Source: Gemmatimonadota bacterium (lineage in GTDB: Bacteria > Gemmatimonadota > Gemmatimonadetes > Palauibacterales > KS3-K002). Taken from it: a stretch of DNA of 64,000 nucleotides. The DNA lies in NCBI GenBank assembly GCA_039586795.1, contig JBDHJS010000003.1:16358-80357 (forward strand), in the 5' to 3' direction. Numbering within the stretch: the stretch's first letter is position 1; every line of letters begins with the position of its first letter. Made by a program: the position numbers and the translations under genes. Under the pieces are notes generated by a model that saw only the letters and a list, made by a program, of their open reading frames with translations, ran no database searches and was not told the DNA's origin. This document shows, piece by piece, positions 1-64,000 of the stretch.

Positions 1-650
1 AGGTTTCCCCAGCCGGGTCGATTCCAGTGATCGACTTTCGCCGCCGGCTCGAAGTAGACGCGGCCACCGGCCGTCCGTATGTCGGTTTGCCAACCGAGCT
101 CTTCATGAGCGTAGGCGAGGGGCTGTCTTTCATCGAAGCCACGGGTCTTCTCGAAGGCGGAACGGCGAACGCTCAGGTTGCAGGGTGGATGGCTCCAAAC
201 GGTTCCGGGGCGACGCCATGGGTGGACGTGATACCAGCCGCAGTAGTAGTCGCAGCGGGCAGAAGCGGAGAGGCCGCCAGGAAGGGCGAGTGAGCCGCCG
301 ACGCAGACTTCGCCATTCGAATGGGCGTCGATGATCGTCGTGAGCCAATCGGGATGCGGCGTGCAGTCCGCGTCGAGGAAGACGAGGAGCTCGCCGGTCG
401 CGTGTTCGGCGCCCCGATTGCGCGCCGCCGCGGGATTGCCGCCATCCTTAGAGGGCTTCAGATCGACTACGGACGCGCCGGCGTTACGGGCCGCTGCAGC
501 GGTGTCGTCGTCTGAGGCATCGTCGACGACGATGACCTCGAGCTCGACATCCGGTGGCCGCTGGTCGAGGACGGCTTCGACTATGCGGCGGATGAAGTCG
601 GCGGCGTTGCGGGCCGGTATGATGACCGATACGCGATTGGGGCGGTCCAT
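1..650 (-). CDS. Glycosyltransferase family 2 (partial; 3' end lies beyond the window start)
   Basis: Not in the ORF track because there is no in-window stop. My translation of the reverse complement from the ATG at 650 gives MDRPNRVSVIIPARNAADFIRRIVEAVLDQRPPDVELEVIVVDDASDDDTAAAARNAGASVVDL...LVFLDADC with no stop down to nt 1. This is the classic GT-A/GT2 N-terminus, including the DxD-type DAD motif. Confidence 0.75.
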   Translation of the reverse strand, partial: MDRPNRVSVIIPARNAADFIRRIVEAVLDQRPPDVELEVIVVDDASDDDTAAAARNAGASVVDLKPSKDGGNPAAARNRGAEHATGELLVFLDADCTPHPDWLTTIIDAHSNGEVCVGGSLALPGGLSASARCDYYCGWYHVHPWRRPGTVWSHPPCNLSVRRSAFEKTRGFDERQPLAYAHEELGWQTDIRTAGGRVYFEPAAKVDHWNRPGWGN

Positions 651-1132
651 GAATCCTTTGTTGGCGCGGGAGAGACTACGGCGGGTCGCTATAAGTATAC
701 AGCGGTGAGGCTGATATTCGTAGGTTTTGGAAACGGGGTGTGGTCGGGCGCGATTGGGGTCCTCGCTTCATATCGCGCTGGACGGGCAACCATCTTTCAC
801 GGGCTGTGGCGCTCCAAAGTCCGCTCGTGACCCCAATCGCGCCCTCCCGAAACCCCAGCGTGTCCGACAGAGGACCCAATCGTGCCCTCCCCAAACGGGG
901 TCTCGTACCGCCAGAGGGAACTATCTTGTTGCCAGGGTCCTCCTAGAGTCTGGACCCGGCCGCTGTTGTGACCCGCAACAGTTGAAGAACGTTAGGGTCG
1001 AGCGTGACGGGAACCCCAGAGCGGACTTTGGAGCGCCGCGGCCCGTCCGCGATGGATGCCCGGTGCCGCGCGATATGAAGCGCGGGGTTCCCGTCACGCT
1101 CGACCGCAGATGATCCAGCCAGACAACTCGCT

Positions 1133-2860
1133 CTATGACTCAAGCAGCGGCACGATCCGGAACTCGTTCACATCGACCAGACCGAGATCGGTGATCTTGA
1201 GCTGGGGGATCACGGCGAGAGCGAGGAACGACATGGTCATGAGCGGGTCGGGCAGCGTTCCGCCCAGCTGCTTCGACGCGGCGCCCATCGCTTCGACGCG
1301 ATCGCGCACGTCTTCCAACGGCAGGTCGGACATCAGCCCGGCGATGGGGAGCGGGACCGAGGCGAGGACTGCGCCGTCGGCGACGACCGCCTGGCCGCCA
1401 TCGGTTTCGGCAACGGCGCGGGCCGCGGCCAGCATATCATCATCGGTGGCGCCGACGACGACGATGTTGTGGTTGTCGTGCGCTACGGTGGAGGCGATGG
1501 CGCCGCGCTTCAGGCCGAAGCCGCGGACGAAGCCGACGCCGACGTTACCGGTTCCGCGGTGTCGTTCGATCACCGCGATCTTCAGAAGGTCGCGCTCGGG
1601 ATCGGTGACCGCGTTTCCGCCTTCGATCGTGAGTTCTTCGACGCTCTGATCGGTCACGATCTGGCCGGGGATCGCGTGAATGATTCTTGCTCTCGAATCG
1701 CCGTCCGCGGCGACCGCAAGTTCTGTCTTCGCCCAGTCGACCTGGACGCCGCTACCGGGCGGGGATGGCGGCGTCGGGCGGGCGCCTTTGTACTCGCCGT
1801 CTTCGGCGACGAGGGCGCCCTCGCTGAAGACCATGCGGGCGCGGAAGTCATCGAAGCCATCGAACACGACGAGGTCGGCGCGGTAGCCAGGCGCCACGGC
1901 GCCCAGGCCGGGCAAACCGAAGTAGCGGGCGGTGTTGATCGTCGCCATCTGGATGGCGGTCATGGGGTCGAGGTCTCTGTCGCGGGCCATTCGGATCAGT
2001 GCGTCGATGTGGCCCTCGTCGAGGAGGTCCTCGGGATGGCGATCGTCGGTGCAGAACGAGCAGCTGGCCGCGTTCTCCGGGGTCACCAGAGGCAGCAACG
2101 CATCGAGATTACGCGCCGTCGTCCCTTCGCGAATGAAGAGGTGCATGCCACGGCGGAGCTTCTCCCGTGCTTCATCGATCCCGGTACACTCGTGGTCGGA
2201 GCCGATGCCGGCGGCGACGTACGCATTGAGCAGCGCGCCGGACAGGCCGGGGGAGTGGCCGTCAACTGGTCGATCGCCGGCGGCCTCGATCTTGGCGAGC
2301 ACCTCGGGCACGCCGAGGAAGACGCCGGGGAAGTTCATGACCTCGGCCAGACCGATGACCCGGGGGTGCTCGAACAAGGGCTCGAGGTCCGATGCCGCTA
2401 GGCTGGCTCCGGAAGTTTCCATGTGAGTCGCCGGCACGCAGGACGAAGCCATGGCAAAGACACGGAGCGGCAGACCCTCGCTCGATTCGAGCATGTAGAG
2501 GATGCCGGGCACGCCGAGCACGTTGGCGATCTCGTGGGGATCGGTGACCACCGTGGTGGTGCCGCGGGGGATGATGGCGCGAGCGAACTCGGGCACGGTC
2601 ACCATACTCGACTCGATGTGGACGTGGGCATCGATCAGCCCGGGACATACGTGGGCGCCGCCGAGATCGATGGTCTCCGTCGCCTCATACTTGCCAAACC
2701 CGGCCACGCGGCCGCCGAAGACGGCGATGTCGGCATCGTGCACTTCGCCGGAGAAGACGTTGACGAGTCGCGCGTTCTCGAGCAGCAGGTCGGCCGGCGC
2801 ATCGCCGCGGGCGACCTCGATCAGCTTGCTTCTGGATTCGGAAGGGATCGATTCTCTCAT
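1133..2860 (-). CDS. ade: Adenine deaminase
   Basis: 575 aa. Metal-dependent amidohydrolase motifs (GLIDAHVHIESS, HxH) and the overall length and pattern are typical of adenine deaminase. Confidence 0.8.
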   Translation of the reverse strand: MRESIPSESRSKLIEVARGDAPADLLLENARLVNVFSGEVHDADIAVFGGRVAGFGKYEATETIDLGGAHVCPGLIDAHVHIESSMVTVPEFARAIIPRGTTTVVTDPHEIANVLGVPGILYMLESSEGLPLRVFAMASSCVPATHMETSGASLAASDLEPLFEHPRVIGLAEVMNFPGVFLGVPEVLAKIEAAGDRPVDGHSPGLSGALLNAYVAAGIGSDHECTGIDEAREKLRRGMHLFIREGTTARNLDALLPLVTPENAASCSFCTDDRHPEDLLDEGHIDALIRMARDRDLDPMTAIQMATINTARYFGLPGLGAVAPGYRADLVVFDGFDDFRARMVFSEGALVAEDGEYKGARPTPPSPPGSGVQVDWAKTELAVAADGDSRARIIHAIPGQIVTDQSVEELTIEGGNAVTDPERDLLKIAVIERHRGTGNVGVGFVRGFGLKRGAIASTVAHDNHNIVVVGATDDDMLAAARAVAETDGGQAVVADGAVLASVPLPIAGLMSDLPLEDVRDRVEAMGAASKQLGGTLPDPLMTMSFLALAVIPQLKITDLGLVDVNEFRIVPLLES

Positions 2861-2878
2861 CGCCGTGAAGATCTCGCG

Positions 2879-4162
2879 CTATGAAGTTTGTAGGTTCGAC
2901 GTGACATCTCGATCTGCATAGAGATCCAACTCGGGCTCTTCCGTGATCAAGCGAAACGCGTCGCGTATCTGCTCGTGACCGGTCTGCAACAGAAACGCCG
3001 AGTTCCGACCGTAGCTCTTCATCCCGAGAATGAAGAAGCCGGGTTCGGGGTTGAGCAGCACCTCGGGCCCGAAGCCGCCGAGCTGCAAACAGTCGCCACC
3101 GGCATCGGCCGAGGCGGCGAGGATCGATGCGGAAAGCTTCATCGGTCCGCGGCTGGCGTAGCACTCGTGCACCTGCAACTCTTTGTACAGCGAGCTGTCC
3201 GGCTCGTAACCGACGTTGGCGATGACGCGGTCGAACTCGGATGATCGCCGACCGGACGGCGTCTCGAGGACGACTTCGAAGTGGTGCAGGTCAGCAAGCC
3301 AGCGGACCGAGTGAACGGCGGAGCCCGGCAGCCACTCGCAGCCCGATGTGGAGTCGGCAGCGATGTGGTTAGCCGCCTCCGTCAGTTGAACGCGTCGCGC
3401 CAGGGGGTCGTCGGCGAGCGGCGCGATAGGAGTCGCGTCGGCGTTCCGCGTAACCCAGACGATTTGAGTACCGGGATCCTCGGCGGCGAGGCGGGCGAGG
3501 GCCACCACGGTGGTGGCGGCGGACAAACCGTCACCGACGAGGAGCGTGCGTCGTCCAGCGTAGCTGTCGCGCCGGACGCCCGCCACATCGATGGGGTGGT
3601 ATTCGATTGCGTCCCGGCTCTCTCGCTCGCCCAGCGCCGGCACACCGTCCACGCCCAGCCAGTTCGGATTCGCCCAGCTGCCCGAACAGTCGAGCATGAC
3701 ATCGGCTTCTTCGTAGCTTTCGTCGCCGTCGCGCTCGATGAGCAGTCTGAACGGTCGCCCAGCGCGAACGCCGTTGCCGATCGCCTCGCCTTTGAGCAGG
3801 CCGCTGCGGCCGATTGTGACGACGGATGCGCCAAGAACCAGGGCATCATCTGGAAGCGCGCGCTCGGCCAATGGCAACAGGTAAGTCTCTCGCCATTCGG
3901 CGCCGCTCTGAAACGCGTCGTCGCCGGGGAGCTCGTGGCCTGACTCCTCAAGCATCCGCCGACCCAGCGACGTGTGGTTCATTCCGAACGGGGTGAAGAG
4001 CTGGACGTGGCCCCACTCGCCGATGTGCCGGGCCACCGGGCCGCGCTCGTGGATGCGGACATCGGCGCCGAGCGCTGATGCATAGAGCGCGGCCTCGAGC
4101 CCGATGGGCCCAGCACCGACTATCGCGATGCGTTTGCCAGCCAGCTTTGGACTGCTCGTCAT
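2879..4162 (-). CDS. FAD/NAD(P)-binding oxidoreductase (flavin monooxygenase or pyridine nucleotide-disulfide oxidoreductase-like)
   Basis: N-terminal Rossmann dinucleotide motif IAIVGAGPIGLEAAL, with a second GxGxxG-like motif (LLVGDGLSAAT) further on. Its stop is 19 nt upstream of the ade start, so it likely sits in one operon with the M28 peptidase and ade. Confidence 0.6.
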   Translation of the reverse strand: MTSSPKLAGKRIAIVGAGPIGLEAALYASALGADVRIHERGPVARHIGEWGHVQLFTPFGMNHTSLGRRMLEESGHELPGDDAFQSGAEWRETYLLPLAERALPDDALVLGASVVTIGRSGLLKGEAIGNGVRAGRPFRLLIERDGDESYEEADVMLDCSGSWANPNWLGVDGVPALGERESRDAIEYHPIDVAGVRRDSYAGRRTLLVGDGLSAATTVVALARLAAEDPGTQIVWVTRNADATPIAPLADDPLARRVQLTEAANHIAADSTSGCEWLPGSAVHSVRWLADLHHFEVVLETPSGRRSSEFDRVIANVGYEPDSSLYKELQVHECYASRGPMKLSASILAASADAGGDCLQLGGFGPEVLLNPEPGFFILGMKSYGRNSAFLLQTGHEQIRDAFRLITEEPELDLYADRDVTSNLQTS

Positions 4163-4188
4163 CCAGTAGTCACTTCCAAACGACTTCT

Positions 4189-6282
4189 CTACTGCAAGCG
4201 GATCAGATTTGCCGCCGCAACGTTCTCCAGGTACTGGAGCACCGCTTCAGCGGTCACCGTCCCGTAGTAATGGGCGCCCGCTTCGCGGGCTTCCGCCGCC
4301 ACGTACCGATAGATATCGAGTCCGGTCCGCTCGCCGTTCACCGAGTTGAGGATCTCGAACGACATGAGCCCGTGCAATCCGCGCACGCCCCGGATGTTGC
4401 GTCGACCCTCCAGGAACTCTGCCGGCCCACCGGTGAGCACTGGCGTGTATCCACTCAAACGTCGTTCGGCTTCCGAGAGTTGCCGCTCCGGGAGGCTGCT
4501 GTTCCCGGTCGTGCGCTGGTAGGCGTTTTGCACGGCAGCCAACGAAAGCCGCTGCCACCGGACGAGCTCGCCGAGTAATGGGTCGACCAGTTCGTCACCG
4601 CTGTGATCGATCTCGGCCAGCGACATGATGGCCAGGCGCTCGCGGTTGGCCGCGAAGCGCACTTGATCCATCGCCATATGGAACGCCGCCGCCTTGTCGT
4701 CGGAGCCGGCAATCCAAGTCAGACCGAGCCGTAGATTGCGGCCGAGGCGCTCTTGCCCACGCCCGACGGTCTCGGCGGCGAGGACGTCGACCGAGCGGGC
4801 GTTGGCGCTGGCCATCGTGTAGGCCATGAGCGCGACGGAGGCCGCGTTACGACCCAGCTGGGTGCGGTCAATGTTCCAGAGCTGGTCATCGCTGGAGTGG
4901 ATGTAGTTGTCGGGCCAGTTGGTGAACGTGCTGCCGGGCACACCGATCGGCGTCTCGTTGAACGTCATGTGGTCGGTGTTGTTGTGGAAGAAGATGGTCT
5001 TGGCGTTGTAGCGATGGCGCGTACCGAGGCGCGAAAGGTGCGGCTCGGGGTAGAACCCGGCGCCGGCCTGCAGCTGGGCAAGCTCTGAGCTGTTGCCCGC
5101 CACCATATACTCGATGACCGCTTCGACCACATCGTTGAAGAAATGGAAGCGAGCCGCCGGTAGCCGGGTGATGTTCTGCATGCGCATCACATCTTGCGCC
5201 TGGTTGGCGCCGACCATGTCCTGGTTGACGTTGACCCACATCACCTTGTGCGCTTCGGGGTTGTCCGCGAAGTACTGGCGCTGGCTGGAGATCTCGGTGA
5301 CCCACCAGAAGCGGATGTTGCGCTGCGGCCTGGGCAAGCGTCCCTCTTCGATGAGCCGGTTGAGGGCCCGGGCGATTTCCAACACACTGGCGCAGCCGCT
5401 GGCATCGTCGTTGGCGGAGGTCGCTTCCTCCTGCATATGCCCGGTGAGCATGATGTCCTGCCCGCCGTTCGGGTCGGTGCCACGGATGTAGCCCTCCACC
5501 ATCACCTGCCACGGCTCTTCACCCTGGACCGAGCTGAACTCGGACTCGACGACGGCGTGCACGACGATCGGCTCTTCGGACGCCGCGATCTGGTTGCTGA
5601 GCGCCAGGCCCTGCCGCAGGGTCAGGTTGAAGCCGAAGGTCGGCTCGTAATCGTTCGAGCTTGTGGGCACGCGAGCCCAGCGCAGCTGATCGGGAAAGGC
5701 GCTCTGGCCGCCGAACGGGCTGGGATACCAGATCACACCCAAGGCGCCGCCGTCGCCAACGGCGCGACGCATCACGCTGGAGAGTGAGCCGTAGGTCAGT
5801 ACGACCTTGCCGCGGACGTCAACGTCGGCGAGGTCTTCCGCTGTCCCGGCACCCACATCGACCAACTCGCCCCTCACATCGGTGGGCCGACTGTAGTCCG
5901 CGAGGTGCAGCGGCGATTGGAGCGTGCTGGCCAGGCGCTCCGCCTCAGGCTCGACGATCCACAGATCGGCGAACGTGGCGTTCCATGGCGTTGTCGAGTA
6001 GTCCTGCTTAATCAGCTTCACGTCGACCAGACCGTACTCGCGCGCCTTGCTCTCGAAGTACTCGGCGACCTTCCAGAGCCCGTTGGCGCCACCGCGCGGT
6101 CGGTGGAAGTGGGTCTGGTAGCGGATGTGCTCGTACGCGGCATCGCCCGAGACTTCCTGAAGGATGAGTCGTGTGTAGTCCGGGTCGAGGACGGGCAGGT
6201 CCTGTGCAGCGGCCGGCTGCGGGGCCGTCAGCAGGACGAGCACGGCGATGGTCGCGAGCGCGAAGGCAAGTCGCCTGGCCAT
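4189..6282 (-). CDS. Secreted M28 family metallopeptidase, likely with a PA domain (aminopeptidase-like)
   Basis: Cleavable signal peptide (MARRLAFALATIAVLVLLTAPQPAAAQ). The 697-aa size and motifs such as GTDPNGGQDIMLTGHMQEEATSANDDASGCASVLEIARAL match the M28 zinc-binding HxD...D...E region. Confidence 0.6.
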   Translation of the reverse strand: MARRLAFALATIAVLVLLTAPQPAAAQDLPVLDPDYTRLILQEVSGDAAYEHIRYQTHFHRPRGGANGLWKVAEYFESKAREYGLVDVKLIKQDYSTTPWNATFADLWIVEPEAERLASTLQSPLHLADYSRPTDVRGELVDVGAGTAEDLADVDVRGKVVLTYGSLSSVMRRAVGDGGALGVIWYPSPFGGQSAFPDQLRWARVPTSSNDYEPTFGFNLTLRQGLALSNQIAASEEPIVVHAVVESEFSSVQGEEPWQVMVEGYIRGTDPNGGQDIMLTGHMQEEATSANDDASGCASVLEIARALNRLIEEGRLPRPQRNIRFWWVTEISSQRQYFADNPEAHKVMWVNVNQDMVGANQAQDVMRMQNITRLPAARFHFFNDVVEAVIEYMVAGNSSELAQLQAGAGFYPEPHLSRLGTRHRYNAKTIFFHNNTDHMTFNETPIGVPGSTFTNWPDNYIHSSDDQLWNIDRTQLGRNAASVALMAYTMASANARSVDVLAAETVGRGQERLGRNLRLGLTWIAGSDDKAAAFHMAMDQVRFAANRERLAIMSLAEIDHSGDELVDPLLGELVRWQRLSLAAVQNAYQRTTGNSSLPERQLSEAERRLSGYTPVLTGGPAEFLEGRRNIRGVRGLHGLMSFEILNSVNGERTGLDIYRYVAAEAREAGAHYYGTVTAEAVLQYLENVAAANLIRLQ

Positions 6283-6516
6283 AATGCGGTCTCCCAGTTA
6301 CGAAGTGGTCTTGGTCGGGGATGGGACGAAGATAGGCGTTGGAGAGTAATACTCAATATCTAACACCTAATCCCCAACTCTCAGGGTTGGCACAACCGAG
6401 CACACCTGAACGTTGAGGATTGAGGATTAGGTGTTGAGGATTATATGAGCAGCGTGAAACTACCGTGCCGTTGGCCGTGTAGTGTATTTCAGTAGTGACA
6501 ATAAAGAGGGGACACC

Positions 6517-7548
6517 ATGAGCGACGGGATTGAGCTCCGCCCACTGGCATCCGGCACGGGTCCAAGGAAATCGGCGGACGGTGACGCCACAATAGATGAG
6601 ACGAAGATACTCGACGCTTACAGCCAGGCCGTCATCGATGTAGCCGAGCGGCTGCGCCCGGCGGTGGTGAACGTCTCGATCTGGGGTCTTCAGCGCAGTC
6701 CTTGGGAAGACCCGCCGAGCGGCAATGGGTCGGGGATCATCATGGCGCCGGACGGCCTGATCGCCACGAATCACCACGTGGTGGAGAGCTCGCGACGGGT
6801 CGAGATCACGTTGAGCAACGGCGAGGAGACCGAGGCGGAGGTGCTGGGCACGGACGCGGCCAGCGACCTGGCGGTTCTGCGAGCCAACACCGGCGGATTG
6901 ACGGCCGCCGAGTTCGGCGACGCCTCGCAGCTGCGGGTCGGCCAACTGGTGCTAGCCATCGGCAGCCCGTACGGATACAACTCCACGGTCACGGCCGGCG
7001 TGGTCTCGGCATTGGGCCGGTCGATGCGCGCGGCGGCGGGCCGGCTGATCGATAACGTCATCCAGACCGACGCGGCCATCAATCCCGGGAACTCGGGCGG
7101 CCCGCTGGTCACCAGTCAGGGTCTGGTGGTAGGTATCAATACCGCGGCTATCGGCCGGGGCGCCGGCATCGGTTTTTCGATCCCGGTCAACGAGATGACG
7201 CGGCGCGTGCTGTCGGCGCTGATCACACACGGCATCTACAAGCGCGCCTATCTGGGCATCGCGGGTCGCGAGCGACCGCTCTACGCGCGGGAGGCGCGTC
7301 GCTTGAGCCGCGAACAGGAAATGGGTGTCGAGGTAGCGGAGGTCGAACCTGGCGGTCCCGCGGCGGTTGCCGGCCTGCGTCGCGGCGACGTGATCGTAGG
7401 TCTCGATGATCTCATCATCGCGGGTATGGCCGATCTACAGGAGTCGCTCGCGCCCGAGCGAATCGATAAGTTCGTATCGATCGAGCTGGTTCGAGGTGAC
7501 CAGCGACAGGAGATGGCAATTCAGTTGGGAGAATGGCCCGCGCGTTGA
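6517..7548 (+). CDS. Trypsin-like serine protease with C-terminal PDZ domain (HtrA/DegP family, S1C)
   Basis: His region ATNHHVV, Asp region DLAVL and Ser motif GNSGGPLV. The C-terminal portion has a PDZ-like segment (GVEVAEVEPGGPAAVAGLRRGDVIVGLDD). Confidence 0.8.
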   Translation: MSDGIELRPLASGTGPRKSADGDATIDETKILDAYSQAVIDVAERLRPAVVNVSIWGLQRSPWEDPPSGNGSGIIMAPDGLIATNHHVVESSRRVEITLSNGEETEAEVLGTDAASDLAVLRANTGGLTAAEFGDASQLRVGQLVLAIGSPYGYNSTVTAGVVSALGRSMRAAAGRLIDNVIQTDAAINPGNSGGPLVTSQGLVVGINTAAIGRGAGIGFSIPVNEMTRRVLSALITHGIYKRAYLGIAGRERPLYAREARRLSREQEMGVEVAEVEPGGPAAVAGLRRGDVIVGLDDLIIAGMADLQESLAPERIDKFVSIELVRGDQRQEMAIQLGEWPAR

Positions 7549-8486
7549 GACCGCCCGCGACGCTGACAGCTTTGCTATTCATCGCCTTTCCCACCACCGC
7601 TACGCCGCAAAACGGAGGCAGCGGAGGTTCGTCCGTCTATACTTATCGGCCGGAGCCGATAAAGCTCGCCGAGATCGGCGTGCCCATCCATCCGGCAGTC
7701 GCGCCATCGCCGGACGGCCGCTTCTTCGCCGTACTACAGACTCGACCCAACCCGGTGCTGTGGATCGTCCCGGCCGACGGCGGCGCGCCGTTCGCCTACC
7801 GTGAGATGTGGGCGGCGTACAACCCGCGTTGGGCGCCATCGGGAAACCGCATCGGCTTTGTCGCGGGGATCGGACCGCCACGGGTCTGGACGATCGAGGT
7901 GGACCCCGAAAGCGGACGACCGGTCGACCCGCCCCGCTTACTATATAGAGCGGAAGTCAACGCCTACGCGTTCGCGCCGGATGGCGAGCGGGTGGCGTTC
8001 GTGCCGCGCAGGACGACGGCGGCGGGCGCGAGCGAGATCCATATCATCGAGTGGGAGAGTCGACGCGTCAGGTTTCTGCTTCGAGAAAGCGGACTCATCT
8101 ATAGGCTCGACTGGTCGCCGGACGGCAAGTTTGTCTACTACGGACTAGCGGCCGACGATCCGGATGTCGCATCCCATAGCGTTGTGCGGGCCAGCGTGCG
8201 CGGCGCTTCGAAAAGGACCGTGGCGGAGACCGGAGAGTTTCTTGGGCTCTCGACGGACGGGCTGTGGCTGCTGAATCGGCCCCGGGACTTCGAGGCGATC
8301 CGTGCCAACGCGCTGCAGATCACGACGACGGGCGGCGCGCCGGTGCTCCGCGTTTCAGTGCCCCGGGGCTTGGCGCCGACCTGGGGGGCGACCTCCAACG
8401 CGCTGGTCCAGGTGCGCTCGAACACATCGGGCGACGAGATCATCGCGATCCCGTCGCCCGTTCGCTGGCCGATTGTTCGCTGGTAG
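7533..8486 (+). CDS. TolB-like beta-propeller repeat protein (secreted)
   Basis: N-terminal signal peptide. Repeated PDG/SPDG blades (PDGRFFAV, PSGNRIGFV, PDGERVAFV, WSPDGKFVYY) are typical of TolB/WD40-like propellers. Confidence 0.6.
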   Translation: MARALRPPATLTALLFIAFPTTATPQNGGSGGSSVYTYRPEPIKLAEIGVPIHPAVAPSPDGRFFAVLQTRPNPVLWIVPADGGAPFAYREMWAAYNPRWAPSGNRIGFVAGIGPPRVWTIEVDPESGRPVDPPRLLYRAEVNAYAFAPDGERVAFVPRRTTAAGASEIHIIEWESRRVRFLLRESGLIYRLDWSPDGKFVYYGLAADDPDVASHSVVRASVRGASKRTVAETGEFLGLSTDGLWLLNRPRDFEAIRANALQITTTGGAPVLRVSVPRGLAPTWGATSNALVQVRSNTSGDEIIAIPSPVRWPIVRW

Positions 8487-8489
8487 CGG

Positions 8490-9938
8490 CTACTGGCGAC
8501 TGCAATTCACGCCGCCGCGGCCGCGGCTTCGCCAAGCGCCCTGCAATCCGTCTTCGCCGATCTCAGTGAATCTCAGCTCCATCAGGTTGGCCCCGCCGTC
8601 CACAGTGACGAAGCGCGTCTGATCAGAGCTACTCGCGGCGTAGATCACGCGGTCGACGGTGTCGTTGTTCCAGAACAGGCGACCCCAGTAGTTCGTCGGT
8701 GAGCCGCGAAGACTGAGCGTCGCTCTTGCCACCTCTTCCATTCCTGCTACGGCGACGCACTCGTAGTCACCCGTGATGTCGGGGCCGGTGCCGGCCGAGG
8801 CCACAGCATCCGGGTTAAGGAACGCCTCGGTGATCAACGCCACGATGAGGCCGCCGGTGGGAGCCTGCGACATGTTGCCGACGATGGCGACAGCCGCTTG
8901 CTGTTGCGGTCGAGTTTGGAAGCCCGTGGTGCCGCCGACGGACCCGCCACCGTGACCGGCTTGAGTGACTACTCCGTCATCTACGGCCACCGCCCAACCG
9001 ATCCCGTATCCGGTCGACTGTCCAGCGTTGGTCGACTGGGGCGTCCACATCTCCGCGATCGTCTCGGAAGCGAGTAGATCTTCGCCGAAATGAGCGAAGC
9101 CGAACCGAACCAGGTCGGACGGTGTCGAGATGAACCCGCCGCCCGCCCATTTGTAACTGTTGTCGACGTACGGTGCGTTGAGGACCATGCCGTCGTCGGC
9201 CCGTTCATAAAAACGCGTGCGGTGCGGGATGATGCTATCGGTATAGTCGGCCGCTGTCTGAGTCATCCCGATGGGGTCGAACACGTTCTTCTGCATGTAG
9301 GAAAGGAATTCCTCACCGGACGCGCCCTCGATCACGGCGCTGATCAGGTTCCAACCGTAGCTCGAGTAAGAGAAGCGTTCGCCGGGCTGGAACAACAAAG
9401 TGTCGTCCTCGAAGATCGTCAGACCCTCTAGCACGGTCTCGTACCGCTTGGCGCTCAGGAACTCGGCCGAGCCAGCGTAGTGTCGGATGCCGGCGAGGTG
9501 ACCGGCCACCTGCCGCGTGGTGATGGGCCAGCGCTTCTCGGGAAACGAGGGCACGTAGGTCTGGATGGGCGCGTCGAGGTCGAGCTTGCCCTGCTCCACC
9601 AGCAATCCGACGGCGGCGGCGGTCAACGGCTTGGAGACGCTTCCGATGCGGAACTTCGTCTCCGCCCAGACCGGGACCTTGTTTTCCACGTCCGCCCAGC
9701 CGAAGCCTTCCGCCCAAACGATGCGACCGTCGATACCCACAGCGACGGACATGCCCGGGGTCCCACTCTCTTCCATGACCGCGTTCACCAGATCGCGGGC
9801 GAACTCGATCGCAGCGGCGTAGCGGGTCGATGTTTGTGCTCTGGCAAGGGTGCCCTGGGCGTAGAGAGAGATGGGGGATAGAACGATCAGGATCAGCGCG
9901 AAGGTCAGCGCGGACGCGCCTGATTTCTTCCGATTCAC
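8490..9938 (-). CDS. Serine hydrolase, beta-lactamase/transpeptidase-like family (class C beta-lactamase or esterase fold)
   Basis: Signal peptide plus the S-x-x-K active-site motif (GSVSKPLTAAAV). At 482 aa it has an extra C-terminal domain. Confidence 0.7.
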   Translation of the reverse strand: MNRKKSGASALTFALILIVLSPISLYAQGTLARAQTSTRYAAAIEFARDLVNAVMEESGTPGMSVAVGIDGRIVWAEGFGWADVENKVPVWAETKFRIGSVSKPLTAAAVGLLVEQGKLDLDAPIQTYVPSFPEKRWPITTRQVAGHLAGIRHYAGSAEFLSAKRYETVLEGLTIFEDDTLLFQPGERFSYSSYGWNLISAVIEGASGEEFLSYMQKNVFDPIGMTQTAADYTDSIIPHRTRFYERADDGMVLNAPYVDNSYKWAGGGFISTPSDLVRFGFAHFGEDLLASETIAEMWTPQSTNAGQSTGYGIGWAVAVDDGVVTQAGHGGGSVGGTTGFQTRPQQQAAVAIVGNMSQAPTGGLIVALITEAFLNPDAVASAGTGPDITGDYECVAVAGMEEVARATLSLRGSPTNYWGRLFWNNDTVDRVIYAASSSDQTRFVTVDGGANLMELRFTEIGEDGLQGAWRSRGRGGVNCSRQ

Positions 9939-10139
9939 GATGAAAACCTCCGGTTCGCGTGTATTTATGAAGGAACCATGACAATTCTTTTGGCGTGCAT
10001 GAGGTGGGGCCGAGGCTTTCTTGTCTTAGACGTTTGAGGACAAGTTAGGGTTTCAAGATACATCTGCCACATCGGTACTTTCGACCCGGCTACGCCGGCC
10101 CCATAATCAGGGCGACTCAACCAGACCGGGAGGCCCCGC

Positions 10140-10697
10140 ATGGAAAACTGGCTAATCATCGCCATCGTCGTCGTCGTGTTGTTTGTCGGAATCATCCTTT
10201 ACAACAAGCTGGCATCGCTCAGAGTCCGGGCGGACTCGGCCTGGGCCGATATCGATGCTCAACTGAAGCGACGCTACGACCTGATCCCCAACCTGGTGGA
10301 GACGGTCAAAGGCTACGCGAGCCACGAGAAAGAGACGTTCGAGCGTGTGACCGAGATGCGCGCCGCGGCGATCAACGCGCAGGGCGTGGCGGAGCAGGCG
10401 CAGGCGGAGAACATGCTGACACAAGCGTTGCGATCGGTGTTCGCCGTGGCGGAGAACTACCCGGAGCTGCGCGCTTCGGAGAACTTCAACCAACTGCAAG
10501 GCTCGCTGGTGGAGGTCGAGGACAAGATCCAGGCGGCGCGGCGCTACTACAACGCGGTCGTCCGCGACTATAACACCGCGGTCCATGTGGTCCCGTCCAG
10601 CCTGGTCGCGTTTCTGTTCAGCTTCAAGGATCGGGAGTATTTCGAGCTCGACTCGGAAGCCGAGCGTCAGGCGCCCAAAGTCGACTTCAGCAGCTGA
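10140..10697 (+). CDS. lemA: LemA family protein
   Basis: N-terminal TM helix followed by the characteristic LemA sequence (YNKLASLRVRADSAWADIDAQLKRRYDLIPNLVETVKGYASHE). Confidence 0.85.
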   Translation: MENWLIIAIVVVVLFVGIILYNKLASLRVRADSAWADIDAQLKRRYDLIPNLVETVKGYASHEKETFERVTEMRAAAINAQGVAEQAQAENMLTQALRSVFAVAENYPELRASENFNQLQGSLVEVEDKIQAARRYYNAVVRDYNTAVHVVPSSLVAFLFSFKDREYFELDSEAERQAPKVDFSS

Positions 10698-10706
10698 GCG
10701 GCGACG

Positions 10707-12473
10707 ATGTTAAAGCGCGCATTCGTATTCGCATTCAGCGCGGCCCTCTTCCTCGTACCGAAGACGGTCGCCACCGAGCCGGCGCTGCAATCACGGCAGC
10801 TCACGATCGAAATGTTCAACGCCACCTACACGATCGATCGTGACGGTGTCGTGTTCGTGGAAGAGCGACTTCGGTTTCGGTTCGATGGGTCGTGGAACGG
10901 AGTCTACCGGTGGATTCCGTTCAAGTACGAGATGACGGATGGCGGAAGGCACCAGATTTATCTCGACGTCGAGTCGGTCACCGATGCTGCCGGCAACGAG
11001 CTACGTCACGAGGTGAAGCGCGAAGGCGCGATCGTAAAGATCAAGACCTGGGTGCCTGGGGCGCAGAACGCCACACACACCGTGGTCTACCGCTACAAGG
11101 TGGAGAACGCGCTGCGCTTCTTCGATGATGATGATGGGATGGAGTGGGCCCACGACGAGTTCTATTGGAACGTAAACGGAACCGAGTCGGACCTCGACCA
11201 CGTGCGGGTCCAGGCCACGGTTATCTTGCCAGAAGAGATCACGGGGCTGAAGGCCACGGCCTATACCGGTCGCCGTGGGGCACAGGGCAGCGACATCGCG
11301 CAGATCACGCGTGGCAATACGGTCAGCTTCGAAACGACTCGCCGCCTTGGCTATCGGGAAGGGCTGACGATCGTGGTCGGCTGGGACCCAGGCGTGGTGG
11401 CGCGACCGAGCACGGTGGCGCGAACTCGCTGGTTCATTCTGGACTACCTGCTCGTACCGCTTCCGCTGCTCGCCTTTTTCGGGATGTTCAGACTCTGGCG
11501 AAAGAAGGGTCGTGATCCTGAGCTGAACCGGTCCATCATGCCTGAGTACGAACCGCCGGAGGAGATGACGCCCGCCGAGATTGGCACGTTGATGGACTTC
11601 AGTCTCGATCCGCGCGATCTATCGGCGACGATCATCGACCTGGCGATACGTGGTTACCTGCGCATCGAGGAGATCCCGAACCGCCGGGGTACGCGCCCGA
11701 AGGATCATATCATCTATGTGCTGAAGGACCCGGACGCCGTTACCGACTTGAAGAGTTTCGAGTTGGAAACACTGAGAGCGCTCCACGATCTGGCGGAGGA
11801 AGAAGAGGACGGCACCTCGATCAAGGTCTCGGACCTGAAGCAACGCTTCTATACGTACGTGCCTAAGATCAAGCGGCGCGTGCTGGAGCTGTTGACCACG
11901 CCGCCGAAGTTGTTCACGGCGCGGCCCGAGCGCGTGGTGGGCGCCTGGGTGGGGATCGGCTTCCTGATTGGAATCCTCTGCGTGGGGCTCGGCATCCTGA
12001 TGACAGCGATGGGAATCGGCAACCCGATCGCACGTTGGGTCTCGGTTGCGGCCGTGCCGGTGATCGTGATCGGGTTCGGTGTAGCGATGCCGGCGCGGAC
12101 GTTGAAGGGGACGTTGCTGTTGAATCGCGTCCTGGGTCTTCGCGAGTACATCGACCGGGTAGATCGGGATCGCCTGAAATACGCTACGCTGGAACACTTC
12201 GAGAAGCTGCTTCCGTTCGCGGCGGCGATGGGCCTGGAGGAGAAGTGGACGAAGGCGTTCGAGACGATCATCATCGAGCCGCCGGGTTGGTACGTCAGCC
12301 ATTATCCCGGCTTTCACGCCCACTACTTTTCGGACTCTTTGGGTCGAATGGCGAGCTCCACCGGGTCGGCGCTGGTGACGGCGCCACGCTCGTCGAGTAG
12401 CGGGTCTGGATTCAGCGGAGGGGGAGGATTCTCGGGCGGCGGCTTTGGCGGGGGAGGCAGCGGAGGCTTCTAG
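10707..12473 (+). CDS. DUF2207 domain membrane protein (LemA partner), glycine-rich C-terminus
   Basis: Immediately downstream of lemA. Signal peptide, central TM helices and a C-terminal tail SGSGFSGGGGFSGGGFGGGGSGGF, typical of DUF2207 proteins. Confidence 0.7.
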   Translation: MLKRAFVFAFSAALFLVPKTVATEPALQSRQLTIEMFNATYTIDRDGVVFVEERLRFRFDGSWNGVYRWIPFKYEMTDGGRHQIYLDVESVTDAAGNELRHEVKREGAIVKIKTWVPGAQNATHTVVYRYKVENALRFFDDDDGMEWAHDEFYWNVNGTESDLDHVRVQATVILPEEITGLKATAYTGRRGAQGSDIAQITRGNTVSFETTRRLGYREGLTIVVGWDPGVVARPSTVARTRWFILDYLLVPLPLLAFFGMFRLWRKKGRDPELNRSIMPEYEPPEEMTPAEIGTLMDFSLDPRDLSATIIDLAIRGYLRIEEIPNRRGTRPKDHIIYVLKDPDAVTDLKSFELETLRALHDLAEEEEDGTSIKVSDLKQRFYTYVPKIKRRVLELLTTPPKLFTARPERVVGAWVGIGFLIGILCVGLGILMTAMGIGNPIARWVSVAAVPVIVIGFGVAMPARTLKGTLLLNRVLGLREYIDRVDRDRLKYATLEHFEKLLPFAAAMGLEEKWTKAFETIIIEPPGWYVSHYPGFHAHYFSDSLGRMASSTGSALVTAPRSSSSGSGFSGGGGFSGGGFGGGGSGGF

Positions 12474-13879
12474 CCGTCTTTCTCTTCGCCCGGCTCAATT
12501 CCCAGCTCTTTCATCTTGTTGAAGAGCGTCTTGCGGCTGACACCGAGCAGTTCCGCCGCGCGGGTGCGGCTGCCCTCCGCCTCTCGGAGAGCGCCGACGA
12601 TCATTCTCTCTTCCACGGCGGCACGAGCTCGATCAGCAGCCTCCGCCAGTGTCAGTCGGCCGTCAGCAGCGGCGTCCGTCGACTGAGTCTGAGAGGGGTC
12701 GGCGGAACGCAGGCGAGCGGGCAGGTCAGCGCCGGTGATGGCCGTGCCAGTAGCCAGGGTCAGGGCGCTTTGGACCGCGTTCTCCAGCTCACGGACGTTT
12801 CCCGGCCAGTGGTAGCCGACGAGGAGAGACAGGGCTGTCTGGGCGATCGGCCTGGCTTCGATTCCGAGCTTCTCAGCGTGCTTGGCGACGAAGTGATCGA
12901 CCAGCGGCGGAATGTCCTCCGGGCGCTCGCGTAGCGCGGGCAGATGTATCGAGACGACGTTCAGGCGCCAGTAGAGATCCTCACGGAACCCCCCGCCATC
13001 GATCTCTTTCTGGAGATCGCGATTGGTGGCGGCGATGATGCGTACATTCACCTTTATCGTGCGTTCGCTGCCGACACGCCGGATCTCGCCCTCCTCTAGC
13101 GCGCGCAGGAGACCGGCCTGCGCTGCTTGAGACAGCTCTCCGATCTCGTCAAGAAATAGCGTTCCGCGATCCGCCTGTTCGAAGGCACCGCGCCGGCTCG
13201 TCTTCGCGTCGGTGAACGCGCCGCGCTCATGACCGAAGAAGCTCGACTCCATCAGCGTTTGCGGAACGGCGCCGCAATTGACGGCGATGAACGGCCCGTC
13301 CTTTCGATTCGAGTAGCGGTGTATGGCACGAGCGACCAACTCCTTGCCGGTGCCCGTTTCTCCGACAACCAGCACCGTGGTATCGACCGGCGCGACGCGA
13401 TCGATCATGCGGAAGACCGCGTCCATGGAGCCCGACTGGCCCACCATGTTCTCGGGCCGGAAGCGATCGTCGAGCTGAGTTTCCAGCGCCTCGACCCGCT
13501 GCTCGAGGCGTCGCATCTGCACGGCGCGCTCCACGGTGAGCTTCAGCTCATCGTTGTCGAATGGTTTTGTGACGTAGTCGAGGGCCCCTTTGCGTATCGC
13601 ATCGACGGCGGACTGGATAGTTCCGTGCGCGGTCATGATGATGAAGGCTGGCGCCGCCGCCCCAAGCTGGTCCTGCAGTCGAGTCATCGTTTCGACGCCA
13701 TCGATACCAGCGAGTCGAAGGTCGAGGAGCGCCACGTCGGGCGCGAACTCTGAGGCCCGGCTTAGCGCATTCTCGCCGCTCTCGAGAGCGAGAATGTCGT
13801 AGCCGTCGTCCTCGAGAACGGTGGTCACTATGCCGCGCAGCGTGCGTTCATCATCGACGACAAGAACACGAGCCTTCAT
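12470..13879 (-). CDS. Sigma-54-dependent Fis-family response regulator (NtrC-like)
   Basis: Receiver domain (VLVVDDE...D), AAA+ sigma-54 activation domain with Walker A GETGTGKE, and a C-terminal HTH. Its start overlaps the upstream HK stop by 4 nt. Confidence 0.85.
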   Translation of the reverse strand: MKARVLVVDDERTLRGIVTTVLEDDGYDILALESGENALSRASEFAPDVALLDLRLAGIDGVETMTRLQDQLGAAAPAFIIMTAHGTIQSAVDAIRKGALDYVTKPFDNDELKLTVERAVQMRRLEQRVEALETQLDDRFRPENMVGQSGSMDAVFRMIDRVAPVDTTVLVVGETGTGKELVARAIHRYSNRKDGPFIAVNCGAVPQTLMESSFFGHERGAFTDAKTSRRGAFEQADRGTLFLDEIGELSQAAQAGLLRALEEGEIRRVGSERTIKVNVRIIAATNRDLQKEIDGGGFREDLYWRLNVVSIHLPALRERPEDIPPLVDHFVAKHAEKLGIEARPIAQTALSLLVGYHWPGNVRELENAVQSALTLATGTAITGADLPARLRSADPSQTQSTDAAADGRLTLAEAADRARAAVEERMIVGALREAEGSRTRAAELLGVSRKTLFNKMKELGIEPGEEKDG

Positions 13880-15156
13880 GAGCCGTGACCTTCGGGTAGC
13901 CTGATCATGACTACGGTACCGTGCCCCACATCGCTTTCGACCTCGATCTCGCCGCCGTGGCGCTGCACGATCCCGTAACAGACCGAAAGACCCAGTCCCG
14001 TACCCCCTTTCTTCGTGGTGAAGAAGGGATCGAAGAGTTTCTCCCTATCCTCCATCGCGATACCCGCCCCCGTATCGCTCACCCTGATCTCGACGGTGCG
14101 GCCAGTCGATATCGTGGCAATATCCAGCGCGCCGCCGTCCGGCATCGCCTGTAACGCATTCATCACGACATTGAGGAGTACCTGCGTGATGAGGTTGGGA
14201 TCGGCCCGAACCACAATGTCAGGAACGTCGACGCTGGCTACAACGTTCTGCTCGCCCGCCTGGACTTCCACCAGTGTCACAACATGACGCGCCAATTCTG
14301 CCAGGTTCACTCTCCCGAATTGAGGCTCTGCCGGCCGCGCAAAGGAAAGCAATCCTTCGACTATGTCGTTGATCCGATCGACCTCGGCCAAGATATCGTC
14401 GACCAGGTCGGTCTGTTTGTCGCCTTCAGAGAAACTCCCGCGCAGATGTTGGATGGCCGACCGGATGGAGGCCAGCGGATTCCGAATCTCGTGCGCGGCG
14501 CCGGCCGCCAATTCGCCAGCGGTGGCCAGCCGTTCGGCTCTGTATAGCCGCTTGAGGCGAGCGCGTTGCTCTCTCAGCAGCGCCGCGTTTTCAAAAGCGA
14601 GAGCGGTCTGGCCGGCGAACACGGTAAGCAGTTCGCGCTGCTCGCCGCTCAAAGTGAACGCGTTCGAACCGGCCGTGGAACCGAGGGCAAGGAAGCCTTT
14701 GAGTTGATTCAAAGCGACGAGCGGAAAACACGCGTGGATATCGAGTCGCGCCAGAATCTCTCGCTCGGCATCACCGAGGAAGTCTACGACGCCTGGCTGG
14801 TCGCTAAGCACGAGCGGCTCCTCATTCACCTTCAGCCAGCGAGCCAACCGACCGTTCGGCAAGAACGCAAGGGACGAATCCAGTTCCTCGCCCAAGCCTC
14901 GCGCCGAGGACAACACGAAGGGACCACCGTCCGCCTCCCTAAGAAACACGGCGACGCGCTCCACGCCGAAGAACTCGCGCAGCTTTGCGGGAATGGTCTC
15001 GCGAAGCTGCTCTTCATCGACGATCAGCGTGAGAGAACGGCTGAACTCGTGAACCGCCTGACGGTATTCTGGGGACCGGCTGATCCGCTTTCCGGGAACC
15101 TTCATAGACAGGATGTATTCAGACGCGAGTCCCACGTCAAATCCGATTGCCGTCAT
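13876..15156 (-). CDS. GAF-domain sensor histidine kinase
   Basis: H-box HEIRNPLASI; N, G1 and G2 boxes (DTGAGI, GGTGLGLSV); an N-terminal GAF-like region. Confidence 0.8.
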   Translation of the reverse strand: MTAIGFDVGLASEYILSMKVPGKRISRSPEYRQAVHEFSRSLTLIVDEEQLRETIPAKLREFFGVERVAVFLREADGGPFVLSSARGLGEELDSSLAFLPNGRLARWLKVNEEPLVLSDQPGVVDFLGDAEREILARLDIHACFPLVALNQLKGFLALGSTAGSNAFTLSGEQRELLTVFAGQTALAFENAALLREQRARLKRLYRAERLATAGELAAGAAHEIRNPLASIRSAIQHLRGSFSEGDKQTDLVDDILAEVDRINDIVEGLLSFARPAEPQFGRVNLAELARHVVTLVEVQAGEQNVVASVDVPDIVVRADPNLITQVLLNVVMNALQAMPDGGALDIATISTGRTVEIRVSDTGAGIAMEDREKLFDPFFTTKKGGTGLGLSVCYGIVQRHGGEIEVESDVGHGTVVMIRLPEGHGS

Positions 15157-15205
15157 GCTGCGACGGACTCGGTTTTGACGTGGGACGACGCTGAGTATGG
15201 CAGGA

Positions 15206-16717
15206 TCACCTGCGTGACAACCGCAGACCGAAGATCACGATTCCGACGATCAAGCCGGCAAGCGCGACCAGCAGCGCTCCGGTCCCCAACCAGTTGGCCG
15301 ATGCGGCGACGTGCACGCGGATAGTCTTGTCCTCTGTCTCTACGGCGCGCCCGGCGGCGGCGGATTCCGTTCTCAGACGCGCTTCATAGTCGCCCACCAT
15401 GACATCTACCGGCGGTGTGAGAAGAAGCGAGACTCGTTGCTCGGCATCAACCGCCAGATAGGATATGAACTCGGGCTCGATGGTGGCGTCCCAACCCAGG
15501 GGAAGGTCGATCCGAAAGCGGAGATTATCGAGGGTCCGCGTGCCGCTGTTGCGGACCGTCACATCCATCTCGACCGCGCCGCCCGGCCGGATCTCGTGGT
15601 AGAGGTTCATGGCCCGGAGTTCAGCGCGCCCCACGCCGCGAGGAACGAGCTCCAGCCGCGATTTTCCGGTGGGGAGCGCCTCGATCGCCGCCGAATCCGC
15701 GCTCTCGATGACGTCGCGAGATTCGGCGAGCGCTTCATCGTCCAGCGCCAGCACCCAGAAGTTGATGGGCTCGTCGATATTGAACGAGTCCGCCGAACGC
15801 TGCGGTAGAAAAGCAGACAGCTGAAGGTCCTTCTGGCTTTCCCCCTCCGGAAAACGAATCTGCGTCAGCCGCGCGTTGGTCAGGGGATCCGTGAACTCAT
15901 AGCGAATGTCACGTGGCAGACCGACAGCCAGCAGGCGAAAGGCATTGGCGTCGCCGGTGAAGCGCTCCAGCCGCAAGTCGTATACGGCCTGGCCACCCAG
16001 GTCAGCCTCCTGCGAGAACTGAACCGACTGCACCGAGACGATGTTGGCCGAAGCATCCTTCTCGAGGAAGATTTTTTTCTCCTCGATCTTGTCGGCGTAG
16101 TTGACCGAAACGACGACTTCCTCGACGTCCCGCAGCAACCGGAAGCTGACGACCGCCGGTTCGCCCACGCGCATGACCGGTATGTGGTGTTCGTAGGGTC
16201 TGGAGATGATAGCTCCGTCTATGCCGGGATCCGCCTTGAGACTGACATATACGTTGCTGATCTCGTCGGGCTTTAGGCTCTCGAGCAGCTCTTGCTCGAT
16301 GAGCTCAGACAGCTGCGCCGATTCGACACCACCACCCGTAGTATTTCGAAGTGTGAGTCGTACGTAACTCTTACCATCCGCTGCGCGGCTCTTCACCGCC
16401 CGTTCGATCGTCACGTGTGGCGAAGCGAAGATCACAGCCAGCGATTGCTGCAGGTAGTTCACCCGCGCTCGTTCGAACGCCTGTCTCATCTCGGAGAGCT
16501 CTTGTTCCGAGATGAGACCGTTCTCGAACAACTGCACCGCACGGTCGTGATCCCCGGCGGCTCTCTCGTACTCCGCCTGAGCGCGAACCAGACCGAGAAT
16601 GCGATACTGATCATCGCGGGGGTTATAGGCGCTCTGAATGACTTGAGCATCGAGCGCACGCGGCGCGGCCAATACCAGGCCCGCCAACAGTCCGATTAAC
16701 AGCGGCAGCCTTTTCAT
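15206..16717 (-). CDS. Secreted protein with C-terminal TM anchor (NEW3/COG1470-like), accessory to the ABC-2 exporter
   Basis: Signal peptide and a C-terminal TM segment (LGTGALLVALAGLIVGIVIFGLRLSRR). The last gene of the ATPase-permease-permease operon, with start/stop overlaps. Confidence 0.5.
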   Translation of the reverse strand: MKRLPLLIGLLAGLVLAAPRALDAQVIQSAYNPRDDQYRILGLVRAQAEYERAAGDHDRAVQLFENGLISEQELSEMRQAFERARVNYLQQSLAVIFASPHVTIERAVKSRAADGKSYVRLTLRNTTGGGVESAQLSELIEQELLESLKPDEISNVYVSLKADPGIDGAIISRPYEHHIPVMRVGEPAVVSFRLLRDVEEVVVSVNYADKIEEKKIFLEKDASANIVSVQSVQFSQEADLGGQAVYDLRLERFTGDANAFRLLAVGLPRDIRYEFTDPLTNARLTQIRFPEGESQKDLQLSAFLPQRSADSFNIDEPINFWVLALDDEALAESRDVIESADSAAIEALPTGKSRLELVPRGVGRAELRAMNLYHEIRPGGAVEMDVTVRNSGTRTLDNLRFRIDLPLGWDATIEPEFISYLAVDAEQRVSLLLTPPVDVMVGDYEARLRTESAAAGRAVETEDKTIRVHVAASANWLGTGALLVALAGLIVGIVIFGLRLSRR

Positions 16718-18168
16718 CGCACATCGTACCTGTTAAAGCCGACAATACCAATTACCAGGAAGACGACCCCAAAGCCGAACAGCAGGCCGAGTCGCGGAAG
16801 GACGGCAACGACGCGTGGCCCCAATGGCTCCGGTTGGTAGACGAAATCCGGCGCACCGGAGAGATCCACGTGTGCGTTCGCCCAGTTCGCTGTTGGGTCA
16901 ACGGTTCGAAGCGAATCGTACAACGCGTCGATCCATGGCCGGAGCACGTTCTGGCCGAACACTTCGCTCTGCTCTTCGAGCCGTTGGTCGGCACGCAAGC
17001 CGGTCTCGGTCAGCTGGAGAGCCGCATATACGAACGTGGGATACGGCGACACCGATGAGACGGTTTCGGTGGTTCGCCGTTGCGCGTCCTGTCTGACCTG
17101 GAAGTCTGCTTGAAGCGCCTCGATGGCTTCACGCTGAATCCGGTTCCCGTCCTCGATCGCCTGTCTGCTGAGCTGGCTCAGGGTATCCAGAACAGCGTTC
17201 AACCTGGCGTCCGCTTCTCGGGCTGCCTGCCGTTCCTCACTGCCCAGAGCGAAGTAGCCCTGCAGTTCCGGATGGCGAGCCCGGACCGGAGCCTGATACT
17301 CGTTGGCCAGCTGACTCACGAGTTGATCGCGTTCCGTGTCGCCCATCACCCGAACTCGTCTCTGTAGCTCGGTCACGCTGGGCGTCGGTCTAACGGTCGC
17401 CGCGACATACGGGCTCACGTTAGGGACGATCAGTATGAGGGCCGCCCAAGCGCCAAGCGACACGACCAGCGATGTCCGAGCGGTGCGGGTCAAAGTGGAA
17501 ATCATCACGCCGAGGCAGACGAAGGCGAGCACATAGAGCGCCGCCGCTAGTCCGAGGATGAACGCGGCGCCCCACTCGACAGCCGACCAGCCGAGGTTGG
17601 GTGAAGCGGCGATCAGGACGGCGCCGGCAAGCAATCCAGCGACGAGGGGAACGATGAGCGCGACGAAGCGGCCTGCAACCTTGCCAAGGACCAGTCCGGC
17701 GCGTGGGAGGTCGTAGGCCATCAACAGTTTGAGCGTGCCGTCTTCTCTTTCCCCACTCAGCGCATCATGAGCGAACAGCAGGGCGAGCAAGCTGAAGAGC
17801 ACACCCACTATGACGGTGAAGTCAGGTAACGGGTACGCCACCGCGAGGGGGTCGTTGTCGAACGATTCCAGATTCGCGTTCTGCTCCAGTCCCCTCACCA
17901 CGGCCGTCATCGGGTTGGGGCGCTGTGGCAACGACCAGGCGCCGAAGCGATTCAGGTGCCCGTACTGTCTCAGCGACTGATCTCGCTCAGCAGTGGCTAC
18001 GCCGTAGTCCTCGAGCTCTCGCGCGTAGCTACGAGCCAGGACACCAATCGTCGCGGAGACGAGCCCAAAAACGATGATGGCAGCGACCAGGAAGCGACCG
18101 GTTACGAACAGTTCGCGGCACTCCTTCACCGCCACCAATCTCCAGGAAAACGCGTTCTGATTTCTCAT
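16714..18168 (-). CDS. ABC-2 family transporter permease
   Basis: Multiple TM helices. ATGA overlap with neighbours on both sides, so operon context. Confidence 0.65.
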   Translation of the reverse strand: MRNQNAFSWRLVAVKECRELFVTGRFLVAAIIVFGLVSATIGVLARSYARELEDYGVATAERDQSLRQYGHLNRFGAWSLPQRPNPMTAVVRGLEQNANLESFDNDPLAVAYPLPDFTVIVGVLFSLLALLFAHDALSGEREDGTLKLLMAYDLPRAGLVLGKVAGRFVALIVPLVAGLLAGAVLIAASPNLGWSAVEWGAAFILGLAAALYVLAFVCLGVMISTLTRTARTSLVVSLGAWAALILIVPNVSPYVAATVRPTPSVTELQRRVRVMGDTERDQLVSQLANEYQAPVRARHPELQGYFALGSEERQAAREADARLNAVLDTLSQLSRQAIEDGNRIQREAIEALQADFQVRQDAQRRTTETVSSVSPYPTFVYAALQLTETGLRADQRLEEQSEVFGQNVLRPWIDALYDSLRTVDPTANWANAHVDLSGAPDFVYQPEPLGPRVVAVLPRLGLLFGFGVVFLVIGIVGFNRYDVR

Positions 18169-19427
18169 CGAATGTCATACCGGCTTATAGCCACAAAGAG
18201 GGTGGTAATCGCGATCGCGCCGGCGAGCACTATGGCTCCGATGTCGGCGCCGGCCGCCGCCAGAGTGTCGGCTAGGGACATGCGACGCGGGGTGAACGCC
18301 GGATACGTTGGCTCAATATCACGCATTCTATAGCTGAACAGATCGGGGAGAATCGCGTTCTTGTATCGCCGCACCTCTAGTTTCAGTTGCGCTTCGTGTG
18401 CGACGGAGGTGCCTAATACGCCAGTCGAAACGACGTCGAAGGCGCCGGCCGGGGACAGCCGCACGAGAGCGGCCGAGGTCCGCGCCAATGCGCCCAGCTC
18501 GCCCGCCACGCGCTCGCTCACCATGTCGCCCTGCCGGTGCATCTCGCCCCAAGCCGCTTCGAACGGCGAGCTGCTAGGGTCCGCGTTGCTCGCCTCGAAA
18601 GCCTTCATCATCTCGCTGCCGAAGATTCGCCAGCGCTCCGCCGATACCAGGCCGAGAGGTTGTACGTGCGCCAACTGTCGAGCGACGAGCACGCTCGAGC
18701 TTGGAATGACGAAAACGAGGAGCACCCAGGCGAAAAGCGTGGCGACCAGAGCCGTGGATGCGCGATGGAACAGAGCGGAAAGAGCAACGGCGATGGTGTA
18801 GCACACAGCGAGGTAGATGGAACCCAGCCCCAAGAAGACGGCCAGGCGAGCCCAGTCATCACCTGAGAGGGCAAGTCCGAACAATGGGCGCAACAGAATG
18901 AGCCATAGCGCGGCGGCGATCGCGACGGGGACGAAGAAGGCCAGCCAACCACCGAGCCACTTGCCGGCCGCGATTTCACCGCGTGATGCTCCGTTCGCGA
19001 CCATCAACTTCAATGTACCGCGTTCTTTCTCCGAGCAGATGAGGTCGAACCCGAATAGGAAGGCGATTAGCGCGAACACTACGCGGAACAGATACAGCCA
19101 GTCGGGCGTCGGGAATAGCCCAAACAGTGGATTGGCGGAGGCCTGGCTGCCGCCGATTTCTACATTGATCACGCTGATCTCGAAGCTACGGCCCATGGCA
19201 TCGTCCAGGCCGCGCGCGAAGACAGAGAGCGGGTTGGGCGGCGCCACGGCCACCGATTGGTCCTGACTTGGTCGTATCAAATCGTAGTTCTCGCGACGCG
19301 TGTCGTAGTCACGATCCATCACATAGAGACCGGTGCCCAGCAACAGAACGGCGATGACGAAGAGCAACGCCGACCGCCCGGTTGTGAGCGACTCGAGAAC
19401 TTCGCGTCGCGCGATTGCCCAGATCAT
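18165..19427 (-). CDS. ABC-2 family transporter permease
   Basis: Polytopic membrane protein translationally coupled to the upstream ATPase. Confidence 0.65.
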   Translation of the reverse strand: MIWAIARREVLESLTTGRSALLFVIAVLLLGTGLYVMDRDYDTRRENYDLIRPSQDQSVAVAPPNPLSVFARGLDDAMGRSFEISVINVEIGGSQASANPLFGLFPTPDWLYLFRVVFALIAFLFGFDLICSEKERGTLKLMVANGASRGEIAAGKWLGGWLAFFVPVAIAAALWLILLRPLFGLALSGDDWARLAVFLGLGSIYLAVCYTIAVALSALFHRASTALVATLFAWVLLVFVIPSSSVLVARQLAHVQPLGLVSAERWRIFGSEMMKAFEASNADPSSSPFEAAWGEMHRQGDMVSERVAGELGALARTSAALVRLSPAGAFDVVSTGVLGTSVAHEAQLKLEVRRYKNAILPDLFSYRMRDIEPTYPAFTPRRMSLADTLAAAGADIGAIVLAGAIAITTLFVAISRYDIR

Positions 19428-20143
19428 GCTACCGCCTCCACTTCCATGTAGTCGAGGTAGAGCCGCTCGAGATCCTCTTCGGCAAGCTCTTCCCGGGTGC
19501 GCAGCATGACCAACCGCCCCTCCTTCATGATGCCAACGCGATCTGCATGTTCTTTTGCGCGGAAGAGGTCATGCGTGCTCATGAAGATCGCCTTGCCGTC
19601 GTCCCTCAACTCACCCAGCAATGCCATGAGCTCTGCGGCGGCTTTGGGATCGAGTCCGGAAGTCGGCTCGTCCAGGAGCACAGCCGGCGAATCTTTCACG
19701 ATCGCGATCGCTATCCCCAGTTTCTGCCGCATGCCTTTGGAGAACTGTTTGACGCGCTGTTCGAACGCCTTCTCCTGAAGCCCGACGCGCCGCAAGACCA
19801 TGTAATAGTCATCGCGCGAAAGGTCTTGCCGGCCGCTCAAACGAGCGAAGAAGTCGAGGTTCTGCCTTGCGGTGAAATTGCCGTACAGCATGACGTTTTC
19901 CGACACGTAGGCGACGTGCTTCTTCGCAGCCAGCGGATCGCAGGCCACCTCGAAACCATTGATGTGCGCCGCTCCGTCGGTCGGGGGAATGAAGTCCAGG
20001 AACAGATTGATCGTCGTCGTCTTTCCAGCTCCGTTCGCGCCGAGCAAACAGAACGTCTCACCGGCCTCGACCTTAAGGTTCAGGTGATCGAGAGCGAGGA
20101 GGCCGTCCTCGTAGCGCTTGGTCAGATCGATCGCTTCTAGCAT
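19424..20143 (-). CDS. ABC transporter ATP-binding protein
   Basis: Walker A GANGAGKTT, ABC signature LSGGMRQKL-like (FSKGMRQKLGIA), Walker B LLDEPTSGLD. Confidence 0.9.
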   Translation of the reverse strand: MLEAIDLTKRYEDGLLALDHLNLKVEAGETFCLLGANGAGKTTTINLFLDFIPPTDGAAHINGFEVACDPLAAKKHVAYVSENVMLYGNFTARQNLDFFARLSGRQDLSRDDYYMVLRRVGLQEKAFEQRVKQFSKGMRQKLGIAIAIVKDSPAVLLDEPTSGLDPKAAAELMALLGELRDDGKAIFMSTHDLFRAKEHADRVGIMKEGRLVMLRTREELAEEDLERLYLDYMEVEAVA

Positions 20144-20464
20144 AGGGTCCCTCGGTTGCCGTCAGATTTGTCCGGGTTCAGCGTTCGTGCTGATTCAGTA
20201 AGCGAGGTGCGTGCCAAGATGGCGGCGGCCGGCCCTCGTCGTAATGCTTTATTGTATATAGACTTACGGTGACCACCCGCGGCGCCGACATCGGCAACTG
20301 GGTAACAGGTTACCCGTCAGGGCGCCGTCGACGGGTCATCCGATACTCAGAGGTCGGGGCGTAGTGAGCTCGACAGTTGGGTGGTAGGGGAGGGTTGAAC
20401 AAACTAGATTCGGTGTGCCACTTCACTCGGAAGTAAGACGAACAGACCTGTCTCTAGTGAGAGA

Positions 20465-22261
20465 ATGATGAAACTCAAGCCAGCCGTCGTGTTCTCTTTG
20501 CTGCTGTTTGCTGGGTACATCTTGTCCGGTTGCGACACCGACATGCAGCACGAGGTCGAGGATTACATCTCACGATACAACGAGCGGATGCAGGGTTTGT
20601 ACTACGAGTCATCCAAGGCGGAGTGGGCATCGAACACTCATATCGTCGAGGGTGACACGACCAACGCCGCGCGAACGCGTGCCGCCAACGAAGCATTGGC
20701 AGAGTTCGTCGGCAGTCCAGAGAACATCGAACGCATCCGGCACTTCCTCGACAATCGGGACCGGCTGACCGAGCTCGAGGTACGCCAGCTCGAGGTAATG
20801 CTGTTTGCGGCGGCAAACCAACCGGGTACCGAGCCGGAGCTGGTCGCGAATCGTATCGCGGCGGAGACCAGACAAGTTGAGACGCTGTTCGGTTTCGATT
20901 TCAAGCTGGACGGTCGATCCATAACGCCAAACGAAATCGACGGGCTTCTGCGAAGTAGCGATGACCTGCGCGAGCGCCTGGCCGTTTGGGAGTCTTCGAA
21001 GGAGGTTGGCCCGGTACTCAAACCGGGGATCATCGAGCTTCAACGGTTGCGGAACGAGACGGTTCGAGCCCTGGGCTACTCCGATTTCTTCGCTTATCAG
21101 GTATCCGAATACGGAATGAGCAGCGAAGAGATGCTGGAGATGACGGGCACGCTGATAGAGCAGCTTCAGCCCTTATATCGAGAGTTGCACACCTGGGCGC
21201 GCTACGAGCTGGCGGAACGCTACGGCGAGCCGGTACCGGACATGATACCCGCCCATTGGCTGCCCAACCGGTGGGCTCAGGACTGGACGGCACTGGTGAG
21301 CGTGGAGGGCCTCGACCTGGACGCCTCGTTGAGTGAGAAGTCGCCCGAGTGGATCGTCGAGCAAGGCGAGCAATTCTATGTCAGCCTGGGCTTCGATGAG
21401 CTGCCGGGCAGTTTTTACGAGCTGTCATCTCTGTACCCGTTGGAACCGGGAGCTGACTATAAGAAGAACACCCACGCGTCGGCATGGCACATGGACCTAG
21501 ACACCGACGTGCGCTCGCTGATGAGCGTGGAGACGAACTCGTACTGGTGGGAAACCGTCCTGCACGAGCTTGGACACGTCTACTACTTCATGAGCTACAC
21601 GAATCCCGATGTGCCGCTGGTCCTACGCGAAGGCGCCAATCGCGCCTACCACGAAGGGATCGGCAGCCTCATCGGGCTCGCCTCGATGCAACGCAGCTTC
21701 CTGGTAAATCGTGGGCTTGTGGAGGCTGACGTGGAGGTCGATCAGGTCGCCCAACTGCTGCAGGAGGCACTCAACTACGTAGTGTTCATCCCGTTCTCCG
21801 CCGGCGTGATGACGCGGTTCGAGCACGCGCTGTACGCCGAGGAGCTACCCGCCGATCAACTCAACGCCCGGTGGTGGGACCTGGTGGCGGAGTATCAGGG
21901 CGTCGTGCCGCCCAATCCACGTGGCGAAGATCATGCAGACGGGCTAACGAAGACACATATCAATGACGATGCGGGTCAGTACTATGACTACGCATTGGCG
22001 AACGCGCTGCTGTTCCAATTGCACGATCACATCGCGAGGGAACTCCTCGAACAGGACCCTTACGACACGGACTATTGGGGCTCCAGAGAAGTCGGCGAGT
22101 TCCTCCACGAACTGATGGCGCCAGGCGCGAGCCGGCCATGGCGCGAGGTGCTACAGCAAACGACCGGTCGCGAACTCGATGCTCAGGCGATGGTGGAGTA
22201 CTTCCAGCCGTTATACGAATGGCTGGTAGAACAGAATCGCGGGCGGCGGCACAGCATATAA
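20465..22261 (+). CDS. M2 family metallopeptidase (angiotensin-converting-enzyme-like peptidyl-dipeptidase), lipoprotein
   Basis: Lipobox ILSGC. HEXXH zinc site HELGHVYY followed by LREGANRAYHEGIGSLIGL, which matches ACE's HEMGH...LRRGANPGFHEAIGDVLAL block. The N-terminus is also ACE-like. Confidence 0.75.
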   Translation: MMKLKPAVVFSLLLFAGYILSGCDTDMQHEVEDYISRYNERMQGLYYESSKAEWASNTHIVEGDTTNAARTRAANEALAEFVGSPENIERIRHFLDNRDRLTELEVRQLEVMLFAAANQPGTEPELVANRIAAETRQVETLFGFDFKLDGRSITPNEIDGLLRSSDDLRERLAVWESSKEVGPVLKPGIIELQRLRNETVRALGYSDFFAYQVSEYGMSSEEMLEMTGTLIEQLQPLYRELHTWARYELAERYGEPVPDMIPAHWLPNRWAQDWTALVSVEGLDLDASLSEKSPEWIVEQGEQFYVSLGFDELPGSFYELSSLYPLEPGADYKKNTHASAWHMDLDTDVRSLMSVETNSYWWETVLHELGHVYYFMSYTNPDVPLVLREGANRAYHEGIGSLIGLASMQRSFLVNRGLVEADVEVDQVAQLLQEALNYVVFIPFSAGVMTRFEHALYAEELPADQLNARWWDLVAEYQGVVPPNPRGEDHADGLTKTHINDDAGQYYDYALANALLFQLHDHIARELLEQDPYDTDYWGSREVGEFLHELMAPGASRPWREVLQQTTGRELDAQAMVEYFQPLYEWLVEQNRGRRHSI

Positions 22262-22355
22262 CTCTCTACATCAAACGATCGCGCAACGCCGCGCTTGCCA
22301 ATCCTGCCGCCAGTCCTGACCTTAGTGTCAGTTCCCACCGGCAGGAGGTGGCACC

Positions 22356-24119
22356 ATGTTCCCACAGCGGATCCCACGGGTTCTGGCATTATCAGGAATA
22401 GTTCTTCTCGCATCGCTCGCCTGCAACGGCGATGACGGTACCGGACCACCGACAGTCGTCACCGTCGATTTGAGGCCCGACTCCGCCCAGGTGCAAGCCG
22501 GAGCGACCTTCCAGTTCACGGCAACGGCGCTTAACAGCGTGGGCGACCCGATACAGGGCGTCACCTTCACCTGGACGACGGGAGACCCGAGCTTAGCCAC
22601 CGTGGACGACAACGGACTCGCTACCGGCGTAGTCATGGGCGTAACCAGCGTGCGAGCAACGGCGAGCGGCGTGTTCGACGCGAGTGTGCTGTCGGTAGTT
22701 CCGAACGCGAACCGCGACCTTCCGGACGACAACTTCCTGGACAACAACGGAGACGGCATCGACGGCGAGATAGCCCGAGCGATCTTCGTCGCGCCAGCCG
22801 GATCGGACGCCAACCCGGGCACGATGGAACAGCCGAAGCGATCGATCACGAGCGCGATTGCCGCGGTTGTCGCGGACGGCACCAAGAGCGAGGTCTACGT
22901 TGCCGCGGGGACGTACAGCGAGACCATCGAACTGGTGGAAGGCGTGTCGATCTATGGCGGCTACAGCGCGACAAGTTGGAGCCGGTCATTCACCAACGTG
23001 GCGACGATAGAAGGCGATACGATCGCCATGTCCGGGACATCGATCACGCAGGCTATGGTCATCGACCTGTTGACCGTGGAGTCGGCAGACAACACTACAG
23101 GGGCCGGCAACTCGACGGGCATCTATCTGGCGGACTCGGAAGGAATATCGCTGCGCAACCTGACGATCGTGGCAGGGAATGGCGGCAACGGTTCGGCGGG
23201 AACGAACGGTTTGCAAGGCAGACTGGGGAATGACGGCGCACCTGGCGCGATAACCGCGGGAGGCGCCGGCGGCGACACCGTGATGGTCGGGGGGATCGCG
23301 AGCGGTAAGGGCGGCGACGGCGGGAACGGCGCGGCGACGATCACGCTGGCCGGAGGCAACGGCGGCGACGGGCTGCCACAGCCGGGCGGCGGCATGGGCG
23401 GCAACGGCGGACCGGTACCCGACCCCAACCCGGATAACTGCGGGATCGACGGTTTCGGCGGAGATCTCGGCACGGCGGGCGCGGGCGGATTGGACGGGTC
23501 GCCAGGCGCCGGCGGCGACGGTCAGGGCACCGTTCTGGGCGGCTACTGGCTGGGAAGCCGGGGCGACGATGGTACAGTGGGGACGCCGGGCTTCGGCGGC
23601 GGCGCCGGTGGCGGTGGTTCGGCGGGTCGCGAACCCACCTGCCAGGCCATCCCGGGCGGTGGTGGCGGCGGTGGCGGTAGCGGCGGCCAGGTCGGCGACG
23701 AGGGCGGCGGCGGTGGCGGCGGCGGCGGTTCGTTCGGCGTGTTCGCCTTCAACTCCAGCGTGACCATCGAGAACAGCACGATCACCGCAGGCGACGGCGG
23801 CACGGGTGGCGCCGGCGGCACCGGCGGCCCGGGCGGCCCAGGTGGAGCGGGCGGTATCGGTTCGAACGGCGACGTGGGTCAGGCCGGGATGGTCGGCGGG
23901 CGCGGCGGCGATGGCGGCGCGGGCGGAGCCGGAGGCGATGGTGGCGTAGGCGGTGGTGGCGGTGGCGGTATCTCTTACGCGGTGTATTCGACGGGCACGA
24001 GCGGCGTGACCCTCGATGCGCAGACGACGCTCACCGCCGGCACCGGCGGAGCAGGCGGAGCGGCGCCTGGCACGGGCAACGACGGAGCTCAGGGCGACAG
24101 CGGCGAGAAGAACTTCTAG
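22356..24119 (+). CDS. Lipoprotein with N-terminal Big_2-like Ig domain and long glycine-rich (GGxGGxG) C-terminal region
   Basis: Lipobox LASLAC; Ig-like region (SVRATASGVFDASVLSVVP). The last ~350 aa are dominated by GGAGGDGG/GGNGG repeats encoded by ggcggcggc-rich DNA. Confidence 0.6.
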   Translation: MFPQRIPRVLALSGIVLLASLACNGDDGTGPPTVVTVDLRPDSAQVQAGATFQFTATALNSVGDPIQGVTFTWTTGDPSLATVDDNGLATGVVMGVTSVRATASGVFDASVLSVVPNANRDLPDDNFLDNNGDGIDGEIARAIFVAPAGSDANPGTMEQPKRSITSAIAAVVADGTKSEVYVAAGTYSETIELVEGVSIYGGYSATSWSRSFTNVATIEGDTIAMSGTSITQAMVIDLLTVESADNTTGAGNSTGIYLADSEGISLRNLTIVAGNGGNGSAGTNGLQGRLGNDGAPGAITAGGAGGDTVMVGGIASGKGGDGGNGAATITLAGGNGGDGLPQPGGGMGGNGGPVPDPNPDNCGIDGFGGDLGTAGAGGLDGSPGAGGDGQGTVLGGYWLGSRGDDGTVGTPGFGGGAGGGGSAGREPTCQAIPGGGGGGGGSGGQVGDEGGGGGGGGGSFGVFAFNSSVTIENSTITAGDGGTGGAGGTGGPGGPGGAGGIGSNGDVGQAGMVGGRGGDGGAGGAGGDGGVGGGGGGGISYAVYSTGTSGVTLDAQTTLTAGTGGAGGAAPGTGNDGAQGDSGEKNF

Positions 24120-24158
24120 ATGAAAGCGAGCTCACGGTGAGCCGTAGGCGATCACACA

Positions 24159-26750
24159 TCAGTGGTTGACCTGAGTCGTATCGCGCCGCTGTTGGAGGAG
24201 GCGATTGAGGAGATCGCCCCCCTGACCCTGGAGGAGTCGACCCACCTGAGCTTGAAGCGCCTGCTGATCGACGAGCAGCGCCGGACTGGACATGGTACCG
24301 CCGATGGCGACGCTGACATCCAGCGCCTCGTCCGTTCCGGCAAGCTGACCCAGGAGAGCGGCGAACGGGGTGCCCTGCCCGAGACCGGCCGCGTGCAATG
24401 TCGCGATCGGCACCTCGAGCTCGAGCGCTAAGTCGAGGGAGCCGCCCAGACCCGCCGCGCCGACGATGGTCCCGGTGTAGTCACCCGAGATGACCTCCCA
24501 GTCCTGCACCAGGAAGTTGCCGTCCCTGATCTCGAACCGGCCACCGAAGTCGCGGAAGTCGGCGAGCTGGCTGGTGTCGATCCTCAGCTGACGCGCCAGG
24601 GCGTCGGTGAGGGCGAACTGTTCGAATCGGCCCTGTCGAAACGCGATGTCGCCAACGGCGCGAACCCCATCGGGTGACGGAAGCATGGTGCCGTCGATGA
24701 TCACGCGCCCGTTCATCTCGAGGTCGAGGCGTCCGCTGATCGGTGCGCCGAGCCGCGTCCACCTGCGGAGAACGCCCGCCGCGTTGGCGTCCTGGAGACC
24801 GAGGTCGTAGGTGAGGGGGAAAGGCGGAGCCCCGTCGCTGAAATCGAGACCCAGTCTACCGGAGAGCGTTCCGCCGTATGCTCGTCCCCGCAGGTCGGAA
24901 AGAGACAGCACGCCATTCTGGACTTGGAGCTGGAACGCCAGGTCGTTCACCCGGTTAGGTGGGTTGATGAACGCGGCGATGCGAACATCGCCCCGGGAGT
25001 TGATCGGCGGAATTGGCGGAAGCAGCATCGTCGTGCCCGCTACCTCTACCGGGTCGCGCCCATCGATCTGGCCGCCGGAGAGTCGCGCCGAGACCAGATC
25101 GCCGTAGCCGACGGCTTCGCTTTCGACCGACAGCTCGCTCATGTCCAGCTTGCTTGATGTCAGCGTGAACTCCACGGTGGGTAGCGAGCCGATTTCGCCG
25201 CCGCTGAGCAAGTAGGGCAACGATCCGGGCGCATCGAATGCGAGAGTGAGGTCGCTGGTTCCGAACTGGACAGGTACTGCCTCGGTAACGATGCCGTTTC
25301 CGGTCAGCTGGATCGTCGCTGAGCTCACGACCGCAGGTACGGCGAGGGATTCGCTTCGATAGACGACATCACGCAGCTCGATCGGTCCCGTGACTCGAAC
25401 GGCGCCCAACTGCTTCGTTGGACCCTGGAATGTGAGATCGACGGCCGCCTCACCAACCAGAGGTACCTCGAACTCGAGGAGCGCGGCGAGCTGGGCCAGG
25501 TCGAGCACCCCCGTTACCTGACCTTCGGCCTGCACATCATCGAAATCACGGAGCGCCAACCGCAGGCGAAATGGGCGGCCCATGGACTGCCCTTCGAAGT
25601 CGGAAAGGGTAAGGGCACCCGGATCGAATGTCAGTTCGCCGGAGCCGCCGGTGACAACCTGGCCGTACTCACCATACGTCACATCGATCTCGCGCAGCGA
25701 CATCATGCCGTTGACCTGAGCGCCCGCTGAAGCGGCTACGCTCGACAACGAGAGCGACAGCTGAGCGATTCCTGACGCATCGATGTCCCCGAGCCGCGCC
25801 CGAAGCGAATCAGGCAGACTGGAGATCAGATTTGCGACATCGACATCCTCGGCGAACAGGTCGAGCTCGAGTTCTCTCTCGTCGAATGGATGGTAGACCG
25901 CTCCCGCTCCTTTGAGCGGCAGATCGCCCACGGTCAGACGCAGATCGCGAACGGTCACGCTGTCGCCCGGCAGATCAGCGAACACCTCGTAATCGACCTT
26001 TGTGTCCGCCAGCCTGACGCTGTCCTGACCGAGCTCCGGTGAACGCAACGCGATCGAGCTGAGATCGATCGTGCCGCGGCTTTCCATCGTGTTGTCGCCG
26101 ACCGTGGCACGGTCGATAGACGCGCGAGCCTGGAGAGCCATGCTCGCGCTTCGACCACTGCTATGATCGGAGTAGTGCAACGCCCCATCATCGATTCGCA
26201 GATCGGACACGAAGAACGCGGAAGTGAGCCCGGACTCCTGGAGAAGGAACAGGCCAGCCACGGCGAAGCTGGTCAGCGATGCGGGAATCGCCCTGGCTTC
26301 GAGCGGGTCCGCCGGTCCGAGCCCCTGGAAGTTGCTGCTGCCATCTTCGAGTACGACGTAGCGGATGATCGGCCGCACCATTCGAACCTGTCCGAACTCG
26401 AATTCCCTGCGGAGGAGTGGCCAGAAACGGAGGTCGAGCTCGAGCGCGTCGAGCTCTATCATCGGCTCACTCTCGAACCCGGGCGGGTTGGCGATGGACA
26501 GCTGGTCGAGGCGAACCGCGATCCGCGGTAAGATCTGCAGCCTGACGGAAGCCAGCTCAACGTCGCGCCCCACACGCCTCTCGATCTGCGGCACGACCAG
26601 CGCCCGCAGCTTCTCGGGCGGAAACGCGAGCTTGAGGAATACGGCGCCGCCAACGATCAGGATTACCAACGCGCCGGCGGAAACAAGCAGCCAGCGCGGG
26701 AGGGCAAACCCGCGCACTCCGTGGAACGATCTGTATTCGTCTGAGCTCAT
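24159..26750 (-). CDS. AsmA family outer-membrane biogenesis protein (AsmA/TamB-like)
   Basis: 863 aa. N-terminal TM anchor and the typical AsmA N-terminus (VELASVRLQILPRIAVRLDQLSIANPPGFESEPMIELDALELDLRFWPLLRREF). Confidence 0.7.
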   Translation of the reverse strand: MSSDEYRSFHGVRGFALPRWLLVSAGALVILIVGGAVFLKLAFPPEKLRALVVPQIERRVGRDVELASVRLQILPRIAVRLDQLSIANPPGFESEPMIELDALELDLRFWPLLRREFEFGQVRMVRPIIRYVVLEDGSSNFQGLGPADPLEARAIPASLTSFAVAGLFLLQESGLTSAFFVSDLRIDDGALHYSDHSSGRSASMALQARASIDRATVGDNTMESRGTIDLSSIALRSPELGQDSVRLADTKVDYEVFADLPGDSVTVRDLRLTVGDLPLKGAGAVYHPFDERELELDLFAEDVDVANLISSLPDSLRARLGDIDASGIAQLSLSLSSVAASAGAQVNGMMSLREIDVTYGEYGQVVTGGSGELTFDPGALTLSDFEGQSMGRPFRLRLALRDFDDVQAEGQVTGVLDLAQLAALLEFEVPLVGEAAVDLTFQGPTKQLGAVRVTGPIELRDVVYRSESLAVPAVVSSATIQLTGNGIVTEAVPVQFGTSDLTLAFDAPGSLPYLLSGGEIGSLPTVEFTLTSSKLDMSELSVESEAVGYGDLVSARLSGGQIDGRDPVEVAGTTMLLPPIPPINSRGDVRIAAFINPPNRVNDLAFQLQVQNGVLSLSDLRGRAYGGTLSGRLGLDFSDGAPPFPLTYDLGLQDANAAGVLRRWTRLGAPISGRLDLEMNGRVIIDGTMLPSPDGVRAVGDIAFRQGRFEQFALTDALARQLRIDTSQLADFRDFGGRFEIRDGNFLVQDWEVISGDYTGTIVGAAGLGGSLDLALELEVPIATLHAAGLGQGTPFAALLGQLAGTDEALDVSVAIGGTMSSPALLVDQQALQAQVGRLLQGQGGDLLNRLLQQRRDTTQVNH

Positions 26751-26759
26751 GGTCGTTAC

Positions 26760-27590
26760 TTACCCGCGATTCGCTTCTTGGTTTCCGTAGCCCTCGGCGT
26801 CCAGCGCCCGTTTCTTGGCTTGCGCAAGAACGGCATCGAACATCGCAGGAGTCAACTTGCCGGTGAACGTGTTCTGTTGGCTGGGATGAAACGCCGCGAT
26901 CAACCTCAAGCCGCTCTCCAGTTCGATATCAACGCCGTGGCCAAACTTCGGAGCGGGCGACGGCGTCGCTACACCTCGGCCACGCAACACACGCAGCACC
27001 TGATCAAACGCGTACTTGCCAAGAGCGAGCAAGACACGCGCTTGGGGCAACATGATATCGAACTCGTTCTCCAGATACTCACGGCAGTTGTCTCTCTCTT
27101 CTGTCGTCGGTTTGTTCGCCGGCGGTGCGCAGCGCACAGCCGCCGTGATGTAGGCGCCCTCGAGTATCAGGCCGTCGTCGCGGCTGGTCGATTCTGGTTG
27201 ACTGGCTAGACCGGCTCTATGGAGTGCGGCGTAAAGGAAGTCGCCGGAACGGTCGCCGGTGAACATGCGACCGGTGCGGTTAGCGCCGTGAGCGGCAGGA
27301 GCGAGTCCTATAATAAAGAGCCATGCCTCCGGGTCCCCAAAGCCCGGCACTGGTTTGCCCCAGTACTCCCAGTCACGGAAGGCAGCTCGCTTCTCTATAG
27401 CGATCTGTTGGCGCCATTCGACGAGTCGGGGGCATCGCTTGCAGCGGGTGACTCGTCTCTGGAGTTTCTCGAGCTTGTCGTTTCGGGCCATGGACGCTTC
27501 GTGAGAGAGTTGTCGGATCATCGGTTCGCCTGGTACTGACGTACTGGCGGACGTTCTCCGTGTCAACGAGCCTTGCGCGATCGGCTCCAT
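26760..27590 (-). CDS. Uracil-DNA glycosylase, family 5 (UdgB-like)
   Basis: Motif A GLAPAAHGANRTGRMFTGD (the Ala variant typical of family 5) plus Cys residues CKRCPRL for a 4Fe-4S cluster. Confidence 0.7.
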   Translation of the reverse strand: MEPIAQGSLTRRTSASTSVPGEPMIRQLSHEASMARNDKLEKLQRRVTRCKRCPRLVEWRQQIAIEKRAAFRDWEYWGKPVPGFGDPEAWLFIIGLAPAAHGANRTGRMFTGDRSGDFLYAALHRAGLASQPESTSRDDGLILEGAYITAAVRCAPPANKPTTEERDNCREYLENEFDIMLPQARVLLALGKYAFDQVLRVLRGRGVATPSPAPKFGHGVDIELESGLRLIAAFHPSQQNTFTGKLTPAMFDAVLAQAKKRALDAEGYGNQEANRG

Positions 27591-27591
27591 C

Positions 27592-28092
27592 GTGTGCTAT
27601 TTCTGCGCCATGATGCTCCTATCAAAGCCGCTAAAGATATCGCTGACGATATCAGCCGCCATGCTGGCAGTAATCGTGATCGTCGACCTGATCACGCCGG
27701 TACCACCGCGCGAACGGCTCCGCGCGATGCGGAACGAACTGGTGGAGCTGAGGGCGTCGGCCGACTCCTGCCGTACGGCGCTGGACAGGGAGGAAACCCT
27801 CCTGCAGGCGAGCGACGCGCGGTTCGATTCGCTACGCAACCTCATAGCGCGTTACGAGGGGATCGACCCACGGGGCGTACCCGCCGACAGCTACGACCTC
27901 TATCTAGAGGCGTTCAACTCGTATAACGAAGGGATCCCGGCACGCGAGGCAGCGGGCGAGACGCTGCAAGCCCACTGGGCCAACTGCACGGTGATCATCG
28001 AGCAGCACAACCTGCTGGCCGACTCTGCCCGTCAGCTGGCCGAGGAGAGCGGCCTGGTTACCGACTCGACCCGCCGGGTACCGGTGCCCTGA
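27592..28092 (+). CDS. Hypothetical membrane-anchored protein
   Basis: ORF with one N-terminal TM helix followed by a helical/coiled region. No recognisable motifs. Confidence 0.35.
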   Translation: MCYFCAMMLLSKPLKISLTISAAMLAVIVIVDLITPVPPRERLRAMRNELVELRASADSCRTALDREETLLQASDARFDSLRNLIARYEGIDPRGVPADSYDLYLEAFNSYNEGIPAREAAGETLQAHWANCTVIIEQHNLLADSARQLAEESGLVTDSTRRVPVP

Positions 28093-28242
28093 CCTCCGCC
28101 CACAACCCGGCGACCCTAGCCGGGTGGCGACTCACTCCGCAGATTGCAGTATGAGGCGCGTGCGTAGCGCCCTCACACATCAGCCGTAATCACCTAGCCT
28201 CAACCGGCCCAGCCCGCTCTGCAGTCGCTCGGCGGGCACGAA

Positions 28243-31200
28243 GTGCCTCTGACGAACACGAGTCAAGAAGACATGAGCGCGAAACTGTGGGATGTGATCA
28301 TCGTTGGCGGCGGCCCAGCCGGAATCACCGCCGCGCTCAGGCTAGCCCGAGAGGACCTGGATATCCTGGTCGTCGAAGCCGCGGTCTACCCCGGAGCCGA
28401 GAACTGGTCTGGAGCGGTGTATTTCGCCGAAAACCTGGCCGACCCTAAGGTCCTCGGAGTGGATGGGCTGGAAGCGGCCCCGTACGAAGGGCGCGTGGTC
28501 AAGCGCGGGTTTTTCTCGTGCAACGGTCTGTCGATGGCCGGGCTGGAGTATGAAAACCCGGAGACATTCAAGCACTGCTATACCGTGCTGCGGCCGGTCT
28601 ACGATCGCTACCTGGCCGAGGTGGCACGTCGGGAAGGCGTCACGTTTTTGACCGAGACGACCGTCGACGGCCTGATCCGACGGAACGACCGCGTTGTTGG
28701 CGTGCATACGGATCGCGGTCCGGTCTACGGCCAGATCGTCTTTTTGGCTGAGGGAGATGCGTCACACCTGGTGAGCAAGGAAGGCTTCGAGGGTGACGCG
28801 GTCCGCGCGAAGAAGAACGGCCAACCGGCGTTCTTGCAGGGTGTGAAGGAAGTCATCCAGCTAGAGCCGGAAGTCATCGAGGATCGGTTCGGAGTAGGGC
28901 CCGGCGAAGCGTGCTGCTACGAGATCTTGCTGAGGAACGGTGTCGTCGACGGAAAGCCAGTCCGCCTGAACATGGCGGGTCTCCTGTACACGAATCGAAA
29001 CAGCGTGTCGATCGGGCTCGTGATGCCTCTGGACAACCTCGCCGAGTATCGCGGGGACTACAACGCATTGATGGAGTGGTATAAGAGCCTTCCACCGATC
29101 GCGCGCCTCATCGAAGGCGGCGAGGCCACCTCGTTCGGGGCGAAGATCATCCGCAGTGGCGGCCTGGCCGAGATGCCGCGGCTGGTCGCCGATGGCGTCG
29201 TGGTGGGCGGAGCGGCAACGGGGATCGGCGTTGACTTTCCGTATCCGAACTTCACGGGCCCGGCCACGGCGATGGGCCGGATCTTCGCCGATGCCGTATT
29301 GAAGCTCCAGTCAGAGGGTGCGGAGCCACGGAGCGGGCAGTTGGAAGAACTGTACGTCCAGCCCTTGAAGGAAACGAGCTACTACAAGGATGTCGACTAC
29401 CTCCGCGATTGGCCCGGCTTCATCGAGCACACCGATGCGCTATTCAGCCGCCAGATCGACCTGCTGAACGGTTCGTCCTACGCAATGACTCGACCGACCC
29501 TCCGCTTTCCACACAGCTGGTGGGAGACGGTGCGGGTGGTGAGCGAGACGATGAAGGGCCGCTGGTCGAAGACACTGAAGGACCTTGCGGGTGGGTCGAA
29601 GGCGCTGCGCATGGGCCGATTGATCGCCAAGCACATGCCGGCGGCCCTGCTGCTGTCGGTCCCCAACACGCTCCTGGCGTTGATGCCGTTCGCTTATGGC
29701 AAGGGGCCAGGCAAGATCAGCCTGAGTTTCTGGGTGGACGGCGAGGAGTCGAGAACCCTCCCCTGGTACAAGCGCTGGTCGTACGCCCGGTATCGGTCGG
29801 CCCTGATGAAGGCAACAGCGATCGTCTACGCGAACGACGGTGTCCCGATCCGGACGAAGCTGGATCGCGCGATTGGCACTCTGCTGCGGCGCTTCTCGCT
29901 ATGGGAAATCGTGCTCGGCGTACTCGGGGTCGCCGTATTCTGGCTAACGCGCGGCCTACAGAAGCTTAGCGACGCGATACGCTATTCCCGTAAGAAGCCG
30001 ACGATCGAAGAACTCACGGCGACCTTCTACGGCAGCTGGCTGACGCGCTGGCGCGCGATGACCGACCTGGCGCGGGCGGCGTCGACGGGCCAGACGCATG
30101 ATGCGAAGCTCGGCGAGATCAGCTATGGCGGCGATGTGGGCTCGCACATCAAGGTGTTCTTCCCACCGGACAAGCCCGGTACGCTCGAAGATCCAAGCCG
30201 GTCGGCGCTCTGGAGCGTGTGCCCGGCGTCCGTCTACCAGATCAACGTCGATCGCACAATGCACGCGTCGGTTGCCGTGAACTTCGAGAACTGCGTGAAG
30301 TGCGAGACGTGCTGGCGAATCGAACCACAGCACGTGGACTGGTCACGGTTCGGAAAGCATCGTCTGACCTATGAAGTGTACACGGACGCCGACGCCTCGC
30401 TGCGGCAGCTTTTATCCGAACGTGAATTGCGTGACACGCCTGAGATAGAGCCGAGCTTTTGGAGCGCCACGCTCACGGAAGCGTGGCCCGTCGGTCACGT
30501 CGAGGCGTCCGACGCGCTACGGAGCGACATCACGAACGCGCGACGCGCCATCGACCGGGCTGCCGCGAAGTGCAGCGAACTGAGCGATAACATCTGGCTC
30601 GGCCCGAGGGTACTGGAGCCTGGCCAGGTCAGCTGGTACATCTCGGCTCTCGAGTACTTCGCGGTACTCGCCGATGAGGCTGCCAGCGTCGCCCTATCCG
30701 AACCGATCGAAGACTGGCTGATCGAGCACGAGTTGGCAGGCGCTCATCTGGAGCTTCTGCAAGCGAAGCGGGACCTGGATCTCGTCACGCGAGGGATCCG
30801 GGAGCATGCGGGCTCCCAGAAGTTCTTCGCCGGCGAGGCCGACGCACGACAGGCCGCCGGTCATCATCTAGCGGGCATGCGAGAGATCATCGATCGCATC
30901 GCGCTGGCCTGCCGCATCCCCGACGACTACGTCGATCCCGTGGCGGAGCTACGGAATCAGGAGCAGGAATCACCGGCGCGCGCCGCGGCCCGTGAGGAAC
31001 TGCGGGAGCATCTCGCGGCCATCTTCGATCGCGGCGCGATCCGGCGGTTGGAAGATGGTGGGTCACCGGAAGGAGCAGAGATCGAGGCTCTGCGCGAGTC
31101 GACGCGGGCGGCTTTGGGGGATGAAACGCAGGGCGCATTCGACAGCTGGGCACCGCTCACGAGGAGCGACATCCTCGGCGAGCTATCCCGCATCGACCCA

Positions 31201-34200
31201 TCGCTCGCCATCCTCGTGGCCGGTCACCTTGAGGGACTCGCGGCTCTCGAGGGTGCAGGAGCTACGGCGAAGGTTATCGGACCGCTCAAGAAGGTCGAGG
31301 TGTTCGTCACCCTGGCCACGGAAGTGGCCGGGCAACCCGGCGACGGCAAATGGAACGGAGCCTTGCCGTTCGCGCTGACGGCGTTGGCGGATCGGTTCGT
31401 TTCCCGAGGCGAAGGGCAGGTCGCCGTATTCGGGCTGAAAAGCAAAGGTGTAAAGGCCAGCATCACGCCGGCGATTGGGCTCACCGGCGCGGCGGCATCG
31501 GAGATCTTGCTCAAAGACGCCAAGCCGATGTGGTCGGGCGACTGGACGGAGGCTGACGAGACTGAACTGTTCGCAGCGCGCGTTCGCGATGCTGCGGCCA
31601 TAGCTCTCGGCTCGGCGACGATACTCACCGAACGGGCAATCGATCACGCGCGCAGTCGCATTCAATTCCCGGACATGTTCCAGGATCTGGATGGCCGCGA
31701 CGGCGTTGGCAAGTTCGGCGCCGTGCGTGCGCACCTGAGCCACATCGAGGCTTCACGGCTGGCCATCGAAACGATACTCAACGACTGCGATTGGACCGCG
31801 GACTCGGATCTCGAGGCGATGGTTGGAAAGGTCGCGGTCACGGATCTCTTCGGCCCCGACATGCCGAGCATCACCTATCGGGCGGGTCAGGTGATCGGCG
31901 GCTCCGCGTTCTCGGAGGAGGACATCTTCTCGAAGGCCTACCGCGACAGCTCGGTGTTCACTCACTACATCCGAGAGAACGCGGAGCTGAACGTGGAGAT
32001 CGGTTCGAGGATATCCGCGGGCGACGGTTCGCTGCTGGCGACGATCGCGCCTGACCTATCGGCGGCGCTGGACGTCGTGGCACGACGACCGATCTTCGAC
32101 TTCGAGGTGAATCGCCTACGCGAGGCGGAGATGCAGTTGGCGGAGAACATGCGCGGCGTGCTCTCTCAAGGACAGGAACCAGCCGTCGCCGAGGTCGTGC
32201 ACGACATCGCCGGCGAGCTGGTGACGCGACTGTATGTGTGGGCGCGCCTCATGGTGCGGGCCTACCGACGCCTGGAGGGCGCGCTCCCCGCCCAGCGTTA
32301 CCTAGAGGCCGTCCAGCTATGGGCGGACATCATAGAAGAGCGTCTGCTGGGCCTCGAGGATGAGCTCGCGCAATCCGCCGCTCGAATCGAACTGGGCACC
32401 GACGCGCTTCAGTTGGACGCCTACCCCGACGAGCCGATCGCGACCAGCGGACTCGACTTCGACCTGGACAAAGACGTCATCAAAGGTGAGGTGAACTACC
32501 GCTCCGGCGATTTCCTCTTGAAGCCGTTCCGCATCGATGAGACCCGATACACGCCCGAGCTACAGTGGGTAGACGATGTCACCAGAAACCACTACGACGA
32601 GTATCTGAAGGAGATCCGGGAGCGCTTCCAGACCGGCAGGTACAAGCCTTCCTTCGAACGGGAAACGGAGCGGCTTCACTGTATTCCTCGTGAGGATATC
32701 GACTGGACAGTGGACCGTGGCTACTTCCGCGTGGTGATCCCGGAGGAGTACGGCGGACAGGGTCGATCCAAAGCCGACTACTACAACCTGTGTCAGATCG
32801 CGAAGCGGCACGGCGACGTAAGTCTTACGCTCACAATCCAAGCCAACACTAGTATCGGGACCACACCAATGCTGCTGGGTCTGGATGAAGTGATAGCTGC
32901 CGAACGCGATCTCGCGGGCGCGGTCGCGAGGGCAGCCGATGTCGAGGCCGCGAAGTCAGAGATCGAAAAGCTGATCGAGATGATGTCGATGCCAGATGTC
33001 GATGCGCTGGCGAAGAAGTACATGGAGATTGACAAGAGCGTCCGCAGCTCGATCGGCAAGAGCAGGATTCTGAAAAAGGTGGTATTCGGAAAGTTCCAGT
33101 CGGCCTGGGGCAAAGCTGGGGCGGCCGGAATGAAGAAGGATCTTGTCGGTTTTCGGAAGGGCCTCGAGAAGGCGGTGGTCGCGCTGGGTGGTTGGCAGGA
33201 GCGAGTCGCAGCCGAACTCGATGAGATGCCGCGGCGTCGTATGGCCCACGAATTCTTCCTGCGGCTGATCTCGTCCCGGATCACGTCGGCCTTCTCCCTC
33301 ACCGAGCCGAGCGCCGGATCAGATACGGCTCGGGTCCGTACGGAGGCGCGCCTCGACTCGCGGAGCGTGCTGACGGATGACGACGGCGTGAAACACTTCT
33401 ATCTGGACGAGGATGATCCGGAAAGCCGTCGCAACCTGGCGGACATGCGACGATTCGAGTTTGACGGGCGCCGGATACTGTATCGGTACAGCGACGACGC
33501 CGATCCTGCTGAAGTCCACTCTCAGGAATACACGTACTCGGAGGACGAGGAGAAGTATCGCTACTTCATGATCGGCGACCGACGGGTCGACATCCACGAC
33601 ATGGCGATCGTGCGTGAGCGTGATGGTGAAGAGGTCTACGAGTTCTTCGTGCTGAACGGCGCCAAGATGTGGATCACCAACGGCCACATCGCCGGCGTCA
33701 ACGCCATCTACGCCCGGACTCCAATGGGGCTCACCGGGTTCATGGTCGATGCGCTGACGGATGGGTTCCTAGTCGGCAAGGACGAGGAGAAGACGGGACA
33801 GCGTGGTTCACCGACGAACGAGATCGGACTCACCAACGTACGCATCCCGCGCGAGTGCATGATCGGCATCGAGGGCCGGGGTCAGGAAAACGCGCTGGAG
33901 ACGCTCAACGTCGGTCGGACGGGGCTGTGTATCTCATCGACGGCCGGCATCGACCAGGCGATCGGCGACGCGACGGCCTACCTGGAAGAGACCGGGCGGA
34001 ATTCGTCAGCCGGAGTGCGCTACCGGTTGGGTCTGACGATGGAGGAGATGTATGCCGTCGAATCGATCGCCTACAACCTGGTCGGGATCTACGACGACAA
34101 GACCAGCGACATGCCGCGCGTGGAGTCATCGATTGCCAAGCTCTTCGGGACGGAAGGACTCCACCGAATGCTCCACTTCCTGGAGCCGGTGTATGGCATC

Positions 34201-36726
34201 GATGGTCAGACACAGCGTTACCGCATCGAGAAGGACCGACGCGACGCTAGGGTGATGACGATCTACGAGGGCACGAACGAGATCCAACAGTTCCTGTTGC
34301 TGAAGGATGTGATCGACATGGTCGGGCCGAGGCTGGACAAACTCGAGGAACTGGACGTCTCGGCTGAAGACTCGGTGTTCAAAGCCGAGGTCGATGCCCT
34401 GCGCGAGATGCACGCTGCGGTCAGGGAACGGGTGAAAGAAACACGTGCGACCTATAAGAGCGCCGCCTGGCAGCGCGCGTTGCTGCAGCCTGTGTTCTTC
34501 CGTCTGGCGCGAATGGTCGCGCTGCTGAAGACAGTGGACAGCGTTCTGCACCGCGCCGACTGGGTGGCGCGCAACCTCACGGCGGACGCGGACGCGTTCC
34601 GTCGGAGTTGGAGCGACAAGGCAGCGCGCGGCTTTGTCGCGAGAGCGCGCCGCGAGTTCATGCGGTTGGCGACGGGCTTTGATCGCGATTTCGAGACCTT
34701 GAAGGCGGGCGGCCGCACCGCCGAGTTGAAGCTGGCGGAGACGCTACTCGACGAAACGGAGATCGCCGCCGCGCACGGAAAGGCGGGCACCGGCGGGATC
34801 GAGAGGTCGCCGATCGATCGAGGTTTGGAGATCGTTGTAGCGCTGGAACGAGCGCCGCATTTGGCGCCGCGACCGCGCGTCATTGACGGCGAGCTGGCCG
34901 AGCACGTGTACGGATTCACGGCGGGAGACCGTCGTGCTCTGTCGATGGCTCTGGCTTTGAAATCGGCGTCGCCGGAGCGGGTCCGTGTGACGCTAGTATG
35001 TGCCGCGCCCGTGGAAGTGGAGGACGCGCTGCGCGCCGGGCTGGCCGCAGGCGCGGACCGGGCAATTCTGATCGACACGCGCGGGGAGTTGTACGAGGAG
35101 CATTCGGTTGCCGACGCGATCACCGGTGTTCTGCGACAACGCAACATCGATCCCGACCTGCTTCTTTCTGGCGCGTCGGAGGACGGCCCCAGCGGGGGCC
35201 GGCTCGGCCTCAGACTCGCGAGCGAATTGGACATCGAATGGGCCCCGAACGTGACCGAGCTGTGGGTGGACGGGAGCACGGCGGTAGTGACCAGCGAACG
35301 GTTTCCCGACAGCCTCATAAAGGCGGACCTGCCTGTTGCCGCATCGGTCGCGGGATCGGAAGGCGAGCCCGCTCCGGAGTTCACGGCCGCCGGTTTTGCG
35401 GAGGCGCTACGCAAAGACGTGGATGCCGTCCCGTTCCCAGACGACGCGGAACGCGCCGACGAGGAGCTAGCAACGACATCAGCACAGGCGACAACTGAGT
35501 CGCATGACGATGCCGGTCGCATCGATCCAGAGCGCGCCGCCGAGCTACTGGTTGAAGTCGGCGACCTGGGAGACGGCTCCGCCGTGCCGACGGGCGAACC
35601 ACATGCGGGAGCCATCGAGTCGGTCAGCGTCGACTCGTTGGATTGGCGCGGGGTGGTCTTCATCGCCGAGATCGAAGACGACAACCTGGTTAGAGACGCC
35701 AGAGCGCCGCTCGAGGCAGCGAGCGGCCTGGCAGAACGATCCTCTCTTCCACTATCGGGTTTGGTATTGAGCGAGCGTCTGTCCGATGACCGCCGTCGAG
35801 CGATCGCCGGACGCCTCGCCGCGCACGCGCCGTTCGGGCAGATCGTTTTCGCAGAGCACGATGCTCTGGGCGACGGCGCCTACCGCGCCTACGTCGAAGC
35901 ATTGGAGAAGCTGGTGGGGCCGGAATCCAGAACGCGCCCGACCTATCTAGTATCATCGCCGTGGCTGGCCGACGCGATGCCACCGCTGGCGGAGGTGCTT
36001 CGTCGATCCGACGTCGACGCGGACGAACTGGCCGGTGTTTCGCGGGTGGAGTTCCGCGACGGCGATGGTGTCGCGTTCGTCCAACCCGCGTACGAGCGTA
36101 AGTTGAGAGCACGACGTCACCTTCCTTACGCCGCTGACGCGATGCGGATCCTATGGTTCGAACCCGAAGTTACGTCGGAGCCAGGGGAAGCGACCTCATC
36201 GGATCCGACGGTAGTAGTGGTCGGCCTCGATCTGGACTACGATCCGCAAACAGATGCCCTGACCGAAGCGCTGCTCGAGGCAAAGAAGGCCCTTGGTGTG
36301 GTGACGTTGGAGAACGCCGAGTTCGTCATCGACGTGGGTGCCGGCCTGGGCTCCGTCGACAATCTGGACACGGTTGTGGAGCCATTGCGCCAAGCGCTGC
36401 TCGAGCTCGGGGCGCCGCACGTACTCATCGGCGCAACCCGCAAGGTGACGATAGATATGAGCTGGCTGCCGGAAGAGCTTCAGGTCGGGCAGACCGGCGT
36501 TCGAGTGAATCCGCGTATCATGATCGCGCTGGGCGTTTCAGGCGCGCCTCAGCACATCGACTGGGTGGGCGATCGCGCGGTGATCTTCGCGTTCAACATG
36601 GATGCGCAGGCGCCGCTGATGACGCTCAACCAGAGACGTGAACAGCCGAAGGTCTACCCGATCGTCGGCAACCTGCTCGAGACCGTCCCCCGCTTCATCA
36701 AGGCTCTGAAGCACGGACGCGATTGA
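28243..36726 (+). CDS. Giant multidomain flavoprotein: ETF-quinone oxidoreductase/FixC-like + FixX-like 4Fe-4S + divergent ACAD-like + acyl-CoA dehydrogenase + EtfB-like + EtfA-like (2,827 aa)
   Basis: Single uninterrupted ORF. Approximate aa positions: 14-400 FAD Rossmann (DVIIVGGGPAGITAAL) with ETF-QO/FixC similarity. 655-700 CP...CVKCETC 4Fe-4S. 900-1330 ACAD-like (ERAIDHARSRIQFP, YRDSSVFTHYIRENAE). 1480-2030 ACAD (FSLTEPSAGSD, MWITNG, IYEGTNEIQQ). 2160-2370 EtfB-like. 2450-2827 EtfA N- and C-domains (IALGVSGAPQHIDWVGDRAVIFAFNMDAQAPL, matching GISGAIQH...AINKD..API). Confidence 0.85.
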   Translation: MPLTNTSQEDMSAKLWDVIIVGGGPAGITAALRLAREDLDILVVEAAVYPGAENWSGAVYFAENLADPKVLGVDGLEAAPYEGRVVKRGFFSCNGLSMAGLEYENPETFKHCYTVLRPVYDRYLAEVARREGVTFLTETTVDGLIRRNDRVVGVHTDRGPVYGQIVFLAEGDASHLVSKEGFEGDAVRAKKNGQPAFLQGVKEVIQLEPEVIEDRFGVGPGEACCYEILLRNGVVDGKPVRLNMAGLLYTNRNSVSIGLVMPLDNLAEYRGDYNALMEWYKSLPPIARLIEGGEATSFGAKIIRSGGLAEMPRLVADGVVVGGAATGIGVDFPYPNFTGPATAMGRIFADAVLKLQSEGAEPRSGQLEELYVQPLKETSYYKDVDYLRDWPGFIEHTDALFSRQIDLLNGSSYAMTRPTLRFPHSWWETVRVVSETMKGRWSKTLKDLAGGSKALRMGRLIAKHMPAALLLSVPNTLLALMPFAYGKGPGKISLSFWVDGEESRTLPWYKRWSYARYRSALMKATAIVYANDGVPIRTKLDRAIGTLLRRFSLWEIVLGVLGVAVFWLTRGLQKLSDAIRYSRKKPTIEELTATFYGSWLTRWRAMTDLARAASTGQTHDAKLGEISYGGDVGSHIKVFFPPDKPGTLEDPSRSALWSVCPASVYQINVDRTMHASVAVNFENCVKCETCWRIEPQHVDWSRFGKHRLTYEVYTDADASLRQLLSERELRDTPEIEPSFWSATLTEAWPVGHVEASDALRSDITNARRAIDRAAAKCSELSDNIWLGPRVLEPGQVSWYISALEYFAVLADEAASVALSEPIEDWLIEHELAGAHLELLQAKRDLDLVTRGIREHAGSQKFFAGEADARQAAGHHLAGMREIIDRIALACRIPDDYVDPVAELRNQEQESPARAAAREELREHLAAIFDRGAIRRLEDGGSPEGAEIEALRESTRAALGDETQGAFDSWAPLTRSDILGELSRIDPSLAILVAGHLEGLAALEGAGATAKVIGPLKKVEVFVTLATEVAGQPGDGKWNGALPFALTALADRFVSRGEGQVAVFGLKSKGVKASITPAIGLTGAAASEILLKDAKPMWSGDWTEADETELFAARVRDAAAIALGSATILTERAIDHARSRIQFPDMFQDLDGRDGVGKFGAVRAHLSHIEASRLAIETILNDCDWTADSDLEAMVGKVAVTDLFGPDMPSITYRAGQVIGGSAFSEEDIFSKAYRDSSVFTHYIRENAELNVEIGSRISAGDGSLLATIAPDLSAALDVVARRPIFDFEVNRLREAEMQLAENMRGVLSQGQEPAVAEVVHDIAGELVTRLYVWARLMVRAYRRLEGALPAQRYLEAVQLWADIIEERLLGLEDELAQSAARIELGTDALQLDAYPDEPIATSGLDFDLDKDVIKGEVNYRSGDFLLKPFRIDETRYTPELQWVDDVTRNHYDEYLKEIRERFQTGRYKPSFERETERLHCIPREDIDWTVDRGYFRVVIPEEYGGQGRSKADYYNLCQIAKRHGDVSLTLTIQANTSIGTTPMLLGLDEVIAAERDLAGAVARAADVEAAKSEIEKLIEMMSMPDVDALAKKYMEIDKSVRSSIGKSRILKKVVFGKFQSAWGKAGAAGMKKDLVGFRKGLEKAVVALGGWQERVAAELDEMPRRRMAHEFFLRLISSRITSAFSLTEPSAGSDTARVRTEARLDSRSVLTDDDGVKHFYLDEDDPESRRNLADMRRFEFDGRRILYRYSDDADPAEVHSQEYTYSEDEEKYRYFMIGDRRVDIHDMAIVRERDGEEVYEFFVLNGAKMWITNGHIAGVNAIYARTPMGLTGFMVDALTDGFLVGKDEEKTGQRGSPTNEIGLTNVRIPRECMIGIEGRGQENALETLNVGRTGLCISSTAGIDQAIGDATAYLEETGRNSSAGVRYRLGLTMEEMYAVESIAYNLVGIYDDKTSDMPRVESSIAKLFGTEGLHRMLHFLEPVYGIDGQTQRYRIEKDRRDARVMTIYEGTNEIQQFLLLKDVIDMVGPRLDKLEELDVSAEDSVFKAEVDALREMHAAVRERVKETRATYKSAAWQRALLQPVFFRLARMVALLKTVDSVLHRADWVARNLTADADAFRRSWSDKAARGFVARARREFMRLATGFDRDFETLKAGGRTAELKLAETLLDETEIAAAHGKAGTGGIERSPIDRGLEIVVALERAPHLAPRPRVIDGELAEHVYGFTAGDRRALSMALALKSASPERVRVTLVCAAPVEVEDALRAGLAAGADRAILIDTRGELYEEHSVADAITGVLRQRNIDPDLLLSGASEDGPSGGRLGLRLASELDIEWAPNVTELWVDGSTAVVTSERFPDSLIKADLPVAASVAGSEGEPAPEFTAAGFAEALRKDVDAVPFPDDAERADEELATTSAQATTESHDDAGRIDPERAAELLVEVGDLGDGSAVPTGEPHAGAIESVSVDSLDWRGVVFIAEIEDDNLVRDARAPLEAASGLAERSSLPLSGLVLSERLSDDRRRAIAGRLAAHAPFGQIVFAEHDALGDGAYRAYVEALEKLVGPESRTRPTYLVSSPWLADAMPPLAEVLRRSDVDADELAGVSRVEFRDGDGVAFVQPAYERKLRARRHLPYAADAMRILWFEPEVTSEPGEATSSDPTVVVVGLDLDYDPQTDALTEALLEAKKALGVVTLENAEFVIDVGAGLGSVDNLDTVVEPLRQALLELGAPHVLIGATRKVTIDMSWLPEELQVGQTGVRVNPRIMIALGVSGAPQHIDWVGDRAVIFAFNMDAQAPLMTLNQRREQPKVYPIVGNLLETVPRFIKALKHGRD

Positions 36727-38248
36727 GCGGGAGGACGCCAAAGCGCCGGGCGAGAAGCCAGAGCAGCGATCCAGCTCCGATGACGACGAACAGGCAACGG
36801 AGCATCGTCCACGTTATGTCCGCACCCAGCCCAACCTCCGACTCCGGAACGAACCGCAGAACAAGGGCGACGGCGAGGAACACGATTGCGTAGGGCGCTA
36901 GGATAGATGCGATGAACGAGGCCGCCCTCACACCCGGCATCTCCAGTGCCCTGATCGCGGCGACCATGGTCAACGCGGAGTACGCCAGATAACCTGCTGC
37001 GGCGCCCCACGCTACACCGACGAGCCCGTACCCACCGAGAATCATGCCGGTCACGGCTCCGCCGGCTATTACGATCGCCGCGACCGTGAGGGCGACCAAC
37101 TGTTTCTGCCTGTTGAGCGATACGAGAACAACTTGCGGCATGCGCGTCAGCACCATGAAGAAGATCGCCGCAATGAGGACCTTCCCGGGAGTAATCGTCG
37201 GCGTGTACCTGGGCAGCAGCCAAACGATCGGCAGGTGAAAGGACAGGAAGAGGAGACCCAGCACCGGGCTGGCGAAATAGCTGAGAACCAGGCTGGGTCT
37301 CGTCAGGAAATCTTGAAGCTCACCGACCTCTTTCACTCTGGCGCTCTTCTCCATGAGGCGAGGATACAGCACGACCGAAACTGCCTCGGGCACCAGCATA
37401 ACGGAAACGACGAGATACGAACCCAGAGCATAGATTCCCATGCTCTCACGTGACATGAATATCCAGACGGCGATCTTGTCTACGTTCCATAATGTGATCA
37501 GCAGAGCGCCTGCAATCATGATCGGGAAGCCGATTCGCAGCAGTTCCCTCAGGGCGTCAAGATTCCACCGTGGACGAACGAACGGCGTGCTTCCTCCGCC
37601 CGCCCATAACAAAGCAGCGGCATATGAAAAGATCACGGCGACCAGAAAACCAGGCAGTCCGTAGCGCAGCGCTGCGAGTACCCCACCGACGCTAGACAGA
37701 AGCGCGAAGCCGACCATGATTCGCCCAGCCTGACCGAACCGCTTCCTGGCTCGCAACTTGACGTGCGCGAACCAATACAGTTGAGCCAGCGCGTGTAAAA
37801 CGGCGAGCATCAGCCATGCAACGCGCAACTCCGTCGACCAACCCCGCAAGAAGGTTAGCACGAATGCGGCGATCACAATCGCAAAGACCGCCGCACTGAG
37901 CATCGAGAACCCGAACACCGTGCTCTCGATCCCGCTCGCCCGCTCCTCGTTTCCAGCGCCCGCCGCATGAGCCACTTCACGAAGCAGCGCTTCGTTAACG
38001 CCTAGTTGTCCGTATTGGAGGAACTGGAGCGCGATCTTTATCTGTGACCAGACACCGAACAGCGCCGGCCCCAGGACCCGCGCGAGCAGCAACCCGCGCA
38101 GCAGGAAGAGGAACTCAGAGAGGTAACGCGCGATGGAATAGTCCGAGAAGTGCGCCCAGACAGACCGTTCGCTATCCGCGAGGTCCAATACCGCGGGCGC
38201 GGTGCGGCCGCCCGTTTCATCGTTAGCAGCAGGGGGCAATTCGGACAT
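36698..38248 (-). CDS. Polysaccharide biosynthesis protein / oligosaccharide flippase (Wzx-like, MOP superfamily)
   Basis: 516 aa with about 12-14 predicted TM helices and N-terminal similarity to Wzx/RfbX flippases. Its 3' end overlaps the giant gene's 3' end by 29 nt (convergent). Confidence 0.65.
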   Translation of the reverse strand: MSELPPAANDETGGRTAPAVLDLADSERSVWAHFSDYSIARYLSEFLFLLRGLLLARVLGPALFGVWSQIKIALQFLQYGQLGVNEALLREVAHAAGAGNEERASGIESTVFGFSMLSAAVFAIVIAAFVLTFLRGWSTELRVAWLMLAVLHALAQLYWFAHVKLRARKRFGQAGRIMVGFALLSSVGGVLAALRYGLPGFLVAVIFSYAAALLWAGGGSTPFVRPRWNLDALRELLRIGFPIMIAGALLITLWNVDKIAVWIFMSRESMGIYALGSYLVVSVMLVPEAVSVVLYPRLMEKSARVKEVGELQDFLTRPSLVLSYFASPVLGLLFLSFHLPIVWLLPRYTPTITPGKVLIAAIFFMVLTRMPQVVLVSLNRQKQLVALTVAAIVIAGGAVTGMILGGYGLVGVAWGAAAGYLAYSALTMVAAIRALEMPGVRAASFIASILAPYAIVFLAVALVLRFVPESEVGLGADITWTMLRCLFVVIGAGSLLWLLARRFGVLPLNRVRASEP

Positions 38249-38374
38249 CGCATGGTTTGTTGGTGACCGAAGCGCTCGCTCACTGTTAGGGTCAACGGTA
38301 CACTGGCCGACAGGCGTCGGGATGGCAAGCGCGAGGCCAGCGACAGCTCAGTGTCGCTGGCGCAGTCCCTGGTC

Positions 38375-39604
38375 TCAGGAGGGATCGTGAATGACGCCGA
38401 TGAAGAGGATGGTGCCGGAGAAGCGTTCACGGATCGCGAAGAGAAACGGCCTATCGACACGCACAGCCATCGGCGCGCTGGTAACACCCACCTCGACAGA
38501 GGTGACAGCGGCCGCCTCGGTGCCCTCTTCGTTGACATCGACAAAGGTCTTGTGTTTGACTTTGCTGATGAAGAGCTGAGCCTGGTCGTTGATCCTGGAG
38601 AAATCGGCGTTCAGTTCGTCGAAGGCGATCTCCATGCCGAGGGCCTTCAGCGCTTCGTTCAACTCGATCTCGTACTCGAGGGTGAACTTGGGGAGGTACA
38701 CCTCCATTTCAGCGGCCAGCAGCCCGTCGATCCAACCCTGCCATGTGGCCGCGTCAATCGAAGCGACCAGCGAATCGATGTCACGACCACGGTCCGGCAG
38801 AACGATCGTCATGCTATACGCCTTACCGCCATACGGAAGGTCGGCTACAAGAACGCCTTCATCGTAGTAGGATCGCAATTCCGCTTCGCCGCCGTGGGTC
38901 ATCATCGGCACCTGGACCGTACCGCCGTCGGCCAGGGTGAAGACGCCAGGCGCGGTCCGATCCGGATCGAATTGGGTGGTCCAGTTCCCCTTGAAGTAGA
39001 TGGCATTGATGAGGAACATGATGATCTCGGGCGCGATCGCATCGACAATCTCACTGATCCGACCGTTGGTTTTATCGTCTACCCAGCTGTTGATGATCCC
39101 CGGTGCGCCAGGGTCGTCGAAGTCGAGCGTCGCCACCTCGGCGTCGAAGTGCTCGATGTTTACATCGATGAAATCCTGTTCGACGGGAAAGTTCTCACGA
39201 ATCCAGATCGAGTTGGCCAGAGTGAACTGCACGGAAGAGTCGAGGTTAGCAAGAAGATCGATCAGGCTGCGATAGGAGTCGTTTACGTCATCGATCGATA
39301 GCCCCTGTAGCTCGAGCGTCTCTTGCATAGCCTCGAGCGTTGTGCCATCGGCGCCGTTGTATACCATGCCGAGCGCCATGGCGACGCTGAGCGGTGATAG
39401 AAAGATGTTGGCACCAACTTCCTCGCCCTGATGAACTTCGCGGAAGAGCTTGAGGCCGAAGCTGTTGTCCGACTCGATGAGCTGCTCTTCACCCGCTTCG
39501 AGGTCGCGAGGAAGCCCTTCGATCTGCGGATTCTGGATATCTTCGTCGCATCCCAGCGCGACCAGCACCCAAAGACCCGCTACGATAGCTGTGAGTCGTC
39601 TCAT
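38375..39604 (-). CDS. Serpin (serine protease inhibitor) family lipoprotein
   Basis: Lipobox LVALGC. Serpin blocks NIFLSPLSVAMALGMVYNGA and C-terminal PFLFAIRERFSGTILFIGVIHDP; the ~400-aa length fits. Confidence 0.8.
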   Translation of the reverse strand: MRRLTAIVAGLWVLVALGCDEDIQNPQIEGLPRDLEAGEEQLIESDNSFGLKLFREVHQGEEVGANIFLSPLSVAMALGMVYNGADGTTLEAMQETLELQGLSIDDVNDSYRSLIDLLANLDSSVQFTLANSIWIRENFPVEQDFIDVNIEHFDAEVATLDFDDPGAPGIINSWVDDKTNGRISEIVDAIAPEIIMFLINAIYFKGNWTTQFDPDRTAPGVFTLADGGTVQVPMMTHGGEAELRSYYDEGVLVADLPYGGKAYSMTIVLPDRGRDIDSLVASIDAATWQGWIDGLLAAEMEVYLPKFTLEYEIELNEALKALGMEIAFDELNADFSRINDQAQLFISKVKHKTFVDVNEEGTEAAAVTSVEVGVTSAPMAVRVDRPFLFAIRERFSGTILFIGVIHDPS

Positions 39605-39846
39605 CGCTCAGCTCCCAACTTGACTGGCTCTCTAACCGGCAAACGGCACACGGCAGCCGGTACGACGTCTAACCCCATTTAGAACGTCAACCGTATGCCG
39701 CATACCGCTTACCGAAATATTCCACCTGCCTCGTTTCCTCTGTCCGGGCCTAATTTAGATGTCGCCAACCCGCCGAAAGTTAAATGGGCCGCCGTGGCGG
39801 AACCCTGGAAGGCCGCCAGCGGTTCTAGCCAGCGAGGAGGCCGTAA

Positions 39847-40377
39847 ATGCAGCGAAAGACCACAAGGATCCTGATCATCGCGGCGCTGGTCATGCTGGCC
39901 GCCTGGCGGCTACCACGCAGCCCCGAGCCGCCGCCGGCACCGGAGACCCGCCCGGAGTTCCCGAGCTTCAGTCTCGAGACGTTCGACGGCGCGCTGGTGA
40001 CACAGGAGGAGCTGGCGGGCAAGGTTACGCTCGTGACGTTCTGGGCGAGCTGGTGCCCCGCCTGCCGGGCCGAACTGCCGCTGCTCGACAGCCTGAACAA
40101 CGCCGTCGACCATCCGGACTTTGTGGTTATCGGTATCAACGAGGATCGGCATGAAGCCCCGGCACGCTTCCTTGCGGAGCAGTTAGGGCTGGAGATGAAG
40201 CAGCTACTTGGCCGCGGATACCAACAGGCGCGCTACGGCTACTGGGGACTGCCGTATACGGTTCTGCTGGATCGTGAGCGTCGGATTGTGGGCACCTGGT
40301 ACGGTTACCCGGGACGGCGCGGCTTTGACGAGAAGATCGCCGGTCTGGTCCAAACAGTATTGGATGAAGAAGGTTAG
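39847..40377 (+). CDS. TlpA-family thiol:disulfide oxidoreductase (thioredoxin fold)
   Basis: N-terminal TM/signal and redox motif WASWCPACRAE (CxxC). Confidence 0.8.
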   Translation: MQRKTTRILIIAALVMLAAWRLPRSPEPPPAPETRPEFPSFSLETFDGALVTQEELAGKVTLVTFWASWCPACRAELPLLDSLNNAVDHPDFVVIGINEDRHEAPARFLAEQLGLEMKQLLGRGYQQARYGYWGLPYTVLLDRERRIVGTWYGYPGRRGFDEKIAGLVQTVLDEEG

Positions 40378-40613
40378 GCGTTGACTTCGCCGTCCGGCGC
40401 ACCCAGGCTCTTGTCTCCCAAGCGGGGACGCAGAGCCGGGTAGCCCTTCCCACCGCAGTGTACGCACGCTTCCACCAAGGACCAAAGCAGACCGTCACAA
40501 AGAGCGCACTGCGACTTTTCCCCTGCATCGGCGCGGTCATCGGTAGGCGCTCCACAGGCCTTGCAGGATGCAGCCTCAGCGCCCAGCGGCGCGCCGCAGA
40601 TCGAGCAATCCAT
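40374..40613 (-). CDS. Small double zinc-ribbon protein (79 aa)
   Basis: Start at 40613 preceded by AGGAG. Four CxxC pairs (CSIC, CKAC, CALC, CVHC). The longer ORF to 40691 is probably a spurious extension. Confidence 0.45.
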   Translation of the reverse strand: MDCSICGAPLGAEAASCKACGAPTDDRADAGEKSQCALCDGLLWSLVEACVHCGGKGYPALRPRLGDKSLGAPDGEVNA

Positions 40614-40796
40614 CGTGAATCTCCTGTTCCCGCAATTACTTACGGACACTGAGGTGTCCAAACAACGCGACAATCGCCCTTGCCCCGCCACCTGAGTCTC
40701 GTTTACCTTCCGGCCTCAATAATCCTCGGAGTGGAGGGTCCCAAGCGACCCAGCGACAATATAACGACTGCTCCGGGCTTCGCTCGTAGGGGATAA

Positions 40797-41504
40797 GTGA
40801 ACGATTCAGCCACCGTGGCCGCAAAGCCGTTCCCGGAGAAGGAGTACGACCGGCTACCCTGGCACGTGTACGTGTTGGGCGGCGTGATCATCCTGATCGG
40901 GATCGCGACGTTCATACTCATGTCGATAGAGGGCGAACGGAAGGACGGATATCTCTACCTGTTCTTCTACTCCATCCCGGCAAACACGGCGATCTCTGTA
41001 TTCCCTCACGAACCGATTCTGATCTACTACGGCAAGTTCGCCAACTTGTGGATCACTTCGCTAGCCGCAACAGGAGGCACGATCGTAGCCGGCTGGCTCG
41101 ACCACCGGGTATTCGTACCGGTCCTCAACTACAGCAAGATCACGGGATACAAGCAGAGCAGGTTCTACAAGAAGATGACGGACATGTTCATGAAGTATCC
41201 CTTCGCGACGCTTCTAGTGACCGGGGCTACGCCAATACCTTTCTGGCCCTTCAAGCTGTTGGTGTTCTCTATACACTACCCGTTGTGGAAGTACCTGACG
41301 GCGCTGGTCATAGCACGATTCCCAAGGTACCTGTTCCTCGCGTGGGCCGGCTCGATCTTCAATATTCCCAACTGGGTGTTGATCGGGATCGTCATACTTA
41401 TCTTCTCGACCTACGCTGTGCGGGGCATCCCTGAGTTGTGGCGCCGAATCAAGGAGTCGCGGCGACGCAAAGAGGAAGGCGCTGAGAACACGTATCGAGT
41501 CTAG
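40797..41504 (+). CDS. VTT-domain (DedA/YqaA/TVP38-like) membrane protein
   Basis: Polytopic. The central region (FPHEPILIYYGKF...) resembles the VTT/SNARE-associated domain. Local GC is clearly lower than the flanks. Confidence 0.5.
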   Translation: MNDSATVAAKPFPEKEYDRLPWHVYVLGGVIILIGIATFILMSIEGERKDGYLYLFFYSIPANTAISVFPHEPILIYYGKFANLWITSLAATGGTIVAGWLDHRVFVPVLNYSKITGYKQSRFYKKMTDMFMKYPFATLLVTGATPIPFWPFKLLVFSIHYPLWKYLTALVIARFPRYLFLAWAGSIFNIPNWVLIGIVILIFSTYAVRGIPELWRRIKESRRRKEEGAENTYRV

Positions 41505-41570
41505 AGGTTGGATGACGCGATTTCAAAGTCGCGGCGTACGTAACAATGGGGACTGAAAGGTTACTACTGG

Positions 41571-42659
41571 ATGAACGTATCCGGGAAGATGGCTCTGAAG
41601 ATGCTCGCCCGGGGCATCCGGAACAAATACGCCCAGAAACCGATCTCGATATCGTTCGAGATCACCCATTACTGCACGGCCAACTGCTGGCACTGCAATT
41701 GGGGAGGGCCGGTAAAGGACGAGAATCGCCTCCAGGCAGAGGATTACGCCGCGATCTGCCGCGAATTGAATCCTGTGGTCTCACACATCTCGGGCGGCGA
41801 GCCGCTGGCTCGAAGCGACGTGGTCGAGATCACGCGAGCGATGGCCAATCCCGGCGACCTGCCCTTCATGGTTTTGGTTTCCAATGCCGCGGCCCTCACC
41901 GTCGATAAGTACCACAAGCTGCGGGACGCGGGTATCCACCAGTTCTCTATCTCCCTCGACTTCCCGGATGAGCGGCACAGCGACTTCCGCCGCATCCCCG
42001 GTCTGTTCGAAAAAATGAACGAGCGGATTCCGGAGATCACGGCGCTGGGAAACAACGACCTGTCGCTCAACGTCTGTATCACGGCGTGGAACTACAAAGA
42101 CCTGGCCGACATGGTGAAGCTGGCCAGGAAGTGGAACACCAAGATCAACTTCTCGGTCTACACCCCGTTGCGCATTAATGACGAGCAGGGATTACCGGCT
42201 GAGGAGAAGCTGCATGAAGTACGGCAGTCGTTCCAAACGCTAATCGATATGAAGAAGGCCGGTTGGCCGGTCTATTCGTCGGAACGGGTGTTGTGGAAGT
42301 ACTTCCAGTTCTTTACTGACCGGGGGATACCCGGATGCCAGGCGGGTCGCCGCTTCCTAGTCATCAATCCTGACGGGATGCTCACTCCATGCGCGATGGT
42401 CTGGGCGAAGTACAAGACACAACGCGAGATGTTGGGAAACTTCACGTCCATCAACACGTGCCAGGAATGCTATATCTCGACCCGCGCCAACACGGAGAAG
42501 AAGCTGAGTGACTTCATCTCCGACAACTGGGGCATGATGATGAAGCAGCTCTTCTCCCGTAAGCCGGCTCTTCCTTCCCCAGGCGACGACGCGGTGGAAT
42601 TGCCCTCCCCGGAGGACGCTGAAGCCAGGCCCGAGCGTCACCGGGCAGCCGCACAGTAG
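41571..42659 (+). CDS. Radical SAM protein with C-terminal SPASM/twitch-type auxiliary cluster domain
   Basis: CxxxCxxC motif CTANCWHC right after ISFEITHY. C-terminal motif GCQAGRRFLVINPDGMLTPC...CQEC matches the CxAG...I.pDG.v.PC SPASM/twitch pattern. Confidence 0.75.
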   Translation: MNVSGKMALKMLARGIRNKYAQKPISISFEITHYCTANCWHCNWGGPVKDENRLQAEDYAAICRELNPVVSHISGGEPLARSDVVEITRAMANPGDLPFMVLVSNAAALTVDKYHKLRDAGIHQFSISLDFPDERHSDFRRIPGLFEKMNERIPEITALGNNDLSLNVCITAWNYKDLADMVKLARKWNTKINFSVYTPLRINDEQGLPAEEKLHEVRQSFQTLIDMKKAGWPVYSSERVLWKYFQFFTDRGIPGCQAGRRFLVINPDGMLTPCAMVWAKYKTQREMLGNFTSINTCQECYISTRANTEKKLSDFISDNWGMMMKQLFSRKPALPSPGDDAVELPSPEDAEARPERHRAAAQ

Positions 42660-42980
42660 ACCATAGGCCGGCGGAACCCGGCCAGCCGACGAATCGGCTC
42701 AATTTGGCCGCGCCTCGAGGCACAGAAACCGCGGCCAGATCCATTTCGGCGCCCCACACTGGCCGCGGCCGCTCGTTGCGCCGGCGCGACAGGGCCGCGA
42801 CACCGCACGCTACTCCCACCCCGACTGTAGCCAATATCCCGCAAGAACAGGGCACCGCAGCCGGGATTGCGCATGAATTAGGGGTTTTTGGGGCCCCGTG
42901 TTGTGCACGCCTCTTGCTACCACCCGTAGAAGTGAAGCCCGCAAAAGACTGACGCTGTAAGGCAGAAGCCAAAACAGGAC

Positions 42981-44000
42981 GTGGATATGGTGGGATTAGA
43001 GCCGAATCGTCCGCCACTGGTGCTGGTAGCGAATGATGAGGAATGGTGGGCCCGATCGCTGGAGAGCCTGCTGTCGCCTGGAGGATATGCCATCCTCCGC
43101 GCCTATACGGGCAGACAGACTCTGGAGCGGGCACACGAGGTGGGGCCCGACCTGATTATCCTTGACGCGAGCCTACCCGACATACCCGGCATCGAGCTGT
43201 GCCGACGGCTGCGCAGCGACCGTCGAGTCAGTAGCGCGACGCCGATCCTGATCACGACAGCCGGCCGCTGCACCAGGGAAGAGCGACTGGAGGCGCTGAG
43301 CGCGGGCGCATGGGACTTCATCGGTCTGCCGTTGGACGCCGATGACCTGATCTTGAGGCTCAACGCTTACATGCGGGCCAAGCTGGAAGCCGAGCGTACG
43401 AAAGAGGAAGGTCTCATCGACCCCCTCACCGGCCTGTACAACCTACAGGGCCTGAGGCGTCGAGCCCGCGAACTGGGCACAGATGCTTATCGGCACGGCC
43501 GGGCGTTGGCCTGCGTTGCCCTGGCCTTGAGGATAGAAGATCCCTCCAACTCTGACAGCTCCGATGTCTTCTGGGACGCGATAGACAGGGCTGGCACCGT
43601 GCTACGCGACTCGGGTCGCATCTCCGACGCCATAGGTCGGATCCGTGATGGCGAGTTCGTGATCATCGCACCGGAGACGGACGACACCGGCGCGCACCAG
43701 CTGGCGCAGCGGTTGTCGACCGAGGTCGAAGAGATCATGGCCGTCGGTGAGAGTATGCCTCCCGTTCAGGTGCTCGCGGGATACAGTGCCGTACCCAACC
43801 TTCAATCCGCCGGCGTTCGGCCGAGCGCCATATTGGCAAACGCGAAGATGGCGCTGAGCCGCTTGCAGGCACAGCCCGGCGGATCGGGAGTCCTCCGGTA
43901 CGAAGGAGACTACGACGACAGTGATCTGGATGATGGCGGAGATCTGGGGCAGAGCCTGGCTGACATAACTGTGGAGCCACAGCGTCACGCTACGCACTGA
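42981..44000 (+). CDS. Response regulator: receiver domain + degenerate GGDEF domain
   Basis: Receiver (LIILDAS...); GGDEF fold starting DPLTGLYN, with the active-site GG(D/E)EF replaced by RDGEF. Paralog of 52421..53347. Confidence 0.7.
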   Translation: MDMVGLEPNRPPLVLVANDEEWWARSLESLLSPGGYAILRAYTGRQTLERAHEVGPDLIILDASLPDIPGIELCRRLRSDRRVSSATPILITTAGRCTREERLEALSAGAWDFIGLPLDADDLILRLNAYMRAKLEAERTKEEGLIDPLTGLYNLQGLRRRARELGTDAYRHGRALACVALALRIEDPSNSDSSDVFWDAIDRAGTVLRDSGRISDAIGRIRDGEFVIIAPETDDTGAHQLAQRLSTEVEEIMAVGESMPPVQVLAGYSAVPNLQSAGVRPSAILANAKMALSRLQAQPGGSGVLRYEGDYDDSDLDDGGDLGQSLADITVEPQRHATH

Positions 44001-44027
44001 CAGAAGGCTGGACTTGCTGTTAGGGAA

Positions 44028-46964
44028 TCACTTCCAGAGACGGACGTGATTTCTACGCTGGTGCTCGCGGAAGGATTCGATGCGAGCGTCGACTCCCGCG
44101 AGATCTTCGTCAATCGCCCTTCCTAAGCGGCCTTCGCCGTTGCCGTTGCCATTCCCACTCCCGTTCCCGTTCCCGTGGCTGTTCCCCTCTTCGTTGCTAT
44201 CAACCTGCCAATCGAGGATTTCGAAGTCGGTGATTTCGAGATCGGCAACTTCCACAGGTTCCACTTCCTGGATGACCGACTCGATTTCCAGATCCAGTAG
44301 TTCATCGAGCCGCGAATACCGAGACGCATTGAAGTCGACCTGAATCTCCGCAGCGATCGGCAACTCACTTCCGTTTCCGTTCCGCTTTCTGTTGCCGCTG
44401 TGAGTGCCGTTACCGTTGTTCCTTCCGTTTCCGTTGCCATCGGGGAGCGTGACCCGTTCCACGCGGTCGACCTCGGTCCGCGGATCGACCTTCGGGGGTT
44501 CAGTCTGCGAGTCGTCGACGGACGCGCCTTCACGGAGGTCGATGCTCCGCTGTATCCGTTTTCCGGGCAGCGCGCGCTTGGCCTCGTCAGGCAGATACAA
44601 GCTAGCGTAAGCCTTACGATGGTAACGATAGACGCCAACGTGTGGAACGTCGTTGAGGATCGCGCCGAGTAGCCGGACCGGCAATCGAGCCAGCGAATCG
44701 AGCCGCCATTCCGTCGCGGACCGATTGGTCGTACCCGTTCGGACGACCAACACCATGTTGCGGGTGAGCGTGCCGAGAGCCAGCGGGTCGGCACAAGCTG
44801 CGAGGGGCGGCGTGTCCACCAGGATCACGTCGTACTCCTTACGCATCTGAGCCAAGAGATAAGTCATGGCCCGAGATTGCAGCAATTCGGGCCCATCCTG
44901 ACGGCGGGTCCCGCTGGCTATTCGAGAGAGTGCCCTGTGACTGGTCGAACGCACGACCTTCTCTAGCGGCGCGTTGCCGGCGAGATAGTCGGTAAGTCCT
45001 GGCTTGCGGCCGCCGCCCAACAGGCGATGCTGGGAACCGCGTCGAACATCGGCGTCGATGATCAGCGTGCGGTACCCCATGCCGGAAAACGCCATTCCCA
45101 AGTTGGCCAGCACGAACGACTTACCATCCTCGGGCTCGGGGCTGGTTACCGACAGGACCACGGGCCCAGCCGTCCCGTGGGCGTGAGCGACGTTGAGGCG
45201 AATGACCCTGAAGGCCTCGACGACCTGTGCTGCCTTGAGGGCGCTCAGCCCGCGGGAGCCGTTGTTCACGTGTGGCACGGAGCCGATGACCGGCACGCCA
45301 AGACCGTCGCTAACTTGCTGAGGGTAACTCAGTCGCGTGTCCAAGAAGTCCAGAAGAATGCCGACGCCCACCGCGATACACAGGCTGGCCATGAGAGCCA
45401 TGAGGATGAACTGCTCTTCCTGGCTCTCATTGATCGGCTGCTGCGGCGGGAAGGCGGCGTCCATGACGCGGACATCTGGAATACTGCTCTCCGCGGCGAG
45501 GTGTGCTTCATCGCGGCGCGCCTGGAGCGTATTGAAGAGATTGGCGGCGATCGCTACCCTGCGCTCCAGCCGCGCCTCACCGATTGCCCGCATCGGAGTC
45601 CTGCGCAACTCATCGGCCGCGGCCACGATCATGCTCTCGAGAATCACTTCCCGATCGGCGAGCGTCCGAGAAAGATCGGCGGCCAGGCGGGGCACCGTCG
45701 ATGTCTCGAGTGATTGGATCTCGCTTCTAAGGTCCCGGACGGCCTGGTGCTCTTCCGTGTAGCGATTGAGCTGCGAGCGCAACTCGGATCGCTTTGACGT
45801 GAGCTCGCCCATCGCCAGAACCAGATCAGAGGATGCTCTCACAGACGGGATGATCTCGAGCCCCTCGATCGAGGGTCCAGATTCCGACGCGTTCCTCAGC
45901 ACACGATCGATTGACCAACGATCGCGTCTCAGCTGTTCACGCTCGATCAGCAAGCTCGAGTAGTTCGAGAAGGCGGACTCGCGTGTCGACTCGACTCCAG
46001 GCGCGACCGGCGTGGCGCGCTGCGCCGGGAGTGTGATGGTCCTGACCCGAAACGACTCGAGCTCACCCTCAGCCTCAAGCAGTTGCTGATGGGCCTGCGA
46101 CAGTTGCTCGTTCAGAATGCGGGTGGATTCGAGGAGCCTTTCACGCTTGAGGTCATGCACGACCTGCACGTAGCGCTGGCTCACCGCGTTGAGCACTTCC
46201 GAGATCTGAACCGGATCCTCGCCCGTCAGGCTGAGGTTGAGGAATGTATGCTCTGAATCGATTTCGGTATTGATGCGCTCGCCGAGACTCCTGGCGACGT
46301 CTCGCAAGCTCTCGACACTGAACTCTATGTCGCCCCCGAGGGCCGACACACGCTCCAGAGTTTCCTGGCCTGTTAGCGGACCGCTCAAGTCGTCGATCGC
46401 GCCCTCATGCACCAGCTTGTCGCCAGCGGCAATCAGCTGGAAACGGCGGCCGTCAGGATCGACGGCGAGTCGGTAATGGCCGGCCGCCAGACCATCATCC
46501 AGCTGGAACTGGGCGAGCAGGTTAGCTTCCTGCGGCGAAGCGGCTCTGAGATACAGGCGCAGGTCGCCGACGACTTCGTCGAGCACCCGGTACGATCGGA
46601 GGAGCTCTACCCATGCGGCACCGGCCTGAAGCAGCTGGCCCGTCTGCACAGGTGCCTGCTCGTTGGCGCGGCTATCGCTAGGCTCGATCCAGATGGTCGT
46701 TTGCGCTTTGTACTGGGGCTTTATCTGGTGAGCCAATGCGAATCCGCTCGCCGAACCCAACACGGCAACCAGCAAGACAACCCAGCGGTAGCGCCACACC
46801 GCGACTATGAATCGACGCCAGTCCAGCGAAGAAGCGAGCGGGAGCTCGTGTGCGGCGCTGCCGTTTGACGGGCGTGCACCATTACCACGACCTGCACCGT
46901 TCCCCTGCGGGGTCGTGTGATGCGGCAGTTTCCTGCCGTTATGGCTGGTGAACGCGCTGGGCAT
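44028..46964 (-). CDS. Polysaccharide co-polymerase/tyrosine autokinase (Wzc/GumC-like BY-kinase), copy 1
   Basis: Wzz-type N-terminal TM plus a periplasmic coiled region. P-loop kinase domain SVTSPEPEDGKSFVLANLGMAF (Walker A), IIDADVRRG. C-terminal Tyr cluster YRYHRKAYASLY. Start chosen at MPSAFTSH by alignment with the paralog; the ORF is open up to 47303. Confidence 0.75.
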   Translation of the reverse strand: MPSAFTSHNGRKLPHHTTPQGNGAGRGNGARPSNGSAAHELPLASSLDWRRFIVAVWRYRWVVLLVAVLGSASGFALAHQIKPQYKAQTTIWIEPSDSRANEQAPVQTGQLLQAGAAWVELLRSYRVLDEVVGDLRLYLRAASPQEANLLAQFQLDDGLAAGHYRLAVDPDGRRFQLIAAGDKLVHEGAIDDLSGPLTGQETLERVSALGGDIEFSVESLRDVARSLGERINTEIDSEHTFLNLSLTGEDPVQISEVLNAVSQRYVQVVHDLKRERLLESTRILNEQLSQAHQQLLEAEGELESFRVRTITLPAQRATPVAPGVESTRESAFSNYSSLLIEREQLRRDRWSIDRVLRNASESGPSIEGLEIIPSVRASSDLVLAMGELTSKRSELRSQLNRYTEEHQAVRDLRSEIQSLETSTVPRLAADLSRTLADREVILESMIVAAADELRRTPMRAIGEARLERRVAIAANLFNTLQARRDEAHLAAESSIPDVRVMDAAFPPQQPINESQEEQFILMALMASLCIAVGVGILLDFLDTRLSYPQQVSDGLGVPVIGSVPHVNNGSRGLSALKAAQVVEAFRVIRLNVAHAHGTAGPVVLSVTSPEPEDGKSFVLANLGMAFSGMGYRTLIIDADVRRGSQHRLLGGGRKPGLTDYLAGNAPLEKVVRSTSHRALSRIASGTRRQDGPELLQSRAMTYLLAQMRKEYDVILVDTPPLAACADPLALGTLTRNMVLVVRTGTTNRSATEWRLDSLARLPVRLLGAILNDVPHVGVYRYHRKAYASLYLPDEAKRALPGKRIQRSIDLREGASVDDSQTEPPKVDPRTEVDRVERVTLPDGNGNGRNNGNGTHSGNRKRNGNGSELPIAAEIQVDFNASRYSRLDELLDLEIESVIQEVEPVEVADLEITDFEILDWQVDSNEEGNSHGNGNGSGNGNGNGEGRLGRAIDEDLAGVDARIESFREHQRRNHVRLWK

Positions 46965-47447
46965 CGTTTCGGTGCCGGATGCCTGGCTGAGGGTTCTGGC
47001 GGGTAACCATTCCATCCAGCAACAGGGATGCCGCTGGGCCGAGTTTTCCACAAAACGCTGAAAGGCGTTGGAAGATAAGGTGTTTGCGGCACTGGCAGGG
47101 GTCGGTGCTGGAAGTGGGAATGTGGTGTGTAGACGCAGCGCTACAGATCGGCCCCGTAGGCGGGATAGGGTGTGGCTTTGGTCCGACCCTCTAGGGAGGA
47201 CCGCGGTCACGTCGGCTTTACTATTGACATTTCTCTCTTTCATCCGTACTGTTGCATTCCCGCTGCTTCTGCGACGTCGGCTCCACAGTTCGCGTCGCTC
47301 CACGTCGGCCCCATCGCCGCAGCAGGTAAGCGGGCCTACGTAGACTTTGGGCCGCCGGTCCCGCCACGGCTGAAGTTCTCAACGGATCTCACAGGACGTT
47401 CTATCGCCACTTCGCGGTGCGCGATCCTGAAACGTGGGAGGCTCCCG

Positions 47448-48983
47448 ATGCCCCGTGCCCTGTCCGGCATACGCTCCGACAGCGTAAGCCCCTTTGTGCC
47501 CGCCGACACCGAGTTTGAAGAGAGAGCAGATTTCGCTGACGCCCCGAGAACGTCGCTGCGTCTCGTCGTGATCGACGATGAACGGACGTTGAGGGAGAGT
47601 TGCGCCAGCATACTGGAAATCGATGGCCACGACGTCACCAAGGTGAGTCGAGGCGACCAGGCCCTGGACCTTCTGCGTCGCCGCAGGTTCGACGTGGCCC
47701 TGATCGATCTCAACATGTCAGAGACCCACGGTCTCGATCTGTTGCGGGCCGGCCTGAAAGCGAACCCTGACATGATCCCGATCATGATCACGGGTAGGCC
47801 AAGCGTGGACTCGAACCTCGAGGCGCTGCAAGCGGGCGCGTGGGATTACCTTCCCAAGCCATTCTCAGCCAGCCAGTTGCAGCTTTTGATCGGGCGCGCC
47901 GCTCACGCGGTGGTATCGTCACGAGAGATCGGCGAGAAGCAGAAACAGCTGGAAGGCGCGCACGACCATGGCGAGCAGGTAACGTTGCTGGGCGTGTCGT
48001 CGGCGTTTACTCGCGTGATAGAAACTGCCCGACAAGTGGCCCGCACCGACGCCTCGGTGTTCATCACGGGTGAGAGTGGAACGGGCAAAGAGCTGATCGC
48101 CCAATTCATCCACCACCACAGTCGGCGCAGCCGGCGAATGCTCGTTCCCCTGAACTGCGCGGCGCTGCCGGAGACGCTTCTGGAGTCGGAGATGTTCGGG
48201 CATTGCAGAGGCTCGTTCACGGGAGCGGACCGCGACAAGCCGGGGTTGTTGGAAGTCGCGGACGGCGGAACGATGTTCTTGGACGAAGTGACGGAGATGT
48301 CGCACGCGACCCAAGCCAAGTTACTTCGTGTTCTTCAGGACGGCGTGCTGCGGCGAGTTGGAAGTACCAAGACCGACGCGGTAGTGAACGTACGGTTCAT
48401 CGCTGCCACGAATCGCGAGCCGGCGCAGGCGGTGGAGGATGGAGATATGCGACAGGATCTCTTCTTCCGCCTCAAGGTCGTACCGATCAGGATACCGCCA
48501 CTCCGTGAGCGGCCGGACGACATACCGGTTCTGGCGAACCACTTCTTGATGCATTACTGGAAAAGGCATCGCGACGTAGGCGCGGAGTTGCCCCGTTTCT
48601 CAACCGGCGCGATGTTGGCCCTGCAGACTCGTGCCTGGCCGGGCAACGTGCGGGAGCTACAGAACGCGATCGAGCACGCAGTCGTGTTCCTCGAGCCCGG
48701 GATGGAGATTACGGCGGCTGACATCCCGTCGATCCAAGGCGCTGAGGAAGCGATGGTTTCTGCCCCGATGGGGTTCCGCGGATTCGACGAGCCTTACCAC
48801 GCCGCGCGCGAACGGCTGACGGCTGAATTCGAGAAACGCTATTTGACCGCAATGGTAAACCGTGCTGGCGGCAATATGTCCGAGGCTGCTCGACTCGCCG
48901 GCATCGACCGTACGACGATCTATCGTTTGATGGAAAAGCACGGACTGGATCGCGAAGAGATCGTTCTGGACTCCGGAATGTAA
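47448..48983 (+). CDS. Sigma-54-dependent response regulator (NtrC/PrsR-like), copy 1
   Basis: Receiver (LVVIDDERTL...D), AAA+ GESGTGKE and GAFTGA-like sigma-54 interaction motif (GSFTGA), C-terminal HTH. Start at 47448 preceded by GGGAGG; the ORF-track start at 47172 is likely an upstream extension. Confidence 0.8.
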   Translation: MPRALSGIRSDSVSPFVPADTEFEERADFADAPRTSLRLVVIDDERTLRESCASILEIDGHDVTKVSRGDQALDLLRRRRFDVALIDLNMSETHGLDLLRAGLKANPDMIPIMITGRPSVDSNLEALQAGAWDYLPKPFSASQLQLLIGRAAHAVVSSREIGEKQKQLEGAHDHGEQVTLLGVSSAFTRVIETARQVARTDASVFITGESGTGKELIAQFIHHHSRRSRRMLVPLNCAALPETLLESEMFGHCRGSFTGADRDKPGLLEVADGGTMFLDEVTEMSHATQAKLLRVLQDGVLRRVGSTKTDAVVNVRFIAATNREPAQAVEDGDMRQDLFFRLKVVPIRIPPLRERPDDIPVLANHFLMHYWKRHRDVGAELPRFSTGAMLALQTRAWPGNVRELQNAIEHAVVFLEPGMEITAADIPSIQGAEEAMVSAPMGFRGFDEPYHAARERLTAEFEKRYLTAMVNRAGGNMSEAARLAGIDRTTIYRLMEKHGLDREEIVLDSGM

Positions 48984-48995
48984 GCGGAAGATCTG

Positions 48996-50129
48996 ATGGA
49001 AGTCGTTCACCCGCCACGGCCAACCGAACACGACGCCGGCCTGGACGTCCAGCCGCGGAATCTGTCTGCGGCTGCGCTCCAGTTCGCCAAAGTGCCGAAC
49101 CGTGCTCTGCTCGCGGCGGCCCAGGGCGTGATGACCCGTTGGCAGGACGCCCTCGGCACGGTGACGCCGTGGCCAGCGGCGGCGGACGAACTCGCCCGGC
49201 TTACGATAGCGGTGCACGAAATCGCGTCCAGCGGTGAAGCGGCGCTAGAGCTACCGATCGGTACTCCGTTGCGGCGGCAGTTGCTGGCGCTGCTGGAGAC
49301 CGAGGTCGAAGAGTGCCGCGGCAGGATTTGCTCCGACGCCGAGGTAGACGAGCTCAAGGACGCTTTCACCGTCGTGCATGGCGCGTTGGAATGCGAGGAC
49401 ATGCAGGAGGTGGAGGCTCGGCTGGCCAGCCCGGACGGGCCCGAGCTGCTCGCTGAGGTCGCCCACGATCTGCGCTCCCCGCTGACATCCATTCTGACAC
49501 TCGCCGATGCGCTCCGTAGCGGCCGTAGCGGCGACGTGAACGGAGTTCAGCAGCGTCAACTCGGACTGATTTACAGCGCGGCGCTGGCGTTGAGTTCGAC
49601 GGCGAGCAACCTGATAGAGCTGGCCCATGGAGGCGATCGCCTTGCGCAAAAGGAGCCTTCGCCGTTCTCGATCCTCGAGATCATGGAGTCGGTTCGCGAC
49701 GTGCTGCTGCCGATGGCCGAAGAGAAAGAGATCGAGCTACGCTTCGCGCCTGGCGACAATCAGCGTCGGCTTGGCTATCCGCTGGCGCTTTCCCGCGTTC
49801 TGCTGAACCTGGCGACGAACTCTCTGAAGTTCACCGAAGAAGGGTACGTGGAAGTCACGGCGCGCCCGCTCGACCCGACGCACGTGGAATTCGCAGTGCG
49901 CGACACCGGCAAGGGGATCAGCGCTACCGCCGTGGACACGCTTTACCAACCGTTCCGGCGCTCGCCCGCCAGAGACGGCTACTTCTTCTCGGGGACCGGA
50001 CTGGGACTCATGATCTGCCGCAGGCTGGTGGAGGCGATGGGTTCGAGGTTGGAGTTCGAGACGCGACCGGATTGGGGCACCCGATTCTACTTCGAGCTCG
50101 AGCTGCGGCAGGTAGACGAATTCGTCTGA
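48996..50129 (+). CDS. Histidine kinase (soluble)
   Basis: H-box AHDLRSPLTSI; catalytic domain with DTGKGI and GTGLGLMI boxes. No TM segments. Confidence 0.75.
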   Translation: MEVVHPPRPTEHDAGLDVQPRNLSAAALQFAKVPNRALLAAAQGVMTRWQDALGTVTPWPAAADELARLTIAVHEIASSGEAALELPIGTPLRRQLLALLETEVEECRGRICSDAEVDELKDAFTVVHGALECEDMQEVEARLASPDGPELLAEVAHDLRSPLTSILTLADALRSGRSGDVNGVQQRQLGLIYSAALALSSTASNLIELAHGGDRLAQKEPSPFSILEIMESVRDVLLPMAEEKEIELRFAPGDNQRRLGYPLALSRVLLNLATNSLKFTEEGYVEVTARPLDPTHVEFAVRDTGKGISATAVDTLYQPFRRSPARDGYFFSGTGLGLMICRRLVEAMGSRLEFETRPDWGTRFYFELELRQVDEFV

Positions 50130-50150
50130 AGCAGAGGGCTCTCCCGCTCG

Positions 50151-51263
50151 CTAACTTCGCGAGACAATCCCCCTTACGATCACATCGGCGATCCGCTCCG
50201 CAGCTTTCCCATCCCAGAGTTCCGGCGCCTTCTTCAAAGGCCGGCTACCGTTCCTCTTTTCGGTGGCCTGCAGGGCAGCTCCGACAATCGCATCCGCCTC
50301 GAGGCTGACCAAACGATTGGTGCCCTGCTCCACCGTAACCGGACGCTCGGTGTTGAGACGAAGCGTGACACACGGGACTCCGAGGACGGTGGTCTCCTCC
50401 TGGATACCCCCCGAATCGGTGAGCATGACCGCCGCCTCCGACATAAGAGCCAGAAACTCCTGATATCCGAGCGGATCGATCAAGCGCACGCGCCCCAGCT
50501 TTGAGCGCAGCCCGAACGAATCGAGTTTGCTCTGCGTTCTCGGGTGCACGGGAAAGACCACGGGCAGTGTCTCCGCGACATCCGCCAGGGCGTTGACTAT
50601 CGGTTCGAGCGATTCGGGGCTGTCCACATTGGACGGCCGGTGTAACGTGACCAGCGCGTAGCTTCGCTCCGACAGGTCGTAGCTGGCCAGCGTCTTCAGC
50701 GTCGGAACGTGCTCGAGCTGTTTCAGCAGCGTGTCGATCATCACGTTTCCGACAAAGTGAATCCGGTCTTCGGACACGCCCTCTTTCTTCAGGTTCTCGT
50801 TGGCAGCACGCTCAGTCGTGAAAAGGAAATCGGACAGACGATCGGTGACCACGCGATTAATCTCTTCCGGCATGCCCCAGTCGAACGAGCGGAGTCCGGC
50901 TTCGACGTGCGCCACCGAGATTCCCAGCTTGGCTGCGACCAGCGAGCATGCGACTGTCGAGTTCACATCGCCCACAACGACCACGAGGTCAGGCTGGCGC
51001 TCCAGGCAGATGGGCTCGAACGCCTGCATGACGCGAGCCGTCTGTTCCGCATGAGTGCCCGATCCGACACCGAGATCCACATCCGGTCGTTGAATTCCGA
51101 GCTGGTCGAAGAAGATCTTTGAAAGGGCCTCGTCGTAGTGCTGGCCGGTATGAACGAGTATCTGCTCGACCTCGGGATAGGCGCGAAGCGCCTCCATAAC
51201 GGGCGCTATCTTCATGAAGTTGGGCCGCGCGCCCGCTACGTGTAGAACTCGCCGACTCGTCAT
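50151..51263 (-). CDS. wecB: UDP-N-acetylglucosamine 2-epimerase (non-hydrolysing)
   Basis: Conserved N-terminus (LHVAGARPNFMKIAPV, HTGQHYD, VVGDVNSTVA) and C-terminal blocks typical of WecB/MnaA. Confidence 0.85.
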   Translation of the reverse strand: MTSRRVLHVAGARPNFMKIAPVMEALRAYPEVEQILVHTGQHYDEALSKIFFDQLGIQRPDVDLGVGSGTHAEQTARVMQAFEPICLERQPDLVVVVGDVNSTVACSLVAAKLGISVAHVEAGLRSFDWGMPEEINRVVTDRLSDFLFTTERAANENLKKEGVSEDRIHFVGNVMIDTLLKQLEHVPTLKTLASYDLSERSYALVTLHRPSNVDSPESLEPIVNALADVAETLPVVFPVHPRTQSKLDSFGLRSKLGRVRLIDPLGYQEFLALMSEAAVMLTDSGGIQEETTVLGVPCVTLRLNTERPVTVEQGTNRLVSLEADAIVGAALQATEKRNGSRPLKKAPELWDGKAAERIADVIVRGIVSRS

Positions 51264-51281
51264 AGTTGTGCGATTACGCGA

Positions 51282-52145
51282 TTAGCGACGGAGAACCCGG
51301 TCGACCAGAATGATGATGCTGGTAACCGCGGCTGTGTAACTTATGATTTGGCCGAACGTGAAGACCGGCCGCCTGGGGACTTCGATCGAATCGCCCTCGC
51401 GCAACTGAAGCGCATCGAGCGTTTCCCCAAGGGCGAGGGCGAGCTCGAGCTCCTTCCCCTCCAGCACCGTGCCGTCCGCACGCCTGACCTTCAGCTTGTG
51501 GAGGTTGGCCGCCGTCGTCGGCCCACCCACTGACATGATCGCGTCCGGCAGCGGAGTCTCGATAGGTAACATGTGGTAACCCGGCTGCAGAATCTCTCCG
51601 GCGAACGTAAGCCGCACGTAGGTCCGGGCTCTCACGTCGGGCTGAGCGACGAATCGACTCAGCTGCTGTGTGAGATACGGCTGAAGCTCCGTCCGTAGAA
51701 CGCCCCTGAGGGAAATCGCCCCCACCACGGGCAACTCGATGGCCGGACCTGCCGTGACGACGAAGGTATCGGTGAGCTGCAGCTCACCCTCCACCACCAT
51801 CACCACTCGATCGCCTACGCGGAAATCCCCCTGCTGCAAACGCCGGCGGACGATCGCCGCCTCGCCCCTCGCTTTCTCGCGCAGCACCGGGCTATAAGCC
51901 TGCGACCGGGCTCCGTTCTCGAAAAACGTTGCCAGCTGCTCCAGCGTGTCGCGCGTCGCGCCGACGCCGGGAATCTGCCACGGATCCTGCTGGGCACTGA
52001 GTTCAGCCGGGTGAACCGCACCAGCGATGAGTACAGCTGTAAGAGCTACGATCGACAGTCGAGACACGGTACCTCCAAGAGTCGAATTCCCTTGCACAGC
52101 CACACGCCCGCACGGATTCAAGATTGAGGCCGAACGTGGCGACAC
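51282..52145 (-). CDS. Polysaccharide export protein (Wza/EpsA-like, SLBB domain)
   Basis: Signal/TM; the motif FRVGDRVVMVVEGELQLTDTFVVTAGPAIELPVVGAISLRG is typical of Wza-family polysaccharide export proteins. Confidence 0.7.
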   Translation of the reverse strand: MSPRSASILNPCGRVAVQGNSTLGGTVSRLSIVALTAVLIAGAVHPAELSAQQDPWQIPGVGATRDTLEQLATFFENGARSQAYSPVLREKARGEAAIVRRRLQQGDFRVGDRVVMVVEGELQLTDTFVVTAGPAIELPVVGAISLRGVLRTELQPYLTQQLSRFVAQPDVRARTYVRLTFAGEILQPGYHMLPIETPLPDAIMSVGGPTTAANLHKLKVRRADGTVLEGKELELALALGETLDALQLREGDSIEVPRRPVFTFGQIISYTAAVTSIIILVDRVLRR

Positions 52146-52420
52146 ACCGGTTCTGGTCGTAAACCGCTGAACGATAGAGGATTACGCTGCCAGAAGCCAC
52201 ACCGCTGTTTCGGCTCTACAACGCCGATTTGGTGCACCCGTGCCACGCGAGGCTTGCGCAAGTCGGCTGCAAAGGCCACAATACGACCGCTGAAACGGAT
52301 GATTCCCTCCGGCAACCGCATTCCCCCGAACGCCCAAGCACGGGACTTTCCGCTTGGCGATGCACCAGTTCTGTAGGATCGCTGACAGCGACCGTTCCCG
52401 TGGTAAAGGCAGGGAAGGAA

Positions 52421-53347
52421 ATGGCTGATCAGGCTCCGGTCCGCCCGACGTTGGCTCTGATCGCGAATGATCAGGAGTGGTCAAGCCGATCGCTCGAGAG
52501 CACGCTGGCCCCGTTGGGGTACGCCTTCATACGAGCATACAACGGCCAACAGGCGATCGAGCTTGCGGGTGACAGCTCGCCTGATGTGATCATCATCGAT
52601 GCCACGCTGCCGGACATGCCTGGGATCGAGGCCTGTCGTCGAATCCGCAGGGATCCACGCGTTACCATCGTCACACCCATCATCGTCACGACCGCGGGCC
52701 GTCTGACGCGGCACGATCGTTTGGAGGCCCTGAAAGCTGGGGCGTGGGATTTCTGCGGCTGGCCGATAGACGTGGAAGAGTTCACGCTGAGGCTGGGGTT
52801 GTATCTGAAAGCGAAGTTGGAGGCTGACCAGACCCGAGAAGACAGTCTGATCGACCATGACACGGGTTTGTACAATCTGCGAGGACTGATGCGCCGCGCC
52901 CGGGAGTTGGGGTCCGACGCGTACCGCCACTCGCGGGCGCTGGCCTGCGTAGCCCTGGCACTGCAGCCTCCCAACGGGATGATGATCGGCAACGGGGATG
53001 ACTCCGAGTTATGGGAGATTCTGGAGATTCTCGGCGACGCGCTCAAGACGAACGCGCGCATCTCGGACGCAGTGGGACGCGTACGGCTGGGAGAGTTCCT
53101 GGTCGTCGCCCCGGCTACCGACGATGTGGGAGCGTTGACTTTGGCGGAGCGACTTACGACCGCCATCCAAGGTGTCGTTGAAGAAAGCGAAAAAGCGCCG
53201 CTGACGGTCCTTGCTGGCTACCACGCGGTGGATGACCTGCGCGAATCGGGCGTACAGCCGTCGGAGCTCATGGCAGGAGCGACGACGGCTCTTCGTCGTT
53301 TGCAGATCGATCCAGGAGAAGCGAGGATCAGCCGCCACGTTGGGTGA
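52421..53347 (+). CDS. Response regulator: receiver + degenerate GGDEF domain (paralog of 42981..44000)
   Basis: High similarity to the copy at 42981 (ALIANDQEW..., DHDTGLYNLRGLMRRARELG). GGDEF site is RLGEF. Start at 52421 preceded by AGGGAAGG; the ORF is open from 52229. Confidence 0.7.
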   Translation: MADQAPVRPTLALIANDQEWSSRSLESTLAPLGYAFIRAYNGQQAIELAGDSSPDVIIIDATLPDMPGIEACRRIRRDPRVTIVTPIIVTTAGRLTRHDRLEALKAGAWDFCGWPIDVEEFTLRLGLYLKAKLEADQTREDSLIDHDTGLYNLRGLMRRARELGSDAYRHSRALACVALALQPPNGMMIGNGDDSELWEILEILGDALKTNARISDAVGRVRLGEFLVVAPATDDVGALTLAERLTTAIQGVVEESEKAPLTVLAGYHAVDDLRESGVQPSELMAGATTALRRLQIDPGEARISRHVG

Positions 53348-53388
53348 CTGATCCTCGAGATGTTAAGCCTGCCTTCAGTCTACTTGCA

Positions 53389-56118
53389 TCACCGCCGGGC
53401 ACTCTTACGATGCTTGCGCCTACGTTGGGCGCCGGGCTTGTGAGTCTTCTCGGCATTCTCGTCCCGGCCATCACCGCCGTCCGCTGAGAGATCCTCGGGT
53501 TGGTCTCCGTCGGAGCCGTTGACCTGAACTTCTGGCACATCCAACCCTTCTTCAGACGAGACGTCTTCGGTCTGGGCACCGAATTCGAACTCAGGCTCGA
53601 CGACCGAGATCTCTTCTATTTCGGGACTCTCATCGGCTGATGTGTCAGCGGTCGTGAAGCTAATCTCCCCGACGGCGTCTTCCTCGGTAACCGCCTCTCC
53701 GCCCGGCGTCCAGACCTGCACGCGCTCTTCTGATTCCTCCTCATCCCACGCTTCGTAGCCGGGTGAGTAGTAACTGTAGTACTGGCGGTAGAGTCCGCCC
53801 GGCGGAACATCATTCAAGACGGCGCCGAGCAGGCGAATGGGTAACCGCTCCAGGACATCGAGCTTCGCTTCGGTCGTCTCGCGGTCCGTAGCACCGGTTC
53901 GCACGACGAGCAGCATGCTGCCTGTGAGCGTTCCCATGGCCAGTGGATCGACTCCGGCCGTGAGCGGCGGTGTGTCGAGAAGCACGACGTCGTAGCTACT
54001 TCTGAGCTGCAAGAGGAGCGTCGACATCTCCTGTGACTGAATCAACTCCGGGCCGTCTTGCCGACGCGTACCGCAGCCGATTCGATCGACCATCTCGTAC
54101 ATCGTGGACTGAATGATCTGTTCGCGTGAAGCCTGGCCGGCCAGGTAGTCAGTGAGTCCCGGCTTTCTTGCCCCGCCGAACAAGCGGTGCAGCACGCCTC
54201 TGCGAACATCACCGTCGATAACCAACGTCCTTCGGCCGAGGTCCGCGAACGCCAACGCGAGGTTGGACGTCACGAACGACTTCCCGTCCTCAGGCGACGT
54301 GCTGCTTATCGTCACCACGACAGGGCCGGCGGAGCCGTAAGCGTGCAGCAGGTTGAGGCGAATGACCCTGAACGCCTCGACGAGCTGTTCGGTGGCTTTG
54401 ATGGCCTGACCGCGGCGGCCGGCGACGTGGGGGATCGTCCCGATGATGGGGAGGCCGAGCTCCTCGCTGAGCTGTTCGGGGTACTTGAAGCGAGGGTCGA
54501 TGCGATCGAGAACCAACGCTGCGCCCACGGCGCCCATGAAGCTGACCATGAACGCCAGAATGAACAGTCGCGGCTTCTGGCTCTCGTTGATCGGTCGCTG
54601 GGGCGCCACAGCGGCATCGAGGATTCTCACGTCCGGAATACTGCTCACGGCGGCGAGTCGCGCTTCTTCGTATCGCGCCTGCAGCATGGTGAACAGGTTG
54701 GCGGCTATTGCCACTCGTCGCTCGAGTCGCGCCTCGTCGATCAACCGGGGCGGAATCTCGCTCAACTCATCTGAAGCGGATGCGATGAGATCGTCCAGTT
54801 CACGCTCGCGCTCGACGACCTCCGCGACCAACGAACGCACCAAAGTAGGTATGGTCCTCCGCTCCAGCGACTCAAGCTCGTCCTTGAGCTGCTGGATGGG
54901 TGGGTATTCGTCGGTGTAGCGGTAGTACAGAGTCCGCAGCTCAGCTCGTTTCACCGTGAGCTCATCGAGCACGCCCAGAAGTTCCGAAGCCTCGCGCACG
55001 GCCGGTATGACCTCAAGGGCCGCTACCGAGAACTCGACGGTGGGATCTCTGGCCAGCACTTCTTCGAGCGCCTCTCTATCACGTCGCAGCTGCTCGGACT
55101 GAACCTTCAGGTCGAAGTAGCCGCCGAAAGCAGGCGCCGTCGTCTGCTGCAGACCCGGGGTCACCGGAGTAGCGGGACTCGAAGGCAGAGTGATGGTCTC
55201 GACACGGAAGTTCTCCAGCGCCGCTTCCGCCTCGGCCAGCTGCTGCGCCGCGAGATCCAGCTGCTCGTCGAGGATCTCGGTGACCTCCTCAAGCTTGTCG
55301 CTCTTGAGATCCGCGGCGACCTCTACGTAGCGCTCACCGATCGCGTTCAGCGTTCTGGCGATGCGGCCCGGGCTCGACCCCCGGAGCGATAGCCGGAGGA
55401 AGCTGCCGTTGCCGTCCAGGTCGATACCCAGGGTCCTGCCGAGCCGGGTCGCTCTGTCGCGGGGATTCCCAACGCCGAACTCGATGACGCGCCCGGCCGT
55501 CAGCTCCTCGGCCGGCGGGATCCACACGAAGCCGAACTGCTGGCCCACGGAGTCGCCAACCGCACCCCGCTGGACGACCAATTCGTCCGCCGTCCGCAAC
55601 TCGAACCCTTCACCGTCTGGCGTCACGGTGAGCTTATAGTCGCCGTAGGCCGCTCGCTCGTAACTGTCGGCGAGCCTGAAATCCTCAAACACTGAGGCAT
55701 TTGCCGGGTCTCCCCGACTCAGGTAGAGCCGCATGTCGAGAACAGCGTGCTCGAGGACCATGTAGGACGTGAGGAGATTCACCCAGGCGGCGGACTCGAG
55801 GAGCTCGGTCTGGCGAATCGGGCCCTGGGCGGCCTCGCCGCGGTTGGTCCTCTCGATCCAGAGCGTCGCCTGAGCCTCGTACTGCGGCGTCACGAACCTG
55901 CCTGCCGCCACACCCGCGGCACTGCCGAGAATGGTCACCAGGATGATCAGCCACTTGTAGCGCCACAGAGCTACGGCGTAGCGGCGCCAGTCGAAACCAG
56001 GCTGCGCGAACGTCGGGGTAACCGGCACGCCCTCCCATCCGGTATCGACAGCGCCGGCCGGCTGGATCTCTCCAGCGCCGGTCACATCCTCGGGCTTGGC
56101 GGGCAGATTGTCCGACAT
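53389..56118 (-). CDS. Polysaccharide co-polymerase/tyrosine autokinase (Wzc-like BY-kinase), copy 2
   Basis: Paralog of 44028..46964. Walker A VTISSTSPEDGKSFVTSNLALAF, Tyr cluster YRQYYSYYSPGY, and a strongly acidic then basic C-terminal tail. Confidence 0.75.
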   Translation of the reverse strand: MSDNLPAKPEDVTGAGEIQPAGAVDTGWEGVPVTPTFAQPGFDWRRYAVALWRYKWLIILVTILGSAAGVAAGRFVTPQYEAQATLWIERTNRGEAAQGPIRQTELLESAAWVNLLTSYMVLEHAVLDMRLYLSRGDPANASVFEDFRLADSYERAAYGDYKLTVTPDGEGFELRTADELVVQRGAVGDSVGQQFGFVWIPPAEELTAGRVIEFGVGNPRDRATRLGRTLGIDLDGNGSFLRLSLRGSSPGRIARTLNAIGERYVEVAADLKSDKLEEVTEILDEQLDLAAQQLAEAEAALENFRVETITLPSSPATPVTPGLQQTTAPAFGGYFDLKVQSEQLRRDREALEEVLARDPTVEFSVAALEVIPAVREASELLGVLDELTVKRAELRTLYYRYTDEYPPIQQLKDELESLERRTIPTLVRSLVAEVVERERELDDLIASASDELSEIPPRLIDEARLERRVAIAANLFTMLQARYEEARLAAVSSIPDVRILDAAVAPQRPINESQKPRLFILAFMVSFMGAVGAALVLDRIDPRFKYPEQLSEELGLPIIGTIPHVAGRRGQAIKATEQLVEAFRVIRLNLLHAYGSAGPVVVTISSTSPEDGKSFVTSNLALAFADLGRRTLVIDGDVRRGVLHRLFGGARKPGLTDYLAGQASREQIIQSTMYEMVDRIGCGTRRQDGPELIQSQEMSTLLLQLRSSYDVVLLDTPPLTAGVDPLAMGTLTGSMLLVVRTGATDRETTEAKLDVLERLPIRLLGAVLNDVPPGGLYRQYYSYYSPGYEAWDEEESEERVQVWTPGGEAVTEEDAVGEISFTTADTSADESPEIEEISVVEPEFEFGAQTEDVSSEEGLDVPEVQVNGSDGDQPEDLSADGGDGRDENAEKTHKPGAQRRRKHRKSARR

Positions 56119-56610
56119 ACACAGACTCACGGCAAAGGTGGTATTCACTCGCGGACTCCAGGCGCCCGCGACGCTCAAGATAACCCTAACAATCCGGGAT
56201 GCAGCAAGCCCGATACTCCGTAGCAAGCACGATGCCGGGCGCGCGGCGAAGCGAGAGATCTCTTTCCAACAACAAGGTTCTACCGGCAGCCGACGCGGTG
56301 GGCCGGGCAGCGTTGTATATTTCGCAGACCTGCTATGTAGCGAGGCTGCTACAGCACTTCAGGCGACTTGAAGGCGATTGTGGTATTGGGCCAACAGGGC
56401 TGGGCCAGGTGGTCCGCCTCGCTGGCCCGTCAGAAGGCCGGAACGCAAGTGATGGGTTGAGAACCCCAAGCCTTCCGGCCCCTAACCGCCCGGGCGGTGG
56501 GGTTCAAATGTTCCGGCCTGATCCCTGCAAGATCCAATTGAGTCACGATAATACCCGCCGCGGCCACTGCCTCCGGAGACGAGGCAGCCAGTGGAAAACA
56601 CCGTGGAGGC

Positions 56611-58164
56611 TTGTTGATGTCCAGTTCCCTGTCCGGCACAAACAGCGGCGATGGAGACGTGCTAACGCCAGCCCCCGCTGGCCTTTCATCTGAGGAAGGT
56701 ACGCGCGGTACCGAATCGGTGATCCCGCTGAGGATCCTGATTGCGGATGACGACCGTACGTTGCTCGAGAGCTGCGCGAGTATCTTGGAAATTCAGGGTC
56801 ACGAGGTGACCTTGTCGGCGCGAGGCCAGGAAGCGCTGGATATTCTGCGACGTCGCCGTTTCGACCTGGCGCTGATCGATCTGTACATGCTGGACGTGTC
56901 GGGGATGGAGCTATTGCGGGCCAGCCTCAAAGCGAACCCCGACCTGATTCCGATCATCATCACGGGCAAGCCAAGCGTGGATTCGAACATGGAGGCGATC
57001 CGCGCCGGCGCCTGGGACTATCTTCCGAAGCCATTCTCCGCGACACAATTGCAGGTGATGATCGGCCGGGCGGCGCACGCCGTGCTGGGAGCGCGCAAGA
57101 CGCAGGCTCTCCAGCAGGATATCGAGACGCAGCACGGCCACAGCGAAAAGGTGAAGGTGCTGGGGATCTCACCCGCGTTCCAGCGGATCGTCGAGGTCTG
57201 CCGCCGGGTGGCGCCCACCGATGCCTCAGCTTTTGTCACCGGAGAAAGCGGGACGGGCAAGGAACTGATCGCCCAGTTCATTCATCACCACAGTCGACGG
57301 GCGCGGAAGCCGCTCGTCCCGATCAATTGCGCCGCCTTGCCGGAGACGCTTCTGGAATCCGAGATGTTCGGACATTGCAAAGGCTCGTTCACGGGTGCGG
57401 TGCGGGACAAGCCTGGCCTCCTGGAGATCGCCGACGGCGGCACGATGTTCCTGGATGAGATCACCGAGATGTCACAGGCCATTCAGGCGAAGTTGCTGCG
57501 GGTAATCCAGGACGGCGTGGTTCGACGAGTCGGCAGCACGAAGACGGACGCCGTGGTCAACGTCCGCTTCATCGCCGCGACGAACCGCGACCCGGAGGAA
57601 GCCGTCGAATCCGGCACACTCCGCCAGGACCTGTACTTCCGGCTACGTGTGGTGCCGATACGCGTACCACCGCTGCGGGAGCGGCCCGAGGACGTCCCGA
57701 TTCTGGCCGAGCACTTCCTGCTGACCTACTGGAAGCGGCACCGTGAGCGGGGCGCCGAGCCGCCGAAGTTCACCGCCGCCGCCACGCGAGCGCTGCAGGA
57801 CCGGCAGTGGCCAGGCAACGTCCGCGAGCTGCAGAACGCTATCGAGCACGCGGTCGTGTTCCTCGAGCCGGGAGCCGATATCAAGGCCGAGGACGTCCCA
57901 TCCGTTCAGGACAAGGTGCCTGCTCAGGAGGGCTCCCTATTCGAACTCAATTGGCTCGACGAGCCCTATCACATCGCCCGCGATCGGATGACCGCGGAGT
58001 TCGAGCGGCGTTACCTGGTTTGGGTCGTGAACCGAGCGGCCGGCAACATGTCCAAGGCCGCCCGCATAGCGGGAATCGACAGGACGACGATCTATCGGCT
58101 GATGGAGAAGCACGGCCTGCGGCGTGATGCCATGGTCGCGCAGAACTCTCAAGACACTCCGTGA
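56611..58164 (+). CDS. Sigma-54-dependent response regulator (NtrC/PrsR-like), copy 2
   Basis: Same architecture as 47448..48983 ([17 protein letters not shown]), with a nearly identical C-terminal block ([26 protein letters not shown]). Confidence 0.85.
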
Positions 58165-58189
58165 CGCCGACAGGATCGGTTTGATCGTA

Positions 58190-58240
58190 GCACCACGTTT
58201 CTTTTTCGTTGGTGCTGTCGAGTTTTCTTCTTCTTCAAGC
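58190..58240 (+). terminator. Putative rho-independent terminator after the sigma-54 regulator
   Basis: Hairpin GCACCA...TGGTGC followed by a T-rich tract GTCGAGTTTTCTTCTTCTTC. Confidence 0.35.
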
Positions 58241-58479
58241 AAGCGCTTTCCTGTAGCACCGTCTCCACAACTAGCAGATGCATTGCTACGTAGCGTGAGT
58301 ACATCAGTTTCCGGACGGCCCACCTAAGTACTTGTAAATAAACAACTTGGATATTGGCACGGAACGGCCCAAACGCGCACAGCCGTTGCACCTGCATGTG
58401 AGCGCTTAACCGAAGTACGCCTTGGCTTGCCAACCCGCCGGCGAGTCAGACCTGAATCACCACACAACGCGGAGTTGGG

Positions 58480-59244
58480 ATGGAGGCATCGACAGTACCC
58501 ACGCGAGAGCACTATCGCGCTCAGACTAAGCCACTTGCGCTGGAGAACGGCAACGGATCCGCGGGCGGGTTGAGTGAAGGGTCCACTGCTTCGCATGAGT
58601 TGGCTAGCGAGCGTGCTCGACGCATTCTGAATTTGGCGGCCGCATTTGTGTTGCTTGTTCTCAGCACTCCGGTCATGATCGTCATCGCGCTGGCGATCAG
58701 GCTGACCTCTTCCGGTCCGATCTTCTTCGTTCAGCAGCGCGTTGGCATCGACCGCCGCAACGGTGGACGGCCAACCGGCAACTGTCGGCGGCAGACGGAT
58801 GCGGGTGGGCGGCCCTTCAAGATCTACAAGTTTCGCACGATGCATTGGAACGGCGGCAACGGTGATCGTCAGGTGTGGGCAAGTCCTGAAGACCCACGCG
58901 TCACTCGGTTGGGCCGCGTTCTGCGCACGTACAGGCTGGACGAGCTACCTCAGCTCATCAACATCCTGCGCGGAGACATGAACCTGGTCGGGCCACGGCC
59001 AGAACAGCCCAAGATATTTGACGATCTGCGTTCCAAAGTGACCGGCTACGAACGGCGCCAAGCTGTGCGACCGGGGATCACGGGGTGGGCGCAGGTCAAT
59101 CAGCATTACGACCGGTCGGTCGAGGATGTGAAGAAGAAGCTGGCGCTGGACCTCGAGTACATCGGCAAGCAGTCGGTACGAGAGGACTTGAAGATCATGC
59201 TCCGTACGGTGCCGGTAATCCTGTTCAAGGAAGGCGCCTGGTAA
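58480..59244 (+). CDS. Undecaprenyl-phosphate sugar phosphotransferase (bacterial sugar transferase; WbaP/EpsL-type priming enzyme)
   Basis: Motifs KIYKFRTM, RVTRLGRVLRTYRLDELPQL and GDMNLVGPRP. Carries a ~20-aa insertion (DRRNGGRPTGNCRRQTDAGGRP) ahead of KFRTM. Confidence 0.85.
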   Translation: MEASTVPTREHYRAQTKPLALENGNGSAGGLSEGSTASHELASERARRILNLAAAFVLLVLSTPVMIVIALAIRLTSSGPIFFVQQRVGIDRRNGGRPTGNCRRQTDAGGRPFKIYKFRTMHWNGGNGDRQVWASPEDPRVTRLGRVLRTYRLDELPQLINILRGDMNLVGPRPEQPKIFDDLRSKVTGYERRQAVRPGITGWAQVNQHYDRSVEDVKKKLALDLEYIGKQSVREDLKIMLRTVPVILFKEGAW

Positions 59245-59265
59245 GCGGAGACCCGCCAGGTAGCG

Positions 59266-59309
59266 AACGCCGGTCCCCTCTCACTGCAGAGGGACCGGCG
59301 TTCTTCTTT
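59266..59309. terminator. Bidirectional rho-independent terminator between convergent genes
   Basis: Near-perfect hairpin AACGCCGGTCCCCTC-tcactgcaga-GAGGGACCGGCGTT followed by TCTTCTTT. It sits between the + gene ending at 59244 and the - gene ending at 59365. Confidence 0.8.
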
Positions 59310-59364
59310 AGGTAGCTGCTAGACTGGGCAACCGTTAGGTACACCCCAACAATCTCGGGTTCCG

Positions 59365-60675
59365 CTAAGGCAACAACGAGGGAAGTTGCCCTGCAGGCGC
59401 CACGATGACCGTATACATGCTCACCGGCGGTCCCATATCCTGTGCAACGTTGCTTCCCAGGGTAACACGCCCTGCTGGGAAGATCGCCAGCAGCACGCTG
59501 AAGCCGCCCGTGTCGTCCTTCTCGTTGTAGATGTCCAGTCCGGTATCCACGAAGCCATCCAGCCAGTCGGGCCGTGGGCTGACGCGGTCGTCATGGGCGA
59601 CGAAGACCGCGACCTCCTCACCGACGTCGAACGACAGGAAGTTGCTGGCAGATGGGCTCATATTCTTGTCATCGTTCGCCGTGCGGATATAGGTCACGCC
59701 AACGAAACTGGGCGGAATCGTCCGGAATTCACGATTCCGATCGGTATACTGGTGGACGTTGGACTGTTGCGGGAACAGATCGGTGGCCGCGAGTCCGCCC
59801 TGGTCGGCCTGGTAGGATCGGCCGCTCGATGCCGACACGCTCGACACCTGGGCCGGGCTGGCCGGCGCCGGCGTCGACAGCCCCACGGAGAAGGCGACGG
59901 TATAGTCGCTGTTATTGGTGGTGCCGCCCGAATCGGCACACCGCACATAGAGCTGATAGGACTGCCCAGTCTGTAGACCGACGATGGGCGTAGCATGTCC
60001 CGTCGTGTTGGTCTGCTCGAAGGGGGTCATCTGGCCATAGGAGGTACCGCTCTGATTGCTCCAGGCGCAGACGGCATTCTCGTCGGTGGCCACGTGGAGC
60101 ACCGTCTCACTCGTGCCGCTAGCGAGGTCTCCCCGTGGCTGAGAGTGCACGATGCGTGGTGAGCCCGCCGGGCTCGCCGATGGCAGGAATCCGACCGTGA
60201 AACCGACCTCGTAGTCGGTGTCGTTCACGTTTCCGGCGCCATCGTCACACCTGACATACGCCGAGTAGGCGCCGCCATCTTGAAGTCCACCGTACCGCGC
60301 GACGTGTTCCCGGCCTCCGGTACTGGAGAACGGAGTCATCGACCCGAAAGCGGTCCCCGCGACATCACTCCAGCCGCACGTCGCGGCCCTGTCAGTCGCA
60401 ACCGCGATGATAGCCGAGCTAACACCACCAGCCAGCTCCCCGCTGGGGTAGCCGGCCGATATGACCGGCGCCACGCCCGGGTTGGGTGGCGGCGGTGGCG
60501 GCGGTGGTGGTGGAGGCGGCGGCTCGTTCTCACCCTCGTTCTCCGTAGGGTCTTCCTCGGGCGGATCGTTCCCATCGTCTGGGGGAGCCACTAGATCACC
60601 ACAGGAGGCGAGGACAAGGGCCATGCTGAAGAGAATACTCCAGCGAGCCAGTCCTCTGGACTGCTTTCGAGACAT
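59365..60675 (-). CDS. Lipoprotein with poly-proline linker and two tandem ~100-aa repeat domains
   Basis: Lipobox LASCG, an acidic stretch, a run of 13 prolines (ggNggNggN-rich codons), then two copies of ATDxxAxCxWSxxxGTxxGxMTPFxxT...GLQxGxxYxxYVRCxDxxGxxNxSDYxVxFxVG. Confidence 0.6.
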   Translation of the reverse strand: MSRKQSRGLARWSILFSMALVLASCGDLVAPPDDGNDPPEEDPTENEGENEPPPPPPPPPPPPPNPGVAPVISAGYPSGELAGGVSSAIIAVATDRAATCGWSDVAGTAFGSMTPFSSTGGREHVARYGGLQDGGAYSAYVRCDDGAGNVNDTDYEVGFTVGFLPSASPAGSPRIVHSQPRGDLASGTSETVLHVATDENAVCAWSNQSGTSYGQMTPFEQTNTTGHATPIVGLQTGQSYQLYVRCADSGGTTNNSDYTVAFSVGLSTPAPASPAQVSSVSASSGRSYQADQGGLAATDLFPQQSNVHQYTDRNREFRTIPPSFVGVTYIRTANDDKNMSPSASNFLSFDVGEEVAVFVAHDDRVSPRPDWLDGFVDTGLDIYNEKDDTGGFSVLLAIFPAGRVTLGSNVAQDMGPPVSMYTVIVAPAGQLPSLLP

Positions 60676-61126
60676 CCTACTTCACCTCTTCGGGGACTCA
60701 CGACATGTGGGGTCCGCCGCGCTTGCAGCTTAGACTAACAAAGCGCGCTACTAGCCGGCGGGTACGCGCCTTGGTCTAAGATGCGTCAAAGCTGCCTTCT
60801 TCTCAACCCCGCCGCCTTAGTGGACTCCATCGAGACGTGCAAGCGAGGTGCCGCCGCCGCCGAGGGAGGGCCCTGCCAGCTAAATCATTCTAGAACAACA
60901 GCTTACGGTCTCCGTGATACGCCGATTGCCCGGTTTTGGCCAGCGATATGCGGTAGTTCCTGCAGATCCTAGGCAGACTCTGCACACCGGTACGGGACGT
61001 GCGACCGAGACATCGTCATGCTGTTCACCGAACCAGTCGTTATCTTGGGGCTGGCCACGCCGAGCAGCGGAGGACAGCGAGGCGGGTAACACCGGCGGAG
61101 AATTGAACATCTATTTGCGACTCTTG

Positions 61127-62764
61127 ATGGCTCGGCTTTCCCGCGGCGTTGTGACCCTGGAGCAACGTGGTCGGAAACGTCTGCTACTGGGATCGTCCCT
61201 CGTGATCGCCATCGCGGGGCTCGCGTTCTCCTGGTATCCGCTGCTCGCCGCAGGACTGTTGGTGGCGGCGCCGCTATCGATCAGCTACGCCAGGGACCGC
61301 GCATTCAGAACGGTGCGCCTACGAGCGGCGATTCGTCGACACCGCGATCTCTCCAATCTCGAGCCGGCGAGCCAGGTCCTTTCGAAGATGGGGATAGACG
61401 AGCAGCGGATCGACGATCTGCTTCGCCGAGCGAAACTCGAGACCGAACTTCCAATCGCCGAGCTGGATCAGAACAATCGTGTAGTGAGCGACGTCGGGCC
61501 GATCCCGCTGTTCGAGAATGCGCTGATAGAACGGGACGCGTTTCAGAAACGGTCGAGGAACAAGGTAGAGATCGTCATCATTTCGAACGTGGTGGCGCTG
61601 AAGAAGAGCTATCGGGATTTCACCTCTTTCCGTAATGAGGTGATCGCGCTCGATGCACTCAAGCGTCTCGAGCGAGTGCCAAAGATCGTCGCGCTCGATG
61701 AACAGCGTCAGTCGTTGTGTCAGAGCTTCGTTCCGGGACCCAACCTCGGTACGCTGATGGTGACAAAGGGGGCCAGCGTCAGCAACCAGTATCAGGCGGG
61801 GAGGAAGTACCCTGGCATCGACGGCTGGTCGAGGACGCCGCCTACCGAAAGCGAGCGTTCATCGGTGCTGCGAGCACAGAGCGAGGTTGTCGACGAAGCC
61901 TTCATCGCCGCTCTCCAAAAGTTGTTCGTCGCGGTCCATGCCGAAGGAGTCGGGATGACCGACGTCAAACACGGCAACGTCATCAGCTACGGTGGACAGC
62001 CCTACTTCTGCGATTTCGACTTCGCGCGCGTTCAGCGTAGCAATGACATTTCGTTCCTGCTGACGCGGAACAGGGAGCGGGACAAGTTCAATTACCTGTT
62101 CAACGGCGACCTGCCCACGAGCTCATCCCTGCAAGCCGCGCTTGCGCACCTGACAACCCGTAGCACAGGAAGCGAGCTTCCATCCGTCTATTTCGGAGGA
62201 GGATACAGTTTCGGCGACCTCGGCGGCGCCAACGATGCGACGGCGTTGTGGCTGAAGCTCCGGACGGCGTTACTGGGCTCGGTAGGCGCCACCGTCATCG
62301 ACTTCGGGAGTAGGGGAGGAGTGATCGCCCTTGAACTGCTGCGCTCCGGCGTAGAGCGTGTCTGCGCGTATGAACCCGATCCTCAACTTCTGACTTTTGC
62401 CCGCCTGACTCATCAGTTCTTCGAGTTAGTGGACAATCGCGCCTACGACTTTCGGTGCGAACCGTTCGACCGCTCCCAGGCACTCGCGCGCGATGCAGGC
62501 GGCTACGACACGGCGCTGGCCCTCGACGGACTGAGCGGTAAGCGTGAGGAGCTCGAGCAGTTGATCGCCTGGCTGAACGAGAACGTGCAGTCGCTGATCA
62601 TTGGCTGCCCCAATCGAGTCTCGTCGGGCGCCGAGGTGCTGGCGACTGCTACAGCGGAAGAAGTGCGCGAGCTGCTCGTGGGCTCCAAGTTTTTGCGATC
62701 AAAGCAGTTAGCGGTGCCGCGCGGCTCTCTGATCGCGGCTGCCACAACCAAATTCAATACCTGA
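61127..62764 (+). CDS. Membrane-anchored protein-kinase-like domain fused to a class I SAM-dependent methyltransferase domain
   Basis: N-terminal TM helices. Kinase-fold motifs VVALKK (beta3 Lys), DVKHGNVI (catalytic loop D.K..N), DFDFA (DFG-like). C-terminal VIDFGSRGGVIALELL Rossmann motif I. The ORF is open from 60914; start at 61127 chosen. Confidence 0.55.
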   Translation: MARLSRGVVTLEQRGRKRLLLGSSLVIAIAGLAFSWYPLLAAGLLVAAPLSISYARDRAFRTVRLRAAIRRHRDLSNLEPASQVLSKMGIDEQRIDDLLRRAKLETELPIAELDQNNRVVSDVGPIPLFENALIERDAFQKRSRNKVEIVIISNVVALKKSYRDFTSFRNEVIALDALKRLERVPKIVALDEQRQSLCQSFVPGPNLGTLMVTKGASVSNQYQAGRKYPGIDGWSRTPPTESERSSVLRAQSEVVDEAFIAALQKLFVAVHAEGVGMTDVKHGNVISYGGQPYFCDFDFARVQRSNDISFLLTRNRERDKFNYLFNGDLPTSSSLQAALAHLTTRSTGSELPSVYFGGGYSFGDLGGANDATALWLKLRTALLGSVGATVIDFGSRGGVIALELLRSGVERVCAYEPDPQLLTFARLTHQFFELVDNRAYDFRCEPFDRSQALARDAGGYDTALALDGLSGKREELEQLIAWLNENVQSLIIGCPNRVSSGAEVLATATAEEVRELLVGSKFLRSKQLAVPRGSLIAAATTKFNT

Positions 62765-62793
62765 TCCAAGCGATCGGAGACGGCCCAGCACCC

Positions 62794-64000
62794 CTATTCG
62801 GTGCCCCCGGGCGGTACGTCCTTGAGGAAGGTCTTCCGCAATTCTTGGCGTTTCGGTTTCCCTGAGGCGGTGCGCGGGATCTCTTCGACTTCGGCTATCT
62901 GTCGCGGCCATTTGTAGTCGGGCAGGACATCGCGCAGATGTCTTCGTACGTCCGCGATTAGTGGAGAGGAGCCCTGACGGAAGCAAGCGATTATCGTTTC
63001 GCCCCAGATCTCGTCCGGCACTCCGATGACCACACATTCGTGGACCCCGTCCATCGAGATGATGGCTTCCTCGATCTCTTTAGGGTGAACGCGGTAGGCT
63101 CCCGTCTTTATCAGGTCGCTTCGCCGACCCGTGATGAAGATGAATCCTTCGTCATCGACAGTAGCCAGGTCACCCGTCCACAAGCCTCCATCCCTCAACA
63201 CCTGCCGACTAGTCTCAGCATCGTCCCAGTAGCCCGACATCAGGTTCTCGCCGCTGGCGACGATCTCTCCTTCCTGTCCCGGCGTGACCGGCTCTCCACG
63301 CTCATCCAGGACCTGAAGCGCTACACCCGGCATGCCTTTGCCAATACTGTTGGGTCGGCTCGGGAGCTCGGATGTCGGCAGATAGCTCAATCGAGCCGAT
63401 GCCTCCGTCTGGCCGTACATCAAAAACACCTCGACGTCAGGCAGGGCTCGCTGCAAGCGACGCAGATTGGCGGCGGGAAGGGCACCGCCCGCACAGGTGA
63501 GATAGCGGAGCGACGGTGCTGGATGCTCATCGAGCTTCCCACGCTGAAGCAGCATGGCAAAAGTAGACGGAACGCCACTCAACCCCGTACACTCGCGATC
63601 GCGCAGTAGCTTAACGACCCGGGCCGGAAACGCCATCGCACCCAGCAGCGCCATACTACCGCCCACGCGACAGTGCGTTTGCAGAAGCGAGTTGCCGTAG
63701 CTGTAGACAAAGTCGAGGACGACGCCCACTCGATCCTCGGACGTCAAGCTGAGATACTCAACGATCCCGGTGGTGTTCGAACGTAACGCCCGATGGCTGA
63801 GCATTACGCCCTTCGGTGTACCTGTAGTTCCGCTCGTGTAGATGATCTGGGCGAGCTCCGTCCCACCACCCAGGGGTAGCTCATCGAACGGCGGTTCATT
63901 TTCCAGCTCTTCAACGGTCCATGTATGCTCGACACCGATCTCGGCAAGCGCGGGATAGTCACGCGCTGGATCGGTGATACAGATATTCGGCTGACAATTC
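62794..64000 (-). CDS. AMP-dependent synthetase/ligase (adenylate-forming enzyme), partial; 5' end lies beyond the window end
   Basis: The reading frame continues upstream of the ORF-track start; my translation gives IYTSGTTGTPKGVMLSHRAL (P-loop motif of the ANL superfamily). Further motifs YGQTEA and GDLATVDDEGFIFITGRRSDLIKTGAYRVHPKEIE. Confidence 0.8.
   Translation of the reverse strand, partial: NCQPNICITDPARDYPALAEIGVEHTWTVEELENEPPFDELPLGGGTELAQIIYTSGTTGTPKGVMLSHRALRSNTTGIVEYLSLTSEDRVGVVLDFVYSYGNSLLQTHCRVGGSMALLGAMAFPARVVKLLRDRECTGLSGVPSTFAMLLQRGKLDEHPAPSLRYLTCAGGALPAANLRRLQRALPDVEVFLMYGQTEASARLSYLPTSELPSRPNSIGKGMPGVALQVLDERGEPVTPGQEGEIVASGENLMSGYWDDAETSRQVLRDGGLWTGDLATVDDEGFIFITGRRSDLIKTGAYRVHPKEIEEAIISMDGVHECVVIGVPDEIWGETIIACFRQGSSPLIADVRRHLRDVLPDYKWPRQIAEVEEIPRTASGKPKRQELRKTFLKDVPPGGTE

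Follow-up and report, generated by a model that had tools for sequence, protein, structure and literature searches.

How two versions of one regulatory module came to stand side by side in the genome of a Gemmatimonadota bacterium, and what they may control there, is the question raised by a 64,000-nucleotide stretch of DNA (the window). The Gemmatimonadota abound in soils and sediments, and hardly any genetics exists for them. The block described here is reasonably likely to consist of two co-resident, diverged versions of a conserved Gemmatimonadota control module for exopolysaccharide export of the Wzx/Wzy type, which would share a kinase, Wza, WecB, and a priming transferase (Table 1). Module A (42981-48983) and module B (52421-58164) are collinear and contain three genes each. 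An earlier note on this DNA had described two modules with a common gene order and orientation, separated by a soluble histidine kinase, wecB, and wza. This description holds: the open reading frames lie at the coordinates it gave for both modules, the paired proteins are homologous by BLASTP, and Pfam agrees on the intervening genes.

Table 1. Genes and predicted control sites of the two-module block (positions in the window)
Feature	Position	Strand	Remarks
RRG_A (RR-GGDEF-like)	42981..44000	+	Module A; public gene call starts at 42987
wzc_A (PCP-2a type co-polymerase/BY-kinase)	44028..46964	-	Module A
Sigma-54 type -24/-12 promoter, predicted, CGGCATccctgTTGCT	47018..47033	-	53 nt upstream of wzc_A ATG
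Putative enhancer (UAS) palindrome TGTAG-N8-CTACA	47128..47145	.	~112 nt upstream of wzc_A promoter
EBP_A (NtrC-family sigma-54 activator, bEBP)	47448..48983	+	Module A
Histidine kinase	48996..50129	+	Sole kinase of the block; HisKA and HATPase_c (Pfam)
wecB (non-hydrolysing UDP-GlcNAc 2-epimerase)	50151..51263	-	Epimerase_2 (Pfam)
wza (short Wza-like outer-membrane polysaccharide export protein)	51282..52145	-	Poly_export and SLBB (Pfam)
RRG_B (paralogue of RRG_A)	52421..53347	+	Module B
wzc_B (PCP-2a/BY-kinase)	53389..56118	-	Module B
Sigma-54 type -24/-12 promoter, predicted, CGGCATcgtgcTTGCT	56222..56237	-	103 nt upstream of wzc_B ATG
Putative enhancer palindrome TGTAG-N8-CTACA	56336..56353	.	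~116 nt upstream of wzc_B promoter
EBP_B (NtrC-family sigma-54 activator)	56611..58164	+	Module B; no kinase gene after it
Third, imperfect palindrome copy TGTAGcaccgtctCCACA	58252..58269	.	Between EBP_B and the priming transferase
Polyprenyl-phosphate sugar transferase (priming enzyme)	58480..59244	+	Bac_transf, 200 bits (Pfam)

The RR-GGDEF proteins of A and B are 55% identical over 310 amino acids (E = 3e-118), the Wzc proteins 51% over 749 amino acids (E = 0), and the activators 68% over 509 amino acids (E = 0), and the DNA of the two modules is collinear with 65 to 71% identity. This likeness is far beyond chance. The intergenic regions between wzc and the activator gene measure 483 bp in module A (46965-47447) and 492 bp in module B (56119-56610). 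Pfam supports all of the domain calls, namely Response_reg and GGDEF in the RRG proteins, Wzz, GNVR, and P-loop in Wzc, and Response_reg, Sigma54_activat, and HTH_8 in the activators. WecB scores 342.8 bits with TIGR00236 (cutoff of 210). The domains of Wza barely pass their Pfam cutoffs (Poly_export, 31.6 bits; SLBB, 28.4 bits), and its gene is the only one of its kind in the window, both by Pfam and by tblastn with the Wza of a relative, which returned one site. The priming transferase reaches 254 bits with TIGR03025 against a cutoff of 295 and is 70% identical to the transferase in the same position of relative L089. For a nearby acyl-CoA ligase the best match is an exosortase-A-associated ligase. 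The rpoN gene was not found in the window, and its presence is implied only by three sigma-54 activators.

The RR-GGDEF family was found at 333 genome loci, almost all of them in Gemmatimonadota, where the usual arrangement is one module with the order BacTransf(-) Wza(-) RRG(+) Wzc(-) EBP(+) HK(+). A single-copy module of wza, RR-GGDEF gene, wzc, activator gene, and kinase gene is a phylum-wide feature, and the linkage of RRG, activator, and kinase persists even in loci without Wzc. The locus of relative L084 runs from serpin, VTT, and rSAM genes to Wza, RRG, Wzc, activator, kinase, exosortase, and EpsI, and that of L089 from an rSAM gene to Wza, RRG, Wzc, activator, kinase, BacTransf, exosortase, and EpsI. 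Module B is flanked by the priming transferase, as are the single modules of relatives, and RRG_B has a 91.6% orthologue in L095 that lies beside a 78.6% Wza orthologue. Both position and phylogeny mark module B as orthologous to the single module that is usual elsewhere. The additional copy is module A with the kinase, and it is evolving faster.

The earlier note had proposed a duplication of the whole block with retention of both copies. Retention is borne out, as dN/dS is 0.04 to 0.15 for both copies relative to their orthologues in L091, L095, and L096 and the catalytic motifs are intact, which indicates that both copies are under purifying selection and functional. Duplication of the block within this genome did not survive the phylogeny. 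A recent tandem duplication in situ, yielding two independently regulated chain-length and export machines on one Wza, would account for the shared gene order and orientation of modules that lie 9.4 kb apart and for the clear homology of all three protein pairs. However, quartets of both the activator and Wzc gave (A,L094)|(B,L089) in 500/500 bootstraps each, and a sister grouping of A and B appeared in 0/500 for the activator, 0/500 for Wzc, and 153/500 for RRG. Neighbor-joining trees agree with the quartets; EBP_A groups with the L094/P0122 lineage and EBP_B with L089/P0132. Each copy is closer to homologues from other organisms than to its partner in this genome, synonymous sites between A and B are saturated (pS of 0.65 to 0.71), and the longest exact match between the modules is 21 nt. 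A recent duplication in situ is thus hardly credible. A and B are, by these trees, anciently diverged copies that are not sisters, and this comes near the independent acquisition that the earlier note itself had set against duplication.

Module A may have arrived either by lateral acquisition and recombination from a related lineage or by an old duplication that was followed by loss elsewhere. The first of these, which is held tentatively and with a little less than even confidence, states that module A and its kinase came from an L094-like member of the Gemmatimonadota and recombined beside a resident module B, whose own kinase was later lost. It draws on the congruence of Wzc, activator, and kinase, all of which group A with L094 (for the kinase, in 500/500 bootstraps); the kinase is 77% identical to the one beside the A-type activator of L094 and 52 to 58% identical to the kinases of B-type relatives. 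The sequenced context of L094 is 7 kb, which is too short to tell one module from two there. The distance from the predicted wzc promoter to the ATG is 53 to 55 nt in A, L096, and L094 versus 90 to 103 nt in B, L089, L093, and L084, the position of B between Wza and BacTransf is that of the single module, and the double arrangement is seen only in the species of the window and in relatives that are 86 to 92% identical to it. Acquisition has to contend with a GC content of 0.61 to 0.64 across the block, which shows no compositional anomaly, and with the fact that mobile-element genes were not seen in the block. The long branches of the A copies could also distort their placement. The other account is possible but is viewed with more doubt than belief. 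It places a tandem duplication in the ancestor of the sub-clade, with one copy lost in most descendants and reciprocal loss of wza and kinase here. Doubling of [wecB wza RRG wzc EBP HK], minus the first wecB-wza and the second kinase gene, gives exactly the order in the window; the ancestral order that this requires exists in L023 and L093, and extra Wzc-like paralogues adjoin the rSAM gene in L001, L003, and L084. The cost is many independent losses, since two modules within 10 kb were found at 0 of ~170 related Gemmatimonadota loci. In addition, the single modules of A-type and B-type relatives hold the same rSAM-linked position.

The earlier note had predicted RpoN-dependent promoters for the exopolysaccharide genes, and candidates were recovered upstream of both wzc genes by computational and comparative evidence. 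Both read CGGCAT-N5-TTGCT and deviate from TGGCAC-N5-TTGCW at the same two positions, and they have the same orientation and lie 201 and 202 nt from the aligned Wzc N-terminus. For wzc_A, the ATG at 46964 is preferred to the public call at 47015 because the latter would start only 3 nt past the -12 element. Each predicted promoter is preceded by the palindrome TGTAG-N8-CTACA, a putative enhancer, whose two exact matches in 64 kb are both located in the wzc-activator intergenic regions (chance expectation in 64 kb, with one-mismatch hits included, 0.41). The surroundings of the third, imperfect palindrome yielded no GG-N10-GC promoter with the right spacing.

These motifs might also be chance matches or sites for another factor, with an ordinary promoter driving wzc. 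Across the window, the sigma-54 consensus is matched no more often than by chance (21 versus 21.7), so that the case for the promoters depends on position and conservation, and a simple sigma-70 scan and a position weight matrix (PWM) scan gave nothing decisive. The PWM, built from other loci, leaves the sites in the window unscored because these read CGGCAT and the other loci read CGGTAY. Nonetheless, CGGYAY-N5-TTGCN is present in wzc orientation in 40 of 58 related intergenic regions as opposed to 0.1 expected from shuffles, with its GG-N10-GC spacing fixed and with exactly one such motif in each of the closest relatives. The enhancer lies at an unvarying ~112 nt; in four of these relatives (L084, L093, L094, and L096), TGTNG-N8-CNACA stands 111 to 121 nt upstream of the motif, and TGTWG-N8-CWACA occurs in 13 of the 58 regions versus 0.045 in shuffles. 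The promoter of module A is fully conserved in the orthologous region of L096, where the half-sites of the palindrome are kept and its spacer varies. The motifs are invariant in this 90%-identical intergenic region despite a pS of 0.57 at synonymous sites. Moreover, a sigma-54 activator gene is always adjacent to and divergent from wzc. An origin by chance or through another factor is accordingly improbable, and each wzc seems to be driven from a sigma-54 promoter, with dependence on sigma-54 in vivo predicted from the comparison of loci.

The proteins likely to act at these promoters belong to well-known families. Both activators consist of a receiver, an AAA+ domain, and a Fis-type HTH (EBP_A/EBP_B: Sigma54_activat, 218/221 bits; Response_reg, 82/78; HTH_8, 36/31), the residue set of a phospho-receiver is complete in both, and the sigma-54 contact loop reads GSFTGA rather than GAFTGA, one conservative change that leaves their action on sigma-54 a prediction. 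A stretch of 17 residues in the HTH region is identical in EBP_A and EBP_B, and helix 1 of the receiver is near-identical. The kinase is a cytoplasmic protein of 377 amino acids with no transmembrane segment and an uncharacterised N-terminal domain of ~140 amino acids. A single kinase, an HTH stretch common to both activators, and a palindrome repeated at a matching distance suggest shared control. The independent regulation of the two modules that had been proposed, and that a duplication into two independent machines would also call for, is unlikely. One kinase probably phosphorylates both activators.

The PrsK/PrsR-RpoN system controls PEP-CTERM/exosortase (XrtA) exopolysaccharide loci and is known from floc formation in Zoogloea and Aquincola (PMC9850573). 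As in PrsK/PrsR (TIGR02916/TIGR02915), an NtrC-family receiver-AAA+-HTH activator is encoded beside a histidine kinase in an exopolysaccharide locus, the predicted targets are sigma-54 promoters with upstream enhancers, and the single-module relatives L084 and L089 have exosortase and EpsI genes next to the kinase gene. The activators had been likened to PrsR in the earlier note, and this assignment is too narrow: TIGR02915 is their best or second-best curated match, but EBP_A scores 355.9 bits and EBP_B 368.6 bits against a cutoff of 502.6, and the AtoC, NtrX, NtrC, and LuxO models score about as high. TIGR02916 is not among the best 25 NCBIfam matches of the kinase, which is soluble, whereas PrsK is a large membrane protein. 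By tblastn, no exosortase or EpsI was found in the window, nor were these found in the 10 kb downstream, and the window has no PEP-CTERM tails. The conserved sigma-54 target here is wzc and not a PEP-CTERM gene, and the unit, unlike PrsK/PrsR, includes an RR-degenerate-GGDEF partner.

This partner is built from an atypical receiver, a coiled-coil stalk, and a degenerate GGDEF domain (in RRG_A, Response_reg 66 bits and GGDEF 36 bits). Its AlphaFold model (RRG_A, pLDDT of 87.9) has WspR, PleD, and DgcR as top structural matches (by Foldseek, WspR at 3e-22 and DgcR 6zxm at TM 0.61/0.68), which bears out the receiver-stalk-GGDEF fold. With such an architecture and fold, and with PleD and DgcR as the best NCBIfam matches, the RRG proteins could be taken for working diguanylate cyclases of the PleD/WspR type, controlled by phosphorylation, that make c-di-GMP rather than sense it. 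The residues speak strongly against this. The scores fall far under the cutoffs (PleD, 89 to 92 bits versus 474; DgcR, 69 versus 500), GG[DE]EF is replaced by RDGEF in A (GGEEF in PleD) and by RLGEF in B, so that the degeneracy seen by the earlier note is real, and none of the 199 family members has an intact motif there. The PleD substrate/metal motif 'DFFKKINDTFGHDIGD' is absent at the aligned position. In the receiver, Asp62 (190/199) and Thr92 (197/199) are retained, but the first acidic residue is Asn in 190/199 and the Lys position is Q, L, S, or W and K in none of the 199 (L116 in RRG_A, W in RRG_B). The canonical phospho-receiver set is therefore incomplete, and phosphorylation of RRG is doubtful. 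An active cyclase is, on these grounds, extremely unlikely.

What RRG retains is the RxxD motif of the I-site, five residues before the GGDEF position. In RRG_A, R213 and D216 align to R359 and D362 of PleD, the motif is also kept in RRG_B, and it is invariant in 199/199 family members. With a dead cyclase site and an invariant RxxD, RRG would probably bind c-di-GMP and most likely senses it so as to modulate Wzc or the activator/kinase pair, although conservation of RxxD could have structural reasons and no gene for a cyclase or phosphodiesterase lies close by. Degenerate-GGDEF receptors that act through the I-site include PelD, PopA, SgmT, PssE, and YdaK. For YdaK, this role is described in PMC9800504. 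Like these receptors, RRG has lost GG[DE]EF, has kept RxxD, and is encoded in linkage with exopolysaccharide production. It has a single atypical receiver, a stalk, and a GGDEF domain, unlike PelD (GAF-GGDEF plus transmembrane segments) and PopA (two receivers), and its gene stays linked to those of a sigma-54 activator and a kinase; its binding of c-di-GMP is a prediction. Sigma-54 control of an exopolysaccharide cluster that responds to c-di-GMP is exemplified by EpsI/Nla24 of Myxococcus. In Burkholderia, BerB, BerA, and RpoN exert such control over Bep (PMC9684580). The Gemmatimonadota unit resembles both in having a sigma-54 activator for an exopolysaccharide locus with a second-messenger input. 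In BerB and EpsI/Nla24 the activator itself binds c-di-GMP, whereas here the candidate sensor is a separate degenerate-GGDEF protein and the activator has a normal phospho-receiver.

Put together, the kinase would phosphorylate the receiver of the NtrC-type activator, the activator would bind the putative enhancer and remodel sigma-54 RNA polymerase at the CGGCAT-N5-TTGCT promoter, and the divergent, monocistronic wzc would be turned on, with the WspR/DgcR-shaped RRG as the presumed c-di-GMP input. The two Wzc paralogues may thereby be co-regulated. Full-text literature searches on these themes found no earlier description of a phylum-wide wzc control unit, and this unit for exopolysaccharide export, in which wzc has its own predicted sigma-54 promoter and enhancer alongside a divergent NtrC-type activator, its soluble kinase, and a dead-cyclase protein that keeps its I-site, appears to be undescribed. 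It offers concrete sequence motifs for testing. All of its parts come from well-known families, and the advance lies in their wiring and distribution rather than in a new type of machine; the locus itself arranges familiar parts in an unusual way. It can serve as a natural experiment in which two diverged copies of a circuit would have to work through one kinase and one outer-membrane channel.

The predicted output of the circuit, Wzc, would serve as co-polymerase and tyrosine autokinase, coupling polymerisation to the Wza channel. Both copies have transmembrane-like segments at about residues 51-72 and 516-534 and a Wzz domain (39 bits), and GNVR scores 33 bits in wzc_B (over the 27.7 cutoff) and 22 bits in wzc_A (under it). 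Walker A, A', and B align to those of Escherichia coli K30 Wzc, GKS, DxDxRRG, and DTPP are kept in 60 to 61 of 61 family members, and TIGR01007 is passed by both wzc_A (119.6 bits) and wzc_B (125.5 bits; cutoff of 108.05). By transmembrane segments, Walker motifs, and a Tyr cluster, the copies belong to the BY-kinase/PCP-2a type, and they resemble the E. coli K30 and K-12 proteins also in the periplasmic Wzz/GNVR domain and the adjacent Wza-like gene. Unlike E. coli Wzc, they are only ~25 to 30% similar to it outside the kinase domain, score far under the equivalog cutoff of NF008568 (149 and 170 bits versus 1068), have no Wzb phosphatase gene in the window, and would be transcribed from a dedicated sigma-54 promoter. 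They also have 203 (wzc_A) and 136 (wzc_B) amino acids from the Tyr cluster to the C-terminus (family median, 35), the extra length being a tail of acidic, low-complexity sequence with a basic patch at its end. The Tyr cluster is full in wzc_B (six Tyr, YRQYYSYYSPGY) and reduced in wzc_A (four Tyr with altered spacing, YRYHRKAYASLY). A bolder scheme is rather unlikely as a whole: a c-di-GMP-sensing pseudo-receiver would gate the kinase/sigma-54 circuit with the amount of Wzc as its sole output, and two such circuits on one kinase and one Wza would mix or switch the paralogues and so alter the length or type of the polymer. If so, the full-cluster and reduced-cluster forms might work as hetero-oligomers or as alternative octamers on one channel. 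In relative L093, an LMWPc gene adjoins the kinase.

Two collinear three-gene modules, A and B, lie in the window in the same order and orientation, as the earlier note had described and as the ORF map, BLASTP and Pfam/NCBIfam domain calls bear out. Each consists of a receiver/degenerate-GGDEF protein (RRG), a Wzc-like co-polymerase/BY-kinase and an NtrC-type sigma-54 activator (EBP). The soluble histidine kinase (HK), wecB and wza export gene that had been placed between the modules are present and domain-confirmed. Homology between the modules is clear in protein and DNA: the RRG proteins are 55% identical (E 3e-118), the Wzc proteins 51% over 749 aligned residues and the activators 68% over 509 (all BLASTP), while the DNA of the two modules lines up collinearly, 65-71% identical, the longest exact match being 21 nt. 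No Rfam family reaches its gathering score in the window.

Features of the window, with strand and basis or remark
Feature	Position	Strand	Basis or remark
ABC ATPase, two ABC-2 permeases, NPCBM_assoc-domain protein, GAF histidine kinase, third sigma-54 activator	12470-20216	-	contiguous operon
TGGCACgcaccTCGCT	20216-20201		near-consensus sigma-54 motif
Angiotensin-converting-enzyme-like M2 peptidase	20465-22261	+	326 bits
Single ORF, 2827 aa	28243-36726	+	public gene call
Serpin	38375-39604	-	Pfam, 375 bits
RRG_A, receiver/GGDEF-like, 339 aa	42981-44000	+	ORF map, Pfam/NCBIfam
wzc_A, Wzc-like	44028-46964	-	ORF map, Pfam/NCBIfam
Wzc_A C-terminal tail	44028-44640	-
Promoter-like site, wzc_A side, CGGCATccctgTTGCT	47033-47018	- (wzc strand)	divergent intergenic region
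EBP_A upstream region	~47231-47447	+
EBP_A, NtrC-type activator	47448-48983	+	ORF map, Pfam/NCBIfam
HisKA/HATPase_c kinase, no TM segment	48996-50129		between modules; Pfam/NCBIfam
wecB			between modules; TIGR00236, 343 bits
Poly_export+SLBB protein, short			between modules; Pfam/NCBIfam
RRG_B	52421-53347	+	ORF map, Pfam/NCBIfam
wzc_B	53389-56118	-	ORF map, Pfam/NCBIfam
Wzc_B C-terminal tail	53389-53800	-
Promoter-like site, wzc_B side, CGGCATcgtgcTTGCT	56237-56222	- (wzc strand)	divergent intergenic region
EBP_B	56611-58164	+	ORF map, Pfam/NCBIfam
Lipoprotein-like ORF	59365-60853	-	lipobox LASC
CGGCACctcgcTTGCA	60853-60838		one-mismatch sigma-54 motif

The window belongs to an uncultured member of the Gemmatimonadota. 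A species-level genome scan places the RRG family at 333 loci, nearly all in Gemmatimonadota, and a protein identical to RRG_A occurs on JGI/NCBI metagenome contigs of up to 210 kb; an exact-protein search with the window wecB had no match. When the window proteins were mapped onto ~170 related loci (80 genome, 80 metagenome and a dozen others), a single-copy order recurred, BacTransf(-) Wza(-) RRG(+) Wzc(-) EBP(+) HK(+), often followed by wecB (BacTransf, priming sugar transferase). This recurrence indicates that the module is a conserved phylum-level unit. The transferase is placed after the kinase in one Gemmatimonadaceae variant, and a common variant without Wzc keeps RRG, activator and kinase in the order BacTransf(-) RRG(+) EBP(+) HK(+) (L038, L061, L064, L066, L068, L071, L077, L079, L080, L133, L138, L141-L145 and others). 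Thus, the link of RRG to the activator/kinase pair is no looser than its link to Wzc. No second module was found in the ~170 loci from the genome and metagenome scans, nor any other two-module contig.

The window shares its outer flanks with syntenic relatives, having serpin/VTT/radical-SAM to the left and the transferase to the right, and between these flanks it holds two modules and one kinase. The related locus L084 reads serpin, VTT, radical-SAM, kinase-only Wzc paralogue, epimerase, Wza, RRG, Wzc, EBP, HK, exosortase, EpsI; L089 reads radical-SAM, Wza, RRG, Wzc, EBP, HK, BacTransf, exosortase, EpsI; and L093 reads radical-SAM, epimerase, Wza, RRG, Wzc, EBP, HK, low-molecular-weight phosphotyrosine phosphatase. 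The serpin-VTT-radical-SAM neighbourhood of the window is kept in L084. Very divergent extra Wzc-like paralogues (30-42% identity) lie upstream of the module in L001, L002, L003 and L084, adjoining a radical-SAM gene in the last two; Wzc multiplicity therefore recurs in the sub-clade, in forms unlike those of the window.

The earlier note held that the whole block had been duplicated here, but the two modules are not sisters. EBP_B is 79% identical to the activator of L089 and EBP_A 73% to that of L094, as against 68% between EBP_A and EBP_B, and the window kinase shares 77% identity with its L094 counterpart and 52-58% with the kinases of L089, L093 and L084. Four-point tests return (A,L094)|(B,L089) in 500/500 bootstraps for the activators and again for the Wzc copies, whose phylogeny had been called for; every one of 500 bootstraps joins the kinase to that of L094, and the RRG quartet is weaker (347/500 against an A-B sister relationship). 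Larger neighbor-joining trees agree. The distance from the wzc promoter to the ATG, a lineage-specific trait, divides the same way: A, L096 and L094 have 53-55 nt, and B, L089, L093 and L084 have 90-103 nt. Together these lines make module B orthologous, by position and by phylogeny, to the usual single module, and module A and the kinase form a second lineage of that module. Module A is the faster-evolving of the two: its branches are longer and its Tyr cluster is reduced. The two-module layout has been seen only in the window species and in fragments 86-92% identical to the window, carrying RRG_A'-Wzc_A' (L091), Wzc_A'-EBP_A'-HK' (L096) and Wza'-RRG_B'-Wzc_B' (L095), where primes denote near-relative orthologues; this tips the balance slightly toward lateral acquisition of the second module from a related lineage and away from an old duplication followed by many losses. 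By either route, two old versions of the module reside together here, a rare arrangement restricted to this lineage and not a fresh duplication.

Both copies are retained, as had been proposed. Measured by the Nei-Gojobori method against the near-relative orthologues in L091, L095 and L096 (dS ~1.1-1.3), dN/dS is 0.08 for RRG_A, 0.15 for Wzc_A, 0.05 for EBP_A, 0.04 for RRG_B and 0.17 for the Wzc_B C-terminus; synonymous sites are saturated between A and B. Pseudogenisation of one module was rejected on these ratios and the intact motifs.

The GGDEF domains are degenerate, as the earlier note claimed. Aligned with PleD, the RRG proteins keep the phospho-acceptor Asp, have Asn at the first acidic position and carry another residue in place of the conserved Lys; GGEEF becomes RDGEF or RLGEF, with loss of the substrate/metal motif, and the RxxD inhibitory site is in register. 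R213 and D216 do not vary among 199 family members, none of which has the Lys and all of which are degenerate at the GGDEF position. In an AlphaFold model (pLDDT 87.9) the protein takes on the receiver-stalk-GGDEF shape seen in WspR, PleD and DgcR. The simplest reading is that RRG would be a non-catalytic adaptor that binds c-di-GMP. PelD, PopA, PssE and YdaK are degenerate-GGDEF I-site receptors and functional analogues.

Both Wzc proteins score above the cutoff of the BY-kinase model TIGR01007, and their alignment with the solved E. coli K30 Wzc takes in the second TM segment, Walker A, A' and B and the Tyr cluster. In Wzc_A the cluster is down to four tyrosines, and their spacing is altered. 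Unlike most of the family (median 35 aa), Wzc_A and Wzc_B continue for 203 aa and 136 aa between the Tyr cluster and the C-terminus; the surplus is an acidic, NG-repeat, low-complexity tail with a basic patch at the end. Over its final 19 aa, Wzc_A shows 74% identity to the C-terminus of the kinase-only Wzc paralogue of L084, which adjoins the radical-SAM gene.

The RpoN-dependent promoters predicted from the activators are borne out computationally by position, conservation and an upstream palindrome, and they stand before both wzc genes; the window-wide search itself is at chance (21 matches to TGGCAC-N5-TTGCW vs 21.7 expected). The two sites share the same two departures from consensus and lie 202 nt (A) and 201 nt (B) from the aligned Wzc N-terminus. 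The pattern CGGYAY-N5-TTGCN in wzc orientation occurs in 40/58 related wzc-EBP intergenic regions vs 0.1 in shuffles, and the closest relatives have exactly one such site apiece. Both window promoters are preceded, about 112 nt upstream, by TGTAG-N8-CTACA, a putative enhancer with these two sites as its sole exact matches in 64 kb; the looser TGTWG-N8-CWACA is found in 13/58 related regions (0.045 expected), always 89-133 nt upstream. In the orthologous region of L096 the promoter and both half-sites are invariant and the palindrome spacer is variable; the intergenic region as a whole is 90% identical, although synonymous sites differ at pS 0.57. The window sites went unscored by a PWM made from 38 promoters at other loci, since those loci have CGGTAY and the window CGGCAT, and it was dropped in favor of consensus and positional conservation.

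No correctly spaced sigma-54 promoter was found before RRG_A, RRG_B, wza or the transferase in the window: GTGCAC-N5-TTGCT before RRG_A was rejected as it has no GG, and TGGCAC before the transferase as it has no -12 partner. Some relatives have wza-oriented matches (14/61). A simple sigma-70/terminator scan of 42600-58600 gave fewer matches than its own shuffles. Neither rpoN nor an RpoN box was found in the window; the three sigma-54 activators encoded there only imply the presence of rpoN. A second sigma-54-like motif, TGGTAYCAAAGATGCW, directed toward the activator, is present in 19/58 related wzc-EBP regions vs 0.2 in shuffles (L008, L009, L011, L016, L021, L025, L027-L031, L037, L039, L043, L045, L060 and others), suggesting that the activator gene may be autoregulated there; it is absent from both window modules. 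Upstream of EBP_A is TTGACA-17 nt-TACTGT, with hexamers kept and spacer variable in L096. The EBP_A leader (~190 nt) is ~95% identical to L096 despite the synonymous pS of 0.57; it has no Rfam match and folds no better than shuffles (z = -0.96).

Because wzc is convergent with the RRG gene, the sigma-54 transcript should be monocistronic, which would make the Wzc level the conserved output. In the proposed circuit, the promoter would drive wzc alone and the circuit would set the amount of Wzc. EBP_A and EBP_B have complete receivers (DD, D, T, K), the GSFTGA loop and a Fis-type HTH; a 17-residue stretch in the HTH region is identical and receiver helix 1 almost identical. One kinase may feed both activators. 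The independent regulation put forward in the earlier note is less likely than such cross-talk or joint control, given the single kinase, the same enhancer sequence and the identical HTH stretch.

PrsK/PrsR-RpoN control of PEP-CTERM/exosortase EPS loci (PMC9850573) is the nearest described system. Relatives carry exosortase, and the acyl-CoA ligase encoded nearby has its best match in the exosortase-A-associated family. However, strict membership fails since the window activators score below the TIGR02915 threshold, the kinase is not PrsK-like and the window lacks exosortase; tblastn found neither exosortase nor EpsI there, and no PEP-CTERM tails or proteins were found in the window. Sigma-54 is generally linked to the cell exterior (Francke et al., PMC3162934), and BerB/RpoN of Burkholderia is a functional analogue (PMC9684580). 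Full-text searches on Gemmatimonadetes EPS/sigma-54/exosortase, on the degenerate GGDEF I-site with tyrosine kinases, and on enhancer-binding proteins with c-di-GMP and Wzc turned up no account of the module. Its parts belong to ordinary families and its wiring is a conserved, apparently undescribed variant, with a wzc-dedicated sigma-54 promoter and an I-site-only GGDEF partner.

Elsewhere in the window, the 2827-aa ORF carries FAD_binding_2/DAO/Thi4/FAD_oxidored, acyl-CoA dehydrogenase middle and C-terminal, and ETF/ETF_alpha domains and looks like an unusual fusion of flavin oxidoreductase, acyl-CoA dehydrogenase and electron-transfer flavoprotein. The ABC transporter operon, whose first ATG lies 58 nt after the TGGCACgcaccTCGCT site, is probably a self-contained sigma-54 regulated unit. 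The lipoprotein-like ORF has no Pfam or NCBIfam match; it contains 13 consecutive prolines as well as two internal repeats, and the CGGCACctcgcTTGCA motif lies 163 nt upstream of its longest ATG.

Follow-up and report, generated by a model that had tools for sequence, protein, structure and literature searches.

Genes and domain architecture of the locus

The window analysed here, a stretch of 64,000 nt from a Gemmatimonadota bacterium (assembly GCA_039586795.1, contig JBDHJS010000003.1), carries two paralogous genes for proteins that combine a receiver-like domain, a linker helix and a degenerate GGDEF domain (hereafter RRdG1 and RRdG2). They lie among genes for polysaccharide assembly and export, listed below by position in the window.

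42987..44000, forward strand: RRdG1, 337 aa, receiver-like domain, linker helix and degenerate GGDEF domain
43014..43340, forward strand: receiver-like domain of RRdG1 (aa 10-118, from the PleD alignment)
43413..43886, forward strand: degenerate GGDEF domain of RRdG1 (aa 143-300)
44028..46964, reverse strand: Wzc1, Wzc-like BY-kinase/PCP-2a co-polymerase, convergent with RRdG1 and separated from it by 27 nt
47448..48983, forward strand: sigma54-dependent response regulator 1 (REC-AAA+-HTH_8), divergent from Wzc1
48996..50129, forward strand: soluble histidine kinase (HisKA and HATPase_c by Pfam; N-terminal ~145 aa without a domain match)
50151..51263, reverse strand: UDP-GlcNAc 2-epimerase (wecB; TIGR00236, 343 bits, above cut-off)
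51282..52145, reverse strand: Wza-like polysaccharide export protein (Poly_export and SLBB), divergent from RRdG2
52421..53347, forward strand: RRdG2, 308 aa, paralog of RRdG1
53389..56118, reverse strand: Wzc2, Wzc-like BY-kinase, convergent with RRdG2 and separated from it by 41 nt
56611..58164, forward strand: sigma54-dependent response regulator 2, followed by no kinase gene
58480..59244, forward strand: initiating sugar transferase (Bac_transf), which marks a polysaccharide assembly locus

A flippase-like gene is located at 36698..38248. The RRdG1 reading frame (42981..44000) has an alternative GTG start at 42981; the ATG at 42987 was taken as the likely start because a database protein that is 100% identical (P0001) comprises 337 aa. 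The frames of Wzc1 and Wzc2 extend to 47303 and 56226, with likely ATG starts at 46964 and 56118, respectively, and that of regulator 1 begins at 47172, with its first ATG at 47448.

RRdG1 and RRdG2 share 55% identity along their entire sequences and are soluble proteins as judged by hydropathy. Pfam detected the Response_reg domain in both above the curated cut-off (E = 3e-18 and 66 bits for RRdG1, E = 5e-17 and 63 bits for RRdG2), as well as the GGDEF domain PF00990 (E = 6e-9 and 2.5e-7; 36.3 and 31.0 bits, cut-off 23.8), near the start of which RRdG1 carries the motif DPLTGLYN (43419..43442). The receiver, a long helix and the GGDEF fold are all visible in the AlphaFold2 model of RRdG1 (mean pLDDT 89), for which Foldseek returned WspR, PleD and DgcR as the best matches (E about 1e-20 to 1e-22); with isolated GGDEF domains as targets, the TM value on the target side reached 0.86 (5euh). 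The best whole-chain superposition was with DgcR in complex with c-di-GMP (6zxm; TM 0.61/0.68), and in the Foldseek alignments RRdG and the PleD/PopA lineage share only about 20% identity. The GGDEF fold that the original prediction assigned to both paralogs is thereby confirmed. There is no curated model for the RRdG family, and our literature search retrieved no paper that deals with it, with receptors for c-di-GMP in Gemmatimonadota, or with coupling between a degenerate GGDEF protein and a BY-kinase. RRdG is an uncharacterised family, most likely of a kind, the degenerate-GGDEF receptor, that is already well known.

The genes adjoining the RRdG pair had been described as Wzc-like tyrosine kinases, and this description holds. 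Wzc1 and Wzc2 (51% identity) contain Wzz, GNVR and P-loop domains by Pfam and score above the cut-off of the tyrosine autokinase model TIGR01007 (119 and 125 bits against 108). Both have two TM-like segments, Walker A' and B motifs (LIIDADVR/LVIDGDVR and VILVDTPP/VVLLDTPP) and a tyrosine cluster, a stretch of 25 residues that contains 4 Tyr in one protein and 6 in the other. Their Walker A sequence, PEDGKS, keeps GK[ST] but not the preceding Gly. Since their scores against the E. coli Wzc equivalog model (149-170) are far below its cut-off of 1068, we refer to them as Wzc-like and not as Wzc orthologs. The neighbouring histidine kinase contains no TM-like segment (highest 19-aa hydropathy mean 1.37), in agreement with its earlier designation as soluble.

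Loss of the A-site and retention of the I-site

Catalytic (A-site) and allosteric (I-site) positions of both GGDEF domains were assigned by alignment to PleD.

43617..43628, forward strand: RRdG1 I-site RxxD (R211-I-S-D214), equivalent to PleD R359..D362
43644..43658, forward strand: RRdG1 degenerate A-site R-D-G-E-F (aa 220-224)
43710..43712, forward strand: RRdG1 R242, equivalent to PleD R390, the third I-site residue
53057..53068, forward strand: RRdG2 I-site RISD (R213-I-S-D216)
53084..53098, forward strand: RRdG2 degenerate A-site RLGEF, in the same alignment column as RDGEF
53150..53152, forward strand: RRdG2 R244, equivalent to PleD R390

The HMMER alignment places RDGEF exactly on G368-G369-E370-E371-F372 of PleD, so the original prediction had positioned the motif correctly in stating that GG[DE]EF is replaced by RDGEF and RLGEF. 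Other A-site residues of PleD are also substituted (D327 by Ala, D344 by Trp, E370 by Gly and K442 by Gln), with a less certain alignment in the stretch around N335/D344, which is unconserved in the family consensus. A motif search detected no intact GG[DE]EF in RRdG1, RRdG2 or any ORF of at least 80 aa in the window, which rules out a true GGDEF motif elsewhere in the sequence, and no active diguanylate cyclase was found to be encoded within the window. The signature is present in 0/195 RRdG relatives, its E and F being retained in 188/195 and 187/195, respectively, and the A-site positions beside the I-site vary freely. Scores against the NCBIfam models for PleD (NF007135, 89-92 bits against a cut-off of 474) and DgcR (NF047654, 69-70 bits against 500) are likewise low. 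With the signature lost along with the residues that bind metal, guanine and phosphate, diguanylate cyclase activity, which had already been considered unlikely, is very unlikely for either protein on sequence grounds.

The I-site is retained. Taking an RxxD five residues upstream of the signature position as the criterion (PMC2952852), we found this motif exactly five residues upstream of both RDGEF and RLGEF, and the Arg at R242/R244 lies 18 residues past the Phe, the same distance as in PleD. The equivalents of R359, D362 and R390 are invariant in 62/62 sequences of an RRdG alignment whose mean column identity is only 55%, in 195/195 close relatives, and in all 143-144 deeper relatives, defined as representatives of 50%-identity clusters. 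The alignment to PleD that had been proposed as a check thus confirmed the loss of the A-site and revealed the RxxD of the I-site. Of the two ligands suggested earlier for a receptor role, c-di-GMP is favoured, because the invariant triad points, indirectly, to its binding at the I-site, whereas a GTP receptor was rejected since the substrate residues of the A-site are lost. RRdG1 and RRdG2 are most likely I-site c-di-GMP receptors, and would serve as second-messenger sensors for slime production. Degenerate GGDEF receptors that use the I-site have precedent in PopA and PelD (PMC12564702) and in SgmT (PMC4877007), and the Gemmatimonadota phylum carries c-di-GMP turnover genes, for example GAU1030 (PMC2952852).

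A conserved cassette with sigma54-type promoter elements

The arrangement seen in the window is conserved across Gemmatimonadota as a cassette: a Wza-like exporter gene divergent from RRdG, a Wzc gene convergent with RRdG, and a sigma54 regulator gene, divergent from that of Wzc, followed by a soluble histidine kinase gene. At least 351 genome loci are available, and 2,444 cluster representatives reach E<=1e-30, though some of these fall outside the family. In a sample of 80 Gemmatimonadota loci, in which the denominators differ by feature, the convergent Wzc gene is immediately 3' of RRdG in 58/70 (83%), with a gap of less than 200 bp in 56, and a divergent Poly_export gene lies upstream of RRdG in 56/65. 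A sigma54 regulator gene occurs within 6 kb in 47/50 loci and a Wzc gene within 9 kb in 45/50. In 10/70 loci RRdG is followed directly by the regulator and kinase genes on the same strand, and four of these 10 (L008, L035, L079 and L080), each with the full 10-kb flank, have no Wzc gene nearby. The strict pairing with Wzc-like kinases that was originally noted is therefore true of both copies in the window, but across related loci it is frequent rather than strict, and the sigma54 regulator is at least as constant a companion.

Within the window, the trio of RRdG, Wzc and regulator occurs twice (55%, 51% and 68% identity, respectively) and the kinase once. This duplication with a single kinase ties the specificity of RRdG to Wzc or to the regulator, and not to the kinase.

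We identified a sigma54-type -24/-12 element upstream of each Wzc gene.

47019..47033, reverse strand: sigma54-type element CGGCATCCCTGTTGC, upstream of Wzc1
56223..56237, reverse strand: sigma54-type element CGGCATCGTGCTTGC, upstream of Wzc2

A raw scan for such motifs is meaningless by itself, as the whole window contains 43 against 52 expected. The weight of these two elements comes from their presence upstream of both Wzc genes and their recurrence upstream of Wzc in 29/49 related loci, compared with about 3 expected (background rate, 0.046 per kb on each strand). Upstream of RRdG, such an element was found in only 3/79 loci, which is the chance level. No convincing sigma54 element was seen upstream of the exporter gene in the window, and scans for sigma70 promoters and intrinsic terminators around both RRdG genes gave nothing above shuffled sequences.

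Proposed mode of action and candidate targets

We propose, with a probability of about 0.6, that RRdG1 and RRdG2 are catalytically dead receiver-GGDEF c-di-GMP receptors acting on a cytoplasmic partner encoded in the cassette, such that polymer assembly and export would follow c-di-GMP. The kinase and the sigma54 regulator would activate the Wzc gene, and often the exporter gene too, from sigma54 promoters, while RRdG, whose gene has no such promoter, would read the cellular c-di-GMP level. An intercalated c-di-GMP dimer at the I-site may alter the RRdG dimer or the arrangement of its domains, and RRdG would then bind or release its partner, making polymer assembly and export track c-di-GMP. 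The lack of an active cyclase gene in the window counts against this scheme.

Among candidate partners we place the neighbouring Wzc first, though only narrowly, and specifically its kinase domain in the cytoplasm (residues ~690-900 of the Wzc1 ORF). On the surface of RRdG, the residues W20, R23, R159, R161, E162 and R169 are invariant. In its specific form, in which c-di-GMP-loaded RRdG docks on the Wzc kinase domain and controls oligomerisation or tyrosine autophosphorylation of Wzc, each copy being matched to its own Wzc, the proposal is doubtful. It draws on the gene order, in which the gene directly beside RRdG is Wzc in 58 of 70 loci and the regulator in 10, a five- to sixfold difference. 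The convergent orientation counts against it, since RRdG and Wzc are therefore not co-transcribed, and so do the loci with no Wzc gene nearby.

The same receptor could have another target, a reading that is possible, although we would not expect it to hold: RRdG may be a c-di-GMP-sensing accessory subunit of the two-component system that, once loaded with c-di-GMP, attaches to the sigma54 regulator (or to the soluble kinase) and adjusts how the Wzc and exporter genes are transcribed. FleQ, VpsR and EpsI/Nla24 sense c-di-GMP directly; here the corresponding input would come in trans, from RRdG. The near-constant presence of the regulator gene within 6 kb, the loci in which RRdG, regulator and kinase are consecutive on one strand, some of them lacking a Wzc gene over the whole 10-kb flank, and the duplication of the regulator along with RRdG in the window all favour this reading, but the preference of RRdG for Wzc as its immediate neighbour speaks against it. 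Residues of helix 1 in the RRdG receiver and in the regulator receiver look dissimilar by eye, which makes it less likely that both dock on the kinase in the same way. To our knowledge, no degenerate GGDEF protein has been described as co-regulator of a sigma54 activator, whereas control of polysaccharide genes by c-di-GMP through sigma54-type activators is itself recurrent, as in EpsI/Nla24, FleQ and VpsR (PMC4877007).

Co-variation was examined by a mirror-tree analysis of 38 loci holding all five genes, in which the positive controls behaved as expected (partial correlations of 0.48 for regulator-kinase and 0.54 for Wzc-exporter). RRdG gave 0.42 with Wzc, 0.34 with the kinase and 0.18 with the regulator. 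When the proteins were split into domains, the GGDEF domain of RRdG correlated with the periplasmic part of Wzc at 0.38 and with its cytoplasmic kinase domain at 0.19, and the receiver of RRdG with the latter at 0.06. We rejected this signal as evidence of contact between RRdG and Wzc because it follows evolutionary-rate classes; it maps to periplasmic Wzc, which is out of reach for a cytoplasmic protein. The largest partial correlations of the RRdG receiver, with the kinase (0.44) and the regulator receiver (0.31), would favour the regulator as the target, but they are weak and confounded by evolutionary rate.

Receiver chemistry and the phosphorelay question

Both RRdG receivers keep the phospho-acceptor Asp (D60, equivalent to CheY D57) and the Thr (T90, equivalent to T87). 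RRdG1 has N16 at the CheY-D12 position, and the CheY-K109 position is occupied by L114 in RRdG1 and by W114 in RRdG2. A Lys at the K109 position is found in 0/195 close and 0/147 deeper relatives. Among the close relatives, the D12 position is Asn in 178/195, the D13 position is Asp in 128/195 and non-acidic in about one third, and a Y106-type aromatic switch residue is present in 179/195. The acceptor Asp is conserved in 184/195 close relatives versus only 93/147 deeper ones (37% without Asp), and the Thr in 192/195 versus 77/147. The N-terminal domain is probably a receiver fold largely devoid of phosphorylation chemistry, serving for dimerisation or docking. The phosphorelay input suggested in the original prediction is weakened accordingly by the absent Lys, the Asn at D12 and the losses in deeper relatives; some phosphorylation-type switching is nevertheless conceivable, given that the clade to which the window belongs has conserved the aromatic switch residue as well as D57 and T87.

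These conserved residues, together with a kinase and regulator pair near RRdG in nearly all loci, are what a branched pathway would predict, with one kinase serving two regulators, RRdG being an ordinary phospho-dependent second regulator and its GGDEF-like domain only an interaction output with no role for c-di-GMP. We consider this improbable. It leaves unexplained why precisely the three I-site residues are invariant in 339/339 sequences while the remaining nucleotide site decays, and it sits poorly with the missing K109 Lys in every member, the non-acidic D13 position in many close relatives and a single kinase for two RRdG copies in the window. Moreover, deeper relatives that lack the acceptor Asp keep the I-site and, where visible, the gene context. 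Five contexts of Asp-less deep relatives were examined, three of them on contigs that are too short (L087 excepted); two relatives without the acceptor Asp keep the same gene context as the cassette, and no cassette gene occurs in the vicinity of one deep relative that lacks it (L083). That RRdG, with its altered motif, still works as a nucleotide cyclase, at a residual level or in an unconventional manner, is scarcely credible, even with the signature E-F retained and the fold intact, for the second Gly, the equivalents of E370 and of D327/D344/K442 and the variable guanine-binding stretch are all gone, and no active cyclase that combines all these A-site losses is known to us.

Relation to known systems

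PelD of Pseudomonas aeruginosa gates polysaccharide production after translation and, like RRdG, is encoded inside a polysaccharide locus. It shares with RRdG a degenerate GGDEF domain with an RxxD motif, and in PelD this domain binds c-di-GMP at the motif (PMC12564702). PelD is membrane-anchored, carries a GAF domain and belongs to a synthase-dependent pathway, whereas RRdG is soluble, carries a receiver and adjoins Wzc and Wza, which are components of a pathway of the Wzx/Wzy type. PopA of Caulobacter crescentus shares with RRdG the order of receiver fold(s) and GGDEF domain, the degenerate A-site and an RxxD I-site, which in PopA binds c-di-GMP with protein-protein interaction or localisation, and not catalysis, as its output (PMC12564702). 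PopA has two receivers and acts in cell-cycle proteolysis, while RRdG has one receiver without the K109 Lys and lies in a polysaccharide export locus; c-di-GMP binding is established for PopA and predicted from sequence for RRdG. WspR, DgcR and PleD share the architecture of receiver, helical stalk and GGDEF domain, with the I-site triad at the same positions, but they have an intact GG[DE]EF and full receiver chemistry, both of which RRdG lacks, and are activated by phosphorylation.

The hybrid kinase SgmT of Myxococcus xanthus ends in a degenerate GGDEF domain that lacks cyclase activity but binds c-di-GMP, amid two-component signalling that affects the extracellular matrix (PMC4877007). RRdG resembles it in this setting, although in SgmT the domain is fused to the kinase and in RRdG it is part of a separate protein. 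EpsI/Nla24, FleQ and VpsR are c-di-GMP-binding sigma54-type activators of polysaccharide genes (PMC4877007), and the RRdG locus resembles theirs in being a polysaccharide locus with its own sigma54-type activator and a c-di-GMP input, here a predicted one. In those systems the activator itself binds c-di-GMP; here the predicted site is on a separate receiver-GGDEF protein.

The component types of the RRdG locus, namely a sigma54 regulator, a kinase, a tyrosine autokinase, a chain-length determinant and an exporter, are also those of XrtA/PEP-CTERM loci (PrsK/PrsR, TIGR03018, TIGR03007, TIGR03027). NCBIfam models of the XrtA system were among the top matches, and we compared the equivalog models TIGR02915, TIGR03018, TIGR03007 and TIGR03027. 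Membership in the PEP-CTERM/XrtA (PrsK/PrsR) system was rejected because every score was below the cut-off (355 versus 503, 110 versus 231, 97-127 versus 279 and 25 versus 180 bits). The scanned ORFs of the window yielded no exosortase, and we know of no receiver-GGDEF protein in a described XrtA system.

Implications

Synthase-dependent polysaccharides such as cellulose, alginate, Pel and PNAG are gated directly by c-di-GMP, whereas the c-di-GMP input known for capsule and slime pathways of the Wzx/Wzy/Wzc type is mostly transcriptional. The RRdG family puts a perfectly conserved predicted c-di-GMP pocket beside Wzc and a sigma54 regulator across a poorly studied soil phylum, and is a concrete, testable candidate for a c-di-GMP route into the latter pathway. 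Should RRdG merely modulate the regulator, it would be a modest addition to the degenerate GGDEF effectors. Docking of RRdG on Wzc, if true, would be the first direct post-translational c-di-GMP switch on a BY-kinase/co-polymerase of a Wzx/Wzy-type pathway, as we know of no earlier one. The family also offers a clean natural case for seeing which GGDEF residues persist under selection for receptor function alone, and its receiver is an example of a domain drifting into a pseudo-receiver.

Two receiver-GGDEF paralogs and their gene neighbourhood

Positions 43380..44000 are the C-terminal two thirds of the gene for RRdG1, which is 55% identical end to end to its paralog RRdG2. Pfam places a receiver domain in both proteins (E 3e-18 in RRdG1, 5e-17 in RRdG2) as well as a GGDEF domain (E 6e-9 in RRdG1, 2.5e-7 in RRdG2), and every match clears its curated cut-off. 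The original prediction began RRdG1 at 42981, a GTG two codons 5' of an ATG at 42987; the gene itself is present, but P0001, the identical database protein, begins at the ATG. The two paralogs lie among the following genes.

42987..44000, plus strand, RRdG1 gene (337 aa)
44028..47303, minus strand, Wzc-like gene 1, convergent with RRdG1 (27-nt gap)
47448..48983, plus strand, sigma54-dependent response regulator 1, beyond Wzc1 and divergent from it
48996..50129, plus strand, histidine kinase, following regulator 1 only
52421..53347, plus strand, RRdG2 gene (308 aa), paralog of RRdG1
53389..56226, minus strand, Wzc-like gene 2, convergent with RRdG2 (41-nt gap)
56611..58164, plus strand, sigma54-dependent response regulator 2, beyond Wzc2 and divergent from it

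The trio of RRdG, Wzc and regulator thus occurs twice (42987..48983 and 52421..58164), its members being 55%, 51% and 68% identical between copies, with the kinase only after the first. One other MAG, CAWETG01 (loci L048 and L060), likewise holds two RRdG copies. The kinase product has no TM segment, in keeping with its earlier description as soluble. A wecB gene and a Wza-like exporter gene lie between the two modules, and the region is flanked by a flippase-like gene and an initiating sugar transferase. In both Wzc-like proteins two TM segments enclose Wzz and GNVR domains. Their P-loop kinase domains exceed the TIGR01007 cut-off of 108 bits (119 and 125 bits), and Walker A' and B motifs are present, as is a cluster of Tyr residues. 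Their C-termini (44028..~44600 and 53389..~53750, minus strand) run ~120-190 low-complexity residues past the Tyr cluster. The tail of Wzc1 has GNGNG repeats and acidic runs, that of Wzc2 is acidic and closes with a basic segment; tails of this kind are atypical of E. coli Wzc.

Elsewhere in the window, a single uninterrupted ORF of 2827 aa (28243..36726, plus strand) brings together acyl-CoA dehydrogenase N, M and C domains, the electron-transfer-flavoprotein domains ETF and ETF_alpha and, at its N-terminus, an FAD-oxidoreductase motif. Judged by these predicted domains it fuses a dehydrogenase to its electron acceptor, at an unusually large size. Two protein types uncommon in bacteria are also encoded: a full-length serpin (38375..39604, minus strand; Pfam Serpin, E 4e-112) and an M2 peptidase resembling angiotensin-converting enzyme (20465..22261, plus strand; E 7e-97).

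The active site is lost and the inhibitory site is invariant

HMMER alignment placed RDGEF of RRdG1 (aa 220-224, nt 43644..43658) on PleD G368-G369-E370-E371-F372 with no gap across the signature, and RLGEF of RRdG2 (nt 53084..53098) in the same column, as originally proposed. An intact GG[DE]EF elsewhere, which would have indicated a misplaced motif, was found neither in the two proteins nor in any window ORF of at least 80 aa, and the motif occurs in 0 of 195 non-redundant relatives. In RRdG1 the PleD substrate-site residues are also replaced (metal ligand D327 by Ala, guanine contact D344 by Trp, phosphate contact K442 by Gln), and the region between these positions is unconserved across the family. 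Cyclase activity is very unlikely, in agreement with the first suggestion. Because signature and substrate residues are absent and NCBIfam scores fall far below cut-off, we rejected membership in the active-cyclase families.

The inhibitory site (I-site) presents the opposite picture. RISD stands exactly five residues before the degenerate signature in both proteins, at the position of PleD R359-x-x-D362, and an Arg 18 residues past the signature Phe (R242 in RRdG1, R244 in RRdG2) occupies the position of PleD R390. In the PleD structures these three residues make up the primary inhibitory site, where c-di-GMP is bound. The triad is unchanged throughout a first alignment of relatives (62/62) with a mean column identity of only 55%, and in 195/195 non-redundant relatives. 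Among representatives of 50%-identity clusters drawn from an exhaustive HMMER search, RxxD, the I-site criterion used in PMC2952852, is invariant in 144/144 and the third Arg in 143/143. Loss of the A-site with an invariant I-site is the pattern expected from selection for c-di-GMP binding alone. It favours the receptor role once proposed for the domain, as a predicted c-di-GMP receptor, and argues against the GTP-receptor option, since the A-site substrate residues are gone and only the I-site is kept.

Other family-invariant residues of RRdG1 in alignment A1 are W20, R23, W109, D117, R159, R161, E162, R169 and C176. They form one patch on receiver helix 1 and strand 5 (EW..RSLES, GAWDF) and another on the Arg-rich first helix of the GGDEF domain (RRARELG...R); the two are candidate docking surfaces or a candidate secondary c-di-GMP site.

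The receiver domain

An AlphaFold2 model built with 62 homologs as input (mean pLDDT 89) shows a receiver linked through a 24-residue helix to a GGDEF fold. Foldseek ranked the receiver-GGDEF cyclases WspR, PleD and DgcR at the top (E about 1e-20 to 1e-22), and the best whole-chain superposition was on c-di-GMP-bound DgcR (6zxm; TM 0.61/0.68).

The position of CheY K109 holds L in RRdG1 and W in RRdG2, and Lys in none of the 195 + 147 sequences compared. Asn stands at the D12 position in 178/195, and only 128/195 have Asp at the D13 position. In the window's clade D57 is kept in 184/195, T87 in 192/195 and the aromatic switch in 179/195; the deeper representatives retain the acceptor Asp in only 93/147 and the Thr in 77/147 while the I-site is still perfect. 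Two relatives lacking this Asp retain the usual neighbourhood: L082 has a kinase, an exporter and a convergent Wzc fragment nearby, and in L087 RRdG is followed by a sigma54 regulator. Because the Lys never occurs, Asp and Thr are often lost beside a perfect I-site, and Asp-less relatives keep their neighbourhood, phosphorylation is, judged by these residues, not the conserved function of the family. The phosphorelay link drawn originally was over-stated, and phosphorylation of RRdG1 and RRdG2 themselves is possible.

In another deep Asp-less relative (L083, 4992..7662) no cassette genes lie nearby, and a 150-aa ORF two genes downstream matches CpsB/CapC (PF19567), which we believe to be a phosphotyrosine phosphatase family partnering BY-kinases.

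A cassette across Gemmatimonadota

A search of one genome per species found 351 loci, and the exhaustive HMMER search gave at least 147 clusters at 50% identity, so this is a genuine family of considerable size. ORFs around the best 80 of the 351, all from Gemmatimonadota MAGs except two oddly labelled bins, were profiled with the window's proteins. Gene order in these 80 is stereotyped: exporter (minus), RRdG (plus), Wzc (minus), sigma54 regulator (plus), kinase (plus), often then wecB. Wzc is convergent and directly downstream of RRdG in 58/70 loci (gap <200 bp in 56), a divergent exporter lies upstream in 56/65, and in 10/70 a same-strand sigma54 regulator directly follows RRdG instead. The pairing with BY-kinases, described as strict, holds for both window copies and is real and far beyond chance, yet not strict. 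With a regulator within 6 kb of RRdG in 47/50 loci and Wzc within 9 kb in 45/50, RRdG is accompanied by the two-component pair no less consistently than by Wzc.

Sigma54-type -24/-12 elements (CGGCAT-N5-TTGC) precede both Wzc genes.

47019..47033, minus strand, element 5' of Wzc1, ~50 nt before the first plausible ATG
56223..56237, minus strand, element 5' of Wzc2, ~100 nt before the first plausible ATG

Such motifs are not enriched in a raw scan of the whole window (43 hits, 52 expected). The relatives' consensus, CGGTAY-N5-TTGCA, lies 5' of Wzc in 29/49 related loci among L001-L072 (~3 expected) and 5' of the exporter in 14/79, and precedes RRdG in only 3/79, about as often as chance would predict. 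Because the element recurs before Wzc and is at chance level before RRdG, Wzc is probably transcribed from a sigma54 promoter driven by the divergent regulator, and RRdG is probably expressed independently of it.

A third response regulator of the sigma54-dependent type shares 38% identity with the two described above; its gene and that of a GAF-domain histidine kinase (12470..15156, minus strand) adjoin an ABC-2 transporter operon, where a sigma54-like element, TGGCACGCACCTCGC (20216..20202), lies upstream of the ABC ATPase gene. After the sugar transferase come two ORFs with no Pfam match, 59365..60675 (minus strand, 436 aa) and 60914..62764 (plus strand, 616 aa); a near-consensus element, CGGCACCTCGCTTGC (60839..60853, minus strand), precedes the former. 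Before the flippase-like gene at 36698..38248 stands a similar element, TGGCCTCGCGCTTGC (38339..38325).

Mechanism, target and relation to known systems

We conclude that RRdG is a predicted I-site c-di-GMP receptor whose receiver fold is largely phospho-dead. Binding of c-di-GMP at the I-site would cause a conformational change, and RRdG would bring second-messenger input to the cassette post-translationally. As its putative target we weighed three candidates: the cytoplasmic domain of Wzc, the kinase and the sigma54 regulator. Wzc is favoured by lying directly next to RRdG more often (58 loci against 10) and by its co-duplication with RRdG in the window. A mirror-tree partial correlation of 0.42 between RRdG and Wzc, promising at first, was given no weight because it failed an internal control, the signal tracing to the periplasmic half of Wzc. 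Direct control of a BY-kinase by c-di-GMP through RRdG, the more novel possibility, we consider less likely than not. A target in the two-component pair is suggested by L008, L035, L079 and L080, loci that hold RRdG, regulator and kinase with no Wzc nearby, and c-di-GMP action through sigma54-type activators of polysaccharide genes is a recurring theme (PMC4877007). The kinase is disfavoured as specificity partner, the single copy not having been duplicated alongside two RRdG genes.

The component types of the locus resemble those of XrtA/PEP-CTERM polysaccharide loci; we rejected membership, every specific model scoring below cut-off. The NCBIfam search found no curated family covering RRdG, and literature searches found no paper on it. 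By descent RRdG branches off from receiver-GGDEF proteins of the WspR/DgcR/PleD type (~20% identity); its working principle would be that of PopA, PelD and SgmT, whose degenerate GGDEF domains have an I-site and are not catalytic (PMC12564702; PMC4877007). As a predicted binder of c-di-GMP, RRdG appears as a phylum-specific addition to a well-known class of c-di-GMP effectors, in a genomic setting that is interesting and open to experiment.
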